DNA of 56,514 nt from Acidobacteriota bacterium. Its GTDB lineage: Bacteria; Acidobacteriota; Vicinamibacteria; Vicinamibacterales; Vicinamibacteraceae. The notes beneath the pieces are model-generated. The model was not told the DNA's origin and did no database searches. It saw only the letters and a list, made by a program, of their open reading frames with translations. This document shows positions 1 through 56,514 of the stretch, in pieces (within the stretch, counting starts at the first letter, position 1; every line of letters begins with the position of its first letter). The translations under genes were made by a program, and so were the position numbers. The stretch spans positions 1-56,514 of the forward strand of contig JBIQIB010000011.1 of the NCBI GenBank assembly GCA_044508265.1, read 5' to 3'.

Positions 1-73
1 CTCACCAACGCCATGCACCGAGAGCGCGCCACCCGCGAGGCCGCCGAGGCGCGGGCGCGGGAGCTGGAGGCGG
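1..73 (+). repeat. copy 1 of a 73-bp direct repeat (partner at 56211-56283)
   Basis: Bases 1-55 are identical to 56211-56265. There is one mismatch at base 56 (C versus T), then bases 57-73 are identical. The sequences diverge completely after that. Confidence 0.95.
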
Positions 74-303
74 CGCTGAACGACGCGCTTGCCGAGATGG
101 AGGAGCGTGCCATCGCTGCCGAGATGCGGGCGAAGGAGGCCAACAGCGGCCGCATTCTGCACGCCGTGACCAAGGCTTACCTCACAGCCCGCTCGAAGGG
201 CGAACCGACCGTTCTGCTGGTCGACCGGCTGGCTCATGAGGTGTGGCGTCACGAGCTGGTCATCAAGAACGTCCGGAAGGCGGAAGAGGTGGACGATGAC
301 TAA
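1..303 (+). CDS. hypothetical coiled-coil protein; the frame is open from base 1, so it is probably 5'-truncated by the window edge (first ATG at 13)
   Basis: Frame-1 ORF with G/C-rich third positions, stop TAA 301-303. Residues LTNAMHRERATREAAEAR.RELEA recur in-frame in the ORF at 55989-56514. Confidence 0.6.
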   Translation, partial: LTNAMHRERATREAAEARARELEAALNDALAEMEERAIAAEMRAKEANSGRILHAVTKAYLTARSKGEPTVLLVDRLAHEVWRHELVIKNVRKAEEVDDD

Positions 304-1141
304 CAGCACCCGCGTAGGAGGGACGCCGTACCGCTTCAACCGTGAGCGCGGCGGCACGCGCCCGATTTCGTTCAGCGACCCGATGACTCTGGCGCTGCTG
401 GCCGGCCACAAGACGCAGACGCGGCGCCTGCGCGGGCTGGGCGGGCTCAACGAGGCGCCTGACGATTGGGCGCTTGACCGCTGGCAGGAGTATCGGGACG
501 GTTCGCTGCGCGCAGTGTTCGATCACGTGGCATCCGGCGAGCCGAACGCGATAGGCATCCGCTGCCCCTACGGCCAACTTGGTGATTTGCTCTACGTGCG
601 CGAGGCGTGGCAGTACGCTGACTGGACCGAGGAGGGCGATCCATTCATCCGCTACCGGGCTGACGGGACGACTCGCCTGCACGACGTGGACATGGTCCCC
701 GAGGAGTGGAGCGACCGCCTCACGAGCATCTGGGCAGAGCTATCGAGCCCGGACAATCTCCGTGCGACGGATGGCCTTGCGGCTGACCGTCGCTGGCGGC
801 CGTCCATCCACATGCCGCGCTGGGCCTCACGCATCGCGCTGGAGATCACGGACGTGCGCGTGGAGCGGCTGCACGCGATTACCGAGGCGGATGCGATAGC
901 GGAGGGCGTCATGGACGGTGGTTGCCTGACGTGCGGCAATAGTAGCCACCCTGCACCCTGCGGATGCAGCGACCCGAGGCCCGACTATCGGGACGCATTC
1001 GTGCGCCTGTGGGACTCCATCAACGGCAAGCGCGAGGGGTGCCGGTGGGCGGATAATCCGTGGCTGTGGTGCCTCACGTTCCGGTGCGACAACTACGTCA
1101 CGCGTGAGGCGCGCGCGTGGGAGGTGGCTCATGGCGCCTAA
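296..1141 (+). CDS. ASCH/PUA-like domain protein (function tentative)
   Basis: ATG 296 overlaps the upstream stop and follows GGAAGAGGTGG. ISFSDPMTLALLAGHKTQTRR resembles the ASCH G-x-K-x-x-E/T-x-R motif. The track ORF starts at 236, but that part overlaps the previous gene. Confidence 0.6.
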   Translation: MTNSTRVGGTPYRFNRERGGTRPISFSDPMTLALLAGHKTQTRRLRGLGGLNEAPDDWALDRWQEYRDGSLRAVFDHVASGEPNAIGIRCPYGQLGDLLYVREAWQYADWTEEGDPFIRYRADGTTRLHDVDMVPEEWSDRLTSIWAELSSPDNLRATDGLAADRRWRPSIHMPRWASRIALEITDVRVERLHAITEADAIAEGVMDGGCLTCGNSSHPAPCGCSDPRPDYRDAFVRLWDSINGKREGCRWADNPWLWCLTFRCDNYVTREARAWEVAHGA

Positions 1142-1550
1142 CGCAGCGCAGGCGTCCGGCCGCGGCACGCCGTACCGATACAACCGGCAGCGCGGCGTGT
1201 GGCAGTTCTGGCCGCGCAACGGCGACGGCTGGCGCGACTCGACGCACGAGCACCGGCACGACCCGACGCGCGGCCCGCTGGACCCCGACGAGCGCGCCTA
1301 CTTCGGCGCGCCGGTCATCATCGGCGACGACGAGCCTGTGCCTGACGAGTACCTAGACGGCCGCTTACTGCAGGCCGTGGACCCGCACGCCGAGCCGACG
1401 CTGGCCGAGGTGGACCGCCTGACGCGTGAGGCGCTGCTGGACGCAATGCCCGACGTGGACCGCGACACGACGCTATACACGCACGAACTCGCGCAACTGC
1501 TGGCCGCGCGCTACGCGCGCGATTTCGCAAACCATCATGGGGAGGTATGA
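1131..1550 (+). CDS. hypothetical protein
   Basis: ATG 1131 lies 4 nt after GGGAGGTGG and overlaps the upstream TAA. Its N-terminal GTPYRYNRQRG is shared with the preceding gene (GTPYRFNRERG). Confidence 0.65.
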   Translation: MAPNAAQASGRGTPYRYNRQRGVWQFWPRNGDGWRDSTHEHRHDPTRGPLDPDERAYFGAPVIIGDDEPVPDEYLDGRLLQAVDPHAEPTLAEVDRLTREALLDAMPDVDRDTTLYTHELAQLLAARYARDFANHHGEV

Positions 1551-1554
1551 CGAC

Positions 1555-2004
1555 ATGGCACGCAATCGTAAGGCAGTTGCGGCGCCGACGAGGGACGAGG
1601 GCTTCAAGCCGGAGCGGGTCGGGACGGGCGAGCGCCGGTGGTACACCGCCACGCTGCGCGTCCTGAACGACCTGCACCTGCCGGCCGCCATGGACCGCGA
1701 CGCGGAATGGGAGGCCATACAGGCGGCGCGTGAGACGATCCCGACCGGGCCGCCGAAGCTGCCGCCTGACGAGCAGGCGCGGGTGGTGCACGAGAAGCGA
1801 AACGACCCGATCCCGTTCGGCTACATCCCGCAGGAAACGTGGGACAAGGCGGTCAGGACATGGCGTCACGAGCGCGACCGCATCCGCGAGTGGAACGGCA
1901 TGGTCGCGCGTGAGGCGGTGCCGTCGTCCGCTCCGCCGCTCATCCCTGACGAGGCGCCGGTGCGCAAGCGTCGTGAGGCAGCGGGCAAGCGAGGTGCGGC
2001 ATGA
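1555..2004 (+). CDS. hypothetical protein
   Basis: ATG 1555 lies 8 nt after GGAGGT (1541-1546). The earlier part of track ORF 1426-2004 overlaps gene 1131-1550 out of frame. Confidence 0.65.
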   Translation: MARNRKAVAAPTRDEGFKPERVGTGERRWYTATLRVLNDLHLPAAMDRDAEWEAIQAARETIPTGPPKLPPDEQARVVHEKRNDPIPFGYIPQETWDKAVRTWRHERDRIREWNGMVAREAVPSSAPPLIPDEAPVRKRREAAGKRGAA

Positions 2005-2336
2005 CGGCCTCACGCAACCCGCTCGACGTACTAGTCGACGACCTGACGGTGATGACGGCCAACGCGGCCGACGAGGTGGCCCGCGCGCAAGGCAGCCTAA
2101 CGAGGGCGGAGTCGGCCTTGGACGCAGCCGAGGCGCGGCACGCCGCCATGCTCGCTGCGCTCGACCGCGCCGTTAGTGCGCGCGAGCAGGCGAGGAACCC
2201 GACGCGTGAGGCGCCTGACGAGTCGCCGGTGGTAGCTGTCGGCAACGAGCCGCACATAGTGGCGCCGCTCGGCGTCAGGCCGGAGCACCTGCGCGACCTC
2301 GCGCTAGGCAAGCGCGGGCGTAGTGCGCACGACTAG
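2001..2336 (+). CDS. hypothetical coiled-coil protein
   Basis: ATGA start/stop overlap with the upstream gene; Ala/Glu/Arg-rich helical sequence. Confidence 0.6.
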   Translation: MTASRNPLDVLVDDLTVMTANAADEVARAQGSLTRAESALDAAEARHAAMLAALDRAVSAREQARNPTREAPDESPVVAVGNEPHIVAPLGVRPEHLRDLALGKRGRSAHD

Positions 2337-2424
2337 GGTGGTGGGGCGGTGAGGAGCAGGACACGGCGCCGGCCGATGTAGTGCCGGCCCGCGACATATG
2401 CCTGACGAAGGACCGGAGGTAACG

Positions 2425-3195
2425 ATGTCAGTATCAGGACGGAAGGCACAGCAAGGGGCGGGCGTGAGGATCGGGCCGGACTCACCGCTGCACGATCGCG
2501 AGGTGAGGCGCGCCGTGCTGAGCGAGGTGGTGCCTAGCGAGTTCGAGATTCAGCGTGAGCTAGTGGCGGTCTTGGTCGGCGACGCTAGGCGAGGGGAGCA
2601 GTTCCAGCCGGGTGCCGGGATGACGGACCGATTCCCCGACCTGATGCTGCTGCATGCCGTGCCTAACGGCGGCGTGAGGCACAAGAGCGCGGCCGGTCGC
2701 GCGAAGGCCGAGGGCGCGAATGCGTCGATCCCCGACCTGATGTTGCCCGTGCCGCGCGGGCCGTTCGTGGGCCTCGCGGTCGAGTGCAAGCGCCCGGGCG
2801 CGTACCCGACGAAGGGGCAGCGTCTGACGCACGATCGCCTGCGCGAGCATGGGTGGCTCGTCTGCATCGTCGACGCCGTGAGTGCGGGCGTGAGGCTGTA
2901 CGTCGACTACCTGACGTTAGGCCGCGTGCCTGACGACGAGGTGCCGCTGCTGTCCTTCGCGGCCGCGTGCGACGCGTGGCGCGAGCGGATCATCGCCGCG
3001 TGCGCGAAGCCGACGAAGCGCGCCGAGGAGGTCGAGGACGAGGCGCGCCGGGCGCTCAACCGCGTGGTCACGGACATGATGACAGGCCGGGGCGAGACGA
3101 TCCGCGCCGCGCGTCGTCGCCTCACGGAGCGCCTGACGCCTGAGCGCACACCGCTGCCGCCGGTCGTTAGGGCATTAGGCAGCAAGTCGGGATAA
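2425..3195 (+). CDS. VRR-NUC domain nuclease
   Basis: PDLMLL...IPDLMLPVPRGPFVGLAVECKRPG...TKGQRLTHDRLREHGWLVCIV matches the PD-(D/E)xK VRR-NUC pattern. ATG 2425 follows GGAGG (2415-2419); alternative ATG at 2398. Confidence 0.75.
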   Translation: MSVSGRKAQQGAGVRIGPDSPLHDREVRRAVLSEVVPSEFEIQRELVAVLVGDARRGEQFQPGAGMTDRFPDLMLLHAVPNGGVRHKSAAGRAKAEGANASIPDLMLPVPRGPFVGLAVECKRPGAYPTKGQRLTHDRLREHGWLVCIVDAVSAGVRLYVDYLTLGRVPDDEVPLLSFAAACDAWRERIIAACAKPTKRAEEVEDEARRALNRVVTDMMTGRGETIRAARRRLTERLTPERTPLPPVVRALGSKSG

Positions 3196-3239
3196 TCGCA
3201 GGTAACCATTCACAACCAGACAGCGCAGGAGAAGGCCGG

Positions 3240-3659
3240 ATGTCGTACCGTGACGAGGACAACGTGAGCGGTGGGGCCGAGGAAAGCGAAGGCATGTTGG
3301 GCGGCGGGTGGGAGCCTGACGACGACGAGGACCGCGACGACGAGGGCGACGTGGCATGGCGGCCGGGCCCGATAGACGTCGATGATGACGACGAGGACGA
3401 CTGCGAGCCTGACGACCCGGACAGCGAGGAAGTGCGCGGCGCGCTGGATGTGCTGCACGCACGCGCGGCGTTGTCGTGCCAAACGTGCCGGTACTGGGCG
3501 CCCGGTGATCTGAGCGGCGAGTGCAGGCGGCGAACGCCATCGGTGGCCGACGAGGACGGCAACGGCTACTGGCCCGTCACCGAGCCTGACGAGTGGTGCG
3601 GCGAGTACGAGCCGGTTACGGAGTTCACGCCACGCGGCGCGGCGCGGTCTAGAGCCTGA
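3240..3659 (+). CDS. highly acidic protein with C-terminal Cys-rich motif
   Basis: The N-terminal half is about 45% Asp/Glu (EPDDDEDRDDEGD, DVDDDDEDDCEPDDPDSEE). The C-terminus has CQTC...C...WCGEY. GGAGAAGG lies upstream. Confidence 0.7.
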   Translation: MSYRDEDNVSGGAEESEGMLGGGWEPDDDEDRDDEGDVAWRPGPIDVDDDDEDDCEPDDPDSEEVRGALDVLHARAALSCQTCRYWAPGDLSGECRRRTPSVADEDGNGYWPVTEPDEWCGEYEPVTEFTPRGAARSRA

Positions 3660-3777
3660 CGAGGCAGCCGTCGCCGACGCTGGCGCACGGCCGCGCAATG
3701 GCGCATTATGTTCGGGTCGGTGCCTCACGCGGGCGCCGGCCCGGACGCACATACTGACCTAACGAGAGGACAGCAAC

Positions 3778-4065
3778 ATGACGGCACGGAAGAATGCAGC
3801 GGCGGCGAAGGTACAGCCGGGCGACAACGCGGTGCTTGACGGCGATCGCTACACGGTCGAGGCGATCAGCGGCAAGATCGCGCGCCTAGTACCGGCGCCC
3901 GGCGCGAAGCACGATAAGGTGACCGAGTGCCGCGCGTCCGAGCTTGTGTTCGACGACGAGGTGACCGGCGCGTGGACGCTGCCCGGTCGCCTGACGAGGG
4001 GCGCACACCCGCGCGGTGCGGTGTCCGTCACCGAGAACGGCCGCACGCGGACGCACCGCAAGTAG
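3778..4065 (+). CDS. hypothetical protein
   Basis: ATG preceded by GAGAGGA; G/C-rich third positions. Confidence 0.65.
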   Translation: MTARKNAAAAKVQPGDNAVLDGDRYTVEAISGKIARLVPAPGAKHDKVTECRASELVFDDEVTGAWTLPGRLTRGAHPRGAVSVTENGRTRTHRK

Positions 4066-4148
4066 GACGCAGCAGGATCACCACCACCTGACATGACCGC
4101 CGGCGTGCGCGCGCGCCTGACGAGAGACAGCCCGCACGGAGGAAGAAA

Positions 4149-4556
4149 GTGCCTAACGCAATCCCGGTAGAGACGAAGCTCGCGGTCATTCAGGCCGCGC
4201 TCAACGCAGGCGGCAGCTATAAGGTCGCGCTGTTCACGTCCGCCTACACGGCGACGACGCCCACCTATGGCACGACGAACGAGGTAACCGGCGACGGTTA
4301 CACGGCCGGCGGCAAGGACTTGACGGGCGTCACCACCACGTCGTCAGGCACTACGGCCTTTGCCGACGCGGCCGACGTGGCGTGGGAGGATGCCACGATA
4401 ACCGGCGCTCGTTATGCCGTGATCTACGACACGGCGAACAGCAACCGCGTGGTCGCCGCCTACGACTTCGGCGCCGATCAGTCGGTCGTGAACGGCACCC
4501 TCACGGTCATCTGGCCGGCGGCCGACGCGGCGAACGCGATGCTGCGCCTCAACTGA
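4149..4556 (+). CDS. hypothetical beta-rich protein, possibly virion-associated
   Basis: GTG start 8 nt after GGAGGAAG. The sequence is Thr/Gly/Ala-rich and lies immediately upstream of the repeat-containing 788-aa protein. Confidence 0.65.
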   Translation: MPNAIPVETKLAVIQAALNAGGSYKVALFTSAYTATTPTYGTTNEVTGDGYTAGGKDLTGVTTTSSGTTAFADAADVAWEDATITGARYAVIYDTANSNRVVAAYDFGADQSVVNGTLTVIWPAADAANAMLRLN

Positions 4557-4606
4557 CGCAGCGACGTGAGGCGCCTAACGCCTGACGACGGGAGGGGCTA
4601 GCTCCG

Positions 4607-6973
4607 ATGGCCGCTCCCGTCATCGTGCAGCAGAAGGCCACGGACGACGGGGTGAGCACCGATACCCTGTCGGTCACGCTCGACGCGCCCGTCAGCGCCG
4701 GCAACATGCTCGTTGCCGTCGTGCAGAAATCGTCCGGCGGCGCGCGCGGCTACCGCGTCACCGACGACCGGGGCAACGCGTGGGCCACCGCCATGTATGG
4801 CGACCACAGCTCGGAGCGCCGGGCGGCGATCTACTACGCGCCTAACGCGTCGTCAGGCACGACGCAGGTGACCGTGACGCTGCCGTCGGCGGCCGGTAGC
4901 ATGAGCCTCGCGGTGTTCGAGGTGAGCGGGGCCGACGCCGTGCGCCCGCTAGCCGCTGCCGCCACGTGGGCGCACGACGACACGCAGACGACGCACCCGG
5001 TCGCGCCGCCGGCCGGGGTCGAGGTGCCGCCCGAGAGTCTCGTCATGCTCGCCGGCGCCACGAACGGGAGTAACAGCACCCTGACGCCGCCGTCAGGTTA
5101 CACGACGGTCTACAGCGGCCTAACGAACGCCGGGCGCTTCCCCGTCATGGTGCACGCGACCGAGGTCGCGCTGCACGAGCACCGCCCGGCGTGGGGCACG
5201 TCGACCGCGCGCGGCGCAGGTTCGGTTGTCGTGGCGTTCACCACCACGGCCGGCACGCTGGCGCCCGAGTACGGCCCGCCGCCTCACGTGCTGATGGTCT
5301 CATCGAACGCCGGGCCGAGCAATTCGGACGACCTGAGATGGCGCGACCTGATCGTACGCGACGGCCTGCGCCTCACGATCGTAGACGACGATGCGCCCGA
5401 GGTTGACGTTGGGGCCGAGGACGTCGACGTGGTCCTCCTCGGCAACACGGTGGACACGGACTCGTTAGGCACTAAGTACGTGGATGCGAACGCCGGCGTG
5501 CTGACCCTCAAGCGCCACACGTGGCCGGTATTCGGCCTGACGACCGAACCGGGCACGGCGCTCGCGGAGGTGACGGCCGGCACGGTAGTGGACACGAACG
5601 AGTCGGCCGGCGCCGACGGCGCACTGACAGGCACGCCGCGCGGGGCGATCACCATGTACGACGTAGCGTGTTGGGCGAACTACGTGCCTGACGCCGTGCG
5701 CGCGTCGGGCAGCGTGCCGCTCGTCAGGCCGTCGGCCGCAGACTCGGCGACATGGGCCAGCGAGTGCTACGCGTTCGCCGTCCTTGCAGGCGGGGCGCGC
5801 ACCGGCACGCTAGGCAGTGCGCCGCACCGGCGCGTCGCACTGACGAGCGAGTCCGCGTCGGACGCGGTGCAGCATCACACGGCCGCGATGGACGGCCTCG
5901 CGCTAGGCATCCTGCGCTGGCTCGCCGAGGGGCCGGAGCCGCAGGAGGAGGAGGCGACACCTGAGGGCGTCGCGCTCACCCTAGCGACAGGCACGGCGAC
6001 GGCGGCCGTGGCCACCTCGCGTGAGGCGACACCTGAGGGCGTCGCACTCACCATGTCGTCAGGCACGGCGACGGCAGCCGTGGCCACCTCGCGTGAGGCG
6101 ACACCTGAGGGCGTAGCACTCACCCTAGCGACAGGCACGGCGACGGCGCAGGTCACGCAGTCGCGTGAGGCAGCGACCGAGGGCGTCGCACTCACCCTCG
6201 GCACGGGCACCGCCACGGTGACGACGCGCGCTGACCGGGAGGCGACGACCGAGGGCGTGGGGCTCACCCTAGGCACCGGGGCAGCGGCAGCGGCCGTGGT
6301 TCAGTCGCGCACGGCGACGCCGGCCGGCGAAGGGCTCACGCTTGCGCTAGGATCGCCCACAACCGGCGTTCGGGCCGACAGGTGGGTCGAGGTATTGGGA
6401 ACGGCCCTCACCGCGTCAGCGGGCGACGTAGCGGCCGAGGTCGCCACCTCGCGCGAGGCTGCGCCCGAGGGCGTGGGACTCAGCCTAGGCACGGGCACGG
6501 CGGCGGCCGAGGTGGTGCAGGACGCGTCGCCCGAGCCCGAGGGCGTGGCACTCGACCTGTCGGCCGGCACGCCCGGCGTCACGACCACGGCGGGCGCGAC
6601 GGTGGCCCCGTCCGGGGCGGCGCTCACCCTGTCGTCAGGCACGGCGGCGGCGCACGGTGCGCAGTCGCGTGAGGCGCTTCCTGACGGCCTCGCGCTCACC
6701 CTCACGGCCGGCGACGCGACGACGGCGACGCAGGAGCGCACCGACGCGGTGGTCATCGGCGCCCCGCTCACGCTATCGTTAGGCGAGGCGCAGGCGCTCG
6801 TCGCGCAGTCAGCGGTGGCCGTGGTCGTGGGGCAGGCCATGAGCCTGACGACAGGCGCGGCGCACACGTCGGCGGCCGGCCCGGTCGTCACGGGCACGAT
6901 CGCAGCGCGTCGCATGAGCGGCCCGCCCGTCACGGGGCGGCGCCAGAGCGGCCCTTCTACCACTCACGCCTGA
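4607..6973 (+). CDS. large repeat-containing protein (fibre- or surface-like), function unknown
   Basis: 788-aa ORF. The C-terminal half is about 13 tandem copies of a 24-aa unit (ATPEGVALTLATGTATAAVATSRE). Confidence 0.8.
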   Translation: MAAPVIVQQKATDDGVSTDTLSVTLDAPVSAGNMLVAVVQKSSGGARGYRVTDDRGNAWATAMYGDHSSERRAAIYYAPNASSGTTQVTVTLPSAAGSMSLAVFEVSGADAVRPLAAAATWAHDDTQTTHPVAPPAGVEVPPESLVMLAGATNGSNSTLTPPSGYTTVYSGLTNAGRFPVMVHATEVALHEHRPAWGTSTARGAGSVVVAFTTTAGTLAPEYGPPPHVLMVSSNAGPSNSDDLRWRDLIVRDGLRLTIVDDDAPEVDVGAEDVDVVLLGNTVDTDSLGTKYVDANAGVLTLKRHTWPVFGLTTEPGTALAEVTAGTVVDTNESAGADGALTGTPRGAITMYDVACWANYVPDAVRASGSVPLVRPSAADSATWASECYAFAVLAGGARTGTLGSAPHRRVALTSESASDAVQHHTAAMDGLALGILRWLAEGPEPQEEEATPEGVALTLATGTATAAVATSREATPEGVALTMSSGTATAAVATSREATPEGVALTLATGTATAQVTQSREAATEGVALTLGTGTATVTTRADREATTEGVGLTLGTGAAAAAVVQSRTATPAGEGLTLALGSPTTGVRADRWVEVLGTALTASAGDVAAEVATSREAAPEGVGLSLGTGTAAAEVVQDASPEPEGVALDLSAGTPGVTTTAGATVAPSGAALTLSSGTAAAHGAQSREALPDGLALTLTAGDATTATQERTDAVVIGAPLTLSLGEAQALVAQSAVAVVVGQAMSLTTGAAHTSAAGPVVTGTIAARRMSGPPVTGRRQSGPSTTHA
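5954..6890 (+). repeat. about 13 tandem 72-bp (24-codon) repeats inside CDS 4607-6973
   Basis: Units start at 5954, 6026, 6098, 6170 and 6242. The first three are near-identical (GCGACACCTGAGGGCGT...ACCTCGCGTGAG) and later units degenerate. The end coordinate is approximate. Confidence 0.85.
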
Positions 6974-6984
6974 CGACGGGAGCC

Positions 6985-7368
6985 ATGGCAATCACGGACG
7001 GTGCGGTCATCTACCTCGACAACGCGTGGGTCATCCGCGACCACCTGACGCGCCTAGACGACACGGGCACGCGCGAGGTGCCGGCCACGGGGCTCGCCGT
7101 CGAGGGCTGGCTGTCGGCCACGCCGGGCGGCGAGGCGATCGACCCGGCCCTGCGCGTCAGCCTGACGATGCGTGGCACGAAGGGGCGCGCGGCCGTCTAC
7201 GCGTCCGAGCCGATCGACGAGGCGGTGCTGGCCGCGCACCTGACGAGCTACGCCAACCCGGAGCTATCGCCTAGCGAGCGCGTAGTCTGGGAGGTCACGG
7301 CCACGACCGACGGCGACTACCGCAGCGCGAAGCGCCGGCGCCTCGCGCTGCACCGACCCGGCGCCTGA
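6985..7368 (+). CDS. hypothetical protein
   Basis: ATG 6985 after GGGAG; stop lies within GCCTGACG. Confidence 0.65.
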   Translation: MAITDGAVIYLDNAWVIRDHLTRLDDTGTREVPATGLAVEGWLSATPGGEAIDPALRVSLTMRGTKGRAAVYASEPIDEAVLAAHLTSYANPELSPSERVVWEVTATTDGDYRSAKRRRLALHRPGA

Positions 7369-7433
7369 CGCGAGCGCGTTTCACACGGCCGCATGTTTCA
7401 CGTGGCACAAACCACAACCTGACGACTCAGACG

Positions 7434-8327
7434 ATGCCCGCATCATCGAGAACGAGGAAGCCCGCGAGGAGGAAGACGGCGGCGGCCGAACCGGCACGCC
7501 GGCGCCTGACGATCGAGAACGTGCCTATCGAGCGGCTGGTGCCTGCGGCGTACAACCCGCGCACCATGAGTGACGAGGCGCGCGCGAAGCTGAAGCGCGG
7601 CATCGAGCGTTTCGGCCTCGTGGACCCGATCATCGTCAGGCGATCGGACAACCTCGTCGTAGGCGGCCACCAGCGCCTGCAGGCCGTGAGCGAGCTAGGG
7701 TGGCCCGACGTGCCCGTCGTGTACCTCGACGACCTAGACGACACCGAGGCGGCGGCGCTTAACGTCCTGCTGAACAACCCGGACGCGCAGGGTGCGTGGG
7801 ACATGGCGAAGCTCGCCGACCTGCTCAGCGAGATGGACGGGCACGGCTTCGACGCGACCCTGACGGGGTTCGACACCGCCGGGCTGGAGGACATCCTAAG
7901 CTGGACGCCCGACGCGCTGCCTGACGACGACAAGGCGCTCGCGGAGAACTACAGCCGCAAGATTCAGCCGCCGGTCTATGAGCCGAAGGCCGACAAGGCG
8001 CCTCGTGAGGCAGACCTGTACGACCGCACGAGGGCCGACACGCTACTCGCGGCGATCGAGCGAGCCGAGAAGAAGCACGCGCTGCCTCGTCAGGTTGCCA
8101 CGTTCCTGCGCGCTGCGGCCGAGCGCCACACGGTGTTCCGCTTCGACCGGATCGCGGAGTATTACGCGCATGCGCCGGCCGAGGTGCAGGCGCTCATGGA
8201 GGACTCCGCGCTCGTTATCATCGACTTCGACCGCGCCGTCGAGCTAGGATATGTGAAGCTCACCGAGGCGATGCTTGCCGAGGCCGGCTACGCGAAGGCA
8301 GCCGAGGAGGGGGACGACGGTGCCTGA
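7434..8327 (+). CDS. ParB-like nuclease-domain (ParB/Srx N-terminal) protein
   Basis: IERLVPAAYNPRTMS...GLVDPIIVR...LVVGGHQRLQA matches the ParB N-terminal domain signature, behind a basic N-terminal tail. Confidence 0.8.
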   Translation: MPASSRTRKPARRKTAAAEPARRRLTIENVPIERLVPAAYNPRTMSDEARAKLKRGIERFGLVDPIIVRRSDNLVVGGHQRLQAVSELGWPDVPVVYLDDLDDTEAAALNVLLNNPDAQGAWDMAKLADLLSEMDGHGFDATLTGFDTAGLEDILSWTPDALPDDDKALAENYSRKIQPPVYEPKADKAPREADLYDRTRADTLLAAIERAEKKHALPRQVATFLRAAAERHTVFRFDRIAEYYAHAPAEVQALMEDSALVIIDFDRAVELGYVKLTEAMLAEAGYAKAAEEGDDGA

Positions 8328-9201
8328 CGACAGTTTCTGCGCGTTTATCCTCACGCACGGGCGGCCGGATCGCGTGCACACGTACCGCACGCTGCAAAAG
8401 CACGGCTACACGGGGCGCGTCTACTTCGTCGTCGATGACGAGGACCGGACGCTGCCAGAGTACCAGCGGCGCTTCGGTGCCTCACGCGTGCTGGTGTTCA
8501 GCAAGGCCGAGATGGCCAAGACGTTCGACGAGGGCGACAACACCGGCGACCGGCGCGCGATCGTCTACGCGCGCAACGCCTGCTGGCACTTCGCTCGGCA
8601 GTTAGGCGTTAGGTCGTTCGTGCAACTCGACGATGACTACGGCTCGTTCGGCCATCGCTTCGACGAGGACCACCGCTTCGGCTACTGGAAGTGCCGCAAC
8701 CTCGACAGGCTGTTCGCCCTCGTGGTCGAGTACCTGACCGCGACGCCGTTCCTGTCGATCGCGTTTGCCCAAGGCGGCGACATGCTCGGCGGTGGCGGCA
8801 GCCTGCAGCAGAGCACGATCCGCACGAAGCGCAAGGCCATGAATACATTCGTGTGCCTGACGAGCCGGCCCTTCGAGTTCGTCGGCCGCGTCAACGAGGA
8901 CGTCAACACGTACACGGCAACGCAACGCCGTGGCGGCCCGTTCCTCACGCTGCTGGCCCTGCAGGTGAACCAGAAGCCGACGCAGTCGAACGCCGGCGGC
9001 ATGACGGACCTGTACCGCGACAGCGGCACCTATCTCAAGTCGTTCTACTCGGTCGTCTATGCCCCGTCATGCGTCGTCGTCGCCCCGTTGAAGGATCGCG
9101 ACAGCGGCGCGAGGATCCACCACCGCGTGCGCTGGGAGTGCGCCGCGCCGATGATCGTGCCCGAGCGCTTCCGAAAGGCTAGCGCGATGCCTAACACCTA
9201 A
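8320..9201 (+). CDS. possible GT-A-fold glycosyltransferase-like protein (weak call)
   Basis: GTG 8320 after GAGGAGGGGG, overlapping the upstream TGA by 8 nt. The N-terminal strand-helix AFILTHGRPDRVHTYRTL and the acidic FVQLDDDY (DxD-like) suggest a nucleotide-sugar transferase fold. Confidence 0.4.
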   Translation: MPDDSFCAFILTHGRPDRVHTYRTLQKHGYTGRVYFVVDDEDRTLPEYQRRFGASRVLVFSKAEMAKTFDEGDNTGDRRAIVYARNACWHFARQLGVRSFVQLDDDYGSFGHRFDEDHRFGYWKCRNLDRLFALVVEYLTATPFLSIAFAQGGDMLGGGGSLQQSTIRTKRKAMNTFVCLTSRPFEFVGRVNEDVNTYTATQRRGGPFLTLLALQVNQKPTQSNAGGMTDLYRDSGTYLKSFYSVVYAPSCVVVAPLKDRDSGARIHHRVRWECAAPMIVPERFRKASAMPNT

Positions 9202-9213
9202 CGCCCCACGACG

Positions 9214-9771
9214 ATGCCCGCATCGAGAAAGGCCGCGAGGAAGAAGGCCCCGGCAACGACAGCGAAGAAGAAGCCCGCAGCGCGTAAGGCACCCGCACGC
9301 AAGGCACCGGCACGCAAGGCGGCCCCGCGTAAGGCACCCGCCAAGCGCGCAACCCGTAAGGCACCTGCCACAACCACAACCGCGACGCCGGCAACGCCTG
9401 ACGAGAAGAACAAGGGCGGGCGCCCGCCCCTCGACATCGACCCGGAGCAGGTCGAGCGCCTGTCGGCCATCCACTGCACGCACGAGGAAATGGCCGCCGT
9501 CCTCGGGTGCTCGACCGATACGCTCGTCAGGCGTTTTGCGGACCGTATAGAAAAGGGCCGCGAACGGGGCAAGGCGTCCCTGCGCAGGCGGCAGTTCGAG
9601 ATGGCGATGGCGGGCGATCGTACCATGCTCATCTGGTTAGGCAAGCAGTACCTAGAGCAGGCCGACAAGAACGAGCACACCGGCCGGGGCGGCAAGCCTA
9701 TCGAGACGGAGCACACCGAGAAGCGCGTGTACGAGTGGGTCATCGGCGACAAGACGATCCAGTTCGAGTGA
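9214..9771 (+). CDS. terS: terminase small subunit
   Basis: Lys/Ala/Pro-rich basic N-terminus. The HTH-like region GGRPPLDIDPEQVERLSAIHCTHEEMAAVLGCSTDTLVRR and the MLIWLGKQYLEQ segment lie just upstream of the methylase and large terminase. Confidence 0.65.
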   Translation: MPASRKAARKKAPATTAKKKPAARKAPARKAPARKAAPRKAPAKRATRKAPATTTTATPATPDEKNKGGRPPLDIDPEQVERLSAIHCTHEEMAAVLGCSTDTLVRRFADRIEKGRERGKASLRRRQFEMAMAGDRTMLIWLGKQYLEQADKNEHTGRGGKPIETEHTEKRVYEWVIGDKTIQFE

Positions 9772-9797
9772 GTCACCTAACGCCTGACGCCTAACGC

Positions 9798-10766
9798 ATG
9801 ACGTGGAGTGTAGAGGAGGGAGACTGCCGTAAGGTCATGGGCGCAATGGAGGCCGATAGCGTGGACGCGATCGTGACTGACCCGCCCTACGGCCTCGCGT
9901 TCATGGGCAAGGGCTGGGACCACGCCGTGCCCGGTGTCGAGTTCTGGAGCGCCGCCCTTCGCGTGGCGAAGCCGGGCACGTACCTGCTGGCCTTCGGCGG
10001 CACGCGGACCTTCCACCGGCTCGCCGTGGCGATTGAGGACGCCGGCTGGGAGATACACGACTGCCTGACGTGGCTGTACGGTAGCGGGTTCCCCAAGCAC
10101 AAGAGCAAGCTAAAGCCAGCGTGGGAGCCGATTATCCTTGCGCGCAAGCCAGCGAAGCGGGCCACGCTCCTCAACATAGAGCAGTGCCGCATTGAGGCAG
10201 AGCGCCCCACCGGATGGGCCGGAGTACCCACCGGATGGGCCGCCGGCGGCCTTGATTCTCGTGAGCCGGGCGGACGTCCGGTCACCGGCCGCTATCCGGC
10301 CAACGTCGTGCTGGACGAGGATGCTGCTGCGATGCTGGACGCACAGAGCGGCGCGTCGCGGTTCTTCTACTGCGCGAAGGCAAGCCGGGCAGAACGGGAG
10401 GCAGGACTGGAAGGCATGCCGCGCCGCGTGGCTGGCGTAGGCAACGTGGACGAGCAGTCGGGGCGTGATAGCTCCCTGCCGAGCAACCAGTACAGAACGG
10501 ACTCACGTCAGCGCGTGGCGCGAGGCGAAACGCCAACCATTCCGCGCGCCAACCATCATCCCACGGTGAAGCCCATCGCGCTGATGCGCTGGCTCGTGAG
10601 ACTGGTGGCGCCTGAGGGTGGGCTTGTGCTCGACCCGTTCGCCGGCAGCGGTTCTACCGGCTGCGCGGCTGTGCTGGAGGGGCGCCAGTTCATCGGCGCC
10701 GAGCTTGACGCTGACTACGCCGCCATCGCCCGCGCCCGTATCGCGCACTGGGCAAAGCGTGCCTAA
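9798..10766 (+). CDS. DNA methyltransferase, beta-class N6A/N4C (DPPY)
   Basis: Motif IV IVTDPPYG lies near the N-terminus and motif I VLDPFAGSGSTG near the C-terminus. HPTVKP is also present. Confidence 0.9.
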   Translation: MTWSVEEGDCRKVMGAMEADSVDAIVTDPPYGLAFMGKGWDHAVPGVEFWSAALRVAKPGTYLLAFGGTRTFHRLAVAIEDAGWEIHDCLTWLYGSGFPKHKSKLKPAWEPIILARKPAKRATLLNIEQCRIEAERPTGWAGVPTGWAAGGLDSREPGGRPVTGRYPANVVLDEDAAAMLDAQSGASRFFYCAKASRAEREAGLEGMPRRVAGVGNVDEQSGRDSSLPSNQYRTDSRQRVARGETPTIPRANHHPTVKPIALMRWLVRLVAPEGGLVLDPFAGSGSTGCAAVLEGRQFIGAELDADYAAIARARIAHWAKRA

Positions 10767-12264
10767 CGCAGCGCGGAAGCGAACACGGCCGCGTAAGGCA
10801 GCAGCGACGACGACGCCGGCCGCCGCCGCGACGCCTCACGAGCCGCCGGCGCTCGTCGCCACGGCCCTGCAGGAGAAGTTCACGCGCCTCGTGTTCGACG
10901 GGCGCTATCGCTACATCGGCATCGGCGGCGCCATCCGTGGCAGCAAGACGTGGTCAGTCCTCATTGCCCTCGTGTTGCTCATGCGCATCTACCCGCGCTC
11001 ACGGTGGGCGATCGTGCGCGAGGACTGGACGGCCCTCACGCAGAACACCATGCCGTCGATCGAGACGCTGCGCGCCACGTTAGGCGGCTGGCTCGGCCCC
11101 ATCAACCTGCGCACCAAGACCTACCGCGCGCAGAACGGCAGCGAGCTACTGCTGGTGCCCGAGTCCCTGCCCACGGACCCGGACCTGAACGCGTTCAAGG
11201 GCTTCGAGGTCAACGGCTTCGTGCTGGAGGAGGGCAACGAGCTATCGGTCAAGACGTTCCATAAGGCGATCGAGCGCGCCGGGGCGTGGATCATCCAGCC
11301 GACGGCCGACGAGCGCGCGTCAGGCATAACGCCAGCGCAGCCGCCGCCGCGCGTGCTCGTGTCGTTCAACCCGTCGCTAGAGTGGACCGACGAGGTGTTC
11401 CACGAGCCTTACGAGTCGGGCACGCTGCGCGAGCCGTACGCGTTCCTGCCGGCCAAGATTACCGACAACCCGCACCTACCGCCCACCTACCTAGAATCGC
11501 TGGAGGAACTGCGCAACGCGGCGCCTGACGAGTACGAGCGCTTCGTCATGGGCAAGCGCGGCGGCACGCCGGACCCGCGTCAGCTAATCACGATGGACAT
11601 GATCGTTAGGGCGCGCGACGTCACCCATGAGCCGGGGCGCATCCGCATGGGGCTCGACGTCATGCGCGGCGGCAAGGACGAGAACGTCCTAGCGATCATC
11701 GACGGCAACATGCTCGTTGACCTTATCCCGATCGTGGTGCCTGACGACAGCACGACCGACCTAGCGATCGCGGCCATGGAGCACGCCCACGAGTGGGAAG
11801 CCCTGCCTGACGACGTGCGCGTGGACACGATCGGCGTCGGCGGCGGCGCCTACGACACGATGAAGGACCGGCGGTTCGAGCCGCGCGCGTTCGTGGCCGG
11901 CGCCTCGCCGATCGTCAGGCCGAAGGATCACCCGTTCGCACGTTGGGAGTACCAGAACCTGCGCGCGCAGGCGTGGTGGGAGTTCCGCGAAAAGCTGCGG
12001 CGCGGCATGTTCGGCCTCGACCCTGAACTGGCGACGCGGCGGCCTGACGAGTGGAAGAAGTTCGTCAAGGACATTACCGCCTTCCGGTACGACTTCGTGC
12101 GCGAGCGCAAGATTGACGTTTCGAGCCGTGACGAGGTGCAGGCGTCGATAGGCAGGTCACCGGACTACGGTACGGCGGCCGTCATGGCGGCGATCGACCT
12201 GCCGCCGCGTGTGGCGAAAGGCCCGGTCGGGCGATATGCTAGTACGAGTCGCCTGACGATCTAG
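10759..12264 (+). CDS. terL: terminase large subunit
   Basis: GTG 10759 overlaps the methylase TAA within GTGCCTAACG. It has a Walker-A-like GIGGAIRGSKTW and typical size and position upstream of the portal. The track ORF 10618 start lies inside the methylase gene. Confidence 0.85.
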   Translation: MPNAARKRTRPRKAAATTTPAAAATPHEPPALVATALQEKFTRLVFDGRYRYIGIGGAIRGSKTWSVLIALVLLMRIYPRSRWAIVREDWTALTQNTMPSIETLRATLGGWLGPINLRTKTYRAQNGSELLLVPESLPTDPDLNAFKGFEVNGFVLEEGNELSVKTFHKAIERAGAWIIQPTADERASGITPAQPPPRVLVSFNPSLEWTDEVFHEPYESGTLREPYAFLPAKITDNPHLPPTYLESLEELRNAAPDEYERFVMGKRGGTPDPRQLITMDMIVRARDVTHEPGRIRMGLDVMRGGKDENVLAIIDGNMLVDLIPIVVPDDSTTDLAIAAMEHAHEWEALPDDVRVDTIGVGGGAYDTMKDRRFEPRAFVAGASPIVRPKDHPFARWEYQNLRAQAWWEFREKLRRGMFGLDPELATRRPDEWKKFVKDITAFRYDFVRERKIDVSSRDEVQASIGRSPDYGTAAVMAAIDLPPRVAKGPVGRYASTSRLTI

Positions 12265-12298
12265 GCGCCTCACGAACTACCAGCCACCCTGACGAGCG

Positions 12299-14230
12299 AT
12301 GCCTGACGAGCGTGACGTGAACGACCCGCGCCGGTGGACGTACCGCGACGCGGCAAAGCGCGTGGACGAGGCGACCTACGGCCTGCATCCCGCGTCCCCG
12401 AGCCTGCGATATCAGGCGTCCACGGCGCCTAGGCGAGCGTACGACGCGAACCGGCGCCTGATCGAGGAGCACGACTTCTGGCAGCGCGGCGAGCGCTGGA
12501 TCGGCCCCGGCTCCGACCCGGCGCTGCCGCACAGCATACGCTACACGACGCTGCGGCGCGTCGAGCCTCAGTTCACGCCGATCGACGTGGTGGGCGAGAT
12601 TATCGACCGCGCGGGGAACGCCCTGCTGAAGCGTGAGGCAGACGTGCAGTTCACGCCGATCCGCGCGTCAGGCAGCGATGAGCCTGACGAGGCTGCGAGC
12701 GAGGCGGCCGAGCGTGAGGCAGCCGCGATGCTGGAGGCCGTCAGCGTGTGGTGGGACCGCGAGCGCCTGTGGGAGCACGCACGCCGCGTGATGCGTCGTC
12801 AGCTATGGGCCGGGCGCGGCGGCTTTCGCGTGCGCGTGCCGCCCGGGTATCTGAACGACACCGACGACGGGAAGGCGCTGCCCGAGGGGCTGGCGATCGC
12901 CGACGCGTTCGAGCGCGTCAAGCTGGAGACGCCGCAGCCTCACGAGGCGGCCGTGGTCGTGATCGAGGAGACGCAGCAGGCGGTCGCCATCATCCTGACG
13001 ACGCGCACCGTGGGCGATCGCGAGGAACGCGTCGCCGAGGTCTGGATGCTCGCGCCTAGCGACGACGACGCTACCTCGCCTAACGAAATGCTCGTCAGGG
13101 TTCTCGTCGATCGCTACGACACGCGCGGCCGGCCCCTGCCTAGCGCGTCGGCCGACGAGGAATACCGCCTCGACCTAACGAGGCTGCCGCTCGCCGAGGC
13201 CGAGGGCGAGTTGCTGCTCACCGACCCGGAGCGGCGACAGCAGGACCAGATAAACTTCATGAACACCATGTTGTCGCGCGTCACGGAGACGGCAGGGTTT
13301 CCCGAGCGCACGTTCATAAACGCCGCGCCTCACGGCGAGTGGTACCCGGACCCGCCGCGTGGGGGTGCTGCCGCGCTGCAGACGCAGGAGTTCGACGGCA
13401 AGACGTGGTACCTGCACGCGGTCCCGCACACGGTAGGGAGCGCGGTCACGACGGAGCTACACGGCTACGAAACCGACACGGTGACCGAGCCGGACGGGAC
13501 CGTCAGGCGCAGCTACACGACGCCGCAGGTGGTGTATCGCGAGCCGACCAACCCGAAGTACCTGCACGACGCGATCATTGCCGCGCGTGGCCTGCTGCTC
13601 AGCGCATGCAAGCAGGGCTTCGTCCTAACGACGACGACCGGCAGCGAGTCAGGTTACAGCCGCGTGCAGGCGCGTGCCGAGTTCGTGGAGGACCAGCTAC
13701 GGCGCAAGCCGTCGCTGGAGGGCGCCGTGCGCGACATCATCGCGGCTGCGATCGAGACGGCGCAACTGATGGCAGCACCTGACGCGGCGATCCGCCCCGG
13801 CTTCCTTGAACGCTTCCGCGTCGTGGTCAACCTGCACGTCGACGCCGGGCCGGTGTCGCCCGAGGAGCGGCGCATCATCTTGGAGGAATACAAGGCCGGC
13901 GTTAGGTCGCGTGCCCTAACGATGGCGATGCTCGGCACCGAGGACATTGACGCCGAGCTAGAGGCCATGGAGCGCGAGGAACCGGCGCAGTTGCAGCGGA
14001 TCGCCGCATACGCGACGACGCTTGCTGAACTGTCAGCCGTGCCGGGCGTGTCGATCGAGGGCGCCGTGCGCGCCATGGCCGCGATCGGGCTCGACAAACG
14101 CATAGCGCGCGCGATGATCCCGCGCGACACCGACGGGGCCGGCGCACTGAATCGCACACCCGAGGCAGAACTGGCGCGCCGTGGCGGCGGCCTGCCTGAC
14201 GACAACGACGAGGACGAGGGCAATGCCTGA
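12299..14230 (+). CDS. portal protein
   Basis: 643-aa ORF directly after terL with an acidic C-terminus. The call rests on position and size. Confidence 0.7.
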   Translation: MPDERDVNDPRRWTYRDAAKRVDEATYGLHPASPSLRYQASTAPRRAYDANRRLIEEHDFWQRGERWIGPGSDPALPHSIRYTTLRRVEPQFTPIDVVGEIIDRAGNALLKREADVQFTPIRASGSDEPDEAASEAAEREAAAMLEAVSVWWDRERLWEHARRVMRRQLWAGRGGFRVRVPPGYLNDTDDGKALPEGLAIADAFERVKLETPQPHEAAVVVIEETQQAVAIILTTRTVGDREERVAEVWMLAPSDDDATSPNEMLVRVLVDRYDTRGRPLPSASADEEYRLDLTRLPLAEAEGELLLTDPERRQQDQINFMNTMLSRVTETAGFPERTFINAAPHGEWYPDPPRGGAAALQTQEFDGKTWYLHAVPHTVGSAVTTELHGYETDTVTEPDGTVRRSYTTPQVVYREPTNPKYLHDAIIAARGLLLSACKQGFVLTTTTGSESGYSRVQARAEFVEDQLRRKPSLEGAVRDIIAAAIETAQLMAAPDAAIRPGFLERFRVVVNLHVDAGPVSPEERRIILEEYKAGVRSRALTMAMLGTEDIDAELEAMEREEPAQLQRIAAYATTLAELSAVPGVSIEGAVRAMAAIGLDKRIARAMIPRDTDGAGALNRTPEAELARRGGGLPDDNDEDEGNA

Positions 14231-14486
14231 CGAGAGCGATAACGACCGGCTGCGGTTCTGGCCCGAGGTGCGCGTGCGCGTCGCGCGCGGCCTGCGCCGG
14301 CTGTTCAGTCCTGACGGCAGCGCGGAGCCGGGCGTCGTCAGGCGCCTGTGGCATGCCGTGCGCTGCGGCTGCTGGTACCACGTCTACGACCCGTCGACCG
14401 GCAGCCTGCATTGCATGGCCTGCGGCTTCCTGCACCACCGGGCCGAGCGGGTGGTGCCTAACGTCAACCTTAACGAGGACGCCTGA
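14223..14486 (+). CDS. small Cys-rich hypothetical protein
   Basis: ATG 14223 in ATGCCTGA overlaps the portal stop by 8 nt; CGCW...CMAC motif. Confidence 0.55.
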   Translation: MPDESDNDRLRFWPEVRVRVARGLRRLFSPDGSAEPGVVRRLWHAVRCGCWYHVYDPSTGSLHCMACGFLHHRAERVVPNVNLNEDA

Positions 14487-14488
14487 CG

Positions 14489-14791
14489 GTGAACGAGGAA
14501 CTGGTCTACCTGCTGCTCTGGTGCGACACCGGCGACGGCGCCGTGAGGCTGGAGGCGACCGACGAGCCGATCGTGGACGCGGCCGTGCAGCGCTACGTCG
14601 ACAGCGGCAAGACGATCGACTCACTGCTCAGCCTGACGAGCACCGGCGGCGACTCGTTCAAGGTGCTGGCGTCGTCCATCTCGTCGTGGACCGTGTCGAC
14701 GCCTGCCGCACGCGATCGCGAACGCGAGATAGACGCGGCGATGGAGGCCGAGGGCGGCGAGCCGTGGCAGCAGAATGGCGAGGGATACTGA
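14489..14791 (+). CDS. hypothetical protein
   Basis: GTG start 3 nt after the upstream stop; good third-position G/C bias. Confidence 0.6.
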   Translation: MNEELVYLLLWCDTGDGAVRLEATDEPIVDAAVQRYVDSGKTIDSLLSLTSTGGDSFKVLASSISSWTVSTPAARDREREIDAAMEAEGGEPWQQNGEGY

Positions 14792-15014
14792 CACGTCGAC
14801 GCGCGGCGCCTCGGGCGGCGACAGGCGCAGGCGCCTAGGCAGCGCCCTGCCTGACGACGTAGTAGCGATCGCGCGCGCGGGCACCGTGACGCCTGACGAC
14901 ATCGCCTACGCGATCGAGCACGCGCCGGAGCCGATCCGCCCGTTCCTAGATGCGCCCGACGCGCCGGCCTCGATGCGCGGGCGCGGCCTGCCTGACGACT
15001 TCTTCTCAACCTGA
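14775..15014 (+). CDS. hypothetical protein
   Basis: ATG 14775 overlaps the upstream gene by 17 nt; stop lies within CCTGACG. Confidence 0.5.
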   Translation: MARDTDTSTRGASGGDRRRRLGSALPDDVVAIARAGTVTPDDIAYAIEHAPEPIRPFLDAPDAPASMRGRGLPDDFFST

Positions 15015-15022
15015 CGAGAGGC

Positions 15023-15634
15023 ATGGCCCGCAACGTCGTATGGGACGGCGATGATCGCGTCTATCGTGACGCGCAGACCGGCGCGCCTGTCAAGCCGCGG
15101 GAAATGCGCATGGCGATGGATCAGGCGATCGACGTATCAGCCGGGCGCGTCGAGGCGTTAGGCAGGCAGTTGCAGCAGGGGCAGATCGGCCTCATCGAGT
15201 GGGAGTTGGCGATGCGGCGCGAGGTGAAGAACGTCCTGCTGTATTCCGTCGCCGTGCACGCGGGCGGCGTTAGGCACATGACGCCCCGGCAGTTAGGCAT
15301 GGTCGGCGCCGCGACGCGCGAGCAATACAGGTACCTGAACCGCTTCGCGCGCGAGATCGAGAGCGGCCTGCCCTTGGACGGCCGCTTCCTGCAGCGCGTC
15401 AGGATGTACGCCGCCGCCGGGCGTCAGCTATACCACCGCATCGAACGCGAGGTCATGGAAGCGCGCGGCATGACGCACGAGCGCAACTTGTTAGGCGTCG
15501 CCGACCACTGCGACGGTTGCGTCGAGGAGACGTCACGCGGGTGGGTCGCGATCGGGACGCTGGTCCCCATCGGCGCGCGTACCTGCCTGTCGAACTGCCG
15601 TTGCCGGATCGTCTATCGCCGGCCGGGGGGGTAG
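15023..15634 (+). CDS. head morphogenesis / minor head protein (SPP1 gp7 / Mu F-like)
   Basis: The C-terminal HCDGC...CLSNCRCRIVY motif and its position downstream of the portal fit this family. Confidence 0.6.
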   Translation: MARNVVWDGDDRVYRDAQTGAPVKPREMRMAMDQAIDVSAGRVEALGRQLQQGQIGLIEWELAMRREVKNVLLYSVAVHAGGVRHMTPRQLGMVGAATREQYRYLNRFAREIESGLPLDGRFLQRVRMYAAAGRQLYHRIEREVMEARGMTHERNLLGVADHCDGCVEETSRGWVAIGTLVPIGARTCLSNCRCRIVYRRPGG

Positions 15635-15640
15635 ACCGAG

Positions 15641-16021
15641 GTGCGACAACCTAACGATATTCAACCTGTATTTCCCGCGCTCGATGGCCTTGGTGCGGTC
15701 CATGCTGGCGAACCTGACGACGACACCGCCCTAACGCGAGAGGGCAGGAGGAATGTGGGCATGGCACTAACCGCTAGCACTATTCACGTGACGCGACACG
15801 ACGACGGGGTGGTCGAGCTACAGGCGCCGCTATCGTCAGGCGACACGCCCGGCGGCCCGGTCATCGGTGACGTCAGGCGCTACGTCAAGCCGGGCGAGTC
15901 GGCGCTAGGCGTGCCTTACGAGGTGTGGGCAGGCCACCACGGCGAGGCGGTCGCGATCGAGGCGATGCAGGACGAGACGCAGCGCCGCACCGCCGCACGC
16001 CGCGCGCGGAGGTGGCGGTGA
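15641..16021 (+). CDS. hypothetical protein
   Basis: GTG-initiated ORF; an internal ATG (MALTAS...) is an alternative start. Confidence 0.5.
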   Translation: MRQPNDIQPVFPALDGLGAVHAGEPDDDTALTREGRRNVGMALTASTIHVTRHDDGVVELQAPLSSGDTPGGPVIGDVRRYVKPGESALGVPYEVWAGHHGEAVAIEAMQDETQRRTAARRARRWR

Positions 16022-16029
16022 GGGCCGCG

Positions 16030-16629
16030 ATGACGACGCGCCCCGTCGTGGGGGCGGCAGCGCGTGCGCCGCGCCTGACGATGCGCGAGACGGTGCGGCG
16101 CCTGACGCGCGTTGCCGTGGGGGCGGCGATCGTCATGTGCGCGTCGGTCCTCACGCTAGGCGTGGCCGGCTATCGCCTGACGCCGCCCGAGGCAGGGAGC
16201 GCGCTGCACGAAGTGGCCTACAGGATCGCACCACCGGAGCAGGAGGAGGGAGCAATGACGCCTGCAGCACTGCCGCCGCCCGTAGCCGTTGCGCCCGTGC
16301 CGCGCGACGCGAACGGCGTGCCGACCATCCTAACGTCGATCGACCCGGAGGCGGACAGCTTCGAGGTCGTGCTAGGCACCGAGCGCGGGCCGGTGCGCCT
16401 CGCCGGCATGCTGTGGGCCGAGGCCGGGCGCTCGGCCACCGCCCTCGCGGTCGACGATGACGGTGAGTATGTCGTCACGCCGGGCGTCGACAGCGCGTCA
16501 GGCACGCGGCTGGCGAGCGTCACCGTGTACGGCGCGGTAAGCATCCGCCGCGCGGCCGAGGTGGCCGACCTGCCCGTCGCAGCGCTCTCGCCTGACGGGC
16601 GCCCGGTCCCGGTCGGCGGGCACCTGTAG
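16030..16629 (+). CDS. membrane-anchored hypothetical protein
   Basis: ATG 16030, alternative GTG 16018. One predicted TM helix (VAVGAAIVMCASVLTLGVAG). The upstream part of the track ORF overlaps the previous gene. Confidence 0.55.
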   Translation: MTTRPVVGAAARAPRLTMRETVRRLTRVAVGAAIVMCASVLTLGVAGYRLTPPEAGSALHEVAYRIAPPEQEEGAMTPAALPPPVAVAPVPRDANGVPTILTSIDPEADSFEVVLGTERGPVRLAGMLWAEAGRSATALAVDDDGEYVVTPGVDSASGTRLASVTVYGAVSIRRAAEVADLPVAALSPDGRPVPVGGHL

Positions 16630-16636
16630 GCCACGA

Positions 16637-16676
16637 CGCCTAACGCTGCCGGGGTTGCGCGCGGTTGCGTTAGGCG
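16637..16676 (+). terminator. hairpin formed by an inverted pair of the genome-wide motif (CGCCTAACGC ... GCGTTAGGCG)
   Basis: 10-bp stem and 20-nt loop in the gap upstream of the scaffold gene. No clear T-tract. Confidence 0.4.
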
Positions 16677-16739
16677 CAAGATTGGCGTCAGGCAGTTTCC
16701 TTCAACCGTTCCACTTCTTCACACCCTCACGAGGGACGA

Positions 16740-17618
16740 ATGCCAGCTAACGGCGGCAACGACGACGACGAGGACACCGGGCGCGATCGCTCGCGGAGCA
16801 ACCGGGACAACAACGGCGGCGGGTCATCGTCAGGCGGCATCGACGTAGCGCAGGCGATCGAGCGCATATCCGCACGCTACGGCAACGACGTTGCCGCAGT
16901 GACGGAGATGGCAGCACGGGAGCGGGCGCGCAAGGAGTCGGAGATCCGTGACCTGAAGCGTCGCCTGCGCGCGGCACGCGTCCCCGAGGGTGGCGTCGTG
17001 CTAAGCGCGGACGAGGCTAAGGTGTGGGAGAAGGTGAAGGCGTTAGGCGAGCCTGACGCGATCGCGAAGAAGATCGCCGACGGCGCGGAGGCGATCCAGC
17101 GCCTAGCGAGTATCGAGCGCGAGAGGGAGGACGCGGAGGTCGCCGAACTGGCCGGATACAACGCGGCCGTGCTCACGCGCCTGCGTGAGTCCGAGGGGTT
17201 CGCCGTCGAGGTACGCACGGTGAAGCAGGACGGCAAGACGGTCCGCGTGCCTTACGCGCGCAAGACCGGGAGCGACGGCAAGCCCACGGGCGACGCCGTG
17301 CCGCTCACCGAGTACGCCGAGGAGCACCTAACGCTGTTCATGCCGGCGCTCGCCGCCGTGAGTGATGGCAGCGCGAACGGTGACAGCAGCACGGCGTCAG
17401 GCACCACGAGCGCCGCATCAGGCAGCACAACGGGAACCGGCACCACGCAGCAGACGGGCGCGCCCCGTAAGTTCCCGGCCACGTCAGGCACGGCCAACAA
17501 GAAGGGCCAGCCTAGCGTGTTCGATCGCATCCGCGCGGAGCGTGAGGCGGAGCGAAAGGCGGCGCAGGAGCAGACCAAGGGCGTCGAGGAACGCCTAGGG
17601 ATGCTACGACAGACCTGA
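16740..17618 (+). CDS. scaffolding protein (putative)
   Basis: Charged helical protein with a low-complexity N-terminus, located before the decoration-like and major capsid genes. GAGGGACGA RBS. Confidence 0.6.
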   Translation: MPANGGNDDDEDTGRDRSRSNRDNNGGGSSSGGIDVAQAIERISARYGNDVAAVTEMAARERARKESEIRDLKRRLRAARVPEGGVVLSADEAKVWEKVKALGEPDAIAKKIADGAEAIQRLASIEREREDAEVAELAGYNAAVLTRLRESEGFAVEVRTVKQDGKTVRVPYARKTGSDGKPTGDAVPLTEYAEEHLTLFMPALAAVSDGSANGDSSTASGTTSAASGSTTGTGTTQQTGAPRKFPATSGTANKKGQPSVFDRIRAEREAERKAAQEQTKGVEERLGMLRQT

Positions 17619-17646
17619 CGACGTACCCGGAGCACCGGGCGTCAGG
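17614..17646 (+). terminator. hairpin CCTGACG-ACGTA-CCCGG-AGCA-CCGGG-CGTCAGG
   Basis: Starts at the scaffold stop codon. Inverted motif pair plus an inner 5-bp stem. No T-tract. Confidence 0.4.
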
Positions 17647-17697
17647 CAGTCGTGCGATCGCCTCACGACGCACAACACTGTCATGGGAGCCTGAGAA

Positions 17698-18108
17698 ATG
17701 CCCATCCGAATCAATCCTAACGTCGCGGGCGAGCGGCATATCTACGGGAATCCGTTCGTAGGCGATCGCTCCGCGCCGGTACACGTGCAGGTGGACGTGT
17801 CGACCCTGACGAGTGCCGAGGTCGACGCGAACGGCTACCTAAAGCCGGGCGTGCTGCTCACGCGCGGCGGCAAGCTCATCGGCGCGGACCATGCCGACGA
17901 GCCGTTCGGCATGAACCCGGAGGCGGTGAAGATCGCCGACGGCAACACCGGCCTAGCGTCGATCACAAACGACCCGTTCGTGGTGGTCTACATGAAGGGC
18001 ATGGTCAACCGCGACATCGTCGAGGACAACCTTGGCCGCGCGCTCAACGCGAACGAACTGGCCGCCATCGACGGCGAGTTCTCGCAACTCGTCCTCACGC
18101 TCACCTGA
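17698..18108 (+). CDS. head decoration-like protein (lambda gpD position)
   Basis: 136-aa protein between the scaffold and a gpE-like capsid gene; GGGAGCCTGAGAA precedes the ATG. Confidence 0.5.
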   Translation: MPIRINPNVAGERHIYGNPFVGDRSAPVHVQVDVSTLTSAEVDANGYLKPGVLLTRGGKLIGADHADEPFGMNPEAVKIADGNTGLASITNDPFVVVYMKGMVNRDIVEDNLGRALNANELAAIDGEFSQLVLTLT

Positions 18109-18111
18109 TGA

Positions 18112-18125
18112 CCTGACGCGTCAGG
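18112..18125 (+). promoter_or_regulatory. perfect 14-bp palindrome CCTGACGCGTCAGG
   Basis: Lies between the decoration-like gene's stop and the capsid RBS. Confidence 0.5.
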
Positions 18126-18157
18126 CAGCCTAACGAAATACGGAGGACGATAGAGAA

Positions 18158-19213
18158 ATGGCAGACTACACGTGGATGGCGGCAGTCGAGGAACTGTCGC
18201 CCGCAGCCCTGACGGTGCGGGCGCAGCTCCTGTCGCCTAACGACGACGGCCGCCTGCTGTGGGACGTTTTCTTCCCGAGGCAGGACGTCGACAGCATCGA
18301 CATGCGCGAGGTCGTGGGCACCGACGCGCGCCCGGTCGCCGACCGGCGCGAGTGGAGTGGTCGCGGCAGGCTCATCCCCATGATGACGCCGCGCCTGAAG
18401 GAACTCACCATGGTGCCTATCGAGTCGTACGATCGCATCGACGAGTACGAAATGCAGCGCCTGCGCGAGCGCACGCTGGGCGGCAGTGCCGAACAGATTC
18501 GCAACCTGATCGGCGTGTCGATCCCCGAGCGCACCGACCGTCTGGCAATGGCCGACTACCGCCGGCTGGAGCTCGACGCGTTCCGCGCGTGGGCGTTAGG
18601 CACCATCACGCAGCGCGACCCGCAGACGGGGCGCGGCTACACGGCGTCCTATGGCATCGACACCGGGCGCTATCAGACGGCGTCGACGCCGTGGTCGGAC
18701 CCGGGCGTGAACGCCTATGACGAGTTCCTCGCGTGGTACGAGGACGCGATCGAGCGCAGCGGCACGCCGGCGGGTGCGCTCATGCGCCTGTCGGAGGTGC
18801 GCACGATTCAGGCGGACGCACCTACACTCCTCGGCGGCGTGAAGATGACGCGCGCGCAGCTAGAGGAGCGCATCAGCGACGACGTGGGGCAGCCGTTCCG
18901 CTTCTACGTCAACGAGCAGTCGCTCGACCCGTTCACGGACGGCGGCCTAACGACTGCGCGCGAGAAGGTGTGGCCGGCCGGTACGATCGCCTACGTGCCT
19001 GCGGGCAACCGCATCGGCATGACGGCGTTCGCGCCCGTGACGCGCGCCATGGACCTGAGCGATCAGGTGCCTGACGCTGGCATCGACATCCGGGGCGTGA
19101 CGGTGTTCCACGAGGACGAGAACATCGGCCGTGGCCTGACGCTGGAGGCCCAGTTGAACGCGATGCCGATTCCCAACGAGCAGAACGTGGACGTCATCAA
19201 GGTGACCGCCTAA
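18158..19213 (+). CDS. major capsid protein (lambda gpE-like family)
   Basis: 351 aa, strong RBS GGAGGA. Sequence features such as ELTMVPIESYDRIDEYEM and AFAPVTRAMDL are typical of capsid E-type proteins, and the position fits. Confidence 0.8.
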   Translation: MADYTWMAAVEELSPAALTVRAQLLSPNDDGRLLWDVFFPRQDVDSIDMREVVGTDARPVADRREWSGRGRLIPMMTPRLKELTMVPIESYDRIDEYEMQRLRERTLGGSAEQIRNLIGVSIPERTDRLAMADYRRLELDAFRAWALGTITQRDPQTGRGYTASYGIDTGRYQTASTPWSDPGVNAYDEFLAWYEDAIERSGTPAGALMRLSEVRTIQADAPTLLGGVKMTRAQLEERISDDVGQPFRFYVNEQSLDPFTDGGLTTAREKVWPAGTIAYVPAGNRIGMTAFAPVTRAMDLSDQVPDAGIDIRGVTVFHEDENIGRGLTLEAQLNAMPIPNEQNVDVIKVTA

Positions 19214-19267
19214 CGGGCGGTCACCGACCCTTCACCTAACGACGACGATCACGGAGGCTCACGCATC

Positions 19268-19642
19268 ATGGCATCCTCACGAACTCTCTCGCGGCTCACC
19301 ACCACCGTGCGCGTGCCGGGCAAGGCGGGGCAGCGCCCGCGCAGCTACACGCCTGACGACATCGAGGCATTCGAGGCCGAGGTGGATAAGGAGACGATCG
19401 CATCCCTCACGGAGCGCGGCGTCTACGTGCCCGCACGCGGCGCGGCGTCAGGCAGCAAGGCACAGCAGGATGGTGGCGGGAGCGCGAGCACTGACACGGG
19501 CGACGGCGCCAGCCAGACCGGCGATGCTGCCGGGTCGCCTACGTCGCCGGGCAATCCTTCCGCACCGGCGACAACCCCACGTAAGGCAGCGGCCCGCAAG
19601 GGCAGCGGCCGGAAGAGCGGCGCGCGCAAGGGAGGGCACTAA
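19268..19642 (+). CDS. hypothetical protein with low-complexity C-terminus
   Basis: RBS GGAGG; Gly/Ser/Ala-rich basic tail. Confidence 0.6.
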   Translation: MASSRTLSRLTTTVRVPGKAGQRPRSYTPDDIEAFEAEVDKETIASLTERGVYVPARGAASGSKAQQDGGGSASTDTGDGASQTGDAAGSPTSPGNPSAPATTPRKAAARKGSGRKSGARKGGH

Positions 19643-19644
19643 GC

Positions 19645-19890
19645 ATGGCAACTTTCACGATCGCGCCGCGTAAGGCGGTAGCGCACGGCGGCCGCCTGTA
19701 TTACCACGGTCAGGAGGACAAGCTGGTAGCCGCGATGGGCAAGGAGCCTAACGCGTCGCTGCTGGCCGAGCTACGGCGCAAGAAGGTCGTGCTGACCGAG
19801 GCCGAGGCAGAGAAGTACGCGGCAGAGACGGCGAAGGAGCAGCCGGACAACGCTGCGTCGTCAGGCACCGGGCGCCGCACCACGCGCTGA
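19645..19890 (+). CDS. hypothetical protein
   Basis: ATG 2 nt after the upstream stop. Confidence 0.6.
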   Translation: MATFTIAPRKAVAHGGRLYYHGQEDKLVAAMGKEPNASLLAELRRKKVVLTEAEAEKYAAETAKEQPDNAASSGTGRRTTR

Positions 19891-19893
19891 CAG

Positions 19894-20322
19894 GTGCCTA
19901 TTACCGGGGTGGACGTCACGGCGCCTGTAGGCGCCCTGACGACCGACCTGCTGGCGGCACTCGTCACCACCGTGGCGGGTGCCGCTACTGCGGCCGACGT
20001 GGCCGACGCGTACGCCGACGCAGGCAACGCGCGCACGGCCGCGTGGGCCGACGCCTCACGAGCGCGGCGCGGCGCCGTGGCGTGGGCGCAGTATCGCGCG
20101 CTCACCGATCGTGCGCAGCAGATACTCACCGCGCCGTCGTCGGCGTCGGCTGACGGCGAGGGCAGCGTCGGCTACTCGTCGTCGCAGGCCGAGCTACTAA
20201 TAAAGGCGGCCGAGGCCCAACTGGCGGCGTTCCTCGTCGAGGAGCAGGCCGAGCTAGCGCCTGACGACGGCCGGCCGCTGCCGCGCGTCTCACGATCGGT
20301 GCGCGTGCGCACGGAGTATTGA
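19894..20322 (+). CDS. head-tail connector/adaptor (putative, by position)
   Basis: GTG start; Ala-rich 142-aa protein downstream of the capsid gene. Confidence 0.45.
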   Translation: MPITGVDVTAPVGALTTDLLAALVTTVAGAATAADVADAYADAGNARTAAWADASRARRGAVAWAQYRALTDRAQQILTAPSSASADGEGSVGYSSSQAELLIKAAEAQLAAFLVEEQAELAPDDGRPLPRVSRSVRVRTEY

Positions 20323-20329
20323 GGACACG

Positions 20330-20761
20330 ATGACGCCGGCCGGCGGCTTCCTGCCTGACGCGGCGCGCGATCAGCTAGCGCGCATGGCCGAGGCCGAAAT
20401 GACGGCGTCGTGCAGCGCGTCTCGCCTAGGCGTGCCGACGCCGGGGCCGGGCGGGACGCAGGTCCGCACCGAGGTGCCTGACGACGAGGTGCAGGGAGTG
20501 CCGTGCAAGTTCCGCCCGGCCGCTGCGCCTAACGAGGTCGTCGTCGCCGGCGCCGTGAGGGAGGGCGCGCCGTTCGTCGTCAGGTTCCCGCGCGGGACGC
20601 CGGTGCGCGCTTACCATCGCCTGACGATCGAGCACGACGAGGAGGGCGTGCCCAACCCGCTGATACTCGACGTCGTCGGCGTCGAGTATCGCGTCAACGA
20701 GGTGACGCGGCGCGTGATGGCGGTGATGGTCGCCGGCCCGCAGGCGCCGCGTGAGGCATAA
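20330..20761 (+). CDS. head closure/adaptor protein (putative, by position)
   Basis: 143 aa, between the connector-like gene and the HK97 gp10-like gene. Confidence 0.45.
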   Translation: MTPAGGFLPDAARDQLARMAEAEMTASCSASRLGVPTPGPGGTQVRTEVPDDEVQGVPCKFRPAAAPNEVVVAGAVREGAPFVVRFPRGTPVRAYHRLTIEHDEEGVPNPLILDVVGVEYRVNEVTRRVMAVMVAGPQAPREA

Positions 20762-20769
20762 CGACGAGC

Positions 20770-21183
20770 ATGGCGACTCCCGCACTGACACTATCGACGC
20801 GCAACCTGTCCGGCCTCGCCGCGCGCTTCCGCGCGTACGATCGCCGGTTCGTGGGCGCAGTCAAGCGCAGCGTCAGGCGCAACGCCGACCAGTTGCTCGA
20901 CGAGGCGTGGCACGCGTGCCCGGTCGACACGGGCTACATGCGCGACCATATCCGCGTCCTTATCACCGACGACGGCCTCGCCTACGAGGTCGGCTGGCGT
21001 GAGGAGGATTTCCTAGACGAGCACGGGGCATTTTACCCGCTATACGTCATATTCGGCACGGTGCACATGGCCGGCCGCGACTTCTTCTTCCCGCTCGCTA
21101 GGCAGCAGCGCGCGAAGTTCAGGCGTGAGCTACGCCGCTCGTGGCGCTCGTCGATCGCGCGCATGGGAGGTGCTGTAGCATGA
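20770..21183 (+). CDS. HK97 gp10-family neck/tail-completion protein
   Basis: The CPVDTGYMRDHI motif is characteristic of the HK97 gp10 family. Confidence 0.7.
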   Translation: MATPALTLSTRNLSGLAARFRAYDRRFVGAVKRSVRRNADQLLDEAWHACPVDTGYMRDHIRVLITDDGLAYEVGWREEDFLDEHGAFYPLYVIFGTVHMAGRDFFFPLARQQRAKFRRELRRSWRSSIARMGGAVA

Positions 21184-21662
21184 GCGGCCTAACGATCGGC
21201 TTCGGCGACGCCGTCGCTGCCGCGCTCAGCGCGAGCGCAGCGGTTCAGGCGATCCTGCACTCGACCGACGACCCGCTCGCGTGGCCGCCGTGGATGCTCG
21301 CGCACCCGCGCGTGTTCGACACGTCGGCCGACCCGCAGTTCGCCGCGCCGTACATCCTGATCGGCCGCACCACGGCAGGCACGCCCGAGGGGCGCGCGTC
21401 AGGCGCCGCGTTCGGCGAGCGCACGGAGCGCGGCGACAAGACTCTGCACTGCTGGATGCCGGGCGGCGAGCAACGCCCGGCGCTGGAGCTATGGGAGGCG
21501 GTGCGCGCCGCGCTCACGGTGGCCGAGGTATCGGCGCCTGACGAGTCGGGCATCGTGCTCCTGCGCTGCCGTTCGCGGCTCGTTACGACGCTCCCTGACC
21601 CGTCGGGTACAGCGCATCAGGCGGTGGTCGAGGTGACCGGGATCGTGCGCGCCGGTGCCTAA
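21180..21662 (+). CDS. tail terminator / DUF3168-like protein (putative)
   Basis: ATGA overlap at 21180, GGGAGG RBS. The pattern AVQAIL...RVFD...APYILIGR resembles DUF3168. Confidence 0.55.
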   Translation: MSGLTIGFGDAVAAALSASAAVQAILHSTDDPLAWPPWMLAHPRVFDTSADPQFAAPYILIGRTTAGTPEGRASGAAFGERTERGDKTLHCWMPGGEQRPALELWEAVRAALTVAEVSAPDESGIVLLRCRSRLVTTLPDPSGTAHQAVVEVTGIVRAGA

Positions 21663-21682
21663 CTACTACACGGAGGGGTTGC

Positions 21683-21946
21683 ATGCCTGACGACAGGGGC
21701 GGTAATGTATCCACGGGCAGCGCGCCCGCGCGGCGCTTCGTGCTGCGACGCGGCGTGGACCCGGAGGCGGCGATTCAGGCGATCGAGGCATCGCTCGACG
21801 CCGCGCACGCCGGCCTAGCCGCACTGGCCTCGATGTTCACCGAGGCGGTGCCGCCACCACCGCCGCCGCCGAAGCCCGAGCGCAGGGTGTTCGGCGCGCC
21901 GGCCGGCGATGCCGCACGCGGCCCGAAGGACTCGTCAGGCACCTGA
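21683..21946 (+). CDS. hypothetical proline-rich protein
   Basis: ATGCCTGACGA start after GGAGGGG; contains PPPPPPPKP. Confidence 0.5.
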   Translation: MPDDRGGNVSTGSAPARRFVLRRGVDPEAAIQAIEASLDAAHAGLAALASMFTEAVPPPPPPPKPERRVFGAPAGDAARGPKDSSGT

Positions 21947-22012
21947 CGCCTGACGACACATCCTGCCTGACGACGAGCGTCAGGCGTCACCCGTAGCGGA
22001 GGGCGCGACATC

Positions 22013-22432
22013 ATGCCGCCAATCAATCCGGAAACCAGCCTAGTGCAGATTGCGGCGGCGGCCGAGGGGCCGTTCGCCACGATCGCCGACCTCGACAACT
22101 ACAACTGGGACCGCTCGCGCGCGCAGGGGCAGCAGCGGCGCGTGTTCGGCAACCCGGCGCCGTACGTGCAGCCGGGCAGCAAGGACAGCACGTATGGGCT
22201 CAGTGGCCTATACAACCCGGCCGACACCAACGGGCAGAACGTGCTGGAGGACGCCTACGAGAACGGCACGGACATTTACCTGCAGGTGCTGCCTGACGGC
22301 GAGGACGGTTGGATGGAGAAGTGCAAGGTCACTCGTTATGCAGGTAACGGCGCAGCGAACGATCAGGACTTCGTCGAGGTTCAGTTCGAGCTACAGGGTG
22401 ACACGGTCATCACCCCGGTGGCGGGCACCTGA
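22013..22432 (+). CDS. major tail protein
   Basis: 139-aa beta-rich protein immediately upstream of the chaperone and tape-measure genes. Confidence 0.65.
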   Translation: MPPINPETSLVQIAAAAEGPFATIADLDNYNWDRSRAQGQQRRVFGNPAPYVQPGSKDSTYGLSGLYNPADTNGQNVLEDAYENGTDIYLQVLPDGEDGWMEKCKVTRYAGNGAANDQDFVEVQFELQGDTVITPVAGT

Positions 22433-22664
22433 CGGGACGCCCACGAAGCGTGAGCGCGTGCGTTGCCTGACGACGGCCGGCCGCTAGCCCGGTCGATCGT
22501 CAGGTGCGCCGCGCCGCGCAGCGCAGCGCACGCGTAGCGCATGACCAGTAGGATCCGAAGGCACCCGGTCGCCCGACGACGACGACCCCGAAGGATTCCG
22601 CGCGGTGCCTCACGCGACCCGGACGGCATCGCACCCCTTCGCCCTTCCGGCAGGTACAGACGAC

Positions 22665-23225
22665 ATGACGAGCAACACGAGCACGAGCAACACGAGCCCC
22701 GCCGGCGCGCAGCGCGCCGCCACCGGCACGACACCCGGCACGCCCGCAGCAGCCGCAGCGCCTGACGAGAAGCAGGCGGCGCGCCCGAAGCGCTCGCTGC
22801 GCGATCGCACGCGCCGCGTAGGCCAGCGCACGGTCAGGCGCACGGAAACGGTCACGGTGCGCGCGAAGCGCGACCCCGAGGAGGGCGAGGGCACGGAGCC
22901 GATCGAGGAGATACTGACGTTCGAGGTGCGCCCCATGATGGGCGGCGCACGCTCGCGCCTCATCGACGAGGGTTACACCGAGGTGCGCACGATCGTCGGC
23001 AACGAGTCGCGCGTTAGGATGGTGCCGATCCTCGACAAGTATTTCGCTATCGCCATCATGGAGTCGACCTACGACCCGGAGACGGGCGAGCGCGTGTGGC
23101 CTAACAAGGAGGACATGGCCGCCGTCATCGACCTAGACCCGAAGGTTCATGACGAGCTAGTTGCGGCGGCGATCCGCGTGAACGGCCTAAGCAAGGAGGC
23201 GCGTGAGGCACTGGGGGAAGATTGA
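22665..23225 (+). CDS. tail assembly chaperone, short (gpG-like) form
   Basis: Lies directly upstream of the tape measure and ends just after the G-run slippery site. Alternative GTG start at 22605. Confidence 0.7.
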   Translation: MTSNTSTSNTSPAGAQRAATGTTPGTPAAAAAPDEKQAARPKRSLRDRTRRVGQRTVRRTETVTVRAKRDPEEGEGTEPIEEILTFEVRPMMGGARSRLIDEGYTEVRTIVGNESRVRMVPILDKYFAIAIMESTYDPETGERVWPNKEDMAAVIDLDPKVHDELVAAAIRVNGLSKEAREALGED

Positions 23226-23386
23226 GGCGATCGCCGCACCGGCGCTTCCTGTTCCATGTGGCCGAGACGTTAGGCAAGAGCGTGAAGTGGGTCGAGGACA
23301 ACATGGACGCGCAGGAACTGGCCGAGTGGCAGGAACTGCGCATCATCGAGAACAAGGAGCGCCGGCGCTGGCGACGCCTGAACTGA
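22665..23386 (+). CDS. tail assembly chaperone, -1 frameshifted long (gpG-T-like) form
   Basis: Shifting -1 at GGGGGAA (23213-23219) opens a frame encoding GGRLRRSPHRRFLFHVAETLGKSVKWVEDNMDAQELAEWQELRIIENKERRRWRRLN, ending TGA 23384-23386. That frame has G/C-rich third positions. Confidence 0.6.
23213..23219 (+). promoter_or_regulatory. putative -1 ribosomal frameshift site GGGGGAA
   Basis: A G-run lies 4 codons before the chaperone stop, and the -1 frame is open and coding-like to 23386. Confidence 0.55.
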
Positions 23387-23438
23387 TGTGACACGTTAGG
23401 CAGGACGACACTCACCCGGGGAGTCTGGACGAACAGCA

Positions 23439-26400
23439 ATGGCCGACGAGCGCCTGATAATTGCCGCCGAGGTGGACCCGCGCGGGGTGCAGCGCGGCAT
23501 GGCGGCCGTGATGCAGGAGATACGGGGCGCCGCGTCAGGCGTAGGCGCGGCGCTCTCGCGCGTGCGCATCGACGCCGACACGCTGTTCCCGCGCGAGGTG
23601 CGCGACGCGGCGGCCGAGGAAGGGCGCGCGATCGCCGAGGCCGTGATCGAGAGCGTGGCCGAGACTACGCGCAGCGGCCGGGGCGTCCTCAGTGAGGCGG
23701 GCAATTCGTTAGGTGAAGTGGTCGGCGAGGGCATCACCGACACGATGGCCGACGTCGTCGAGGGCGGCCAGCGCCGAATCGCCGAACTCATCCGGGGCAT
23801 AACGAGAGAGCTAGCGACTGCCGCGCCGACGCAGGCGGCGGCCGTGCGCGTGTCGGCGGCCGACCTTACGGCGCTGCAGCAACTCGTGGCCGAGCAGGAG
23901 GAGGCGCGTGCGTCAGGCGAGGCCGCCGCGTCGTCGGTCGAGACTCTCGTCGCGGCACTGGAGGCGTTAGGCACCGTGTCGTCGGCCGGCGAGCCTGCCG
24001 TGCGCGGCGTGCGCACCGCGCTGGAGTCCTTGGACGGCGCCCTAGCTGACGTCAACCTAGGCGAGCCGGTCGTCGATGTAGGCGCCCTGACGAGGTTCGC
24101 CGCGCTCTATGCCGAGTCACTGGGCGGTGCCCTCGGCCCCGCGATGACGGCCGAGGGCGAGGCACTGGGCAGCGCGCTCACCGCCGGCATCACAGCGGGG
24201 CTCAGAGACGCGGTTGCGGCCGCAGAGGCGGCGCGTGCCGCGATGGCGGCCAGTCGGGCAGGCGAAGGTATGGACCCGGCCCCGATCGCGGCTCAGACGG
24301 CACGTGGTGCGGCCGAGGCCGCTATTCAGGCGACCGAGTCCGCGATCGACGCGGCGCGTCAGGCAGGACGCATGGACCTGTTGGACCCGGCGCAGGCTGC
24401 GCGCGACGCGGCCGAGGCCGGCGCGGCGGCCGGGCAGGCTGCCGGTCAGTCGTTCGCGGCGATGACGGCCGACGAGGTGCGCGCCGCTCGTGAGGCGCTG
24501 GCGGCCGAGGCGGCGGCGTTCGACACGTCGCGCCGTGGCATCGTGGCCGAGGAGGATATCGCGGCCCTGCGCGCCATGACGGCCGAACTGCTGGAGGTAG
24601 CGCGCAACACCAAGGGCGCCGAGGTCGAGGTGCTCGCGCTGGAGCAGGCTATGGCCTCGCTCACGGCAGCGTCGCCTAACGTCATGCGCATGTCAACTGA
24701 CATGAAGGCGTCGATCGCCGGCATGCAGCAGGCGTTCAGCGAGGCGCGCCGCGCGCAACTGGAGATCATCGCTGCCGTGCAGGCGCTGCCTGACGAGCCG
24801 ACTGATGTCGACCTGACGGGCATACGCGACATGATCGTTGCTGCTCGTGAGGCAGCGATGGCGATGGAGGGCGCCGAGGTCGAGGCGAAGCAACTTGACG
24901 AGGCACTGGACGCGATCGACGGCACCAGCCGCCGGGGCGTGCAGGGACTGAAGGGCGTCGCGTCGGCCCTAAGCGAGGTACGCGCCGCGCAGATAGGCTG
25001 GATGCGCGAGGCGCGCGCGTCGTCGCCTGACGACGACACGACCGGGCTGGCGGCCGTCCTCACCGCACACCGCCGCATCTTGGAGATCGAGGGCGAGCGC
25101 GCGAACGTGGCAACGGCGCGCGGTCGTCAGGCGCTTAGCGCGGCCGAGCTAGAGCAGGCGGCCATGGCGCAGGTGCGCGCCGAGATGGGGAACGAGATTA
25201 ACCTGTTGCGCCTGCGCGGCCGTGTGCTCGATGGCACGTCGTCGGAGGCGATCGCGATGTGGCGCGAGGAAGCGGCGGCGATCCGCCAGCAGGCGGTCGA
25301 GGTCGGCGCGGCGGCTGAAGAACTGCTGAAGCTCGACCTAGTCGTGCAGCAGGTCGAGGGTCGCCTAACGCGCATGGGGCACGGCGTCAGCGGCACCAGC
25401 AAGGCGATCGACGGCCTAACGACGCGCACCGGGCGCTTCACGATTCAGGGGCGCGCCGCAGCGAACGCCGCGCTGCAGATCGGCTTCGCTATGCAGGCCG
25501 CCGCGACGAACATGGACACGGCCGAGGGCAGGATGCGCGGCGCCCTGCAGGCGGCGAGCGCGGTGGGCCTCGCGTTCGGGCCGAAGGGCGTAGTCGTGGC
25601 GGCGCTCGCGCAGGCGTCGATCGCCGCCATGGAGTTCGCGAACCGCACGACGACGGCCGAGAAGGCGGCGAAGGAATACGCCGAGGAACTGGACGGCGTG
25701 CGCGGTGCGGCCGAGCGGACCACGGCGGCGCTGCGCTCGCTCACGGAGCAGCAGGCTCTCGTCAGGCAGTTTCGCGTTAGGGTCGACCTGACGGAGGCGC
25801 AGGACAGCATCCGCGAGCTACGCGCCGAGATGCGCGAAATGGCGACCGACGACTCGTTCGTCACCGCCCTGCGTTCGGGCTCGACCATCCGCAACTTCGT
25901 GTCCGAGATCCATTCGGCCACGGAGGCACACCGTGCCGGCGCACTATCGCTGGAGGAGTACCTAGCGCGCGTTGCCGAGATCGGGCGTCGCAACCCGCAC
26001 GTGCGCGAGCACGTGGCCGAGTTCCTCGCGTTAGGCGAGGCGCTGCAGGCAGCCGAACGCAGGGCGGCCGGCCTGAACGCCGAGACGGAGGCGCTGCGGC
26101 GCCTGCAGGCTGCACGACCGGGCGACACTATCACGCCGCTCACCGAGGCACTGGAGCAGCAGCGCGAGCTTAACGCCGCTCGTGAGGCAGGCGGCCGTCG
26201 TGAGGCTGCGATCCTCTCGCGCTCGATCGACGCGTGGGCACAGTATCGCACGTCGGCACTGGCGCCGGCGACGGCCCGGTACGTGTCCTTCCGCGAGGCG
26301 ATGGAGGGCACCGACCCGGTGCTGCGCACGCAGGCGGCGGCGATCCGCGCGCAGGCCGAGGAACTGGAGCGCCTGACGACGGCGGCGAGCGACACCGGCA

Positions 26401-28313
26401 CGGCGATCGAGCGCATGGCCGAGCGCGTGTCGGAGGCGACCGCACGCCTCGCGCTAGCTCGTGAGGCAGGCGCGCCCGAGGGCGACATCCTGTTCCTGAC
26501 GCAGGCCGTCATAGCGGCCGAGCGCGAACTGACGGCAGCGATCGAGGCATCGGGCGGCGCGCGCCGGGCGAACCTAGAGGCGATCCGTGAGCAGTTGCGC
26601 GCGCTCGATGCCCTGCGCGTCACCGAGCTAGAGGTGTCGCCTAGCGACAAGCGCCTAACGCTGCCGAAGATCGAGACGCCGCGCATGGACGAGGGGCCGC
26701 TCGCCGAGGTGCTGCGCATGGTCGAGGCCGTCGAGCAGGCCGAGGCGCGTCTACAGGCGGTCGAGCTATCGGTCGGCGTCGACAGCGATGCAGCGCAGCG
26801 CGCGCGCGAGGAACTGGCGTCGGTTCGTGAGGCAGCCGAGAGTACGCGTCAGGCGTTCGCGACGCGCATGCTGTCGCTGCGCGAGTTCCTGCCTGCCGAC
26901 GACTTCGCCCTCGTCATGGCGAAGTTCAACGAGGGCTGGTCACGTATCGAGGCCGGCGCGGACGACAGCGCGGACTCGATCGACGGCATGCGCGACGCAA
27001 TCCGCGCGGCGGCGCAGGGTGGCCGTGGCCTGTTGCAGATAGCGTCAGGCATCGACGCGGTGAGCGACAGCACTCGTCAGGCGATCGACGGCATGCTCTC
27101 GCTCGCCGAGGCAGCGGAGACGGCCTACGGCATACTGGCGAACAGTGCGGACCTGAACACGTTCACGGACCTGTTTAGGAGCGTGTCCGGCGTCGCGTCC
27201 GTCCTCGGCATGATCGGCGGCGCCGTGTCGCTCATCAGCAGCCTCACGGGTGGGCCGTCGCCGACCGAGGTGCTGATCGACAAGAACAACGAGGAACTCG
27301 CTAGGCTGCGCGCCGAACTGTCGAACGTGCGCGGCTCGTTCCGCGACATGGAAACCGGCCTCGGTGCGTCGGCCGGCGTCATCGCTAGGTGGAGTGCCGA
27401 CATGTTCGACAGCACGCGCGGACCGGGCGCCCTGAGCGGCCTGCGGCGCGACATTGTCGATCAGGAACTCGCGAAGCTAGGGACGACATTCGCAGACGTT
27501 AGGCGCACCGCCGAGCTATTCGGCATCACGCTCGTCGACGCGAAGGGCAACATAAGCCCGCTCGCGTTCCTGCAACTGTCCGAGGCGCTAGACCTAGCTC
27601 GTCAGGCAGCGCTACGCCTAGGCGACGACCTGTCCTCGATCATTGGCTTCGAGCAGGTGCGCGCCGAACTGTTCGGCATGGAGGGGCCGGCCGAGGCGTG
27701 GCGTCAGGCGATCGTCGGCGCCGAGCGGCTGTTCAACGACGAGGTAGCGCAGGTAATGCGCGGCTTCGACATCGACACCGACGCCGGTCGTCAGGCAGCA
27801 CGCGAGTACCTGCAGACGCTGTTCACCGCACTTGAGGACGACGCGCTCGCCCTGCTCAGCGGCACGCGCTTCCGCAGCGCCGACGAGTTCCTAGAGTGGC
27901 TGCGCGCCGCGAACGACCCGCTGCGCGACCTAGCGGAGGCGGCGTCAGACGTGGCGGGCGAAATGCGCAACATCCCGGCCGGCTACAAACTCGATCGCGC
28001 ACGCTTCGACTCGATGATCGAGGAGTTCCCCGAGATCATTCGTCAGGCAAAGGAGGCGGTGAGCAGCCCGGTGCCTGACGCGCGCGTGCCGCGCCCCGAG
28101 TACCGGGTGCCGGAACTGCCCGACGGCCCGCGCCGCGAGCCGGGGCGTGCGTCGTCAGGCCCCACGGTCGTGCTGCGCGTCGAGAACATCGCAGTCGACG
28201 CTAGGGACCGCTCGATTAGCGAGGTGTTCGACGAGTTGCAGGACTACGCGAAGCGCAAGGCGGTCGAGACGATGGGCGACAGCGCGCGCGCGAACGAGGT
28301 GTGGAGTCTGTGA
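23439..28313 (+). CDS. tape measure protein
   Basis: 1624-aa Ala/Glu/Arg-rich coiled-coil protein with hydrophobic Gly-rich segments (GVASVLGMIGGAVSLISSLTGG), in the canonical position. Confidence 0.9.
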   Translation: MADERLIIAAEVDPRGVQRGMAAVMQEIRGAASGVGAALSRVRIDADTLFPREVRDAAAEEGRAIAEAVIESVAETTRSGRGVLSEAGNSLGEVVGEGITDTMADVVEGGQRRIAELIRGITRELATAAPTQAAAVRVSAADLTALQQLVAEQEEARASGEAAASSVETLVAALEALGTVSSAGEPAVRGVRTALESLDGALADVNLGEPVVDVGALTRFAALYAESLGGALGPAMTAEGEALGSALTAGITAGLRDAVAAAEAARAAMAASRAGEGMDPAPIAAQTARGAAEAAIQATESAIDAARQAGRMDLLDPAQAARDAAEAGAAAGQAAGQSFAAMTADEVRAAREALAAEAAAFDTSRRGIVAEEDIAALRAMTAELLEVARNTKGAEVEVLALEQAMASLTAASPNVMRMSTDMKASIAGMQQAFSEARRAQLEIIAAVQALPDEPTDVDLTGIRDMIVAAREAAMAMEGAEVEAKQLDEALDAIDGTSRRGVQGLKGVASALSEVRAAQIGWMREARASSPDDDTTGLAAVLTAHRRILEIEGERANVATARGRQALSAAELEQAAMAQVRAEMGNEINLLRLRGRVLDGTSSEAIAMWREEAAAIRQQAVEVGAAAEELLKLDLVVQQVEGRLTRMGHGVSGTSKAIDGLTTRTGRFTIQGRAAANAALQIGFAMQAAATNMDTAEGRMRGALQAASAVGLAFGPKGVVVAALAQASIAAMEFANRTTTAEKAAKEYAEELDGVRGAAERTTAALRSLTEQQALVRQFRVRVDLTEAQDSIRELRAEMREMATDDSFVTALRSGSTIRNFVSEIHSATEAHRAGALSLEEYLARVAEIGRRNPHVREHVAEFLALGEALQAAERRAAGLNAETEALRRLQAARPGDTITPLTEALEQQRELNAAREAGGRREAAILSRSIDAWAQYRTSALAPATARYVSFREAMEGTDPVLRTQAAAIRAQAEELERLTTAASDTGTAIERMAERVSEATARLALAREAGAPEGDILFLTQAVIAAERELTAAIEASGGARRANLEAIREQLRALDALRVTELEVSPSDKRLTLPKIETPRMDEGPLAEVLRMVEAVEQAEARLQAVELSVGVDSDAAQRAREELASVREAAESTRQAFATRMLSLREFLPADDFALVMAKFNEGWSRIEAGADDSADSIDGMRDAIRAAAQGGRGLLQIASGIDAVSDSTRQAIDGMLSLAEAAETAYGILANSADLNTFTDLFRSVSGVASVLGMIGGAVSLISSLTGGPSPTEVLIDKNNEELARLRAELSNVRGSFRDMETGLGASAGVIARWSADMFDSTRGPGALSGLRRDIVDQELAKLGTTFADVRRTAELFGITLVDAKGNISPLAFLQLSEALDLARQAALRLGDDLSSIIGFEQVRAELFGMEGPAEAWRQAIVGAERLFNDEVAQVMRGFDIDTDAGRQAAREYLQTLFTALEDDALALLSGTRFRSADEFLEWLRAANDPLRDLAEAASDVAGEMRNIPAGYKLDRARFDSMIEEFPEIIRQAKEAVSSPVPDARVPRPEYRVPELPDGPRREPGRASSGPTVVLRVENIAVDARDRSISEVFDELQDYAKRKAVETMGDSARANEVWSL

Positions 28314-28335
28314 CCATGACGCCTAACAACGCGAG

Positions 28336-28698
28336 GTGCGCGTGCCGTTCCTGACGATAGCGGGCATAACGATAGAGGTCGACGCCACGGGCGCCGAGGA
28401 ACTGGAGGCCGTCCGCACGACCGAGCGTGTGCGCTCGTTCGACGGTTCGTGGCTGACGACCGTTGGCGCCGAGTTTCGCGTCAGGCAGTTCCGGTCGTAC
28501 GAAATGACAGAGACTGCCTACAATGCCCTGCGCGACGCCATAGCGTCCTACGGCGGCGTGCCGCCCGTGGGCGGCGAGGCCATGGGGTTCGCCGACGCCA
28601 CGACGATCGACGCGGCCGTCACCATCACCGGCTCGCCTTACGTCTGGAAGGACGGCGGCGGGTTCGTTCGTGAGGCAGTGATCCGGGTGGAGGAGTGA
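28336..28698 (+). CDS. minor/distal tail protein (by position)
   Basis: 120-aa ORF right after the tape measure; GTG 28336, alternative GTG 28342. Confidence 0.55.
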   Translation: MRVPFLTIAGITIEVDATGAEELEAVRTTERVRSFDGSWLTTVGAEFRVRQFRSYEMTETAYNALRDAIASYGGVPPVGGEAMGFADATTIDAAVTITGSPYVWKDGGGFVREAVIRVEE

Positions 28699-28704
28699 CG
28701 GCGC

Positions 28705-30927
28705 GTGCGTGAGCATACGAGCGGCGAGCGCGACGTCCTGAAAGGGCGGCACTACCGCGTGTGGCGCCGCGCGTTCCTAGCTGACGCGTCAGGCACGTTG
28801 CAGCCGCTGCACAACCTGAACGGCTGCAACTTCCTGCGCCGCGTCGAGTGGGGTAAGGGTCTCGACCAGCCGCTGGTGACGGGCACCCTGACGCTGCGGC
28901 GCGAGGTTGACCGGGGCGGCGTCAGGCACTCGCTGTCACCCCTCATGTCGGCGTCGCCCGAGAACCAGACGACGGGCAGCTATGCGCCGTTCGTGCACCC
29001 GTTTCGCCGCCTCACGGTGTGGACCGCGACGCTGCCTCACGACGTACTGCCTGACGAGGGCGATTGGCGTCAGGTGTTCGAGGGCATCGTCGACGACCCC
29101 GACTTCGGCGGCAACCTGAACGAGTCGCTCGTGTCGGTTCCGTTCCGCGATGCAGGCGCCGTGCTGCTGGACGCGCGCATCACGGAGCGGCGCACGTACT
29201 CCGACAACACGTTCGGCATGCCGGCCGAAGTCGTTATGCGCCAGATACTCGACGACAACGGCTTCGCCGGCGTCGAGCTGGTGACGCCCGTATCGCCCGG
29301 CTGGATCCTCTACGAACGCGTCGTCGAGCCTGACTCGCTGCTCACCGCCCTGCGCGCGATCGCGCTGGAGATAGGCTGGGAGCTTTCCTACGAATGGCAG
29401 GCCGACCACTCGTTCCGCCTGACGTTCTACGCGCCCAACCGCGAGACGGACACGGCGCATACTACGATCGCGCCTAGCGAGTATCTCAACGTCACGTCGC
29501 TACGCCTGCGCGGCACGGACGTTAGGAACCGTGGCGTGGTGAAGTTCTTTAACCGCGACCTGAACACGTGGGACGTTGCCACGTGGGAGCACGCGGGCTC
29601 GGTAGCGCAGTTCGGCCCGCGCCCGATCGAGATAGCGGAGGACCGCGTGCGCGGCGTGACGCGCCGCGTCGAGGCCGAGGCGTTCATCCAGCGCGTGATC
29701 CACGACCTGCACACGCCCGTCGCGGAGCAGGAGATAGAGCTACGCTACTGGTGGCTCGTCTCGTTAGGCGACGTGTACGACTTCGCGCCTAACGGAGTCC
29801 ACTACGACGAGGTACAGCGCTGGGGCGTCGTCGCGTGGCGCCACGTGCTCGATGAGACTACGCGCCGCACGACGATCAGGACGCGCGGCGCGCCGGCCGG
29901 TGCCTATCGACGCTGGCTCGACGCGGCCGGCACGGGACGCCCGCTGCCCGGCGCTGCGGCGCCCGCGATCGAGTCGTTCGGCGAGGCGGCGGCGGCCGGC
30001 GAGAACGGCGACGGCGCCATATGGTACCGCATCCAGTTCGACCCGCAGACGGACACGGTCGCCATTCATGCCGTCACCGGCGAGGTGCTGCCGCTCCCGA
30101 TGCCGGGCGACGCTACGAACATGGAGGCGGTCGTCGTCAGGCGCGGCGACGGCCTGCTCGACTCTGCCCTCGATTGGCGCACCTACGTGGCCGTGGCAAC
30201 CACGCCCGACTACTGGCGCAAGGCGCGCCTAGTTGCGCGCGATCGCGAGGGCCGCGCCGGGCGCATAACGATCGACGAGCGACAGGCGGTGAACGCGATC
30301 AGCGGCGTGTCGCTGCCGCCCGTGACGGGCCTGACGATCACGCGCGCGGGCGACACGAACACCCTGCACTTCACCACGGGCACGGCCGTGACGCCTGACG
30401 AGGAGCTATACCCGGTCGTCTACCTCGTCAGGCGCAACGACATCGTCGTAGCAGAGATACCGGACCCCGGCCCCGGGGCTCAGACGTTCGACGACCCCGG
30501 CCTGCTGGCCGATATCCCGTACAACTACGAAGTGATCCCGTGGTGCCATGGCATCACGAGCACCACGGGCGCAGGCGAGCCACCGGAGGGCGAGATCGAC
30601 GAGCCGGGCGTGCACCCGGACGCGCCCGTGTTCACCGAAGGCACGCCGGTTCTCGGATACACCGACCCGCCGCTACCGGAGATACCGCGCCGCATCATAC
30701 GCCTAGCGTGGACGTGCCCCGACCCTAACGCCGTACGCGTGTCGGTCGAGTACCTAGCCTCGGGCGGCTCATGGGTCGTCGTCACCGCGTCAGGCGACAC
30801 CGTCGCCGGCGCTTGGACGGACCACAACCTGTACCGCCGCGTGTGGCGCCTGCGCTCCTACGACCTAGCGGGCAACCTGCTGCACACGTCGGCCGCCACG
30901 ATCGTTAGTGAGGGACCGCTGCTGTGA
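28705..30927 (+). CDS. large distal tail / baseplate-hub-like protein
   Basis: 740-aa ORF between the tape measure and the fibre-like paralogues. Confidence 0.65.
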   Translation: MREHTSGERDVLKGRHYRVWRRAFLADASGTLQPLHNLNGCNFLRRVEWGKGLDQPLVTGTLTLRREVDRGGVRHSLSPLMSASPENQTTGSYAPFVHPFRRLTVWTATLPHDVLPDEGDWRQVFEGIVDDPDFGGNLNESLVSVPFRDAGAVLLDARITERRTYSDNTFGMPAEVVMRQILDDNGFAGVELVTPVSPGWILYERVVEPDSLLTALRAIALEIGWELSYEWQADHSFRLTFYAPNRETDTAHTTIAPSEYLNVTSLRLRGTDVRNRGVVKFFNRDLNTWDVATWEHAGSVAQFGPRPIEIAEDRVRGVTRRVEAEAFIQRVIHDLHTPVAEQEIELRYWWLVSLGDVYDFAPNGVHYDEVQRWGVVAWRHVLDETTRRTTIRTRGAPAGAYRRWLDAAGTGRPLPGAAAPAIESFGEAAAAGENGDGAIWYRIQFDPQTDTVAIHAVTGEVLPLPMPGDATNMEAVVVRRGDGLLDSALDWRTYVAVATTPDYWRKARLVARDREGRAGRITIDERQAVNAISGVSLPPVTGLTITRAGDTNTLHFTTGTAVTPDEELYPVVYLVRRNDIVVAEIPDPGPGAQTFDDPGLLADIPYNYEVIPWCHGITSTTGAGEPPEGEIDEPGVHPDAPVFTEGTPVLGYTDPPLPEIPRRIIRLAWTCPDPNAVRVSVEYLASGGSWVVVTASGDTVAGAWTDHNLYRRVWRLRSYDLAGNLLHTSAATIVSEGPLL

Positions 30928-31454
30928 CGACGCCGCCCGTCGTCGTCCGCTCATCGCGCAACCGCCCCGCGCTTGAACTGTTCGGCGTCACGGCCGACGG
31001 CCTAACGATGGGGCCACTGCCGGTCGGCGAGAGTGAGACGCCGACGCGCAGCCTGACGATCGTTGGCAACATGGGCGCACTCGACCCGCTCGCCGTCGAG
31101 CGCATGCCGCTAGGCGCGTTCGGCGCGGGGCCGGCCGACATCGGCCTGCCTTACGTCCCGATGTGGGTGAGCGGCTACGCGTGGGCGCGCCTCACGGGCG
31201 AGGTGCGCACAGCCGGCGCGTCAGGCAGTACGTTAGGCATCGAGGCTCGCGTGGCCGGCAGCGGCGACGCGTTCGCCCCGGTCACCGTCGTGCCGGTCGC
31301 CATGCCACTCGATGACGCGGGCCTCGTGGCCTCGCCGTGGGCCGTGCTGCAGGCATGGGCGATCGACGACATAGAGTTCCGCGTTGTCGCGCTAGGCGGC
31401 GACGGCGTGGCCGCGCCGATCCTAGGGAACCTGTACCTGCAACTATCTGCCTGA
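30924..31454 (+). CDS. fibre-module paralogue 1 (N-domain only)
   Basis: GTGA overlap start. The N-terminus VVRSSRNRPALELFG and the C-terminal GGDGVAAPILGNLYLQL are shared with the next two genes. Confidence 0.7.
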   Translation: MTTPPVVVRSSRNRPALELFGVTADGLTMGPLPVGESETPTRSLTIVGNMGALDPLAVERMPLGAFGAGPADIGLPYVPMWVSGYAWARLTGEVRTAGASGSTLGIEARVAGSGDAFAPVTVVPVAMPLDDAGLVASPWAVLQAWAIDDIEFRVVALGGDGVAAPILGNLYLQLSA

Positions 31455-31460
31455 CGACTC

Positions 31461-32876
31461 ATGCTTGTACGATCGACGCGCAACCGGCCCGCGCTTGAAC
31501 TGGCCGGCATCGAGTCGCTAGGCGTAGGCGAGGGCATGACGCCGCCCACGGCCGGCGGCGTCATGCGCATCCCTGACAGCATCACGCTACTGGAGGCGGC
31601 CGACACGCCGGACCCGATCACGTTCGACGCCGGCTGGGAGATGCGGCACGACGTCCCGTCGGCCGCCTTCGACTGCACCGGCCACCGCGTTGCCCGGCTA
31701 GTGGCTCACGTGGACGCGGCCGGTCCCGTGGGCGCGGCGTTCATACTCATGTACCGCCCGTTAGGCAGCGGCCGCACGTGGCTGCGCGCCGGCGCGGTGG
31801 AGATGGTCGAGGTGGCGCTCGACCGCACCGGCGTCGTCATAGGCACCGACGTCCCGCTGCATGACGCGTGCACGGGTGACTGTGAATTCCGCCTCGTGTC
31901 CAAGGGCGGCGACGGCGCGACGCCGGTCGTCGTCAGGTGGCTGGCCGTCCAGTTCTTCGGCGTGTCGGTGGGCGTGCCGGAGGGGCCGGAGGAGGGGTGC
32001 CTGCTGCCTGACGAGGGGTGGAAGTACCACGAGGACTACACGAACCTCGCGACGCTCGACGACCTGTGGACGTGGACCGATCAGCGGCCGCAGGGCATGT
32101 ACGCCGGCGGCGCGTGGGATGAGCCCTACAACGCGCATCTAGACAAGGTGGTGACCTATGCCGGGCACCCCACGGTACTAGGTCGCCGTGACGGGGCCTA
32201 CGCGCCGGCGTGGCCGCTCTACTGGGTGTCGTCGCCCGTGGCCGGCGGGGCTCACGACGTGACGCGCCGCATGCGCGCGCGCATCATCATCAAAATGTAC
32301 CCCGGCATCGTCACCGACCCGACGACCGCGTTCGGCGCGGGCAACCGCGACCCGTTCAACATCCTAGACTTCCGCTATCGGATCACCGGCGGCGGTCAGG
32401 CGTGGAGCGTTAGGCTGGGCGTACACTGGATCGCCGCGTTAGGCGAGGACCGCATGATCCTCACGATGGGCGCGCAGCTATCGACGCAGATCGTGGACCT
32501 AGGCCCGGCCACCGACTTCACCGACGGCCAGTGGCGGGACTACGACCTGACGGTCGACGTACACAACGGCGTCGTGCAGGGGCACCTGCGCTACGGGCTG
32601 GCGTGCATGCCTGACGAGTCGCGCACGCTGATCTCGACCCGCGTGCCTCAGACGTTCCCGAACATGGCGACGGTCGACAGCGTGACGTTCACGCGCTGGG
32701 GTGGGCCGACGGGCGGCGGGCCTAGCGAGGCGTCGCCGGGGCCGGGCGTGTGGCGCATCGCCGAATGGGCACTGGACTGGGGTAACCACATCGACCTTCC
32801 GCCGCTGCCGGGCTCGTACATCTACGGCCTCGCCCTCACGTTAGGCATGAGGCAGCCGACGGTGAGTAAGACGTGA
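31461..32876 (+). CDS. fibre / receptor-binding-like paralogue 2
   Basis: It has MLVRSTRNRPALELAG, a shared about 170-aa N-domain, and a C-terminal domain related to paralogue 3 (YHEDYTNLATLDDLWTW, WRIAEWALDWG). Confidence 0.7.
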   Translation: MLVRSTRNRPALELAGIESLGVGEGMTPPTAGGVMRIPDSITLLEAADTPDPITFDAGWEMRHDVPSAAFDCTGHRVARLVAHVDAAGPVGAAFILMYRPLGSGRTWLRAGAVEMVEVALDRTGVVIGTDVPLHDACTGDCEFRLVSKGGDGATPVVVRWLAVQFFGVSVGVPEGPEEGCLLPDEGWKYHEDYTNLATLDDLWTWTDQRPQGMYAGGAWDEPYNAHLDKVVTYAGHPTVLGRRDGAYAPAWPLYWVSSPVAGGAHDVTRRMRARIIIKMYPGIVTDPTTAFGAGNRDPFNILDFRYRITGGGQAWSVRLGVHWIAALGEDRMILTMGAQLSTQIVDLGPATDFTDGQWRDYDLTVDVHNGVVQGHLRYGLACMPDESRTLISTRVPQTFPNMATVDSVTFTRWGGPTGGGPSEASPGPGVWRIAEWALDWGNHIDLPPLPGSYIYGLALTLGMRQPTVSKT

Positions 32877-32886
32877 GGCAGACGAC

Positions 32887-34200
32887 ATGCTGATTCGCTC
32901 CGCGCGCAACCGTCCGGCGCTGGAGGTGGCCGGGGCCGAGACGCCGGTCGTCGGTGGCGGCTCGCCTGCGCCCGTGCCTATCGCCGCCGGCCTGCCGCCG
33001 AACACGATCTCGCTGTTGCCCGGCCGCACGGTGCGATCGTTAGGCGCGATGGCGGGCGCCGAGGTGCCCGTCGGCCTGCCCACCGCGCGATATGACGCGA
33101 CGCATTACGCGGCGGTGCGGATCATAGTCGAGCTACGCACGCCGGCCGCGTCAGGCACATCCCTCGTCCTGCACTACCGGCGCGTGGACGCGGGGCCGTC
33201 CGCGCTGTGGGCATCGGCCGGCGCGCCGAACCCGGCCTCGGTGAGGATCGACCGCGCGGCTAACCTGACGTTCGCGTCGGCCGCGGTGACGCTCGCGCCT
33301 GACGCGGCGGCGGACTGCGAGTGGATGATCGTCGGCGTCGGCGGCGACGGCGTGACGGTGCCGGAGGTGCGGAACGTCTATATCCAGTTCGTGCCTAACG
33401 CGGCGCCGACGCGCACGCCGTGCACCGACTACGACGGCTGCTCGCTGGAGACGTTAGGCCACTACCACGAGGACTGGTCCGAGTGGTCGACGATCGAGGA
33501 GTTCGAGGCGTGGCAGAACGACGAGTGGCGACCGCCCTACTCGTTCTGGTACGGCTGGGGCTTCCGCAACTGCGAAATCGACACGTGCAACACGTACAAC
33601 GGGCACCCGGTCATGGTGAGCCGGCGCGACCCGTTGCAGGACTTCACGAACGCCGGCTGGTGGGCCGACATGGTCGACTCGTCGGAGAACTACGTGCAAG
33701 CCTCACGCGTGGCGGCGGCGGTGATTGTGAAGTTCGACCCGGACTTCTACGTGCCTGACGACGACGAGATGGGCCTCACCATCATTCAGGTGTACGACTC
33801 CGGCCCCGGCTTCGACTACTTCATTCCCGGCATGTACCTGCGCCACGACGGCCTGTGGCTCAACGTGTGGCGCCGCTCGCCGCACCCGGGGCACCTAGTC
33901 AAGATGGCGACGCGTGAGCAGGTGTGCGACGGCACGTGGAAATACATCGACGTCAGGTGCGACGTGAGTAAGGAGAACTCGTCAGGCGTCGCCTACGGCA
34001 TCTTCGGCGACGCGTGCGGCCCGACAATCTACCGGACGATCGCCGCGAACGACGTCGTCGACCCGAGGCACATGAGTAACTTCGACTTCTTCAACCCGAC
34101 CTACTGGGTCGGCGGTGCACCGAAGGCGTACGAATACCGCATCGCCGAGTGGGGCATGCGGCACGGCAGTGTGATTATCTTGCCTGACGACGATGAATGA
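32887..34200 (+). CDS. fibre / receptor-binding-like paralogue 3
   Basis: It has MLIRSARNRPALEVAG, the shared N-domain, and a C-terminal domain with YHEDWSEWSTIEEFEAW and YRIAEWGMRHG. Confidence 0.7.
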   Translation: MLIRSARNRPALEVAGAETPVVGGGSPAPVPIAAGLPPNTISLLPGRTVRSLGAMAGAEVPVGLPTARYDATHYAAVRIIVELRTPAASGTSLVLHYRRVDAGPSALWASAGAPNPASVRIDRAANLTFASAAVTLAPDAAADCEWMIVGVGGDGVTVPEVRNVYIQFVPNAAPTRTPCTDYDGCSLETLGHYHEDWSEWSTIEEFEAWQNDEWRPPYSFWYGWGFRNCEIDTCNTYNGHPVMVSRRDPLQDFTNAGWWADMVDSSENYVQASRVAAAVIVKFDPDFYVPDDDEMGLTIIQVYDSGPGFDYFIPGMYLRHDGLWLNVWRRSPHPGHLVKMATREQVCDGTWKYIDVRCDVSKENSSGVAYGIFGDACGPTIYRTIAANDVVDPRHMSNFDFFNPTYWVGGAPKAYEYRIAEWGMRHGSVIILPDDDE

Positions 34201-34259
34201 ATAGGCGCGCCTAACAGTCAGAGACCTAACGACCGACGAGACTAGCGAGGTGCGACGAC

Positions 34260-34772
34260 ATGCCCGAGAACCGACAGTGTGACCCTGACGACGGCAGCGG
34301 CCGGGGCGGCATCATGCGACCGGGGCCGGGCGAACACCTAGGCTACGCGCGCCGCACCGACCCGCCGCGCGGCTCATGGGCCGCACGCCTGAACGAGAAG
34401 GTCAAGCCTTGGGCGGGGCTCATCGTCACGGCCGGCACGCTGTGCGGCGCCGTGTGGGCCGTGCTCCTGACGTTAGGGTTCAGCCTCACGCGTCCGTCGG
34501 ACGAGATGACCGACGTGCGTGCGCGCGTCGCCGCGCTGGAGGTGGCGGCGGCCGAGGCAAGGGCGCAGCAGGAGCAGTCCGCGCAGTTCCTGCACGCGCT
34601 CGTGAGGGCCGAGTGCATCGCGCTTCGGCGCGGCGACAACGACCTAGCCGTTGCGCTCACCGTGCTGCCGTGCGACGAGGTGTTCCAGTACTGGCCGACT
34701 CGCCCCGCGCCTAACGCCGCTGCGCCGGCCCCGGCCATACCGCGCGTAGTGCCTGACGCGCGGGGGAGGTGA
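34260..34772 (+). CDS. membrane protein, possible holin/lysis accessory
   Basis: One TM helix (GLIVTAGTLCGAVWAVLLTLGF) followed by a coiled coil, at the head of the lysis-like cassette. Confidence 0.45.
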   Translation: MPENRQCDPDDGSGRGGIMRPGPGEHLGYARRTDPPRGSWAARLNEKVKPWAGLIVTAGTLCGAVWAVLLTLGFSLTRPSDEMTDVRARVAALEVAAAEARAQQEQSAQFLHALVRAECIALRRGDNDLAVALTVLPCDEVFQYWPTRPAPNAAAPAPAIPRVVPDARGR

Positions 34773-34776
34773 CGCC

Positions 34777-35631
34777 ATGCCGGATACGATCGTCGAGGTG
34801 GCCGGCGTCAGGCACGTGGCCGTCCTCTCGGTGCACGGGATCGGCGAGCACGGCGAGGGCTGGAGCGACCTGCTGCGCCTAGGCGTCGAGCGCGAGGTGG
34901 CGCGCCGCTACCCGGGCGGCACGCTGGCCGTCACGTGGCGCGAGGTCTGTTGGGGCGAGATCATCGCGCGGCGCATGCGGCGCATACAGGCGGCCCTTCG
35001 CGGTCGTCAGGTGCCGACCTATGTGCGCCGCTGGATGGACGACTTCATGCCTGACGCGGTCAGCTATCGTGAGGCATACGACGAGATACACGACCTGATG
35101 CACGCGGCGCACGATGCGGCGCGGCAAGAGGTTAGGCGCCGGGCGCATCGTCAGGCTGTCGAGGCCGGCGCGGTGCCTGACGTGGCGCGTGAGGCAGGTG
35201 AGGACGCCGAGGCACTGGCGCCGGTCGTCGTCGTGGGGCATAGTTGGGGAAGCGTGATCGCGGCCGATTGGGTCTACGATCGCCGGTCGTCAGGCGTCGC
35301 CGGCCTCGTCACGTTAGGTTCGCCGATCCGCTGGCTGGTGGCGAAGCTGCCGCCTGATGCTATAGACCCCGCCCGTCCGCCGCTGTGGCTCAACGTGCAC
35401 GACGCATTCGACCCGGTCGCCTCGCCCCTTCGCCCGCTAAGCGCCGAGTACGCGCGCGCGGTCACGGAGGATCGCGAGGTGCGGAACGGAACCTTCCTCG
35501 ATCGCCTGCGCCCGATCGGCGGCGTGAGGCGACACCACAACTACGCATCGACGCCGGCCGTGCATGCGGCGATCGTCGACGTAGTCGCAGCGGCTGCGGC
35601 CTTCGCGCTGCCGCCATCACCTAACGCCTGA
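34777..35631 (+). CDS. alpha/beta-hydrolase, GxSxG esterase/lipase-like
   Basis: VVVVGHSWGSVIA is a nucleophile elbow (GHSWG). VAVLSVHGIG lies near the N-terminus. The gene is adjacent to the endolysin. Confidence 0.55.
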   Translation: MPDTIVEVAGVRHVAVLSVHGIGEHGEGWSDLLRLGVEREVARRYPGGTLAVTWREVCWGEIIARRMRRIQAALRGRQVPTYVRRWMDDFMPDAVSYREAYDEIHDLMHAAHDAARQEVRRRAHRQAVEAGAVPDVAREAGEDAEALAPVVVVGHSWGSVIAADWVYDRRSSGVAGLVTLGSPIRWLVAKLPPDAIDPARPPLWLNVHDAFDPVASPLRPLSAEYARAVTEDREVRNGTFLDRLRPIGGVRRHHNYASTPAVHAAIVDVVAAAAAFALPPSPNA

Positions 35632-35647
35632 CGAGAGGACACGCACC

Positions 35648-35920
35648 ATGGCGCTTATCTATACCGAGTTCAGGGTCGACCGGACCGACGCGCAACGGGT
35701 TTACGAAACAGCCGGCGTGCCGGGGCTGGAGGACTTCATCCGCGCACGCATGGCCGAGTGGGCGTGGCAGTGGTATCACGCGAACGAGGACCGAAAGTAT
35801 AAGGTGCGCGTGCTGTTCTTCCGCTGGTCGGTCAAGGTGAAGAACATCAGGTGGTTCGTGCAACTGATGTTCGGCCCCGACCCGCTAAAGCCTGACGAGC
35901 CGCAGCCCGAGCCGGACTGA
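35648..35920 (+). CDS. hypothetical Trp-rich protein
   Basis: GAGAGGA RBS; locally lower G+C. Confidence 0.55.
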   Translation: MALIYTEFRVDRTDAQRVYETAGVPGLEDFIRARMAEWAWQWYHANEDRKYKVRVLFFRWSVKVKNIRWFVQLMFGPDPLKPDEPQPEPD

Positions 35921-35923
35921 GCG

Positions 35924-36664
35924 ATGAGCAACCCCGTCGTCACTACGCTCAGATACCTAACGCCTATAGACGAGTTGCCTGACCTGCCGCTCCTGACGAG
36001 CGGCCTGCCGTGGCTCGTCATGCGCGATGCCGGCGTGCAAACGCTCGTGTCGTTCCAGCTATGCGTCGAGGACTACGGGCGCGCAGCCGATTCGCAGGAC
36101 TACGGCGGTCGCCTAGCGCCTGACGCGGTCGACACTCTCGTGCTGCACTGCACAGCCGGCGACACGCTCGACGGCGCGTGGGGCTGGCTGTGGGGCAAGG
36201 AGAACGTCGGCAGCTATCACTACGCGATCGACCGGGGCGAGAGTCCTTCGACGCGCCGCATCATTAGGTGGATCCCGCGCGACACCGTCGCCTATCACGC
36301 CGGGCGTTCGGCGTGGCCGCTGCCGCCCCGCATCCCGGGCACGCGGAACAGCTACCTATGGCGCCCGCGCCAGTCGCTCAACGGCCGTTCGTTAGGTATC
36401 ACGTTCGTGAACCGCAACCTGCCGGTCGATCACCCGACGCGAGGTGAGCCGCTGACGCCGTGGCAGGTTGCGGCGGCCCTATGGCTCGCGGTGGTCGCCC
36501 ACGGCTGGCACCCGCGCCTGACGCCGGACCGCGTGCGCGGGCACTGGGAGGTGGCGCCGGATCGCAAGACCGACCCGGACCCGTCGCTACTCTCGATGCC
36601 CGACTTCCGCACGGCGGTGCGGCTGAATCGCGCGGCGTTAGGCTACGGGCCGCCGGAGGGCTAG
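35924..36664 (+). CDS. N-acetylmuramoyl-L-alanine amidase (Amidase_2/PGRP-type endolysin)
   Basis: LVLHCTAG...YHYAIDR...VAYHAGRS...SLGITFVN...TPWQ...VRGHWEVAPDRKTDPDP matches the Amidase_2 zinc-amidase pattern. Confidence 0.85.
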   Translation: MSNPVVTTLRYLTPIDELPDLPLLTSGLPWLVMRDAGVQTLVSFQLCVEDYGRAADSQDYGGRLAPDAVDTLVLHCTAGDTLDGAWGWLWGKENVGSYHYAIDRGESPSTRRIIRWIPRDTVAYHAGRSAWPLPPRIPGTRNSYLWRPRQSLNGRSLGITFVNRNLPVDHPTRGEPLTPWQVAAALWLAVVAHGWHPRLTPDRVRGHWEVAPDRKTDPDPSLLSMPDFRTAVRLNRAALGYGPPEG

Positions 36665-36669
36665 GGCAC

Positions 36670-37134
36670 GTGGCGATCGACTGGGGCGCCGAGGTCGAGG
36701 CGCAGGCCGTGCGCGTATGTGCGCGCAGCCTCGCGATCGTGCAACTGTGCTACGCGGCGTGGATATTCGGCGACGGCCTGCCGCATGACGATTTCGTGTC
36801 GATGACGCCAGCCGTGGCGGGTGCCCCGTCGCTGCCTGACGCGTCGGCCTATCCGTTTCCCTTACCTGACACGATTTATGTCGTCTACACGGAATGTGCA
36901 CCCGGTGCGCCGGCGCCCCTCTACCGCCCGCCGTTTGGCGAGGTGGCTGGCGGTGTGGTTCCACTTCGGCCTGACGTTAGGCTTTTCGCGCCGCAGTGTG
37001 AGAGTGCGCAGCCTGACGATCACGCAGCGCCCGACGGGCGAGGACGGGAGGGCGGCGGAAGTGACGCGCCGGGTCAGCCGCGAGATACTGTACCTTATCC
37101 TGTGCGCACTCCCGCTGATCGCCGCTACGCCTGA
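36670..37134 (+). CDS. hypothetical protein (uncertain)
   Basis: GTG 36670 just after the amidase stop. The first 100 or so codons have G/C-rich third positions and one hydrophobic segment. The 3' end overlaps the next gene by 74 nt, so the boundaries are uncertain. Confidence 0.35.
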   Translation: MAIDWGAEVEAQAVRVCARSLAIVQLCYAAWIFGDGLPHDDFVSMTPAVAGAPSLPDASAYPFPLPDTIYVVYTECAPGAPAPLYRPPFGEVAGGVVPLRPDVRLFAPQCESAQPDDHAAPDGRGREGGGSDAPGQPRDTVPYPVRTPADRRYA

Positions 37135-38266
37135 CGCGGCGGCGGCGCAGCGCACGATCGAAGTCCCGGCGTCGTCAGGCGACACGGTCAGCGTGACCGT
37201 GCGCGTGGCTCTCGATATCCGCGACAGCGTGGTGGTCCGCGATTCAGTTGCCGTCCGCGATTCAATCGTCGTCAGGCTTCGCGACTCGGTCGTCGTGCGT
37301 GACAGCCTAGCGATCCGTGACAGCCTAGCGATCCGCGACAGCGTGGTCATCATGTACCGCGACTCGATCGTCGTGGTGTACGACACTGTGCGCGTCGAGG
37401 TGCCGCCGCCTGACGAGAACGAGGAACCTGACGTGCCACCGCTGGTGCCGGACAGCATCATCGCGTGGTACCCGATCATCGACCCGCCCGAGCGCGAGCG
37501 CACGATGCAGGTCGGCGACACGGTGCGCCTGACGATCGTCGGCGCGAACGTCACGGTCATCACCGAGGACGGGCGGCGCATAACGAGGGCGGCGACGCTC
37601 GACGAGATACGCGCGGCCGGCTTCTATTGGACCCACAGCGGCATAGGCGCTAGGCGCAACGCGGCGCTCGATGGAACGGCCGTCACGTTTGTCAGTACCG
37701 GCCTCTACGGCTCACGCATTACGCACCTGACGCTAGCCATGCCCACGCGCAGCAACGTGTGGCGCTTGGTGGTAACGAACGTGCCGCGCGACCCGGGCAA
37801 CCCGCTGCCTGACGAGCCGGTGCCACCCGACGAGCCCGACGAGCCAGCGCCGCCGCCGGTCGTGTGCGAGGACTACCCGTGCGATGGTTACGAGTCGCCC
37901 GAGGTCAGTGACTCGCTGGCGACGGCGATCGAGTTCGACGGCGTGACGCTACACGAGGCCGGCATCAGCCACGGGCGCGCCCCGGTGGCGTCGTACGCGT
38001 GCGCCCGCATCCTGCCGGGCGCTCACGCGGCCGTCGTCGGCGACAGCATCCTAGTCGATCAGGTGCCGCCCGGCGTCGACGTGCCCGAGCGTACATGGTG
38101 CATCCCGTACAACTGGCCCGCACGCACGGCCGGCGACCCCGCGCGTGCGCGCACGTACCCGGCCGAGCCTAACGCCGAGCGTGCGTGGTACGGCGCACCG
38201 GGCGAGGCGCTGCCTAACCGTTCAGCCGGCAAGCCGGTGCCTGACGACGACGACCGATTGTCGTGA
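37061..38266 (+). CDS. secreted protein with RDSxxV hexapeptide tandem repeats
   Basis: GTG 37061 after GGGAGGGCGGCGGAA. It has a signal-peptide-like N-terminus (REILYLILCALPLIAATPDAAAAQ) and 8-9 repeats of [IV]RDS[VIL][VA]V. The track ORF start 36821 has an implausible Arg-rich leader. Confidence 0.65.
   Translation: MTRRVSREILYLILCALPLIAATPDAAAAQRTIEVPASSGDTVSVTVRVALDIRDSVVVRDSVAVRDSIVVRLRDSVVVRDSLAIRDSLAIRDSVVIMYRDSIVVVYDTVRVEVPPPDENEEPDVPPLVPDSIIAWYPIIDPPERERTMQVGDTVRLTIVGANVTVITEDGRRITRAATLDEIRAAGFYWTHSGIGARRNAALDGTAVTFVSTGLYGSRITHLTLAMPTRSNVWRLVVTNVPRDPGNPLPDEPVPPDEPDEPAPPPVVCEDYPCDGYESPEVSDSLATAIEFDGVTLHEAGISHGRAPVASYACARILPGAHAAVVGDSILVDQVPPGVDVPERTWCIPYNWPARTAGDPARARTYPAEPNAERAWYGAPGEALPNRSAGKPVPDDDDRLS
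37220..37381 (+). repeat. tandem 18-bp (hexapeptide RDSxxV) repeats inside CDS 37061-38266
   Basis: CGCGACAGCGTGGTGGTC, CGCGATTCAGTTGCCGTC and related units. Two exact copies of CGTGACAGCCTAGCGATC lie at 37298-37315 and 37316-37333. Confidence 0.85.
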
Positions 38267-38640
38267 GGCAGCAGACGTACGCCGAGCTGATGGCCGAGGC
38301 CAAGCGTGAGTATGACGCGTGGGCCACGGAGCCGCGCGTCGTCTACCTCAACCTGCCCGGCCGTGCGTCGGCGCGCGTGCGTCCGTTCTGGTACCTCTAC
38401 GTGCCGCCTGACGGGTGCGAGGACTGCGGCGGCGCGATCCGCGAGGCGGGGCGTCGCGTGTGCCGGGCGTGCCGCAGGCGGCGCGTGGCCGAGCGCAACC
38501 CGCCGTGCGAGTGCGGCGCGCCGTACTACGCGTCAGGCATGTGCAAACAGTGCTACGAGAGTGACTACAAGTGGCGCCGGCGCGATGAGGCCGGCCGGAA
38601 GCAGAAGCCTCACGAGTCGCTTCGGCGACGCGTTGCGTGA
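38263..38640 (+). CDS. Cys-rich zinc-ribbon-like protein
   Basis: GTGA overlap start. Cys pairs: CEDC...CRAC and CEC...CKQC. Confidence 0.6.
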   Translation: MRQQTYAELMAEAKREYDAWATEPRVVYLNLPGRASARVRPFWYLYVPPDGCEDCGGAIREAGRRVCRACRRRRVAERNPPCECGAPYYASGMCKQCYESDYKWRRRDEAGRKQKPHESLRRRVA

Positions 38641-38871
38641 CTCGTCAGGCAGTGGTACCGTACGAACCGTGAGGCGCGGCGCGGTGGTCGATCCCTCTAT
38701 CATCAGAACGATCCGCTAGGGGCACGACCGGCATGGCCTCGTAGCTTTGCACCTTCGACTCCGCCATCCCTTTGTGTTCCGTCAGGCCGGAAGTCCCGGC
38801 CACGGCCGCCCGCCCGCCACACCCGCCCGCCCGTGCGCACACTCGCCCCGTGCGCCGCGATCGCCTGTCCG

Positions 38872-38904
38872 CCTAGGGTGAGCCTAGCCCCGGGGCCGAT
38901 CGCC
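38872..38904 (+). repeat. conserved upstream box, copy A (CCTAGGGTGAGCCTAGCCCCGGGGCCGATCGCC)
   Basis: Related copies at 42809-42840 and 49185-49207. Each lies about 190-210 bp upstream of an operon-initial ATG and follows GTG(C/T)GCC.CGA.CG. Confidence 0.7.
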
Positions 38905-38978
38905 CCGTAGCGGGCCTCCTGACACGCCCCGCCCGCCCCTGCCCGCCCCGGGCGTTGGGCGCCCTAGGGCGCCGACAC

Positions 38979-39007
38979 TTGACCGCCCGGGCAGGTTGCG
39001 TTAACGT
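38979..39007 (+). promoter_or_regulatory. sigma-70-like early promoter P-A (-35 TTGACC, 17-bp spacer, -10 TAACGT)
   Basis: It lies in the largest non-coding gap. The block 38978-39040 is nearly identical to 42914-42974. Confidence 0.5.
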
Positions 39008-39064
39008 GACAGTTGAAGTACCGCGCAGTTGACAGCCTGAACCACCCCACCGGAGGAACCGACC

Positions 39065-39478
39065 ATGCCCGAGAACACGACCCACCGCGACACCATCGCC
39101 GCCCTGCGCGACGCGATCGGCTACGTGATGCGCGACACGACGAACGCGCTGTCCGGCCTGCGGCCTGACGAGTATTCCCGCCGCGATACGTGGTCCGCGC
39201 TGCTCGATGCGCACCGCGCGTTAGGCAACGCGCTCTATGCCACCGCCCGCAGCAGCGATGGCAGCGAGGTGTTCGAGAACCTGCACCGCGCGGACGAGGC
39301 GCTCGATCACGCGCTGGCGGACGTCAGGCACGCCGAGGCGCGCAGCCTCGCCGGCAAGTTGCTGCCGTACAACACGACGACCAACGTGCTGCTTGCCAGC
39401 CGCGAACTCGACTCGATCATGCAGCGCTGGCCCGACCTCTACGGCCCGGCGTTCGCCGCCGTGTCCGTAAGCGCCTGA
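39065..39478 (+). CDS. hypothetical early protein
   Basis: Conserved initiation region GGAGGAACCGACCATG downstream of the promoter-like block. Confidence 0.7.
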   Translation: MPENTTHRDTIAALRDAIGYVMRDTTNALSGLRPDEYSRRDTWSALLDAHRALGNALYATARSSDGSEVFENLHRADEALDHALADVRHAEARSLAGKLLPYNTTTNVLLASRELDSIMQRWPDLYGPAFAAVSVSA

Positions 39479-39489
39479 CGATTCCCGCA

Positions 39490-39510
39490 GGGGCGGCGCC
39501 CGGCCGCCCC
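39490..39510 (+). promoter_or_regulatory. GC-rich intergenic stem-loop (variant)
   Basis: GGGGCGGC / GCCGCCCC arms between the stop at 39478 and ATG 39541. Confidence 0.55.
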
Positions 39511-39540
39511 GCTCACCCGACACCTGACGAGGACCACGCC

Positions 39541-39747
39541 ATGCCTAGCCAGACGATCACCGCCGCCCTGTCCCTCACGCGCCTGTGCGCCGGCTTCTAC
39601 TCCGCCCGCGTCGGCATCTACGGGGAGACGAGCATCGTCCGCGTTAGGCGCGGCCGGTGGGTCGCTCGCTCCAATGCCGGCGTCCGCCTCGCGGTCGAGC
39701 CGTCGCTCGACGGCCTGCTCCGCATCCTGTACGCGCTCGCTGACTGA
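39541..39747 (+). CDS. hypothetical small protein
   Basis: ATG 39541 after GACGAGGACCACGCC. The upstream part of track ORF 39190-39747 overlaps the previous gene out of frame. Confidence 0.6.
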   Translation: MPSQTITAALSLTRLCAGFYSARVGIYGETSIVRVRRGRWVARSNAGVRLAVEPSLDGLLRILYALAD

Positions 39748-39782
39748 GCGCTGACCCTAACGACCTAACGAGGAACTGAGCT

Positions 39783-40190
39783 ATGCACAGCATCGCTAGC
39801 ATGTCCGTCCTGATTCGCTACTTCGGCGGCACGTACGCCGGCAGTGTCGTCCGCCTGACAAACAAGGCGGTGGATGTGCGCTTCACGCTCGCGTCAGGCC
39901 GCACGATCGTGCGGCGGGTGAGTATCGTCCCGACGCCGTCGCAGCGCGACCACGGCCGCCAGCCGGTGCGGTTCACTATGCCGAGTGCCGACATGGTGAC
40001 GGCGAGCTATACGGCGTTCGGGTCGTTCCGCGCGCTACTGGACGCGCCCAACTACAGGCCGACACTCATGGGCGAGGGCGCGCAGGCGATCCTCGCGAAC
40101 ACCTACGACCACGCGCAGGCTGAGCGCAGCGACCCGCGCCGAGCCTACCGCCGCGACCCGCGCGCGGCGCGCACCACACCTAACGCCTGA
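39783..40190 (+). CDS. hypothetical protein
   Basis: CCTAACGACCTAACGAGGA leader; stop in GCCTGACG. Confidence 0.65.
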   Translation: MHSIASMSVLIRYFGGTYAGSVVRLTNKAVDVRFTLASGRTIVRRVSIVPTPSQRDHGRQPVRFTMPSADMVTASYTAFGSFRALLDAPNYRPTLMGEGAQAILANTYDHAQAERSDPRRAYRRDPRAARTTPNA

Positions 40191-40205
40191 CGAGGAGAAC
40201 CGACC

Positions 40206-40436
40206 ATGCCCGAGCGCACCCTAGACCTGTACCGCGACGCCCCGGAGGCCGATCGTGTCCGCATCCTAGAGGGGACGGACGTCATGCTCACGCAAGAGGG
40301 CGCGGTGCCTGACGACTACAACCCGCTCGATCATGCGCCGTTCTGCCAGCACTGCGACGCGCTGCTCCCGTCGTGGGACTCTATCTGCGCCTGCTCGCGC
40401 GGTATGTCGTTCTACCAAGACGACGAGTATCGCTGA
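40206..40436 (+). CDS. hypothetical small Cys-containing protein
   Basis: GAGGAGAACCGACCATG leader; CQHC...CAC. Confidence 0.6.
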   Translation: MPERTLDLYRDAPEADRVRILEGTDVMLTQEGAVPDDYNPLDHAPFCQHCDALLPSWDSICACSRGMSFYQDDEYR

Positions 40437-40468
40437 CCATCACCTAACGACCTAACGAGGAACCGACC

Positions 40469-41065
40469 ATGCCGAAGAACACCACGCCCAGCCCCGCCGT
40501 TCACGCCGTGCGCCGCACGCCCGCCGGCCGCCTATCGCTCACCGTCCGTGGCGTTACGCACGAGGATCTACTTGTGCGCGTCCTCGTCACCAGCAGCGGC
40601 TGGCCGCACCACGAGACGCCGACGACGTGGGGCGGCCTGTACGACTCGCTGGTGCATACGAGCTATCGGCAGGGAACCAAGCTGGTGTCGCTGGTCGAGG
40701 GCGATCGCCTAACGTACGCCGGGCGCGAGTTCGCCATGTTCACCGAGGGGCGCCTGACGTTCCTGCTGGACGAGGCCGCCGCATACCAGCCGCTGCCTGA
40801 CGAGGACGACGACCCCGCGCTGAGCGTGTCAGAGATCGACGCCGACATACTCGATGCCGCGACCGGGCACGCCGTGACCGCCATGGGCCTGTACCGCGAG
40901 CGCCTGACGCTCACCGGCGGCGAGGCGCTCGTTCGCATCGGCGACCTACTGCGCCGCGACCTGCTGGCGCCTGACGCGGGCTCGCAGAGTGCCGGCCCCG
41001 AGGCCCGCTACGTGGCGACCGAGAAGGGCCGGCTGGCGGTGCAGCAGTTCTACAAAAGGGCCTGA
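40469..41065 (+). CDS. hypothetical protein
   Basis: CCTAACGACCTAACGAGGAACCGACCATG leader. Confidence 0.7.
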   Translation: MPKNTTPSPAVHAVRRTPAGRLSLTVRGVTHEDLLVRVLVTSSGWPHHETPTTWGGLYDSLVHTSYRQGTKLVSLVEGDRLTYAGREFAMFTEGRLTFLLDEAAAYQPLPDEDDDPALSVSEIDADILDAATGHAVTAMGLYRERLTLTGGEALVRIGDLLRRDLLAPDAGSQSAGPEARYVATEKGRLAVQQFYKRA

Positions 41066-41086
41066 CGTTCTGAGCCTGACGACGAC

Positions 41087-41109
41087 GGCCCGCCCATCCG
41101 GGGCGGGCC
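41087..41109 (+). promoter_or_regulatory. conserved intergenic stem-loop GGCCCGCCC-ATCCG-GGGCGGGCC
   Basis: Perfect 9-bp stem, followed by ACCCTAACGACCTAACGAGGAACCGACCATG. Confidence 0.7.
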
Positions 41110-41137
41110 ACCCTAACGACCTAACGAGGAACCGACC

Positions 41138-41413
41138 ATGCCTAAGCAGACCCTGACGCAAGCCCTCCACCTAGCGCGCACCGGGAAGGATCGCCAGTTG
41201 CGCCGCGCCGCGCGCCGCCTGCACGGCCTGCCCGAGGGCGGGTGGGCCGAGACTGAGCAGGCCATGCGCGAGATCATGGGCCTGTTGCCGTTCTCGTTCC
41301 AGCGCGACTACACGCTCGGCGAGTGGGTCGCGGCGACGCACTACGTGGTGCCTGACAAGAGCCGCCCCGGTCGCAGTGCCGGCCGGTGGGCGACGCGCAT
41401 CATGGACGCCTGA
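41138..41413 (+). CDS. hypothetical protein
   Basis: Hairpin plus CCTAACGACCTAACGAGGAACCGACCATG leader. Confidence 0.65.
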   Translation: MPKQTLTQALHLARTGKDRQLRRAARRLHGLPEGGWAETEQAMREIMGLLPFSFQRDYTLGEWVAATHYVVPDKSRPGRSAGRWATRIMDA

Positions 41414-41430
41414 CGAGGAGATACCTGACG

Positions 41431-41817
41431 ATGAGACTGCCCAACCCTGCTGCACGCGACCCGCGCGACGCCCGCCTGCACGGCGTCGTCTACCTGCTGC
41501 ACTTCGCCACGCCGTACGAGCACGCGCGGCACTACATGGGGTTCACGGCCGACCTAGCCGAGCGCCTGCGCGAGCATCGCAGGGGCTACGGCTCGCGCCT
41601 CGTCGGCGTCGTCGCGGCGGCCGGTATCGAGTTCAACGTCGTGCGCGCATGGCACGGCACCCGGTCGGACGAGCGGCGCCTGAAAGGCCGTGGCCTCGGC
41701 GACCTGTGCCCCATCTGCCGCGCCTCGTCAGGCTGTCACCCGCGCAACCCGCGCTGGACGGCCGGCGAGCTAACGCCTGACGAGATACGCCTCGCACTCA
41801 TCCACGCCGCAGCCTGA
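41431..41817 (+). CDS. GIY-YIG-like nuclease-superfamily protein (tentative)
   Basis: GVVYLLHF...HYMGFTADLAERLREHRRG...ERRLK...CPIC resembles the GIY-YIG core followed by a Zn finger. ATG 41431. Confidence 0.5.
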   Translation: MRLPNPAARDPRDARLHGVVYLLHFATPYEHARHYMGFTADLAERLREHRRGYGSRLVGVVAAAGIEFNVVRAWHGTRSDERRLKGRGLGDLCPICRASSGCHPRNPRWTAGELTPDEIRLALIHAAA

Positions 41818-41860
41818 CGCCTGACGACCCTATCACCCTTGCCCGAGGGATCATCCTACC

Positions 41861-42214
41861 ATGACCAGCACAACGACGACACCCGCCGCCCCGTCCCTGC
41901 CGCCCGCCGTGGTGCGCGCCCTATGCCTGTACGTGCCCGCCGGGCGCCTCGTGTACGTCGTCGTCAGGTGGCGCGACGGTGACCGCGTGGCGCTGGCCGA
42001 GGGCACGACAGCAGCCGGGCGCGTGCGTATCCGGCCGTGGATCGCAGCGCGGCGCGCGTACGGCCCGGCTCAGCACGTCGCGCCCGCGCGCGTCCTGCGC
42101 CTCGCCACGCCTGACGACAGGAGGAAGCGGCGCGTCGAGCGTCCGCCGGTGCCGGCCGGTGTCGCCGAACTCATGCGCGGCCTAGCGCCGCGTCCCCGCA
42201 GCCGGCGCGCCTGA
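41861..42214 (+). CDS. hypothetical protein
   Basis: GAGGGA RBS; stop in GCCTGACG. Confidence 0.6.
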   Translation: MTSTTTTPAAPSLPPAVVRALCLYVPAGRLVYVVVRWRDGDRVALAEGTTAAGRVRIRPWIAARRAYGPAQHVAPARVLRLATPDDRRKRRVERPPVPAGVAELMRGLAPRPRSRRA

Positions 42215-42269
42215 CGCGTGCCGGTGCATCATCACCACCATCACCATCACCTAACGAGAGGAACTGACC

Positions 42270-42527
42270 ATGCGGAACCTGACGATCGCTGAGTGCGTCG
42301 CCGACCTGATGCTGGACTTCCCGTGCGCCCCGGCTGAACTGCCTGACGCGCACCCGCACCTGACGTCGCTCGTGGCGTCGCAGCTAGGCGAGACGTATGG
42401 CACCGAGCGCGGGGCGGACAACCTGACGCGCTACGTGTTCACCGACGGCAGCGCGATCGTGGTCGATCGCGTGAACGACACGTGGGACGTCGAGGGCGAG
42501 ACGCCGTTCTCGTGGAAGGGCAAGTGA
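42270..42527 (+). CDS. hypothetical protein
   Basis: CCTAACGAGAGGAACTGACCATG leader. Confidence 0.65.
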   Translation: MRNLTIAECVADLMLDFPCAPAELPDAHPHLTSLVASQLGETYGTERGADNLTRYVFTDGSAIVVDRVNDTWDVEGETPFSWKGK

Positions 42528-42757
42528 GCGCGCCTCGTGAGGCGCCTGACGCGGCAACGGCGGCAGCAACGTGCGAGTTCGAGGCGCTGGTCGTCGTCGG
42601 CCCGGCCTGCACCGAGCCCCCGGCGGGTACGTTCCGGTGGGTGCTGTTCGGCGAGCCCGGCCCGAGCTACCGGCTGTGCGCCCGCCACCTCGACCTGACC
42701 GTGAGCCGGGCGCAGGAGCAGGGTTGGCCCCACGAGGCCACGCGCACGCCCGCCTGA
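42524..42757 (+). CDS. hypothetical small protein
   Basis: GTGA start/stop overlap at 42524. Confidence 0.5.
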   Translation: MSAPREAPDAATAAATCEFEALVVVGPACTEPPAGTFRWVLFGEPGPSYRLCARHLDLTVSRAQEQGWPHEATRTPA

Positions 42758-42808
42758 ACGCCCCGCGCCCGCGCACAATCGGCGCGTGCGCCACGATCGG
42801 CCCCGGAG

Positions 42809-42840
42809 CTAGGGTGACCTATGCCTCCGGGGCCGATCGT
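42809..42840 (+). repeat. conserved upstream box, copy B
   Basis: CTAGGGTGACCTATGCCTCCGGGGCCGATCGT. Confidence 0.7.
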
Positions 42841-42914
42841 CCGTCAGGGGCGATCCTAGGCCGTTCGCCCTAGGTGCCCCCTCGCGCGCGTGGGCGCGAC
42901 CTTCTACCGCCCGC

Positions 42915-42943
42915 TTGACTGCCCCGGCAGGTTGAGTTAACGT
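42915..42943 (+). promoter_or_regulatory. sigma-70-like early promoter P-B (-35 TTGACT, 17-bp spacer, -10 TAACGT)
   Basis: Shares CTTGAC.GCCC.GGCAGGTTG.GTTAACGTGACAGTTGAAGTACCGC..AGTTGACA.CCTGA with P-A. Confidence 0.5.
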
Positions 42944-42977
42944 GACAGTTGAAGTACCGCAGTTGACAACCTGACAG

Positions 42978-42998
42978 GCCGGCCCGCCCGGGGCCGGC
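42978..42998 (+). promoter_or_regulatory. GC-rich stem-loop in the leader of the P-B operon
   Basis: GCCGGCCC / GGGCCGGC arms. Confidence 0.5.
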
Positions 42999-43021
42999 GA
43001 CCCGAACCGGAGGAACCGACC

Positions 43022-43234
43022 ATGACCACCACGCCGATCACCGCCGAGATGAAACTGGAGTGGATCACCGCACGCATCGCCGAGGGTCGCACGGTCTACC
43101 TGACGACCGCGACGCGCGTCACGAAGATCGGCCGTCGGCATCTGGCGCAGGTGCGCGTCCGCGCCGGCCATCTGGAGGTTCAGTACGGCCGGCGCTGGCT
43201 GAACGCCGACTGGGTGAAGATCACCGCTAGCTGA
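43022..43234 (+). CDS. hypothetical small protein
   Basis: GGAGGAACCGACCATG leader downstream of the second promoter-like block. Confidence 0.65.
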   Translation: MTTTPITAEMKLEWITARIAEGRTVYLTTATRVTKIGRRHLAQVRVRAGHLEVQYGRRWLNADWVKITAS

Positions 43235-43299
43235 CGTCTCACGCCTGACGAGCGTCGTGCCCGCGGCGCTCACCACCACCCGATCCGGAGGACACAACC

Positions 43300-44433
43300 A
43301 TGCCCCGCACGACGACCCGCAAGACGACGACCCGAAAGACGACCGCCCGCAAGACGACGACGCGCCGCCGCGCGTCCGCGTCAGGCACCAAGGCCACGGC
43401 CCCGCGCCGCTCGAATGCCGACATCTACGCCGACGTAACGCGCCGCGTCATCGAGCGCATGCAGGCGGGCGTCATGCCGTGGCAGCGCCCGTGGGACGCG
43501 ACCGGCGCCCCGGCCGTCACGTTAGGCATGCCGGCCAACGCCGCGACGCGCCGCGCCTACAGCGGCGTCAACGTGCTGGTGCTGATGAGCGAGCAGATGG
43601 CGAACGGCTACCGCACCGCCGGCTGGGTGACGTTCCGTCAGGCGATCGCCGAGGGCGCCGTGGTGCGGAAGGGCGAGAAGGGCACGGCGATCGTGTTCAT
43701 GCGCAAGGTGTCGGTGCGCGATCGTGAGGCGGGCGAGTCGTCAGGCGGCGAGGGCGAGGACGGCCGCCGCGACATCTGGATGGCGCGCCAGTTCGTCGTG
43801 TTCAACGTCGACCAGTTGGCCGACCTGCCTGATTCGCCCGGCGCGGTGGACCGCCTCGTCAGGCGCATGGGCGGCCCGCTCGCGTCAGGCAGCGCCGACG
43901 CCGACGAGGGCTTCGACGCGATCGCCGCGTGCGAGGCGATGGTGCGCTCGTCAGGCGCGACGATCCGCCACGGTGGCGACCGCGCGTTCTACCGCCCGGC
44001 GTCGGACAGCATCACCATGCCGCCGCGCAAGGCATTCGCCACGCGCGAGGGCTACTACGGCACGCTGTTCCACGAACTCGCGCACTGGACCGGCGCGCCG
44101 CACCGCCTCGACCGCCCGCTGCTCAACATGTTCGGCTCGGAGCGCTACGCGCTGGAGGAACTCGTCGCGGAGATGGCCTCGGCGTTCGTGTCCGCCACGT
44201 TCGGCATCGAGCACGTGTCACAGTCGGCCGCCTACGTCGACCACTGGCTCGCCTGCCTCACGCGCCACGACGCTGAGCACCGCGAACTGGTGACGGCCGA
44301 GGACTTGACAGGCCCGCGCGCACTCGTCAGGTGCGCGACGATGGCGTCGGCCGCCGCCAACTACCTGCTCGGCCTAGCCGGCACGGCCGGCACCGCAGGC
44401 GACGACGAGGGCGAGGACGCCGCCGCAGCCTGA
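43300..44433 (+). CDS. ardC: ArdC-like antirestriction protein (ssDNA-binding N-domain plus zincin metalloprotease)
   Basis: MPWQRPW...YSGVNVLVL...WVTFRQA...VRKGEKGT (ArdC-N/DUF1738 pattern). The C-terminus has YYGTLFHELAHWTG (HExxH). Confidence 0.85.
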   Translation: MPRTTTRKTTTRKTTARKTTTRRRASASGTKATAPRRSNADIYADVTRRVIERMQAGVMPWQRPWDATGAPAVTLGMPANAATRRAYSGVNVLVLMSEQMANGYRTAGWVTFRQAIAEGAVVRKGEKGTAIVFMRKVSVRDREAGESSGGEGEDGRRDIWMARQFVVFNVDQLADLPDSPGAVDRLVRRMGGPLASGSADADEGFDAIAACEAMVRSSGATIRHGGDRAFYRPASDSITMPPRKAFATREGYYGTLFHELAHWTGAPHRLDRPLLNMFGSERYALEELVAEMASAFVSATFGIEHVSQSAAYVDHWLACLTRHDAEHRELVTAEDLTGPRALVRCATMASAAANYLLGLAGTAGTAGDDEGEDAAAA

Positions 44434-44454
44434 CGAGCACCGCACGACGACGAC

Positions 44455-44477
44455 GGGCCGCCCACCCGGGGCGGCCC
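44455..44477 (+). promoter_or_regulatory. conserved intergenic stem-loop GGGCCGCCC-ACCCG-GGGCGGCCC
   Basis: Perfect 9-bp stem with compensatory changes relative to the 41087 copy. Confidence 0.7.
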
Positions 44478-44505
44478 ACCCACCCGACCTAACGAGGACC
44501 CGACC

Positions 44506-45114
44506 ATGACCCGACGCACTCACCTGACGCAGACGCCCGCGCCCGCGACCCGCCCGGTGCCCGCCACGCCTGCCACGCCGACGCCGACGCCCCGCGTCCG
44601 TCTGGAGTTCGACACGTACAACTGCAGCCGCTGCGGCGGCACCGGCTTCTACTCGCGCGGTCGCTGCTTCCTGTGTGGCGGCGCGAAGGTGCGCCTGACG
44701 CCGGCCGGTCGCCGGGCGTACGCGAAGTGGCGGGCGTGGCGCGACGAGCACCTGACGATGACGCCCGAGGAGGCTGCGTCGTCAGGCACGCCGGTGATCG
44801 TGCCGCAGGAGTTCGCCGGCCCGCAGGACGGCGGGACTTACATCAGGTTCAGGCGCCCGCGCCGCGTGCTGGCCGTTCGCCGCCCCGGCCCTGACGCGCC
44901 GCCGACGCAGATGGTCGAGGTGGACATCGACCTGCGGCTGAAGTATTCGCCGAGCCCGTGGCTGCGCTACGACGCCGAGCGCGGCGTGCTGACCATCAGC
45001 GTCATGCCCGATCACCGTTTCTATCGTCAGGCAACCGGCGCCGAGCTTCGCGCCGCGTTCCCGACGCTTGGCAAGGGCGTCCGGCTCGTCGAGCTACCCG
45101 AGCCCGCAGCCTGA
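44506..45114 (+). CDS. zinc-ribbon-containing hypothetical protein
   Basis: CSRCGGTGFYSRGRCFLCGG; hairpin plus CCTAACGAGGA leader. Confidence 0.65.
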   Translation: MTRRTHLTQTPAPATRPVPATPATPTPTPRVRLEFDTYNCSRCGGTGFYSRGRCFLCGGAKVRLTPAGRRAYAKWRAWRDEHLTMTPEEAASSGTPVIVPQEFAGPQDGGTYIRFRRPRRVLAVRRPGPDAPPTQMVEVDIDLRLKYSPSPWLRYDAERGVLTISVMPDHRFYRQATGAELRAAFPTLGKGVRLVELPEPAA

Positions 45115-45126
45115 CGATCACCCGAC

Positions 45127-45149
45127 GGCCCGTCCACCCGGGGCGGGCC
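45127..45149 (+). promoter_or_regulatory. conserved intergenic stem-loop GGCCCGTCC-ACCCG-GGGCGGGCC
   Basis: 9-bp stem with one G-T(U) wobble, followed by ACCCTAACGACCTAACGAGGA. Confidence 0.65.
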
Positions 45150-45177
45150 ACCCTAACGACCTAACGAGGACACCACC

Positions 45178-45696
45178 ATGCGCAATCCTGCCGCCACGAA
45201 CTTTAACGTGCTTTCGCAGTCGCGCGCGGACGAGTACCGCGCCGGCGGAAGCAACGAACAGGGGAACCGCTTCGAGCGGGCGACGGCCAGCGGTCGCGCG
45301 CGCTGCCGCCAGTGCGCGCAGAAGATTGCCAAGGGCGAGCCGGCGCTGGTCGGCTACCACGACTTCAACGGGCACGGTAGCTACACGGCCGTTAGGTGCT
45401 GGCTGCATCTGGAGTGCCCGCCGCTGCCGCCTAACGCGTGGGCACCGTCGATCAGCCTGACGATCACGGACCGTCAGGCGGAAGTGCTGCAGGACTGCGC
45501 GCGCGAGCCCCTGTCGGTCTTTCTGATCTTCGGCCGTGGACTGGCTCGCTCGTACGGTCAGGCTTCCGAACTCGTGCTCAACCTGCGCGCGCGCGGCTTC
45601 ATCGAGCCCGTGCGCTCGACGGACAGCAAGCGCGGCGGCTATGCCACGACTGAGCTAGGCAAGAAGGCACTCGCGGCGTACTACGAGGACGCCTGA
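45178..45696 (+). CDS. putative DNA-binding protein: PARP-type Zn-finger-like N-terminus plus winged-helix-like C-terminus (tentative)
   Basis: ERATASGRARCRQCAQKIAKGEPAL...H..C resembles zf-PARP. The C-terminal LTITDRQAEVL...LVLNLRARGFIEP resembles wHTH. Confidence 0.5.
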   Translation: MRNPAATNFNVLSQSRADEYRAGGSNEQGNRFERATASGRARCRQCAQKIAKGEPALVGYHDFNGHGSYTAVRCWLHLECPPLPPNAWAPSISLTITDRQAEVLQDCAREPLSVFLIFGRGLARSYGQASELVLNLRARGFIEPVRSTDSKRGGYATTELGKKALAAYYEDA

Positions 45697-45710
45697 CGAC
45701 TCGCCCTACC

Positions 45711-45733
45711 GGCCTGCCCATCCGGGGCGGGCC
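45711..45733 (+). promoter_or_regulatory. conserved intergenic stem-loop GGCCTGCCC-ATCCG-GGGCGGGCC
   Basis: 9-bp stem with one G-T(U) wobble, followed by ACCCTAACGACCTAACGAGGA. Confidence 0.65.
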
Positions 45734-45762
45734 ACCCTAACGACCTAACGAGGACACCTACC

Positions 45763-46071
45763 ATGGCCCGTAAGACGAGGAAGGACGCCCGCACCGCGCA
45801 GCACTATTTCGCCAGCACGTACGTCGCGTGGGCGACCGCCGACACGCGCGAGGCTGCAATCAAGGACGCGGTGCGCCGCACGCGTGAGGCAGTGCGCGGG
45901 CGCGGTTTCATCCCGTGGCCGCTGGAAATCCTGTCGTGCGCCGTGCCGCTGCCGCAGTCGTCAGGCTACGAAATCGACAATTACCTGCCGGTGCGCGAGA
46001 CCGGACGGCACGACGTGCAGAAGCATGTGCAGGCATCGCAGCGCGCCACGCCGGCGCGCGTGGACGCCTGA
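45763..46071 (+). CDS. hypothetical protein
   Basis: Hairpin plus CCTAACGACCTAACGAGGA leader. Confidence 0.65.
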   Translation: MARKTRKDARTAQHYFASTYVAWATADTREAAIKDAVRRTREAVRGRGFIPWPLEILSCAVPLPQSSGYEIDNYLPVRETGRHDVQKHVQASQRATPARVDA

Positions 46072-46080
46072 CGACTAACC

Positions 46081-46103
46081 GGCGCGCCCATCCGGGGCGC
46101 GCC
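46081..46103 (+). promoter_or_regulatory. conserved intergenic stem-loop GGCGCGCCC-ATCCG-GGGCGCGCC
   Basis: Perfect 9-bp stem. The C-to-G change in the left arm is compensated in the right arm. Confidence 0.7.
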
Positions 46104-46132
46104 AACCCCAACGCCTGACGAGGAGCCCGCCC

Positions 46133-46420
46133 ATGTCCCGACGCCGTTCAGATACTCCCGCAGCCTGCCGCGCCCGCGCGCGCCGCGCCGCTCGCAAGGC
46201 CGACGAGTGCCGCCAGCGCGCAGCCCAGTGCCGCCAGTACGCGGAACGCGGCTCGCCTGAATCGCGCGCCGGCTACCTAACGCTGGCGCAGAACTACGAC
46301 ATCTTCGCGGAGTCGTTCGACTCGACCGCGGAGTGGGAGCGCAAGAACGCCGCGCGCGCCCGGCGCCGCGAGGCAGCCCGCCGGAAGCACGACAGCCGCG
46401 CCGTGGTGTCCACCGCCTGA
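46133..46420 (+). CDS. hypothetical basic helical protein
   Basis: Hairpin plus CCTGACGAGGAGCCCGCCCATG leader. Confidence 0.6.
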   Translation: MSRRRSDTPAACRARARRAARKADECRQRAAQCRQYAERGSPESRAGYLTLAQNYDIFAESFDSTAEWERKNAARARRREAARRKHDSRAVVSTA

Positions 46421-46458
46421 CGATCACCACCACCTAACGACCTAACGAGGAACCGACC

Positions 46459-46911
46459 ATGACCACGAACATGATCCGCACCGCCCACATGCGCAGCCTG
46501 TTGTCGCCTGACGAGGTGGCCGCCCTCCAGCCCGGCGATCGCGTCGCGCTAGGCGTCGCAGGCGCCACGCACGGCGAGGTTGTCCGCGTGACGCAGGCGC
46601 AGGTGATCGTCGCCGCCTACGCGTACGACGCGGACGGCGAGCGCCGCCTTTCGCGTCAGGAACGCTACTGGCGCACCGGCCGCCTCGCAGGCCACGCGGT
46701 CGGCAGCATCGGCCGACTCCTTGAGCCTGACGAGCACGTCGAGGCCGCGCACCGTGCGCGGGCCGTGAACAAGGTCCGCACGCACCACCTAGCCTACGTG
46801 ACGCACGCCGAGTGGAGGCGCATGCCCGAGGACGTGATCGCGGCCGTGTACGAGGCGATCGCGCCGCACCTAAAGGAGATGCGCACGCTGCCGCCTGTGA
46901 GCGGCGCCTGA
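46459..46911 (+). CDS. hypothetical protein
   Basis: CCTAACGACCTAACGAGGAACCGACCATG leader. Confidence 0.7.
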   Translation: MTTNMIRTAHMRSLLSPDEVAALQPGDRVALGVAGATHGEVVRVTQAQVIVAAYAYDADGERRLSRQERYWRTGRLAGHAVGSIGRLLEPDEHVEAAHRARAVNKVRTHHLAYVTHAEWRRMPEDVIAAVYEAIAPHLKEMRTLPPVSGA

Positions 46912-46923
46912 CGACGCCTGCGG

Positions 46924-46963
46924 GGTTGCCGATTACTGACACTCACGTTAGTGTCAGGCAACC
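46924..46963 (+). promoter_or_regulatory. imperfect palindrome overlapping a promoter-like sequence (-35 TTGCCG, 17 bp, -10 TAGTGT)
   Basis: GGTTGCC-GATTA-CTGACACT-CACGTT-AGTGTCAG-GCAACC, just upstream of the wHTH and HTH gene pair. Confidence 0.45.
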
Positions 46964-46988
46964 TCAACCCGACCCGGAGGACGTGACC

Positions 46989-47369
46989 ATGACCATGACG
47001 ACGACGACCACCGCGCCCGCACCTGACGGCCGCCACGTGCCGCGCCTGACGCGCGCGCAGCACCGTGTGCTGCTGCTCATGGCGCAGGGTGCCCTGCTCT
47101 ATCGCGGCACCGCCTACCCGGTCGGACGGCGCGACGTTGCGATGCCGGCCGTGACGATCCACGCGCTCGTCAGGCGCGGGCTCATGCGCGAGTGGACCGA
47201 GGACGAGTACGCCGCCTCGCCGCACGTGAGGCAGGCGCTGTACCTGCGCTACGTGCTGACGGACACGGGGCGCGAGGTGAGGTTCGCGCTACTGGAGCGC
47301 ATGCGCGCGAACGCCGTGCGCGAGACGGCGCGCGACGACGTAACGCCTGACGAGGGGAGGCAGTCGTGA
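46989..47369 (+). CDS. winged-helix-like hypothetical protein
   Basis: ATG 46989 after GGAGGACGTGACC. LTRAQHRVLLLMAQGALLY...IHALVRRGLM. The upstream part of the track ORF is non-coding-like. Confidence 0.6.
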   Translation: MTMTTTTTAPAPDGRHVPRLTRAQHRVLLLMAQGALLYRGTAYPVGRRDVAMPAVTIHALVRRGLMREWTEDEYAASPHVRQALYLRYVLTDTGREVRFALLERMRANAVRETARDDVTPDEGRQS

Positions 47370-47833
47370 GGCTCGCGTTTCAGAACAACCTGTATACGAG
47401 GCAGCGCCTCGCGCTGTTCGTGATCCTAGGCGACACGGTGAGCGAGGACGCCTACATGCGCGGCCTGCCCGAGGCCGTCGACGAGGGCCTGCGGCGCGCG
47501 AAGGAGGTGGCCGGACAGCGCGCGTCGTTCGCTGTGCGCTACGACTACGCGCGCAACGCGATCGACCCGTCGCATAAGATCGGCTCGACGCGCGCGGTGG
47601 TGCGCGTGCCTGACGACACGTTCGTGCGCGTCGTGCAGACGCTGACGGGCCAGACGGCCGCCGAGCTAGGCGCTGAGCTAGGCCGCACGGAGCGCAGCGT
47701 CAGGCGCTGGCTGCAGCGCCGGCGCGTGCCGCGCGCGATCGCCGTGCGCCTCACCGGATGGTGCGCCGCGTTAGGCGTGCCGGTAGTGCCCGAGAATGCC
47801 TTTCACTGTGACCTATCACCCGAGGAGGACTAG
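47366..47833 (+). CDS. HTH DNA-binding protein (putative regulator)
   Basis: GTGA overlap start. HTH-like TAAELGAELGRTERSVRRWLQRRRVP. Confidence 0.6.
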   Translation: MRLAFQNNLYTRQRLALFVILGDTVSEDAYMRGLPEAVDEGLRRAKEVAGQRASFAVRYDYARNAIDPSHKIGSTRAVVRVPDDTFVRVVQTLTGQTAAELGAELGRTERSVRRWLQRRRVPRAIAVRLTGWCAALGVPVVPENAFHCDLSPEED

Positions 47834-47838
47834 ACGCC

Positions 47839-48468
47839 ATGCACATGCCTGACGACAGCGACCACTACACCGAGGCTTGCCGCATCCCGCTCCCGCCCGG
47901 GATTAAGGACGACGACATCGTCATCCGCTGGCTCACGAACTACGCGTGGGCGCTGCCTCACGAGATAGCGCGCGAGGTTGCCGCCGTGCACGGCCTCGCG
48001 GCGCCCCGCTATGCGCTGTGGATGAGCACGACGTCCGAGAGGATCGGGCGCATCCTAGCCGAGCACGGCGAGCGCATGATGTGGTGGTGGACCCTGCGCG
48101 CGCGCCGGTTCACGGAGACCCTCACCGTGCTCGCGGGCTGGATCGTCGAGTGCCGGGCGGCGTTCGATCGCATCGACACGCTACGCGTCATGCACCACGA
48201 CGGGCTAGGCGTCGTCACGCGTGAGGCGATCGACGACCTGCCGCGCCTGCCGCTGTCGCCTGACGAGGACGGCTACCCGTGGCAGGTAGGCTGGTCCCTT
48301 GAGGAAGCGCTCGACATGAGCGAGCGCGGCGAGAGTGCGGCGGACCGCCCGCCTAGCGACGGGCCGGCGTCGATGTTCGTGCCGCCTGACGAGTTGGACC
48401 CGGTGCAGGGGCTGGCCGGCGTCGTCATGCGGCGCGCCATACAGCGCATGATAGAGTCGGTCGAGTGA
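47839..48468 (+). CDS. hypothetical protein
   Basis: 209-aa ORF with good third-position G/C bias; alternative ATG 47845 (ATGCCTGACGA). Confidence 0.65.
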   Translation: MHMPDDSDHYTEACRIPLPPGIKDDDIVIRWLTNYAWALPHEIAREVAAVHGLAAPRYALWMSTTSERIGRILAEHGERMMWWWTLRARRFTETLTVLAGWIVECRAAFDRIDTLRVMHHDGLGVVTREAIDDLPRLPLSPDEDGYPWQVGWSLEEALDMSERGESAADRPPSDGPASMFVPPDELDPVQGLAGVVMRRAIQRMIESVE

Positions 48469-49307
48469 GTGGTGCCGCGCAGCATAACGACGACAACCCG
48501 CACACGGAGGGACTGATGACCACGACCACTACGACGCCGAGGCCGAGCGCAGCGCAGGTAGACGCGTTCGTCGCCCTGTCGGCGCTCAACATCCTGCAGG
48601 ACGCACTAGCGCGCGGCGTGCTGCACCTGACGCCGAGGCACCGTGACCAGTGCGCGCGCCTGCGCCGCCTCGACGGTCCGGTGTCGATCGGCGAACTGGT
48701 CGCGTTAGGCAGCGCGGGCGACGAGGTCATGCGTGCCGAGTTCGTGCGCCTCGTGCGCGCCGTGGCGGCGATCGCGGCGACCGGCAACATGCCGAGCGAG
48801 TGCCTGACGACGCCGCTGCCGTTCTTCGCGATCCCTGACGACGTGCGGTTCCCCGTGAGCCATGGCGACGCCACCGCCTCGTCAGGCGACGATGACGACG
48901 ACGAGGACGGCGTCGATTGGGGCGACGATGACGACGACGGCGGCCTGACGTTCACGACGTACGACCCGAGCGCGCGGTGCGGCCTGACGCGTGCCGCACC
49001 GTGGGGTGGCTACGAACACCTGCGCGCCGCCGTGCGGCGCGTCGTCAGCCGATCCGGCGTGGTGCGCGCCATCACCGACACCCTGCGCCGCTCATGGGGC
49101 TGGCGCGCCCGCCGGCGCGCGGTGCGGCGCCTGATGCGCACGCGCCCGCCCGCATCCGGCGCGTGTGCCACGAACGCCCCGGCGCCTAGGGTGAGCTATG
49201 CCCGGGCGGCGAACGGGCCGCACGCGCGAAATGGTGCGGTCGGGGCCGCTATCCCGGCAGTAGGTGCCCGGCCGTCGCTGGCCGGTGACGTTCAGGTGTG
49301 GGACTGA
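48465..49307 (+). CDS. hypothetical protein with poly-Asp tract
   Basis: GTGA overlap start, alternative ATG 48516 after GGAGGG. The Arg-rich last 70 or so codons overlap a box that is intergenic in its two other copies, so the true 3' end is uncertain. Confidence 0.5.
   Translation: MSGAAQHNDDNPHTEGLMTTTTTTPRPSAAQVDAFVALSALNILQDALARGVLHLTPRHRDQCARLRRLDGPVSIGELVALGSAGDEVMRAEFVRLVRAVAAIAATGNMPSECLTTPLPFFAIPDDVRFPVSHGDATASSGDDDDDEDGVDWGDDDDDGGLTFTTYDPSARCGLTRAAPWGGYEHLRAAVRRVVSRSGVVRAITDTLRRSWGWRARRRAVRRLMRTRPPASGACATNAPAPRVSYARAANGPHARNGAVGAAIPAVGARPSLAGDVQVWD
49185..49207 (+). repeat. conserved upstream box, copy C (partial)
   Basis: CCTAGGGTGAGCTATGCCCGGGC, 189 bp upstream of ATG 49375. 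Confidence 0.6.
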
Positions 49308-49374
49308 CGCGCGGCGCAACCCGGCGCATCGCGTCAGGCAGGACTAGACCCGTAGGACCACAGGAGAACCGAGC

Positions 49375-50229
49375 ATGACGACGACGACGAAGCCCAACCC
49401 GTTTGCCGAGCCCGCAGCAGCGAAGGCGGCGCGTGACGAGGACCGGCCGCGCGCCGTGACGCTGCACGACCGGGCGCACAGCATCGCGATCCTCACCGAG
49501 TGGGAACACGAGCACTACGACGTGATCCTCGCGAACGACGGCGCACTGCCTGACGAGTTGGCCGCGCTGCTCGATGACGCCGAGGTCGAGTTCACGCAGA
49601 AGGTGACGGCGGTGCGCGCGAAGATCGAGGAACTCGACGCCTCGGCCGACGCGGCTAAGGCCACGAAGGACCGGCTGGCGCAGCGCGAGAAGGTTTTCAG
49701 GAACGCGGCCAAGGGCTTGAAGCGCTACTTGGAGGCGTGCCTCACGACGGCCGGGCGCGATCGCATCGACACGCCGCTCGGCGTGGTAGCTATGCAGACG
49801 AACCCGCCGAGCCTGACGTTCAGCCTGACCTACGCCGAGTACGTCGAGCGCTTCGGCAAGGACGGTGAGCGTGCGCCCGAGTGGCTGCGGGTCGTCCCGC
49901 CGTCCGAGCCGACGGTCGAGGTGGCGAACCGCAAGGAGGCGATCGCCGCATGGGATGACGCGCTGCCTGACGTGTGGGTGCGCGCACATAACGAGGTCGA
50001 ACTGACCGACGACGAGGTGACGGCCGAGACGGAGTACGTCGACTTCCTCGCGGCGCAATACACGGCCGAGCAGGACGGCGAGGTCAGCGACGAGGACCGC
50101 CAGCAGATGCTTGTCGAGCGGCTGGATGCGCTGCTCACGTCGAAGAAGGAGGCGTTCGTGCGCAAGGTCATGGCGACCGTGTGCCCGGGCGTCGAGGTGA
50201 CGCGCGGCCGGTCGGTGCGCCTGCGTTAG
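49375..50229 (+). CDS. Gp157-like coiled-coil protein (recombination-module accessory, tentative)
   Basis: Coiled-coil region EFTQKVTAVRAKIEELDASADAAKATKDRLAQREKVFRNAAKGLKRYLEACL, typical of siphovirus Gp157-type proteins found next to SSAP genes. Confidence 0.5.
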   Translation: MTTTTKPNPFAEPAAAKAARDEDRPRAVTLHDRAHSIAILTEWEHEHYDVILANDGALPDELAALLDDAEVEFTQKVTAVRAKIEELDASADAAKATKDRLAQREKVFRNAAKGLKRYLEACLTTAGRDRIDTPLGVVAMQTNPPSLTFSLTYAEYVERFGKDGERAPEWLRVVPPSEPTVEVANRKEAIAAWDDALPDVWVRAHNEVELTDDEVTAETEYVDFLAAQYTAEQDGEVSDEDRQQMLVERLDALLTSKKEAFVRKVMATVCPGVEVTRGRSVRLR

Positions 50230-50250
50230 GCAGGAGGGCGGGAACGCAAA

Positions 50251-50280
50251 CGCCCCGGCTACCGTGTGGGTGCCGGGGCG
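50251..50280 (+). terminator. stem-loop CGCCCCGGC-(12 nt)-GCCGGGGCG after gene 49375-50229
   Basis: 9-bp GC stem 22 nt after the stop; no T-tract. Confidence 0.35.
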
Positions 50281-50383
50281 CTGCGTGCCGACACGGTGCC
50301 CGCCGTGCCTGCCGAGTAGGAGAACCTACCATGCACCCGAACGGTAGCCGATCCGACAGGCGTGCGCAATGCCCCGGCGCGCG

Positions 50384-50412
50384 TTGTGATTACCTGACAC
50401 CGACGCTAGATT
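50384..50412 (+). promoter_or_regulatory. sigma-70-like promoter (-35 TTGTGA, 17-bp spacer, -10 TAGATT)
   Basis: Lies in a locally lower-GC 234-bp gap upstream of the Rad52-like gene. Confidence 0.45.
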
Positions 50413-50463
50413 GGAGGTGTTCCTGATGGACCGATTCACCCTGACGAAATAGGAGACTGAGCC

Positions 50464-51432
50464 ATGCACGAAACGGACACGGATACGGGAGCAGTCACGC
50501 GGCTGCCTCACGCCGCGCCGCCGCACAAGCTGTGGACCGACCTGTCGGCGCCGATCCCGTCGGTGCTCATCAAGTGGCGACAGGACGGCAAGGTCACGCA
50601 ACGCGACGGGCGCTTCATTGCGCGCTTCGTCGCATACATCGAGGCGAACACTGTCAGGCAGCGCCTCGACGAGCACGCGCCCGGCGCGTGGAGCCTGTTA
50701 GTCACGCCGCTGCCTAACGCGGCTGACGAGGACGGCGTGGTGCTGTTCGCGTTTCGCGCTCGCCTGACGATTCACGGCGTCACGCGCGAGGACGTCGGCA
50801 CCGGGCACGACTACAAGAGCGCGTCGACGGACGCGTTCAAGCGCGTTGCCGTGCGCTTCGGGATCGGCCACGAACTGTACGACTACGAACAGAACTGGGT
50901 CGAGATGGACGGCGACGGTCGTTATGCGCGGCCGGTCGAGGATCCGGCGCGCGCCTACGCTCGCAAGATGGCGCGACTGAAAGACAAGCGCGTCGAGGAG
51001 GCGAAGCGCGCCGAGCAGCGCATGGACATGGCGAATAAGGCGCGTCGTCAGGCAGGTATGCCGGACTACGCCGACGACGACGACAACCGCGAGACGGGCG
51101 GGCCGCCTGACGAGGGGCCGCAGCCACTCACGAGGCCGTCGGTGGGCGACGACTACGGCGAGGCCGAGGCGCCTGAGCCGGCGCGTCGTCAGGCGCGCAG
51201 CACGCGCTCGCGCGTGCAGGGGTCGTCGTCAGGCAGCAGCACTGGTAGCGATGAGCCGGCCGACGACGTGCCGCTGTGCCCCAATTGCGGCGGCACCATG
51301 TGGGACAACCGCCTGACGAAGCGCAACCCCAAGGCGCCTGACTTCAAGTGCCGCGACCGGAACTGCACCGGCGTCGTCTGGCCGCCCCGCCCGGGCGACG
51401 GCATGGGGCCGGAGGACGAGTTGCCGTTCTAG
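50464..51432 (+). CDS. Rad52/Sak-type single-strand annealing protein with C-terminal zinc ribbon
   Basis: FVAYIEANTVRQRLDE...G...DYKSASTDAFKRVAVRFGIGHELYD matches the Rad52/22 pattern. CPNCGG...CRDRNC lies at the C-terminus. Confidence 0.8.
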   Translation: MHETDTDTGAVTRLPHAAPPHKLWTDLSAPIPSVLIKWRQDGKVTQRDGRFIARFVAYIEANTVRQRLDEHAPGAWSLLVTPLPNAADEDGVVLFAFRARLTIHGVTREDVGTGHDYKSASTDAFKRVAVRFGIGHELYDYEQNWVEMDGDGRYARPVEDPARAYARKMARLKDKRVEEAKRAEQRMDMANKARRQAGMPDYADDDDNRETGGPPDEGPQPLTRPSVGDDYGEAEAPEPARRQARSTRSRVQGSSSGSSTGSDEPADDVPLCPNCGGTMWDNRLTKRNPKAPDFKCRDRNCTGVVWPPRPGDGMGPEDELPF

Positions 51433-51505
51433 TGTGGCGCACGCGCGGGCCGGGGCCTATCGTGAGGCACCGGCCACGCGCGCCTAACGTACACGCATAC
51501 CTGAC

Positions 51506-51820
51506 ATGATGATGACGACCAGAAAGAAGCGGGCTTATCGCTACACGCCGCCGCCGCCGCCTGAGGTGATGGCCGAGCGCGACAGGCAGATCGTACTGGA
51601 CTACCGCGACCGTGGCCTGTCGCTCTACGCCGTCGGCGACCTGCACGGCCTGTCGGCCGAGCGCGTTAGGCGTATCCTTCAGCGTGAGGGCGTCGAGGTA
51701 CGACGCCCCGGCCGACGGCCGCGCTACTGGCGCGAACGCTACACGGCCGCGCGCGAGGCGCCAGCCGCTCTGCGAGTGCCGCCGGTCAGCAGTAGCGCCG
51801 GCGGCGATGCTCACGCCTGA
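51506..51820 (+). CDS. small HTH protein (sigma-70 region-4-like)
   Basis: RDRQIVLDYRDRGLSLYAVGDLHGLSAERVRRILQREGV. Confidence 0.55.
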   Translation: MMMTTRKKRAYRYTPPPPPEVMAERDRQIVLDYRDRGLSLYAVGDLHGLSAERVRRILQREGVEVRRPGRRPRYWRERYTAAREAPAALRVPPVSSSAGGDAHA

Positions 51821-51840
51821 CGACGCGCGCGCCGTGCCCC

Positions 51841-53340
51841 ATGCCTCACGAGAAGGAGAAGCCTACCGTGCCTACCGATGCAACCGACCGATGCGTCCGC
51901 CTGCCCGCCGCCGGCCTGACGCGCGTCCCGCTGGCCGCCCGTGGCCTGTGGGCAACCCTAGCCCTCGTTGCCGACGACGACGGCGTCGTCACGCGTGAGG
52001 CGATCGAGGCGGCCGTGCCTGACGAGTCGCCGCCTGACCTGCGCCGTGCGCTCGACGAGTTGCGCCGCGCCGCGCTCATCGCGCGCTGCCGTGTCCCTGA
52101 CGGCGCGTGGCGCCTCATGTCCGTGGCCGAGGATCAGCGAGCGCGTGAGGCGCAGGCCGAGGGCGGGAGGCGCGCCGCGCACCGGAAGCGCCACGGCGCG
52201 CCTGACGAGCCGGGGCATGTCTACATAGCCCACCGCCCCGACGACGGCACCTGTCAGGTGGGCGTGACCACGAGGCCGCGTCAGGTGACGTACCGCCTTC
52301 GCCGGTCGGCTCGCTTGGCCGGCGCCGCACTAACGGTCGAGTCACACGCCGTGCGCTCGATGGCGGCGGCCGAGGCCACGTTGCGTCAGGCCGGCCTGCG
52401 CCCCGGGCGCTGGCACGCGGTCGACGCCGACACTGAGCACCGGCTGGCGGGCGCCATGCGCACGATCGCCCTGTTCCTGTCACCGGCCGAGGACAGCGTG
52501 ACTCTAACGCCTGACGTGACAACGGGTTCAGTGCGTCACTACCCTAGTGACACCGGGCGTCACTACCCTAGTGACACGGGCGTCACTACCCTAGTGACGC
52601 CTCTAAAGCCTGACGATTCAACGCCTTACGACAGCGGTCGAAATCGCGGCGCGTCAGGTGACATTTCGACGCCGGTCGTAAGGCATGACGAGACAACGGG
52701 TTCAATGCGTCACTACCCTAGTGACGCCCCTGTCACTACCCTAGTGACGCCTCTAAAGCCTGACGCCGCAACGGGTTCGGTGTTAGGCACGAAACAGCGT
52801 CACTTGCAAGTGACGCCTCTAAAGCCTGACGTGGCAACGACTTCCGAGTTCGGCGCCCTTGCTGTTGTTGTTAGTACTACATCGGAGATAGATATGGAGA
52901 ACGAAACAGAGAACAGCAACAACATCGCGCGCGCGCGTGAGGCTGACAGTGACGACTCGTTGCCGCTCGCCATACGCCTGACACGCGCGGCGAACGCGGC
53001 CGTCACCGCCGCTATCGGTGAGCAGGTGCGCCCGATCAGGGCCGACTCGACTCACGCACTAGACCTAGCGCGGCGCGTCGATCAGATTGGAATTAGCGCG
53101 GCCGACGCCGGGCGCGCGATCCGTCGGGCGGCGGCGAAGTTTGCCCGGGCGAACCGCAAGGCGCCGTCGTCGATGGCGTATTTCATCCCCGTAATCGAGG
53201 CTGAGCATGAGACGCTGCGCGGCACGGCCGCGCCTGACGAGCACGCGTCAGGCAGGCCACTCGTCGACGGCCACGGCGGCCTGACGTACACCGGCCAGCA
53301 CCCGGAGCGGGTGCCGGCGCGAAAGCTTCGCAGCCTCTAG
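51841..53340 (+). CDS. replication initiator protein carrying the putative origin (lambda O-like arrangement)
   Basis: Winged-helix-like N-terminus. The central low-complexity part is encoded by palindromic iterons and followed by an A+T-rich stretch. It lies immediately upstream of the DnaC-like loader. Confidence 0.7.
   Translation: MPHEKEKPTVPTDATDRCVRLPAAGLTRVPLAARGLWATLALVADDDGVVTREAIEAAVPDESPPDLRRALDELRRAALIARCRVPDGAWRLMSVAEDQRAREAQAEGGRRAAHRKRHGAPDEPGHVYIAHRPDDGTCQVGVTTRPRQVTYRLRRSARLAGAALTVESHAVRSMAAAEATLRQAGLRPGRWHAVDADTEHRLAGAMRTIALFLSPAEDSVTLTPDVTTGSVRHYPSDTGRHYPSDTGVTTLVTPLKPDDSTPYDSGRNRGASGDISTPVVRHDETTGSMRHYPSDAPVTTLVTPLKPDAATGSVLGTKQRHLQVTPLKPDVATTSEFGALAVVVSTTSEIDMENETENSNNIARAREADSDDSLPLAIRLTRAANAAVTAAIGEQVRPIRADSTHALDLARRVDQIGISAADAGRAIRRAAAKFARANRKAPSSMAYFIPVIEAEHETLRGTAAPDEHASGRPLVDGHGGLTYTGQHPERVPARKLRSL
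52535..52831 (+). repeat. iteron array: five copies of the palindrome GTCACTACCCTAGTGAC plus variant GTCACTTGCAAGTGAC; three are followed by GCCTCTAAAGCCTGACG
   Basis: Copies at 52535-52551, 52559-52575, 52582-52598, 52709-52725 and 52732-52748, with the variant at 52799-52814. Flanking box at 52599-52615, 52749-52765 and 52815-52831. Confidence 0.85.
52858..52925 (+). promoter_or_regulatory. A+T-rich stretch next to the iterons (candidate DNA-unwinding element)
   Basis: CTTGCTGTTGTTGTTAGTACTACATCGGAGATAGATATGGAGAACGAAACAGAGAACAGCAACAAC is conspicuously A+T-rich for this genome. Confidence 0.55.
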
Positions 53341-53399
53341 GCGCCTACGCCGGCGCCTGACGAGGCGCGGAGCACGCAACCCCAACCGAAACACCTACC

Positions 53400-54338
53400 A
53401 TGCCCAACGAGACGAAGAAGCTGCCGCCCGGCCTCACGCCGCCTAGCGCCGAGGTCGAGGTCGTGATGCAGGACGTAAGCGACGAAGCCGAGAAGCGCCG
53501 CGAGCACGTGTGCGACTGCGGCGAGTCGTTCATCCAGTACCGGCTAGGCGATAAGTGGCTGCCGTCCACGTGCCCGTACTGCGCGAACAGTGAGCGGCGC
53601 CTAACGGCGGACGAGGTCATGGCCGACCGCCGGCGGCGCGACGAGGAGGAACGCCAGCGCCAGCGCGTAGCACGCTTGCAGGTGCCGCGCATGTACGCGA
53701 TCGCGTCGACCGACGACCTGACCGAGCTTGCCGGCCTAGCGCCTGACGAGAAGGCGGCGCAGTTGCTCATCCGCAAGCGCGACCTAGCGCGTCGCTACAT
53801 CGACGCGTGGCCGGACCGGCACACCAACCCGCGTTTCCCGCTGATCGTAGTCATGCGCGGCGCCCCGGGCTCGGGTAAGACGACGCTGGCGTGGGCCGTC
53901 ACGCTCGAACTCGTCAGGCGACACGGGATCCACGCGCGCGTCGCGACGTTGGGCAACATCATCCGCGACCTGCGCGAGCCGTGGGGTCGGCGCGGCACGG
54001 ACGCGGGGCCGTCCGAGCGCGTTAGGCTCGCCGCCTACCACGGCGAGGACTTGCTGGTCATCGACGAGGTATCGACGCACGCCCTCTACGGCGAGCCCCG
54101 GCAGGTACTGTACGACCTGATCGCGCCTCGTGAGGCGAACCTGTCGCCGACGATCCTGACGACGAACGACGACGGCGGCACGATCGAGGACTTGCTAGGC
54201 CCGGCGCTGGTGTCGCGCGCCATGCGGTCCGGCGGCATATGGGAGTTCGGGAAGCACGACTACCGCCCGCAGCTATACGAGCGGGACCACCGCAATGCTG
54301 CCGGCGTCAGGCAGCGGGAGGCAACGAGCGATGAGTGA
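53400..54338 (+). CDS. DnaC/IstB-like AAA+ helicase loader
   Basis: Walker A GAPGSGKTT, Walker B LLVIDEV, and an N-terminal CxC...CxxC zinc motif. Confidence 0.8.
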   Translation: MPNETKKLPPGLTPPSAEVEVVMQDVSDEAEKRREHVCDCGESFIQYRLGDKWLPSTCPYCANSERRLTADEVMADRRRRDEEERQRQRVARLQVPRMYAIASTDDLTELAGLAPDEKAAQLLIRKRDLARRYIDAWPDRHTNPRFPLIVVMRGAPGSGKTTLAWAVTLELVRRHGIHARVATLGNIIRDLREPWGRRGTDAGPSERVRLAAYHGEDLLVIDEVSTHALYGEPRQVLYDLIAPREANLSPTILTTNDDGGTIEDLLGPALVSRAMRSGGIWEFGKHDYRPQLYERDHRNAAGVRQREATSDE

Positions 54339-55308
54339 GGGGACCAATGCCATGCACCAGCTGCTGGACGAGGTGCGCAGCGCCCTGCAGCGCGCGATGC
54401 ACGGCGACCTGACGATGTCGGAGGGCGACGAGCTGGTCGGCCGCATAACGAGGAAGCTGCACGAGGCTGACCCGGACGTGACGCTGTTCGCCGACGCGGC
54501 GCCTGACGTGCAGTTCGCCGAGGCGCCGGCGATGATGCCGGAGCCTGACGAGGACGTGGGCGCCGGCGTGCCTGACGCACCGGCGGACGACGCGCTGCCG
54601 GTCGGCGAGGCGGTCGTGCAACACGCGTCGGCGTGGTTCGGCGAGGGTCATGTGACGGCGATGCTGAACGGGTCGGGGCTGGCCAACCCGAAGGGCGACC
54701 GCGCAACGGAGCGCCTGTGGGAGGCGATCGCGGTGGACCGGCGCGCCGCCTCGTCAGGCGCCTACGAACGTGGCTACGCCGCCGGCTACAAGGCGGCTGC
54801 GGACAAGAACTGCAGGCTACTGCGCCAGCGGCTGGAGGTCGTCACCGCTGAGCATGAGCGCCTGCGCGAGAAGTACCACGCGATGCAGGAACTGCCCGCA
54901 CGCGTCGCGGCAGCAGAGAAGCGCGCGGACGATGCCATTGCGGTCGACATGGCGATCATGCTTGACGAGGGTCTAGCGTCGATCGCACACGAGCGCGTTA
55001 GGCAGGTCGGGGAGGAAGGCTGGAGCGCGGAGCATGACGACGCGCACCCGGCCGGCACGCTGGCGCGCGCTGGCGCTGCGTACGCGATGCCGCGCACGTT
55101 CAGGCACATGATCCTCGGCTCTGGCGTAAGCAACGTACTGGCCCGCCTGTGGCCGTTCGACACGGAGCGGTGGAAGCCGACGCCTGACGATCGCGAGCGC
55201 GAACTAGCGAAGGCCGGCGCGCTGATCGCGGCCGAGATAGGTGCGCTGCGCCGCGCGCGTCGCAAGGCCAACGAGGCGTCAGGCACCGGGCCGGAGGTGG
55301 CGAAGTGA
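54331..55308 (+). CDS. hypothetical protein
   Basis: ATG 54331 overlaps the upstream stop by 8 nt. The C-terminal block ERVRQVGEEGWSAEHDDAH...WKPTP looks like a conserved phage module of unknown function. Confidence 0.65.
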   Translation: MSEGTNAMHQLLDEVRSALQRAMHGDLTMSEGDELVGRITRKLHEADPDVTLFADAAPDVQFAEAPAMMPEPDEDVGAGVPDAPADDALPVGEAVVQHASAWFGEGHVTAMLNGSGLANPKGDRATERLWEAIAVDRRAASSGAYERGYAAGYKAAADKNCRLLRQRLEVVTAEHERLREKYHAMQELPARVAAAEKRADDAIAVDMAIMLDEGLASIAHERVRQVGEEGWSAEHDDAHPAGTLARAGAAYAMPRTFRHMILGSGVSNVLARLWPFDTERWKPTPDDRERELAKAGALIAAEIGALRRARRKANEASGTGPEVAK

Positions 55309-55493
55309 TCGGCGAACCATGCCGGGCGCAGACGGGGAGCGGCGCGTGGGGTCTGACGCGCCGCCCGCTGACGCTCGACGAGGCGCTGCGCGGCTGCCTG
55401 CCTGACGTGACCACGGACGAGGAGTGGCGTGCGCTGCACGCCGCCTCTCGTCAGGTAGCGGCCGAACGGCCTAACGCGGCAGGTGCAGCATGA
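55305..55493 (+). CDS. hypothetical small protein
   Basis: GTGA overlap start; 62 aa. Confidence 0.45.
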   Translation: MIGEPCRAQTGSGAWGLTRRPLTLDEALRGCLPDVTTDEEWRALHAASRQVAAERPNAAGAA

Positions 55494-55999
55494 CGACAGT
55501 CCGCAAGTGGGGCGTGCAGTGGCGCGACGGTGCATGGGAGCAGGACGACACGATTCCTTGCCCGTTGCTGGACGGCGCCACCCTGTACGAGTCAGCATCT
55601 CACGCTGTGGCGATGGCGGGCCTTCGCGCCGGCACTCCCGTCGTCCGCGAGGTGCTGGTCACGCAGGAGGCGGGCGGGATCGAGGTGGGTGAGCGCCTGA
55701 CGGCGATCAACCGGAAGCCGAGGGAGTGCGTGGTGCGCTCCGCTGGGGACGCTTCCACGGTGTTCGCTGGGGGTACCACCTACCTCGCGCCCGATGGGGG
55801 CTTTACGTCTGACCCCGCCGAGGCAAATGTGTTTGCCAATACGTTAGGTGCCCTAAGGCCGCTGCTCGACGTGGCCCACCTGAACACCTACACGATCCAC
55901 GCCATCCGCCGCACGGAGCCTCGTGAGGTGCGTCGTGCTGGCCGGACGCTGGACGAGATACTGGCGAGCGTGCCGGTGGAGGTGCCGCATGACGACTGA
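55490..55999 (+). CDS. hypothetical protein
   Basis: ATGA overlap start; 169 aa. Confidence 0.65.
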   Translation: MTTVRKWGVQWRDGAWEQDDTIPCPLLDGATLYESASHAVAMAGLRAGTPVVREVLVTQEAGGIEVGERLTAINRKPRECVVRSAGDASTVFAGGTTYLAPDGGFTSDPAEANVFANTLGALRPLLDVAHLNTYTIHAIRRTEPREVRRAGRTLDEILASVPVEVPHDD

Positions 56000-56514
56000 A
56001 CAGCCCACCCCTGCGCCTGACGCCGTGACGCTGCCGGCCGGGATAGTCACCACGCTACACGATGCGCTTGCCTCTGCGTATGCCTGCGGGCGTGCGGACG
56101 CCCGTGAGCCACAGCATGGGATCACTTACCGCATCGACGGAGACAAGGACCAAGCTGTCCGTTCCGAGATTGCCGTAGCGCTGCAAATAGCGGTGGAACA
56201 GGTGCAGTACCTCACCAACGCCATGCACCGAGAGCGCGCCACCCGCGAGGCCGCCGAGGCGCGGGTGCGGGAGCTGGAGGCGGAGGTGAAGCGCCTGAGC
56301 GAGCCGGAGTGGTATTGGGACCCCGTCGCCGAGTGTTCGTACCCTGACCCCGCAGAGGCCGTGAGTTGCACATCTGCGGGCGCGATCGTGGAGCTGGACG
56401 CCTGCGTCCGAATCCGCACGGTGTTCGCGGCTGCGATTGGTGACGAGGACGACTGGTGTCAGGTGTTCGACACGCAAGAGGCCGCAGAGGCAGCGATTGC
56501 CGCCGCCCGTCAGG
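55989..56514 (+). CDS. hypothetical protein, 3'-open at the window end (not in the ORF track because it has no stop)
   Basis: ATG 55989 overlaps the upstream stop. The frame stays open to base 56514 with G/C-rich third positions. It contains YLTNAMHRERATREAAEARVRELEA, the same module as bases 1-73. Confidence 0.6.
   Translation, partial: MTTEQPTPAPDAVTLPAGIVTTLHDALASAYACGRADAREPQHGITYRIDGDKDQAVRSEIAVALQIAVEQVQYLTNAMHRERATREAAEARVRELEAEVKRLSEPEWYWDPVAECSYPDPAEAVSCTSAGAIVELDACVRIRTVFAAAIGDEDDWCQVFDTQEAAEAAIAAARQ
56211..56283 (+). repeat. copy 2 of the 73-bp direct repeat
   Basis: See partner at 1-73. Both copies are in the same reading phase of their ORFs. Confidence 0.95.

Follow-up and report, generated by a model that had tools for sequence, protein, structure and literature searches.

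The window analysed here is a stretch of 56,514 nucleotides from a phage contig that was binned with an Acidobacteriota MAG. GCCTGACG and its near variants recur about every 110 bases of this phage genome, counting both strands, and a large share of the genes begin or end inside a copy. The initial annotation took the boundary copies for a termination-reinitiation grammar layered on a genome-wide motif. We asked whether the pattern of stops, starts and C-terminal Ala is such a device or a by-product of genome-wide pressure for the word.

Gene boundaries that lie in the word

Genes were called independently by codon usage, which gave 76 genes, all on the + strand, with predicted start codons. 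Public gene calls were mostly the same where the two sets overlapped. The boundaries that lie in the word, and one hairpin that holds such a boundary, are as follows.

1137..51822, + strand: span of the whole set of 29 stops in the forward motif
Ends 1141, 9201, 10766 and 19213, + strand: four TAA stops in CC-T[GA]A-CG (motif from stop end - 4 to stop end + 2)
Ends 3659, 6973, 7368, 8327, 14230, 14486, 15014, 17618, 21946, 22432, 31454 and 35631, + strand: TGA stops in CC-T[GA]A-CG, first part
Ends 39478, 40190, 41065, 41413, 41817, 42214, 44433, 45114, 45696, 46071, 46420, 46911 and 51820, + strand: TGA stops in CC-T[GA]A-CG, remainder (25 in all)
Ends 32876, 38266 and 47369 (CG-TGA-GG) and 50229 (CGT-TAG-G): four stops in the reverse form
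8320..8329, + strand: GTGCCTGACG, TAGT gene start at 8320 and ParB-like gene stop at 8325-8327, an 8-nt overlap
10759..10768, + strand: GTGCCTAACG, terL start and stop of a methyltransferase gene
14223..14232, + strand: ATGCCTGACG, 87-aa gene start and portal gene stop
38262..38268, - strand: reverse copy CGTGAGG in a GTGA overlap (start 38263, stop 38264-38266)
47365..47371, - strand: reverse copy CGTGAGG in a GTGA overlap (start 47366, stop 47367-47369)
19201..19225, + strand: 11-bp hairpin directly 3' of the major capsid gene (z = -5.6)

Every stop that the initial annotation had placed in CCT[GA]ACG was recovered at its coordinate, 29 of the 76 + strand stops (25 TGA and four TAA), as were its four reverse-form stops. 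It had also traced C-terminal Ala to GCC-TGA, and the 29 forward cases have GCC (24) or ACC (5) as their last codon. Ala is the final residue of 30 of the 76 proteins, compared with 13.9% Ala in the proteome. Against random sequence, the boundary, stop and Ala pattern is far above chance.

Seven genes start as RTG-CCTVACG, at coordinates listed in the initial annotation (4149, 8320, 10759, 12299, 14223, 21683 and 51841), and its two alternative starts, the ATGs at 2398 and 47845, match this form too. Starts with the motif directly after them (7/76) were more frequent than internal NTG codons so followed (2.5%, p = 0.003), whereas their excess over intergenic TG sites (8/209, 3.8%) was not significant (p = 0.13). 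One copy does supply both a start and a stop in the 8-nt overlaps GTGCCTGA (8320-8327), GTGCCTAA (10759-10766) and ATGCCTGA (14223-14230), and the TAGT gene start at 8320 is identical in the public gene calls. The motif was also said to run into the Shine-Dalgarno (SD) sequence, and we found 15 instances of CCTRACGAGGA; 24 genes have a + copy that begins 15-24 nt ahead of the start codon. The TAA stop of the major capsid gene, inside a motif copy, lies in the loop of the 11-bp hairpin.

A genome close to saturated with one DNA word

1..56514, both strands: word Y-G-CCT-V-ACG-M, 514 copies (317 on +, 197 on -), mean spacing 109 bp

At the V position of this word G is more frequent than A, and A more frequent than C. 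CCTGACG occurs 209 times on the + strand and 102 times on the - strand, with about 6.5 expected per strand, and GCCTGACGA is enriched 272-fold (+) and 135-fold (-). Enrichment runs from 33-fold for the 7-mer to 272-fold for the 9-mer, in the range (tens of fold and above) of a hyperabundant genomic word. The flanks are alike on the two strands, with G at -1 in 75-88% of copies, A or C dominant at +1 and G depleted at -2, and the two orientations share this extended consensus. Because both orientations are enriched and have identical flanks, we conclude that it is as double-stranded DNA that the word is read or generated.

Copies are placed more evenly than at random (spacing CV 0.835 versus 0.993), every 500-bp bin contains some, and the variance/mean ratio is 0.59. 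No switch of orientation is seen along the genome. Copies in genes, in both orientations, make up 86% of the total, and 415 of the 514 are wholly intragenic. We conclude that an asymmetric DNA word of some 9-10 bp nearly saturates the genome.

The effects of the word extend to codon choice and peptide content. Dipeptide enrichment is highest for PD and LT, with VR, SG and RQ next among the top entries, and these five correspond to what the word encodes in its two orientations together. The motif concentrates rare codons, holding 123 of 209 CCT, 28 of 36 TTA and 47 of 90 TCA codons. Between 31 and 88% of synonymous coding opportunities are taken up by the word (P-D-G.. 86%, P-N 88%, x-L-T 66%, R-Q 71%, [SPTA]-S-G 74%, [SPTA]-L-G 54%). 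Pressure for high copy density overrides codon bias and alters protein sequence.

Boundary copies compared with other DNA

The initial annotation had named a tally of stops against motif density as the test of its claim, and the tally went against it. T[GA]A triplets fell in the motif in 29 of 66 stops (44%) and in 49 of 107 intergenic cases (46%, p = 0.88); outside the early region (39-47 kb) the figures were 17/49 and 29/68 (p = 0.45). Stops did exceed out-of-frame coding T[GA]A (26%, p = 0.004). Intergenic enrichment predicted 32 motif stops with a pooled odds factor and 22 per variant, with 29 observed. For the reverse form, the same model predicted 6.9 CG-TGA-GG and 0.44 CGT-TAG-G stops, with 3 and 1 observed. 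A residual excess was seen for TGA stops, of which 25 lay in the motif against 17.9 from the stricter per-variant model (p = 0.03). With respect to the motif, stops behave like unconstrained DNA. The G at -1, which gives GCC and Ala, is equally common on the non-coding strand (75-88%), and is thus a property of the DNA word and not of termination. The suggested check for Ala-ending homologues was negative, as orthologues in motif-free phages do not end in Ala.

We therefore read the stop, start and Ala pattern as a by-product of genome-wide pressure for the word, for which boundaries are cheap, and not as a termination-reinitiation device, with a probability of about 75%. Under pressure for density, the word would settle where its cost is least, and gene boundaries would be among the cheapest sites. 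A TGA or TAA stop already provides three of the seven core bases, leaving the last residue and two non-coding bases to fit; the last residue would be Ala (GCC), given the preference of the word for G at -1. A start codon would provide the favoured TG 5' flank, with residues 2-3 probably under weak constraint, and a reverse copy could likewise hold CG-TGA-GG and the GTGA overlaps. In the early region, a duplicated intergenic cassette may have multiplied the pattern.

41060..41140, + strand: intergenic cassette, reference copy (families D1-D3 and fold)
44428-44508, 45100-45180, 45684-45764 and 46078-46140: other cassette copies
39756..46451, + strand: CCTAACGACCTAACGAGGA, six exact copies beginning at 39756, 40443, 41112, 45152, 45736 and 46433, 8-9 nt before a start codon

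The cassette runs from a stop in GCCTGACG through a 9-bp GC hairpin, CCTAACGACCTAACG, GAGGA and ACCGACC to ATG, and carries tandem CCTAACG between the hairpin and the SD. Shuffled sequences gave an expectation of 0 for exact repeats of CCTAACGACCTAACGAGGA. Motif stops are more frequent in the early region (12/17 versus 17/59 elsewhere, p = 0.004), where they belong to repeated cassettes of 50-80 nt. The duplicated cassette accounts for 12 of the 29 motif stops and for most motif-SD fusions.

We compared the window with the one motif-bearing relative available, a 3.7-kb phage fragment (L271) at 71% nucleotide identity. Motif density in the fragment (11 per kb) is the same as in the window, with 16 sites in common, 14 in the window only and 18 in the fragment only; about half of its sites lie at other positions than those of the window. 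None of its five stops and none of its four complete gene starts is in the motif. One site is inverted, lying just after the position of the window's stop at 35631 in the opposite orientation. Motif 7-mers were conserved in 55% of cases versus 17.5% for other 7-mers (p = 6e-6). Relatives identified by TerL, major capsid protein or TAGT had no such word. The word was also not enriched in a Roseomonas plasmid, which was picked by an ArdC match and is not an established host.

Two loci with modification-related genes are as follows.

9798..10766, + strand: DPPY beta-class N6-adenine methyltransferase gene, between terS and terL
7434..9201, + strand: ParB_N-domain gene (7434-8327) and TAGT-family glycosyltransferase gene (8320-9201)

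The methyltransferase gene is the only motif-depleted gene, with one copy versus 8.8 expected, which is background density. It is apparently a recent insertion between terS and terL, and is flanked by three tandem motif copies (9785-9807) and by GTGCCTAACG at 10759. The ParB_N gene (43.5 bits) and the TAGT gene (118.7 bits) share 8 nt and precede terS and terL; together they are a candidate DNA-modification module, whose link to the motif is conjectural. Rad52-like and Gp157-like genes are also present in the phage.

Alternative readings and comparable systems

In the model of the initial annotation, a + copy in mRNA signals termination and reinitiation, with the stop in GCC-UGA-CG, a restart at a coupled AUG/GUG-CCU-NAC-G and help from the fused SD. 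The three RTGCCTRA overlaps, the 15 SD fusions and the mild TGA excess are consistent with it, as is a forward motif stop at 9 of the 18 junctions whose gap is 0-20 nt. However, besides equalling intergenic triplets, motif stops as a set neither overlap the next start nor lie within a few nt of it as coupling requires: 4 of 29 overlap it, 16 of 29 are more than 20 nt away, and gaps after them are no shorter than after other stops (p = 0.44). The 16 overlapping junctions have a forward motif in four cases, a reverse motif in two and none in 10 (mostly ATGA/GTGA). With most copies intragenic in both orientations and the pattern not retained in the related fragment, we consider this model very improbable. 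Of the annotation's combined claim, the genome-wide motif stands and the grammar is not supported. A better, though still doubtful, prospect is that the word has a genome-wide role while intergenic + copies before the SD serve as a repeated translation-initiation or operator element, resembling start-associated sequences or stoperators, that a phage protein binds or that acts on the mRNA. This is clearest for the tandem CCTAACGACCTAACGAGGAACCGACC-ATG. Six exact 19-mers and near-copies keep a fixed register, with the motif start at -18 to -20, and these copies lie outside hairpins in predicted mRNA folds. Early intergenic copies are oriented 20:1 for + versus - (p = 0.0003 against coding copies). 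This bias and the register before the SD suggest that the subset may have a cis function of its own. Against such an element, the early repeat unit reaches into non-motif sequence and first codons, so its copies are paralogous and not independent; beyond the early region the intergenic orientation is 35:15, not different from coding copies (p = 0.09); a binding protein was not found for the candidate element, and a search of IMG/VR did not return the 19-mer.

Molecular drive could spread the motif in place of selection, for example by motif-biased mismatch repair or gene conversion, or by a site-specific nickase with templated repair, and boundaries would still fill as a by-product. We regard this as unlikely. 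Near-saturated synonymous opportunities even where very rare codons (TTA, TCA, AGG, CCT) are needed, the turnover of sites between relatives and a newly arrived methyltransferase gene that is still unfilled all argue for drive; against it, no candidate enzyme emerged, and the word is absent from the relatives found through TerL, major capsid protein or TAGT. The threefold better conservation of motif sites than of other 7-mers is predicted by drive and selection alike. A further proposal, to which we give little credence, is that boundary copies are microhomology linkers for module exchange, with genes inserted between copies by a phage Rad52-type annealing system. The motif-free methyltransferase gene between flanking copies and the Rad52-like and Gp157-like genes fit it. 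This is a single example, however, its flanking copies may belong to an old terS-terL spacer, and the majority of copies are intragenic.

The by-product reading leaves the word itself to be placed among known systems. DNA uptake sequences of bacterial chromosomes (USS of Pasteurellaceae, DUS of Neisseriaceae) occur about once per kb, with biased DNA uptake as the driving process. Like the phage word, they are short, asymmetric and hyperabundant in both orientations, sit preferentially in tolerant frames and protein regions, skew peptide content and often lie directly after genes, including inverted pairs in hairpins (phage inverted pairs follow 16629, 17618 and 18108). In contrast, the phage word occurs at 9 per kb and no uptake process applies. 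HIP1 (GCGATCGC) of cyanobacteria is a palindromic chromosomal 8-mer found every few hundred bases, with a hypothesised link to methylation; it is likewise iterated through genes and spacers, whereas the phage word is non-palindromic and several times denser. Stoperators of cluster A mycobacteriophages and start-associated sequences of cluster K are asymmetric 13-bp sites, about 10-35 per genome and essentially intergenic. They are oriented with transcription at gene boundaries and often touch a stop, start or SD, as does the early tandem CCTAACG-SD of the phage, and a fixed register that includes the SD was found for a subset of phage copies (the six exact 19-mers and about 15 CCTRACGAGGA). 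The set of 514 copies, however, is neither confined to intergenic DNA nor oriented with transcription. Chi is an over-represented, orientation-biased 5-8-mer, about one per several kb, that shields linear DNA from RecBCD/AddAB. The phage word is about 50 times denser and shows no orientation switch along the genome.

Phage 5mYOX-ParB-glycosyltransferase pathways carry out post-replicative, sequence-specific thymine hypermodification (PMC13229309). The phage has the typical neighbourhood, with ParB-like, TAGT glycosyltransferase, N6/N4 methyltransferase and terminase genes (PMC13229309), and its ParB-like activator and glycosyltransferase lie by the terminase genes. The motif T occurs in CTG more than CTA and in CTA more than CTC, and the ParB-dependent enzyme 5mYOX176 prefers NTG, then NTA (PMC13229309). 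In contrast to these pathways, a TET/JBP dioxygenase was not detected, either when 20 proteins of unknown function were scanned permissively with Pfam, a scan that a very divergent enzyme could escape, or in precomputed Pfam matches of the remaining genes. ParB-TAGT pairs are likewise found in E. coli lambdoid phages and HHTV-2, where no dioxygenase is annotated close by, and 33 loci with TAGT relatives had no hyperabundant word. As a working guess, the word may be read by a factor specific to this lineage that binds or modifies DNA and marks or protects the entire phage genome.

A hyperabundant word in a phage genome

The 56.5-kb window has a GC content of 69.4% and is a siphovirus-like phage genome. 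Our own gene caller, which uses codon usage, predicted 76 genes, all on the + strand, and publicly available gene calls mostly agree with ours where both overlap. The contig, JBIQJU010000011.1, belongs to assembly GCA_044507255.1, which a data paper (PMC12159941) lists as an Acidobacteriota MAG of 70% GC obtained from a PET-enrichment microcosm. The recognised genes include:

9798-10766, + strand, DPPY beta-class N6-adenine methyltransferase gene, between terS and terL
10759-12264, + strand, terL
18158-19213, + strand, major capsid gene
23439-28313, + strand, tape-measure gene
35924-36664, + strand, amidase gene
43300-44433, + strand, ArdC-like gene
45178-45696, + strand, gene for a zf-PARP-like protein
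47366-47833 and 51506-51820, + strand, genes for HTH proteins
+ strand, Gp157-like gene, Rad52-like gene and gene for a DnaC-like loader

ArdC is about 43% identical to proteins of Roseomonas and Methylobacterium plasmids, and the motif was at background level in a 41-kb Roseomonas stretch chosen through this match. The product of terS (gene 9214-9771) begins with a histone H1-like tail, some 60 residues long and rich in Lys, Ala and Pro, and has a weak Pfam match to HC2. A 788-aa ORF (4607-6973), which matched no family or structure, contains, at 5950-6276, about 4.5 tandem copies of a 72-nt (24-aa) repeat. No Rfam families were found.

CCTGACG occurs 209 times on the + strand and 102 times on the - strand, where about 6.5 are expected per strand, and GCCTGACGA is enriched 272-fold and 135-fold, respectively. 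When copies with a central G, A or C are counted there are 317 on + and 197 on -, or one per 109 bp, and these copies make up 6.4% of the genome. Their extended consensus reads Y-G-CCT-V-ACG-M, with the motif T found in the order CTG > CTA > CTC and CTT rare. Flank preferences are identical in copies on the non-coding strand, and therefore they are a property of the DNA word and not of a reading frame. Spacing is more even than random (CV 0.835 vs 0.993±0.045; 0 of 2000 simulations that low), no 500-bp bin lacks a copy, and the number of copies per gene is under-dispersed (chi-square 48 on 75 df). Across the window we found no periodicity of copies, helical or other, and no preference in the relative orientation of neighbouring copies.

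The word prevails over coding preferences. Among dipeptides, enrichment is strongest for PD (146 observed, 73 expected) and LT (174 observed, 92 expected); VR, SG and RQ also rank among the most enriched, and all five are the word translated in its usable frames in both orientations. The motif contains 123 of the 209 CCT codons, 47 of the 90 TCA codons, 54 of the 143 AGG codons and 28 of the 36 TTA codons; the latter occur in a 69%-GC genome without tRNA genes, and the 28 lie inside reverse copies (xCG-TTA-GGx). We then considered the peptide contexts that could be encoded with the motif at unchanged protein and asked what share actually carries it. Motif-compatible peptides are usually encoded with the motif, and from this high use of synonymous opportunities we conclude that the genome is near saturation with the word.

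Table. Share of peptide contexts that are motif-encoded
P-D-[GAVDE]: 86%
P-N-[GAVDE]: 88%
x-L-T: 66%
R-Q-[GAVDE]: 71%
[SPTA]-S-G: 74%
[SPTA]-L-G, through TTA: 54%
x-V-R: 31%

Gene boundaries compared with unconstrained DNA

The initial annotation had noted that stop codons sit inside motif copies, that many proteins consequently end in Ala and that several genes start with M-P-D/N/H, and had read this as a termination-reinitiation grammar. The observation at gene boundaries is real. Twenty-nine of the 76 stops (38%) lie in CCT[GA]ACG, at exactly the coordinates annotated, with four more in the reverse form; the last codon before the 29 is GCC in 24 and ACC in 5. Ala is the C-terminal residue of 30 of the 76 proteins (39%), compared with 13.9% Ala overall. 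Across the + strand, 27.6% of all TGA triplets fall within CCTGACG.

The annotation had also named the tally on which its reading would fail. Stops showed no excess in the motif over intergenic T[GA]A triplets, and thus they behave like unconstrained DNA.

Table. T[GA]A triplets in the motif
Stops: 29/66 (44%)
Intergenic triplets: 49/107 (46%), p=0.88 vs stops
Out-of-frame coding triplets: 197/750 (26%), p=0.004 vs stops

We also built a one-parameter model in which the motif odds enrichment at purely intergenic 7-mer sites was applied to the four bases flanking a stop. With a pooled factor of 62 the model predicts 32 motif stops, and with per-variant factors and real NCC codon frequencies it predicts 22, compared with the 29 observed. 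For stops in the reverse form, the model gives 6.9 for CG-TGA-GG (observed 3) and 0.44 for CGT-TAG-G (observed 1). Under the stricter, per-variant version, TGA stops remain in marginal excess (17.9 predicted, 25 observed, p=0.03). Outside the early region (39-47 kb) there is no stop excess (17/49 stops vs 29/68 intergenic triplets, p=0.45).

Within the early region, 12 of 17 stops are in the motif, compared with 17 of 59 elsewhere (p=0.004). This region holds repeated intergenic units of 50-80 nt with the order GCCTGACG containing the stop, a 9-bp GC hairpin, ACC, CCTAACGACCTAACG, GAGGA, ACCGACC and ATG, and the likeness extends into the first codons. No T run follows the cassette hairpin, and no T-run terminators were found in the early region. 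The 19-mer CCTAACGACCTAACGAGGA is present in six exact copies; it had no match in IMG/VR, and its single match among GTDB representatives, in an Anaerolineae MAG, is consistent with chance. Because the cassette copies are paralogous, the 29 stops cannot be counted as independent of one another, and the duplicated cassette amplifies the boundary pattern. Intergenic copies in the early region are oriented 20 + to 1 -, and those elsewhere (35:15) do not differ from coding copies (237:178, p=0.09). The cassette is the sole place where a cis role in expression stays a reasonable rival explanation, and a cis-acting cassette would resemble start-associated sequences or stoperators.

Two other features were observed between genes. 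A 47-nt repeat with TTGAC-like boxes, 94% identical between its copies at 38978-39024 and 42914-42960, occupies the two gaps between genes that are longest, directly ahead of the two early gene blocks; the repeats are probably early promoters. Hairpins lie directly 3' of structural genes (16637-16676, 17614-17650, 18116-18130 and 19201-19225), in some cases with one + and one - motif copy as arms, and the hairpin of the capsid gene (19201-19225; z = -5.6) holds the TAA stop, within a motif copy, in its loop.

At gene starts, RTG-CCTVACG is found at seven predicted starts and two alternative ATGs. The shared copies described by the initial annotation are present as an RTGCCTRA overlap at three junctions, namely ParB-TAGT (8320), methyltransferase-terL (10759) and portal-next gene (14223), and the motif does run into the Shine-Dalgarno sequence: CCTRACGAGGA occurs 15 times, and a + copy begins 15-24 nt before the start in 24 genes. 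Starts are followed by the motif more often (7/76) than internal NTG codons (2.5%, p=0.003), and the comparison with intergenic TG dinucleotides gives 8/209 (p=0.13). This excess at starts is small, and the start codons themselves are predictions. A start codon supplies the preferred TG flank, and residues 2-3 are weakly constrained; Pro is residue 2 in 20 of the 76 proteins.

A reinitiation device is expected at tight junctions and should be strand-specific, and the motif shows neither property. The distance to the next start was not shorter after motif stops (p=0.44), and two overlaps use reverse copies, in which CGTGAGG gives GTGA at 38263 and 47366.

Table. Motif at gene junctions
Overlapping (16): forward motif 4, reverse motif 2, no motif 10
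Gap 0-20 nt (18): forward motif 9, reverse motif 1, no motif 8
Gap over 20 nt (41): forward motif 16, reverse motif 1, no motif 24

With stops matching intergenic DNA, gaps no shorter after motif stops and both strands used, the termination-reinitiation grammar is not supported. The gene-end regularity needs no translational mechanism and follows quantitatively from the DNA-level pressure measured elsewhere in the genome. We conclude that the boundary pattern, with its C-terminal Ala and M-P-D/N/H starts, is the product of a near-saturating, orientation-tolerant pressure on DNA acting at the cheapest sites, and that what is really unusual here is the hyperabundant word.

Relatives, site turnover and a motif-depleted gene

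A nucleotide search of the phage collection with the window gave no matches, and the closest TerL (P0002) is 57% identical. The motif was at background level in TerL relatives (L121, 53%; L122, 44%; L281, 53%; JGI loci, at most 42%) and absent from a major capsid relative (L282, 52% identity, 56.5-kb contig). No hyperabundant word was found at 33 loci of TAGT-family glycosyltransferase relatives in IMG/VR, and relatives found through TerL, major capsid or TAGT had no other such word either. In IMG/VR scans for paired GCCTGACG(A), the motif-richest loci among the matches listed were antisense strands of Gly/Ser-rich repeat genes, which we set aside as a different phenomenon. Unrelated low-GC viral contigs of IMG/VR (L216, L270 and L111) carry such antisense arrays of GCCTGACGA, a source of false positives when collections are scanned for the motif. 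In our literature searches the motif sequence appeared in primer lists alone, and we found no description of such a phage.

The one motif-bearing relative is L271, a 3.7-kb phage fragment from run SRR20950923 with 22 + and 20 - copies and an amidase 77% identical to that of the window. We aligned it to 35105-38661 of the window at 71% nucleotide identity. Sixteen motif sites are common, 14 are window-only and 18 are L271-only, and just 3' of the stop at 35631 the orientation flips from CCTAACG in the window to CGTCAGG in L271. Motif 7-mers are kept at 55%, compared with 17.5% for other 7-mers (p=6e-6). In this alignment, motif density is preserved as positions turn over. None of the five L271 stops is in the motif, which has a chance of 0.055 at 44% occupancy. 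As for whether homologues would also end in Ala, orthologues in motif-free phages end in other residues, and therefore the terminal Ala is lineage-specific; alignments with these orthologues stop short of the C-termini of the window proteins.

CCWGG is absent from the window (about 250 expected), as are CTCGAG, ACCGGT and AGGCCT. It is also absent from L271 (15 expected) and occurs twice in L122 (54 expected). This scarcity looks like restriction-site avoidance independent of the motif, and a tie between the two was ruled out because L122 avoids CCWGG yet lacks the motif.

The methyltransferase gene (9798-10766) served as an internal control. No other gene is depleted of the motif: this one has 1 copy where 8.8 are expected (P=0.0015), and its GC3 is below that of all its neighbours. 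In relatives, the gene immediately before terL encodes the homologue of the terS product, and therefore the methyltransferase gene looks recently inserted. From this gene order and composition, it is probably a recent insertion still unfilled by the motif, which indicates that resident DNA acquires the enrichment over time. Three tandem motif copies flank the gene at 9785-9807, with GTGCCTAACG at 10759.

Candidate readers of the word

The methyltransferase is unlikely to read the motif, as its own gene is the sole depleted one and looks recently inserted. Upstream of terS, a ParB_N gene (7434-8327) and the TAGT-family glycosyltransferase gene (8320-9201) overlap by 8 nt. The ParB-TAGT pair adjoins the terminase genes of E. 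coli lambdoid phages and of halovirus HHTV-2 (L283, L284), with no dioxygenase annotated near it. Lactobacillus, Vibrio and Nocardia phages have the pair as well, and in Salmonella and Lactobacillus phages a TAGT homologue was seen to overlap a ParB-like gene. A 2026 paper (PMC13229309) describes phage thymine dioxygenases that work post-replicatively in a sequence-dependent manner; one subclass requires a ParB-like activator and favours NTG, then NTA, and the genes typically found nearby encode glycosyltransferases, ParB proteins, terminases and N6/N4 methyltransferases. The NTG > NTA preference resembles the motif T order CTG > CTA > CTC, a parallel that is suggestive. We found no TET/JBP domain in the window, and the TAGT relatives lack any such word; we treat the hypermodification link as a lead rather than a result.

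A joint reading would make the word the target of a phage-encoded, post-replicative, sequence-specific mark and the boundary copies a second, functional layer. The candidate mark would be on T, modified by the resident ParB-glycosyltransferase module plus a putative oxidase, or alternatively on A, modified by a putative adenine-modifying enzyme. A genome so marked would have evolved to carry as many targets as it can, forming a dense coat for its own protection, and + copies at stops or before the Shine-Dalgarno sequence would then be co-opted as cis signals setting expression gene by gene. We consider this joint reading unlikely, at roughly one chance in eight. A Chi-like or other host-read signal may instead explain the word, as may a conversion drive.

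That 38% of stops fall in one heptamer and 39% of proteins end in Ala is a caution against reading grammar into boundary motifs. This phage spends 6.4% of its bases on one word, tolerating TTA, TCA, AGG and CCT codons, and the word rewrites protein termini and dipeptide content. If its reader were found, be it a protein that binds the word, an enzyme that modifies it or a nuclease of the host, the phage would offer a compact system for studying a genome-wide signal against coding constraints.

Follow-up and report, generated by a model that had tools for sequence, protein, structure and literature searches.

A repeated junction with a sense-strand hairpin and a standardised initiation region between presumed early genes of a high-GC phage

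In the window (the whole stretch of 56,514 nucleotides that was analysed) about 15 unrelated small genes of a high-GC phage, presumed to be early, are joined by one repeated junction. Its hairpin, where there is one, forms in the sense RNA, keeps register with the downstream AUG and lies within operons, and it is followed by a standardised initiation region of which the SD is mostly unpaired in the predicted folds. It seems quite possible, and we tentatively propose, that the cassette is a modular inter-cistron junction at the level of the mRNA, in which the hairpin bookends the cistrons and isolates the initiation region; effects on stability, processing and insulation would then follow from the hairpin. 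The recurrence of such a cassette, as observed in an earlier note on this DNA, is confirmed, and the interpretation given there is partly supported.

Organisation of the junction units

A covariance model built from the copies, as the earlier note had proposed, recovered 14 units at E <0.01 and one more at 0.011, all on the + strand and all ending at an ATG; 13 of the 14 are located within 39-46.5 kb, and the genes that flank the units are not paralogous to one another. All seven hairpins reported before are present, five tight ones with a 9-bp stem and the loop AYCCG and two looser ones with the loop GCCCG. The earlier note had missed an eighth hairpin (43250-43271), the sequence of which is unrelated to the other seven, and the location of the copy at 42978-42998 in the 5' leader after promoter P2, with no cistron upstream.

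The tight hairpins belong to full units on the + strand. The unit at 41063-41140 (86 bits) has its stop in GCCTGACG, the hairpin GGCCCGCCC/ATCCG/GGGCGGGCC at 41087-41109, ending 28 nt before the ATG, a doubled CCTAACGA at 41112-41130 and GAGGAACCGACCATG. In the unit at 44431-44508 pair 3 of the hairpin (44455-44477) is flipped from C-G to G-C, followed by a single CCTAACGAGGA and the ATG at 44506, and in the unit at 46069-46135 pair 4 of the hairpin (46081-46103) is flipped, followed by CCCAACGCCTGACGAGGA and the ATG at 46133. The units at 45112-45180 (hairpin 45127-45149, ATG 45178) and 45694-45765 (hairpin 45711-45733, ATG 45763) each contain one G-U pair and a doubled CCTAACGA, at 45152-45170 and 45736-45754, respectively. 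A looser hairpin (39490-39510; 8 bp, loop GCCCG) is found in the + strand unit at 39476-39543 (E 1.5e-06), between a stop in GCCTGACGA and the SD in CCTGACGAGGA, with 30 nt between its end and the ATG (39541). The leader unit (42974-43024, + strand, E 1.4e-08), upstream of the first gene after P2, has the other (42978-42998; 8 bp, loop GCCCG), followed by GGAGGAACCGACCATG. The unrelated hairpin, GAGCGTCGT/GCCC/GCGGCGCTC with two G-U pairs, lies in the + strand unit at 43232-43302 (E 0.0011), upstream of an ArdC-like gene.

The 3' edge of the hairpin is located 28-30 nt upstream of the next ATG in seven of the eight copies and 23 nt upstream in the leader copy, whereas the spacing between the preceding stop and the hairpin ranges from 9 to 21 nt; it is to the downstream ATG, and not to the upstream stop, that the hairpin is registered, a relation that the earlier note had missed. 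Despite its unrelated sequence, the hairpin at 43250-43271 keeps to this register, with 28 nt between its end and the ATG at 43300. All six hairpins that come after a gene are preceded by a stop codon within GCCTGACG.

The unit had been described with a hairpin, and this part of the description has to be revised: the units with a hairpin are real, but junctions without one also occur, with 38-44 nt or 21-23 nt from stop to ATG. Three of these, all on the + strand, contain the doubled word: 39745-39785 (doubled CCTAACGA at 39756-39774, SD, ATG 39783; E 2.5e-06), 40434-40471 (doubled CCTAACGA at 40443-40461, GAGGAACCGACCATG; E 4.8e-09) and 46418-46461 (doubled CCTAACGA at 46433-46451, GAGGAACCGACCATG; E 3.9e-11). 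The hairpin is therefore dispensable for initiation as such. In the shortest form (40188-40208, + strand) the stop word GCCTGACGAGGA serves also as the SD and is followed by ACCGACC and the ATG at 40206, and a degenerate unit (42220-42272, + strand, E 3.2e-05) has a single CCTAACGAGAGGAACTGACCATG.

Pairing of the hairpins on the sense strand

In the alignment of six stems 98% of the cells are paired, with double-sided compensatory changes in three pairs and G-U in two. None of 500 shuffles reached the observed value on any of five measures, and in register-slid controls the paired fraction dropped to 35-63%. The predicted folding energy is -19 to -21 kcal/mol, except for the hairpin at 43250-43271, which has -13.9 kcal/mol in the sense and -7.9 in the antisense orientation; antisense folding costs 4.6-6 kcal/mol in three of the eight hairpins, which their G-U pairs make stable in the sense orientation only. 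Because the G-U pairs would become C-A on the antisense strand, the stem acts on the sense strand. The claim that the stem differences are compensated or are G-U pairs, and that the structure is selected, holds up: a selected structure acting as sense RNA is supported by covariation, which amounts to three double changes together with a small number of G-U pairs in copies that are recent paralogues from one genome.

The loop AYCCG and the three C-G pairs that close it are invariant among the five tight copies, and the middle of the stem covaries. The motif CCCAYCCGGGG, with at most one mismatch, has 12 matches compared to 3.1 expected. A search of the whole window, both strands, with the Rfam 15 covariance models gave no match up to E = 1. 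The conserved loop with its closing CCC/GGG pairs would suit a protein-binding hairpin equally well.

The standardised initiation region

The near-identity of the initiation regions of the early genes, also pointed out before, is real and is restricted to 39.0-47.0 kb; the SD sequences of the late genes are varied. With at most one mismatch CCTAACGAGGA has 25 matches (0.34 expected), and with at most three mismatches GAGGAACCGACCATG has 17 (1.45 expected; five are exact), 12 of which are located at gene starts of the 39-47 kb block. The 19-mer CCTAACGACCTAACGAGGA occurs in six exact copies. Conservation extends from the SD through ACC-AUG into the first codons (MP.., MT..) in about 12 unrelated genes. 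Of seven copies that were folded, five have an unpaired SD in the centroid structure; in the remaining two the first three bases of the SD take part in a weak helix of 3 bp.

Promoters, operons and termination

Only three σ70-like promoter matches (TTGMCN-N16-18-TANNNT) were found on the + strand of the whole window. P1 (TTGACC-N17-TAACGT, 38979-39007) heads an operon from 39065 to about 42757, P2 (TTGACT-N17-TAACGT, 42915-42943) heads an operon from 43022 to 46911, and P3 (TTGCCG-N17-TAGTGT, 46926-46954) overlaps a palindrome at the end of the cassette block. The 24-nt core of P1 is repeated exactly at P2. The cassettes lie between the promoters, within the P1 and P2 operons, with five or six hairpins in series after P2, and no unit contains a promoter-like match.

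The stems (8-9 bp) are GC-rich RNA hairpins, as in an intrinsic terminator. The canonical form of such a terminator was nevertheless rejected: where a U-tract of 7-9 nt would be expected, ACCCTAACGA or a similar sequence comes after the stem, and the copies sit between genes inside operons, and one in a 5' leader, and not at the end of a transcription unit. The earlier note had relied on the missing U-tract, an argument that carries no weight here: there is no T5 in the entire 56.5 kb and T4 occurs only five times, so that the absence of a U-tract says nothing on termination in this genome. A scan of 38-48 kb found no terminator-like sites. It is the location of the hairpins inside operons which implies that they are not efficient terminators.

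Possible functions of the hairpin

The roles listed in the earlier note, namely a hairpin for processing or stabilisation, an attenuator or a binding site for a regulator, are still the ones to consider. In the junction as we propose it, the stop codon inside the genome-wide word GCCTGACGA would be the first module. The second, which is optional, would be a GC-rich hairpin of the sense RNA with its 3' edge 28-30 nt before the next AUG. The third would be a G-poor, A/C-rich single-stranded stretch with one or two CCTAACGA, the last of which would merge into the SD (ACGAGGA), and the fourth a standard spacer and start, (A/C)CnnACC-AUG. The hairpin might lock the local GC-rich RNA in one stable fold and so leave the initiation region single-stranded whatever the upstream gene. 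Once the C-rich linker is cleaved, the hairpin may also stop 3'-exonucleases, and it may protect the mRNA segment downstream on its 5' side. Unrelated genes would thereby obtain a uniform, strong and independent translation start.

Alternatively, the hairpins could be leaky terminators that lack a U-tract, or factor-dependent attenuators, giving a declining gradient of expression or being overridden by a phage antiterminator, with the copy just after P2 as a leader attenuator. That copy, between P2 and the first gene, does occupy a classic attenuator site; the hairpins are GC-rich and stable, most directly follow a stop codon, and without T5 runs intrinsic termination, if there is any in this genome, has to do without a U-tract. 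Terminators of this type are said to have been described in the early region of actinophage phiC31, by Ingham et al. in 1995. Purified RNA polymerases, notably mycobacterial ones, have terminated at sites without a U-tract according to earlier reports as they are cited in PMC3993855, but the purified recombinant mycobacterial polymerase of that study, with or without NusA and NusG, read through hairpins without one (PMC3993855). Moreover, with five or six hairpins in series after P2 and no internal promoter, the distal genes would receive too little transcription even if termination at each hairpin were modest, and a terminator would not need the register to the downstream ATG. We consider this explanation unlikely; it would gain weight if the polymerase of the host, or a cofactor, can bring about termination at a hairpin that has no U-tail.

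Recognition by a phage RNA-binding regulator of the hairpin, the initiation region or both, be it a T4 RegA-like repressor of early genes or an N/boxB-type antiterminator, appears rather improbable. Loop recognition would fit the tight copies, where loop and closing pairs are kept while the mid-stem covaries; the conservation from the SD through the first codons exceeds what ribosome binding needs, and the unit is limited to one temporal gene block. On the other hand, the hairpin at 43250 differs in loop and stem but keeps its position, and GCCCG is the loop at 39490 and 42978, so that sequence is less conserved than position and stability. Since the flanks of the unit show the same degree of conservation, the invariant loop may simply result from the unit having been duplicated as a whole in recent times. 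No candidate protein was identified, nor any N-like one; most early proteins match no family. In a lambdoid nut site, which acts with an N-like protein just downstream of early promoters, a linear boxA precedes a short boxB hairpin; a hairpin and a conserved linear element are present here too, in the reverse order and in approximately eight copies that are mostly far from promoters. A role at the level of the DNA, either as a portable recombination module that shuffles small genes between phages (PeSL-like) or as an inverted-repeat operator as proposed for the Cluster K ESAS, is in our view very doubtful, despite precedents in PeSL (PMC4122927) and in Cluster K SAS and ESAS (PMC3203893). Blocks of 50-80 nt with 67-100% identity do surround mutually non-homologous genes, and the similarity reaches a few codons into the genes, as at crossover points. 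However, the G-U pairs and the strand-specific stability point to RNA and not to duplex DNA, the compensatory changes affect both half-sites and would be incompatible with a sequence-specific operator, and the unit has no promoter, unlike PeSL. Recombination would explain the spread of the unit and is compatible with a function of the RNA.

Comparison with known systems

REP elements, the hairpins of the puf operon and the RNase III sites of T7 lie between the cistrons of polycistronic mRNAs and serve in their stabilisation or processing. The present hairpins resemble them as stable inter-cistron stem-loops without a U-tract in operons, plausibly acting as a barrier to 3'-exonucleases, whereas a fixed register of 28-30 nt to the AUG and an occurrence in a 5' leader are not known from those elements. 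A T7-type RNase III site was rejected, as it requires about two helical turns (roughly 20 bp) and the stems have 8-9 bp.

The SAS of the Cluster K mycobacteriophages have the 13-bp consensus GGGATAGGAGCCC, located 3-7 bp in front of the start codon, and the ESAS have imperfect inverted-repeat arms of 17 bp, for which a DNA-binding protein was proposed because the arm differences do not preserve RNA pairing (PMC3203893); the function of both was still untested in 2025 (PMC12699233). The SAS and ESAS and the present units alike are asymmetric SD-containing repeats a few bases upstream of starts, in one orientation, almost always at ATG and in the non-structural half of a siphovirus genome, with genes of unrelated families downstream and an inverted repeat just upstream in about half of the copies. 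The units thus share the orientation, the non-structural genes and the ATG preference, but have neither the 13-bp consensus (CCTAACGAGGAACCGACC is found here, which is unrelated to GGGATAGGAGCCC) nor the 17-bp arms; the 9-bp stem covaries and uses G-U, which points to RNA, and the repeat is built partly from a genome-wide word. The T4-type PeSL (Arbiol 2010, PMC2839356; Comeau 2014, PMC4122927) are likewise short composite repeats with a stem-loop, dispersed over a plastic part of the genome between early genes that are small and unrelated; PeSL mark breakpoints of indels or replacements between related genomes. They combine a terminator with an early σ70 promoter, whereas the present unit combines a hairpin with a ribosome-binding site and lacks a promoter match.

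The genome-wide word CCTRACG

The stop in GCCTGACGA and the doubled CCTAACG had been taken for parts of the cassette. They turn out to be instances, 7-9 bases long, of a word, YGCCTRACGM, that is found over the whole window (1-56514) on both strands, with 423 copies of CCTRACG, and are not specific to the cassette. CCTGACG occurs 209 times on the + and 102 times on the - strand, and CCTAACG 66 and 46 times, compared to about 6.6 expected per strand. With one copy per 133 bp the word is present in every part of the genome; 294 of the 423 copies lie inside the 66 called genes, where they force rare codons and alter the protein sequences.

Stoperator-type repressor sites, as in the Cluster A mycobacteriophages, are tens of asymmetric sites in intergenic gaps, in one orientation relative to transcription; the 423 sites on both strands, 294 of them intragenic, led us to reject this assignment. 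The relatives of the phage are without the CCTRACG word, and among them no carrier of the cassette, for which the earlier note had suggested a search, was found. Likewise, neither a cellular genome rich in CCTRACG nor a host genome with the word or the cassette was found. When 185,579 genomes were scanned for clustered triples, the matches listed were all tandem coding repeats, and word densities like that of Chi would escape such a scan.

Chi sites, DNA uptake sequences and the cyanobacterial HIP1 are short words that occur far above chance, also inside genes and at the cost of codon choice, and are properties of host genomes, whereas CCTRACG was seen only in one phage. To our knowledge its density is several-fold that of Chi, uptake sequences or HIP1. 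CCTRACG shares with these words its shortness, its hyper-abundance and its presence inside genes, and, like DNA uptake sequences, which also occur as hairpin-forming inverted pairs, it forms a hairpin from inverted pairs at 21932-21986.

A hairpin cassette between early genes

The small early genes are joined by a recurring unit that runs from a stop word, through an optional hairpin and an A/C-rich linker, to an SD sequence, a spacer and an ATG. The five tight hairpins (41087-41109, 44455-44477, 45127-45149, 45711-45733 and 46081-46103) and two looser ones (39490-39510 and 42978-42998) were found where the earlier note had placed them. Its claim of stem covariation was borne out as well: over six copies, three of the nine pairs differ at both positions between copies, and G-U occurs in two. 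In these copies 98% of the stem cells are paired, against 35-63% when the register is slid, and the observed values of the pairing measures were reached in none of 500 shuffles. The recurrent elements far exceed expectation: CCCAYCCGGGG has 12 matches (3.1 expected), CCTAACGAGGA has 25 (0.34 expected) and GAGGAACCGACCATG, with up to three mismatches, has 17 (1.45 expected), five of them exact. The 19-mer CCTAACGACCTAACGAGGA occurs in six exact copies in the window. Folded as antisense, the three hairpins that contain G-U pairs are 4.6-6 kcal/mol weaker; the cassette structure belongs to the sense RNA.

An eighth hairpin (GAGCGTCGT/GCCC/GCGGCGCTC, 43250-43271) is unrelated in sequence and occupies the same position, 5' of an ArdC-like gene. 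In seven of the eight cases the 3' edge of the hairpin lies 28-30 nt before the next ATG (23 nt in the leader copy), the distance from the upstream stop varying from 9 to 21 nt. The copy at 42978-42998 has no gene upstream and lies within a leader transcribed from promoter P2 (see below); this assigns the hairpin to the initiation region that follows it. The cassette comes in three sizes: a full unit of 67-78 nt with the hairpin, a medium unit of 38-44 nt with only the doubled CCTAACGA, and a minimal unit of 21-23 nt in which the SD comes from the stop word GCCTGACGAGGA. The C-rich linker reads ACCCUAACGA.

A covariance model trained on the five tight copies yielded nine further matches at E < 0.01 and a tenth at 0.011; without exception they lie on the + strand and run up to an ATG. 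Of the 14 units below 0.01, 13 fall within 39.0-46.5 kb, the other lying 5' of the gene at 35648. No Rfam family matched anywhere in the window. The proteins flanking the cassettes are not paralogous, and the idea that the repeat arose when genes were duplicated in tandem was rejected on this ground; a role of the doubled TAA as a three-frame stop was likewise rejected, since the third frame is often open. The shared initiation region proposed earlier could be delimited: GAGGA(A/C)CnnACC-ATG occurs only among the 18 genes between 39065 and 46989, whereas the SD sequences of the late genes are varied.

Promoters and transcription units

A scan of the + strand of the whole window with a relaxed pattern of the σ70/σA type (TTGMCN, 16-18 nt, TANNNT) returned only three matches, each intergenic and heading a block of genes: P1 (38979-39007), P2 (42915-42943) and P3 (46926-46954). 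These positions place the cassettes inside two operons, with five or six hairpins in series after P2. A core of 24 nt is identical in P1 and P2; it lies within a near-identical segment of about 60 nt (38979-39045 and 42915-42975), which includes the transcribed GACAGTTGAAGTACCGC..AGTTGACA and repeated AGTTGA motifs; judged by its sequence, the common segment may be an operator of both. The -10 element of P3 is located inside a palindrome, CTGACAC-N8-GTGTCAG with flanks GGTTGCC..GGCAACC (46926-46960), that looks like a repressor site.

Possible function of the cassette

It had been argued that the hairpins are not canonical intrinsic terminators because no U-tract follows them. This argument has no discriminating power, since the whole genome lacks any run of five T and a terminator scan of 38-48 kb found no site. 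Leaky attenuation by the hairpins is nevertheless an unlikely function. Efficient termination is difficult to reconcile with hairpins that stand in series inside operons and whose register is set to the next AUG; moreover, recombinant mycobacterial polymerase reads through hairpins without a U-tract, also when NusA and NusG are included (PMC3993855). The invariant loop AYCCG would suit binding of the hairpin or the initiation region by a RegA-like or N-like phage regulator, but the hairpin at 43250 differs in sequence and yet keeps its position, and we consider such a regulator rather improbable. Least probable of all is that the cassette acts mainly at the DNA level, as a recombination module or an operator: the stems contain G-U pairs and the cassette contains no promoter. 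Pairing of the genome-wide word (next section) or the loop with 16S rRNA was also rejected, as it extends over at most 7 nt, a chance level.

We tentatively favour, at somewhat less than even odds, a post-transcriptional junction module, because the SD and the A/C-rich linker are unpaired in the centroid structure of five of the seven folded copies. The hairpin would sequester nearby GC-rich RNA and would insulate a standard, unstructured initiation region from any upstream sequence. At the same time it would flank the cistrons and guard them against exonucleases once the C-rich linker is cleaved.

Repeated start-associated cassettes (SAS/ESAS, PeSL) were recognised in the early regions of phages 15 years ago. 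Nearest to the present unit are the SAS/ESAS of the Cluster K mycobacteriophages. These resemble the cassette in position, orientation, ATG preference, restriction to non-structural genes and an optional upstream inverted repeat, but they differ in sequence and their repeat does not pair in the RNA (PMC3203893). Their function was yet to be tested in 2025 (PMC12699233). The PeSLs of T4-type phages are portable cassettes like the unit described here, but contain promoters (PMC4122927). The present cassette is unusually clean, with its short covarying RNA stem, fixed AUG register and naturally occurring forms that have or lack the hairpin, and is therefore well suited to testing whether cassettes of this kind serve to insulate, stabilise or regulate cistrons. 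It also offers a natural model of standardised gene junctions for high-GC hosts.

A genome-wide word

The elements GCCTGACGA and CCTAACG, which the earlier note had counted as parts of the cassette, turned out not to be specific to it, as copies occur throughout the window. Both strands together carry 423 copies of CCTRACG where about 26 are expected: CCTGACG occurs 209 times on the + and 102 times on the - strand, CCTAACG 66 and 46 times, whereas base composition predicts about 6.6 per strand for either. On either strand the word is preferentially preceded by Y and G and followed by A or C (YGCCTRACGM). The copies lie on average 133 bp apart, more evenly than at random (coefficient of variation 0.80), and their density rises from 6.4 per kb in called genes to 11.9 per kb in the remainder of the window. 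In about 22 of the 66 genes the stop codon falls inside the word, and the methyltransferase gene is nearly free of it (one copy in 906 nt).

The word has left its mark on the coding sequences. Of 118 Pro-Asp pairs, 74 are coded CCTGACG, despite the minor status of CCT among proline codons; TCA, CGT-CAG and GTC-AGG are recruited in the same way by copies of the opposite strand, and the dipeptides Pro-Asp and Leu-Thr are about twice as frequent as expected. Relative to synonymous-codon shuffles, CCTGACG is observed 139 times on the + strand (47 expected) and 79 times on the - strand (9 expected), and CCTAACG 40 times on the - strand (1.6 expected). In the large terminase (10600-12264) the word sites fall at positions that vary among orthologues, or on rare codons such as TTA. 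By all appearances, the word has imposed rare codons (CCT, TCA, TTA, AGG) and altered protein sequence. The pattern points to selection on the DNA, in both orientations, by some reader, and the junctions would therefore be where the word meets gene ends and packs most densely.

One possible reading, which we regard with some doubt, is that the cassette shows only part of a genome-wide code, in which the asymmetric 9-10 bp word YGCCTRACGM is read by a tracking machine on duplex or unwound DNA. The junction repeats CCTGACGA and CCTAACGA would then owe their existence to the dense packing of the word that non-coding DNA allows. The word could be a Chi-like signal that stops or converts a host end-processing nuclease at any genome end; alternatively, it could be the target of the phage's own block of ParB-like, methyltransferase and glycosyltransferase genes. 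A link to the glycosyltransferase was discarded, as 33 IMG/VR loci of the TET-associated glycosyltransferase (TAGT) hold no comparable word. Inverted pairs of the word form hairpins, e.g. TCGTCAGGC-N7-GCCTGACGA (21932-21986; 12666-12689, 45455-45479, 53231-53254), as do the uptake sequences of some bacteria. No viral or cellular genome rich in the word was present among the matches listed, scans for clustered words gave tandem coding repeats, and literature text contained it only in primer sequences; no precedent was found for a genome-wide word of this kind. If it is a true recognition signal, no selected oligomer in a phage genome would, to our knowledge, be denser, and it would give a direct handle on a new DNA-protein interaction.

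CCWGG is absent from the window, where 132 copies are expected from a Markov model and 172 from synonymous shuffles. Four further sites, ACCGGT, AGGCCT, ATCGAT and CTCGAG, are likewise missing, and CCGCGG, GGGCCC and GAGCTC are depleted about ten-fold. Together the missing and depleted sites form a strong signature, at the level of sequence, of restriction avoidance. The word is no by-product of CCWGG removal, which would not account for 74 Pro-Asp pairs written CCTGAC with the minor codon CCT.

Relatives and genome content

Megablast of the 39-47 kb region against 50,697 phage records gave no match, and tblastn of the major capsid protein, large terminase and amidase against isolated phages gave none or at most 27% identity. 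At best the proteins are 25-27% identical to those of isolates, and at the DNA level no isolated phage is similar. The nearest metagenomic relatives show 52-57% identity in the capsid protein or large terminase; the two closest relatives, L001 (capsid protein, 52%) and L002 (large terminase, 53%), contain neither the word nor the cassette. None of the ArdC relatives, whose identity reaches 42% at most, carries the cassette. Homologues of the α/β-hydrolase and of the methyltransferase gave no information on the host. The 19-mer CCTAACGACCTAACGAGGA had no match in IMG/VR and in JGI metagenomes matched only two unrelated contigs of 64% and 43% GC, which share no further similarity (L244, 1040-1058; L245, 8518-8536, - strand). 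In both it lies directly 5' of an ATG and provides the SD; these matches may be due to chance or to a convergent leader that favours translation. A search with a hairpin 20-mer gave one match, judged to be chance.

The window (56.5 kb, 69% G+C) encodes a siphovirus-like protein set, with all genes on the + strand according to third-position GC analysis. Besides the large terminase, it includes the major capsid protein (18134-19213), a presumed tape-measure protein (1637-aa ORF, 23400-28313), an α/β-hydrolase (34750-35631), an amidase (35924-36664), ArdC (43300-44433), Gp157 (49375-50229), Rad52 (50464-51432) and a DnaC-like loader (53400-54338). Just 5' of the large terminase, the block 7275-10766 encodes a ParB-like protein (7275-8327), the TAGT (PF20691, E 5e-34), a small-terminase-like basic protein and an N6/N4 DNA methyltransferase (9795-10766); no TET/JBP enzyme or hydroxymethylase was found in the window. 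In the 795-aa ORF 4586-6973, which matches no Pfam or PHROG family, a 72-nt (24-codon) unit is repeated in tandem, with nine copies (5879-6794).

An iteron-like array at 52494-52860 consists of at least six copies of the palindrome GTCACTA-CCC-TAGTGAC, spaced 24-150 nt apart. It sits in about 1.5 kb (51820-53360) without third-position GC coding signal, 5' of the DnaC-like loader, and is likely a replication origin. An 80-nt repeat, 96% identical, occurs at both window ends (1-80 and 56211-56290); the sequences diverge past 80 nt and there is no clean circular overlap. Finally, a separate 10-bp hairpin (19201-19225) carries the stop codon of the capsid gene in its loop.
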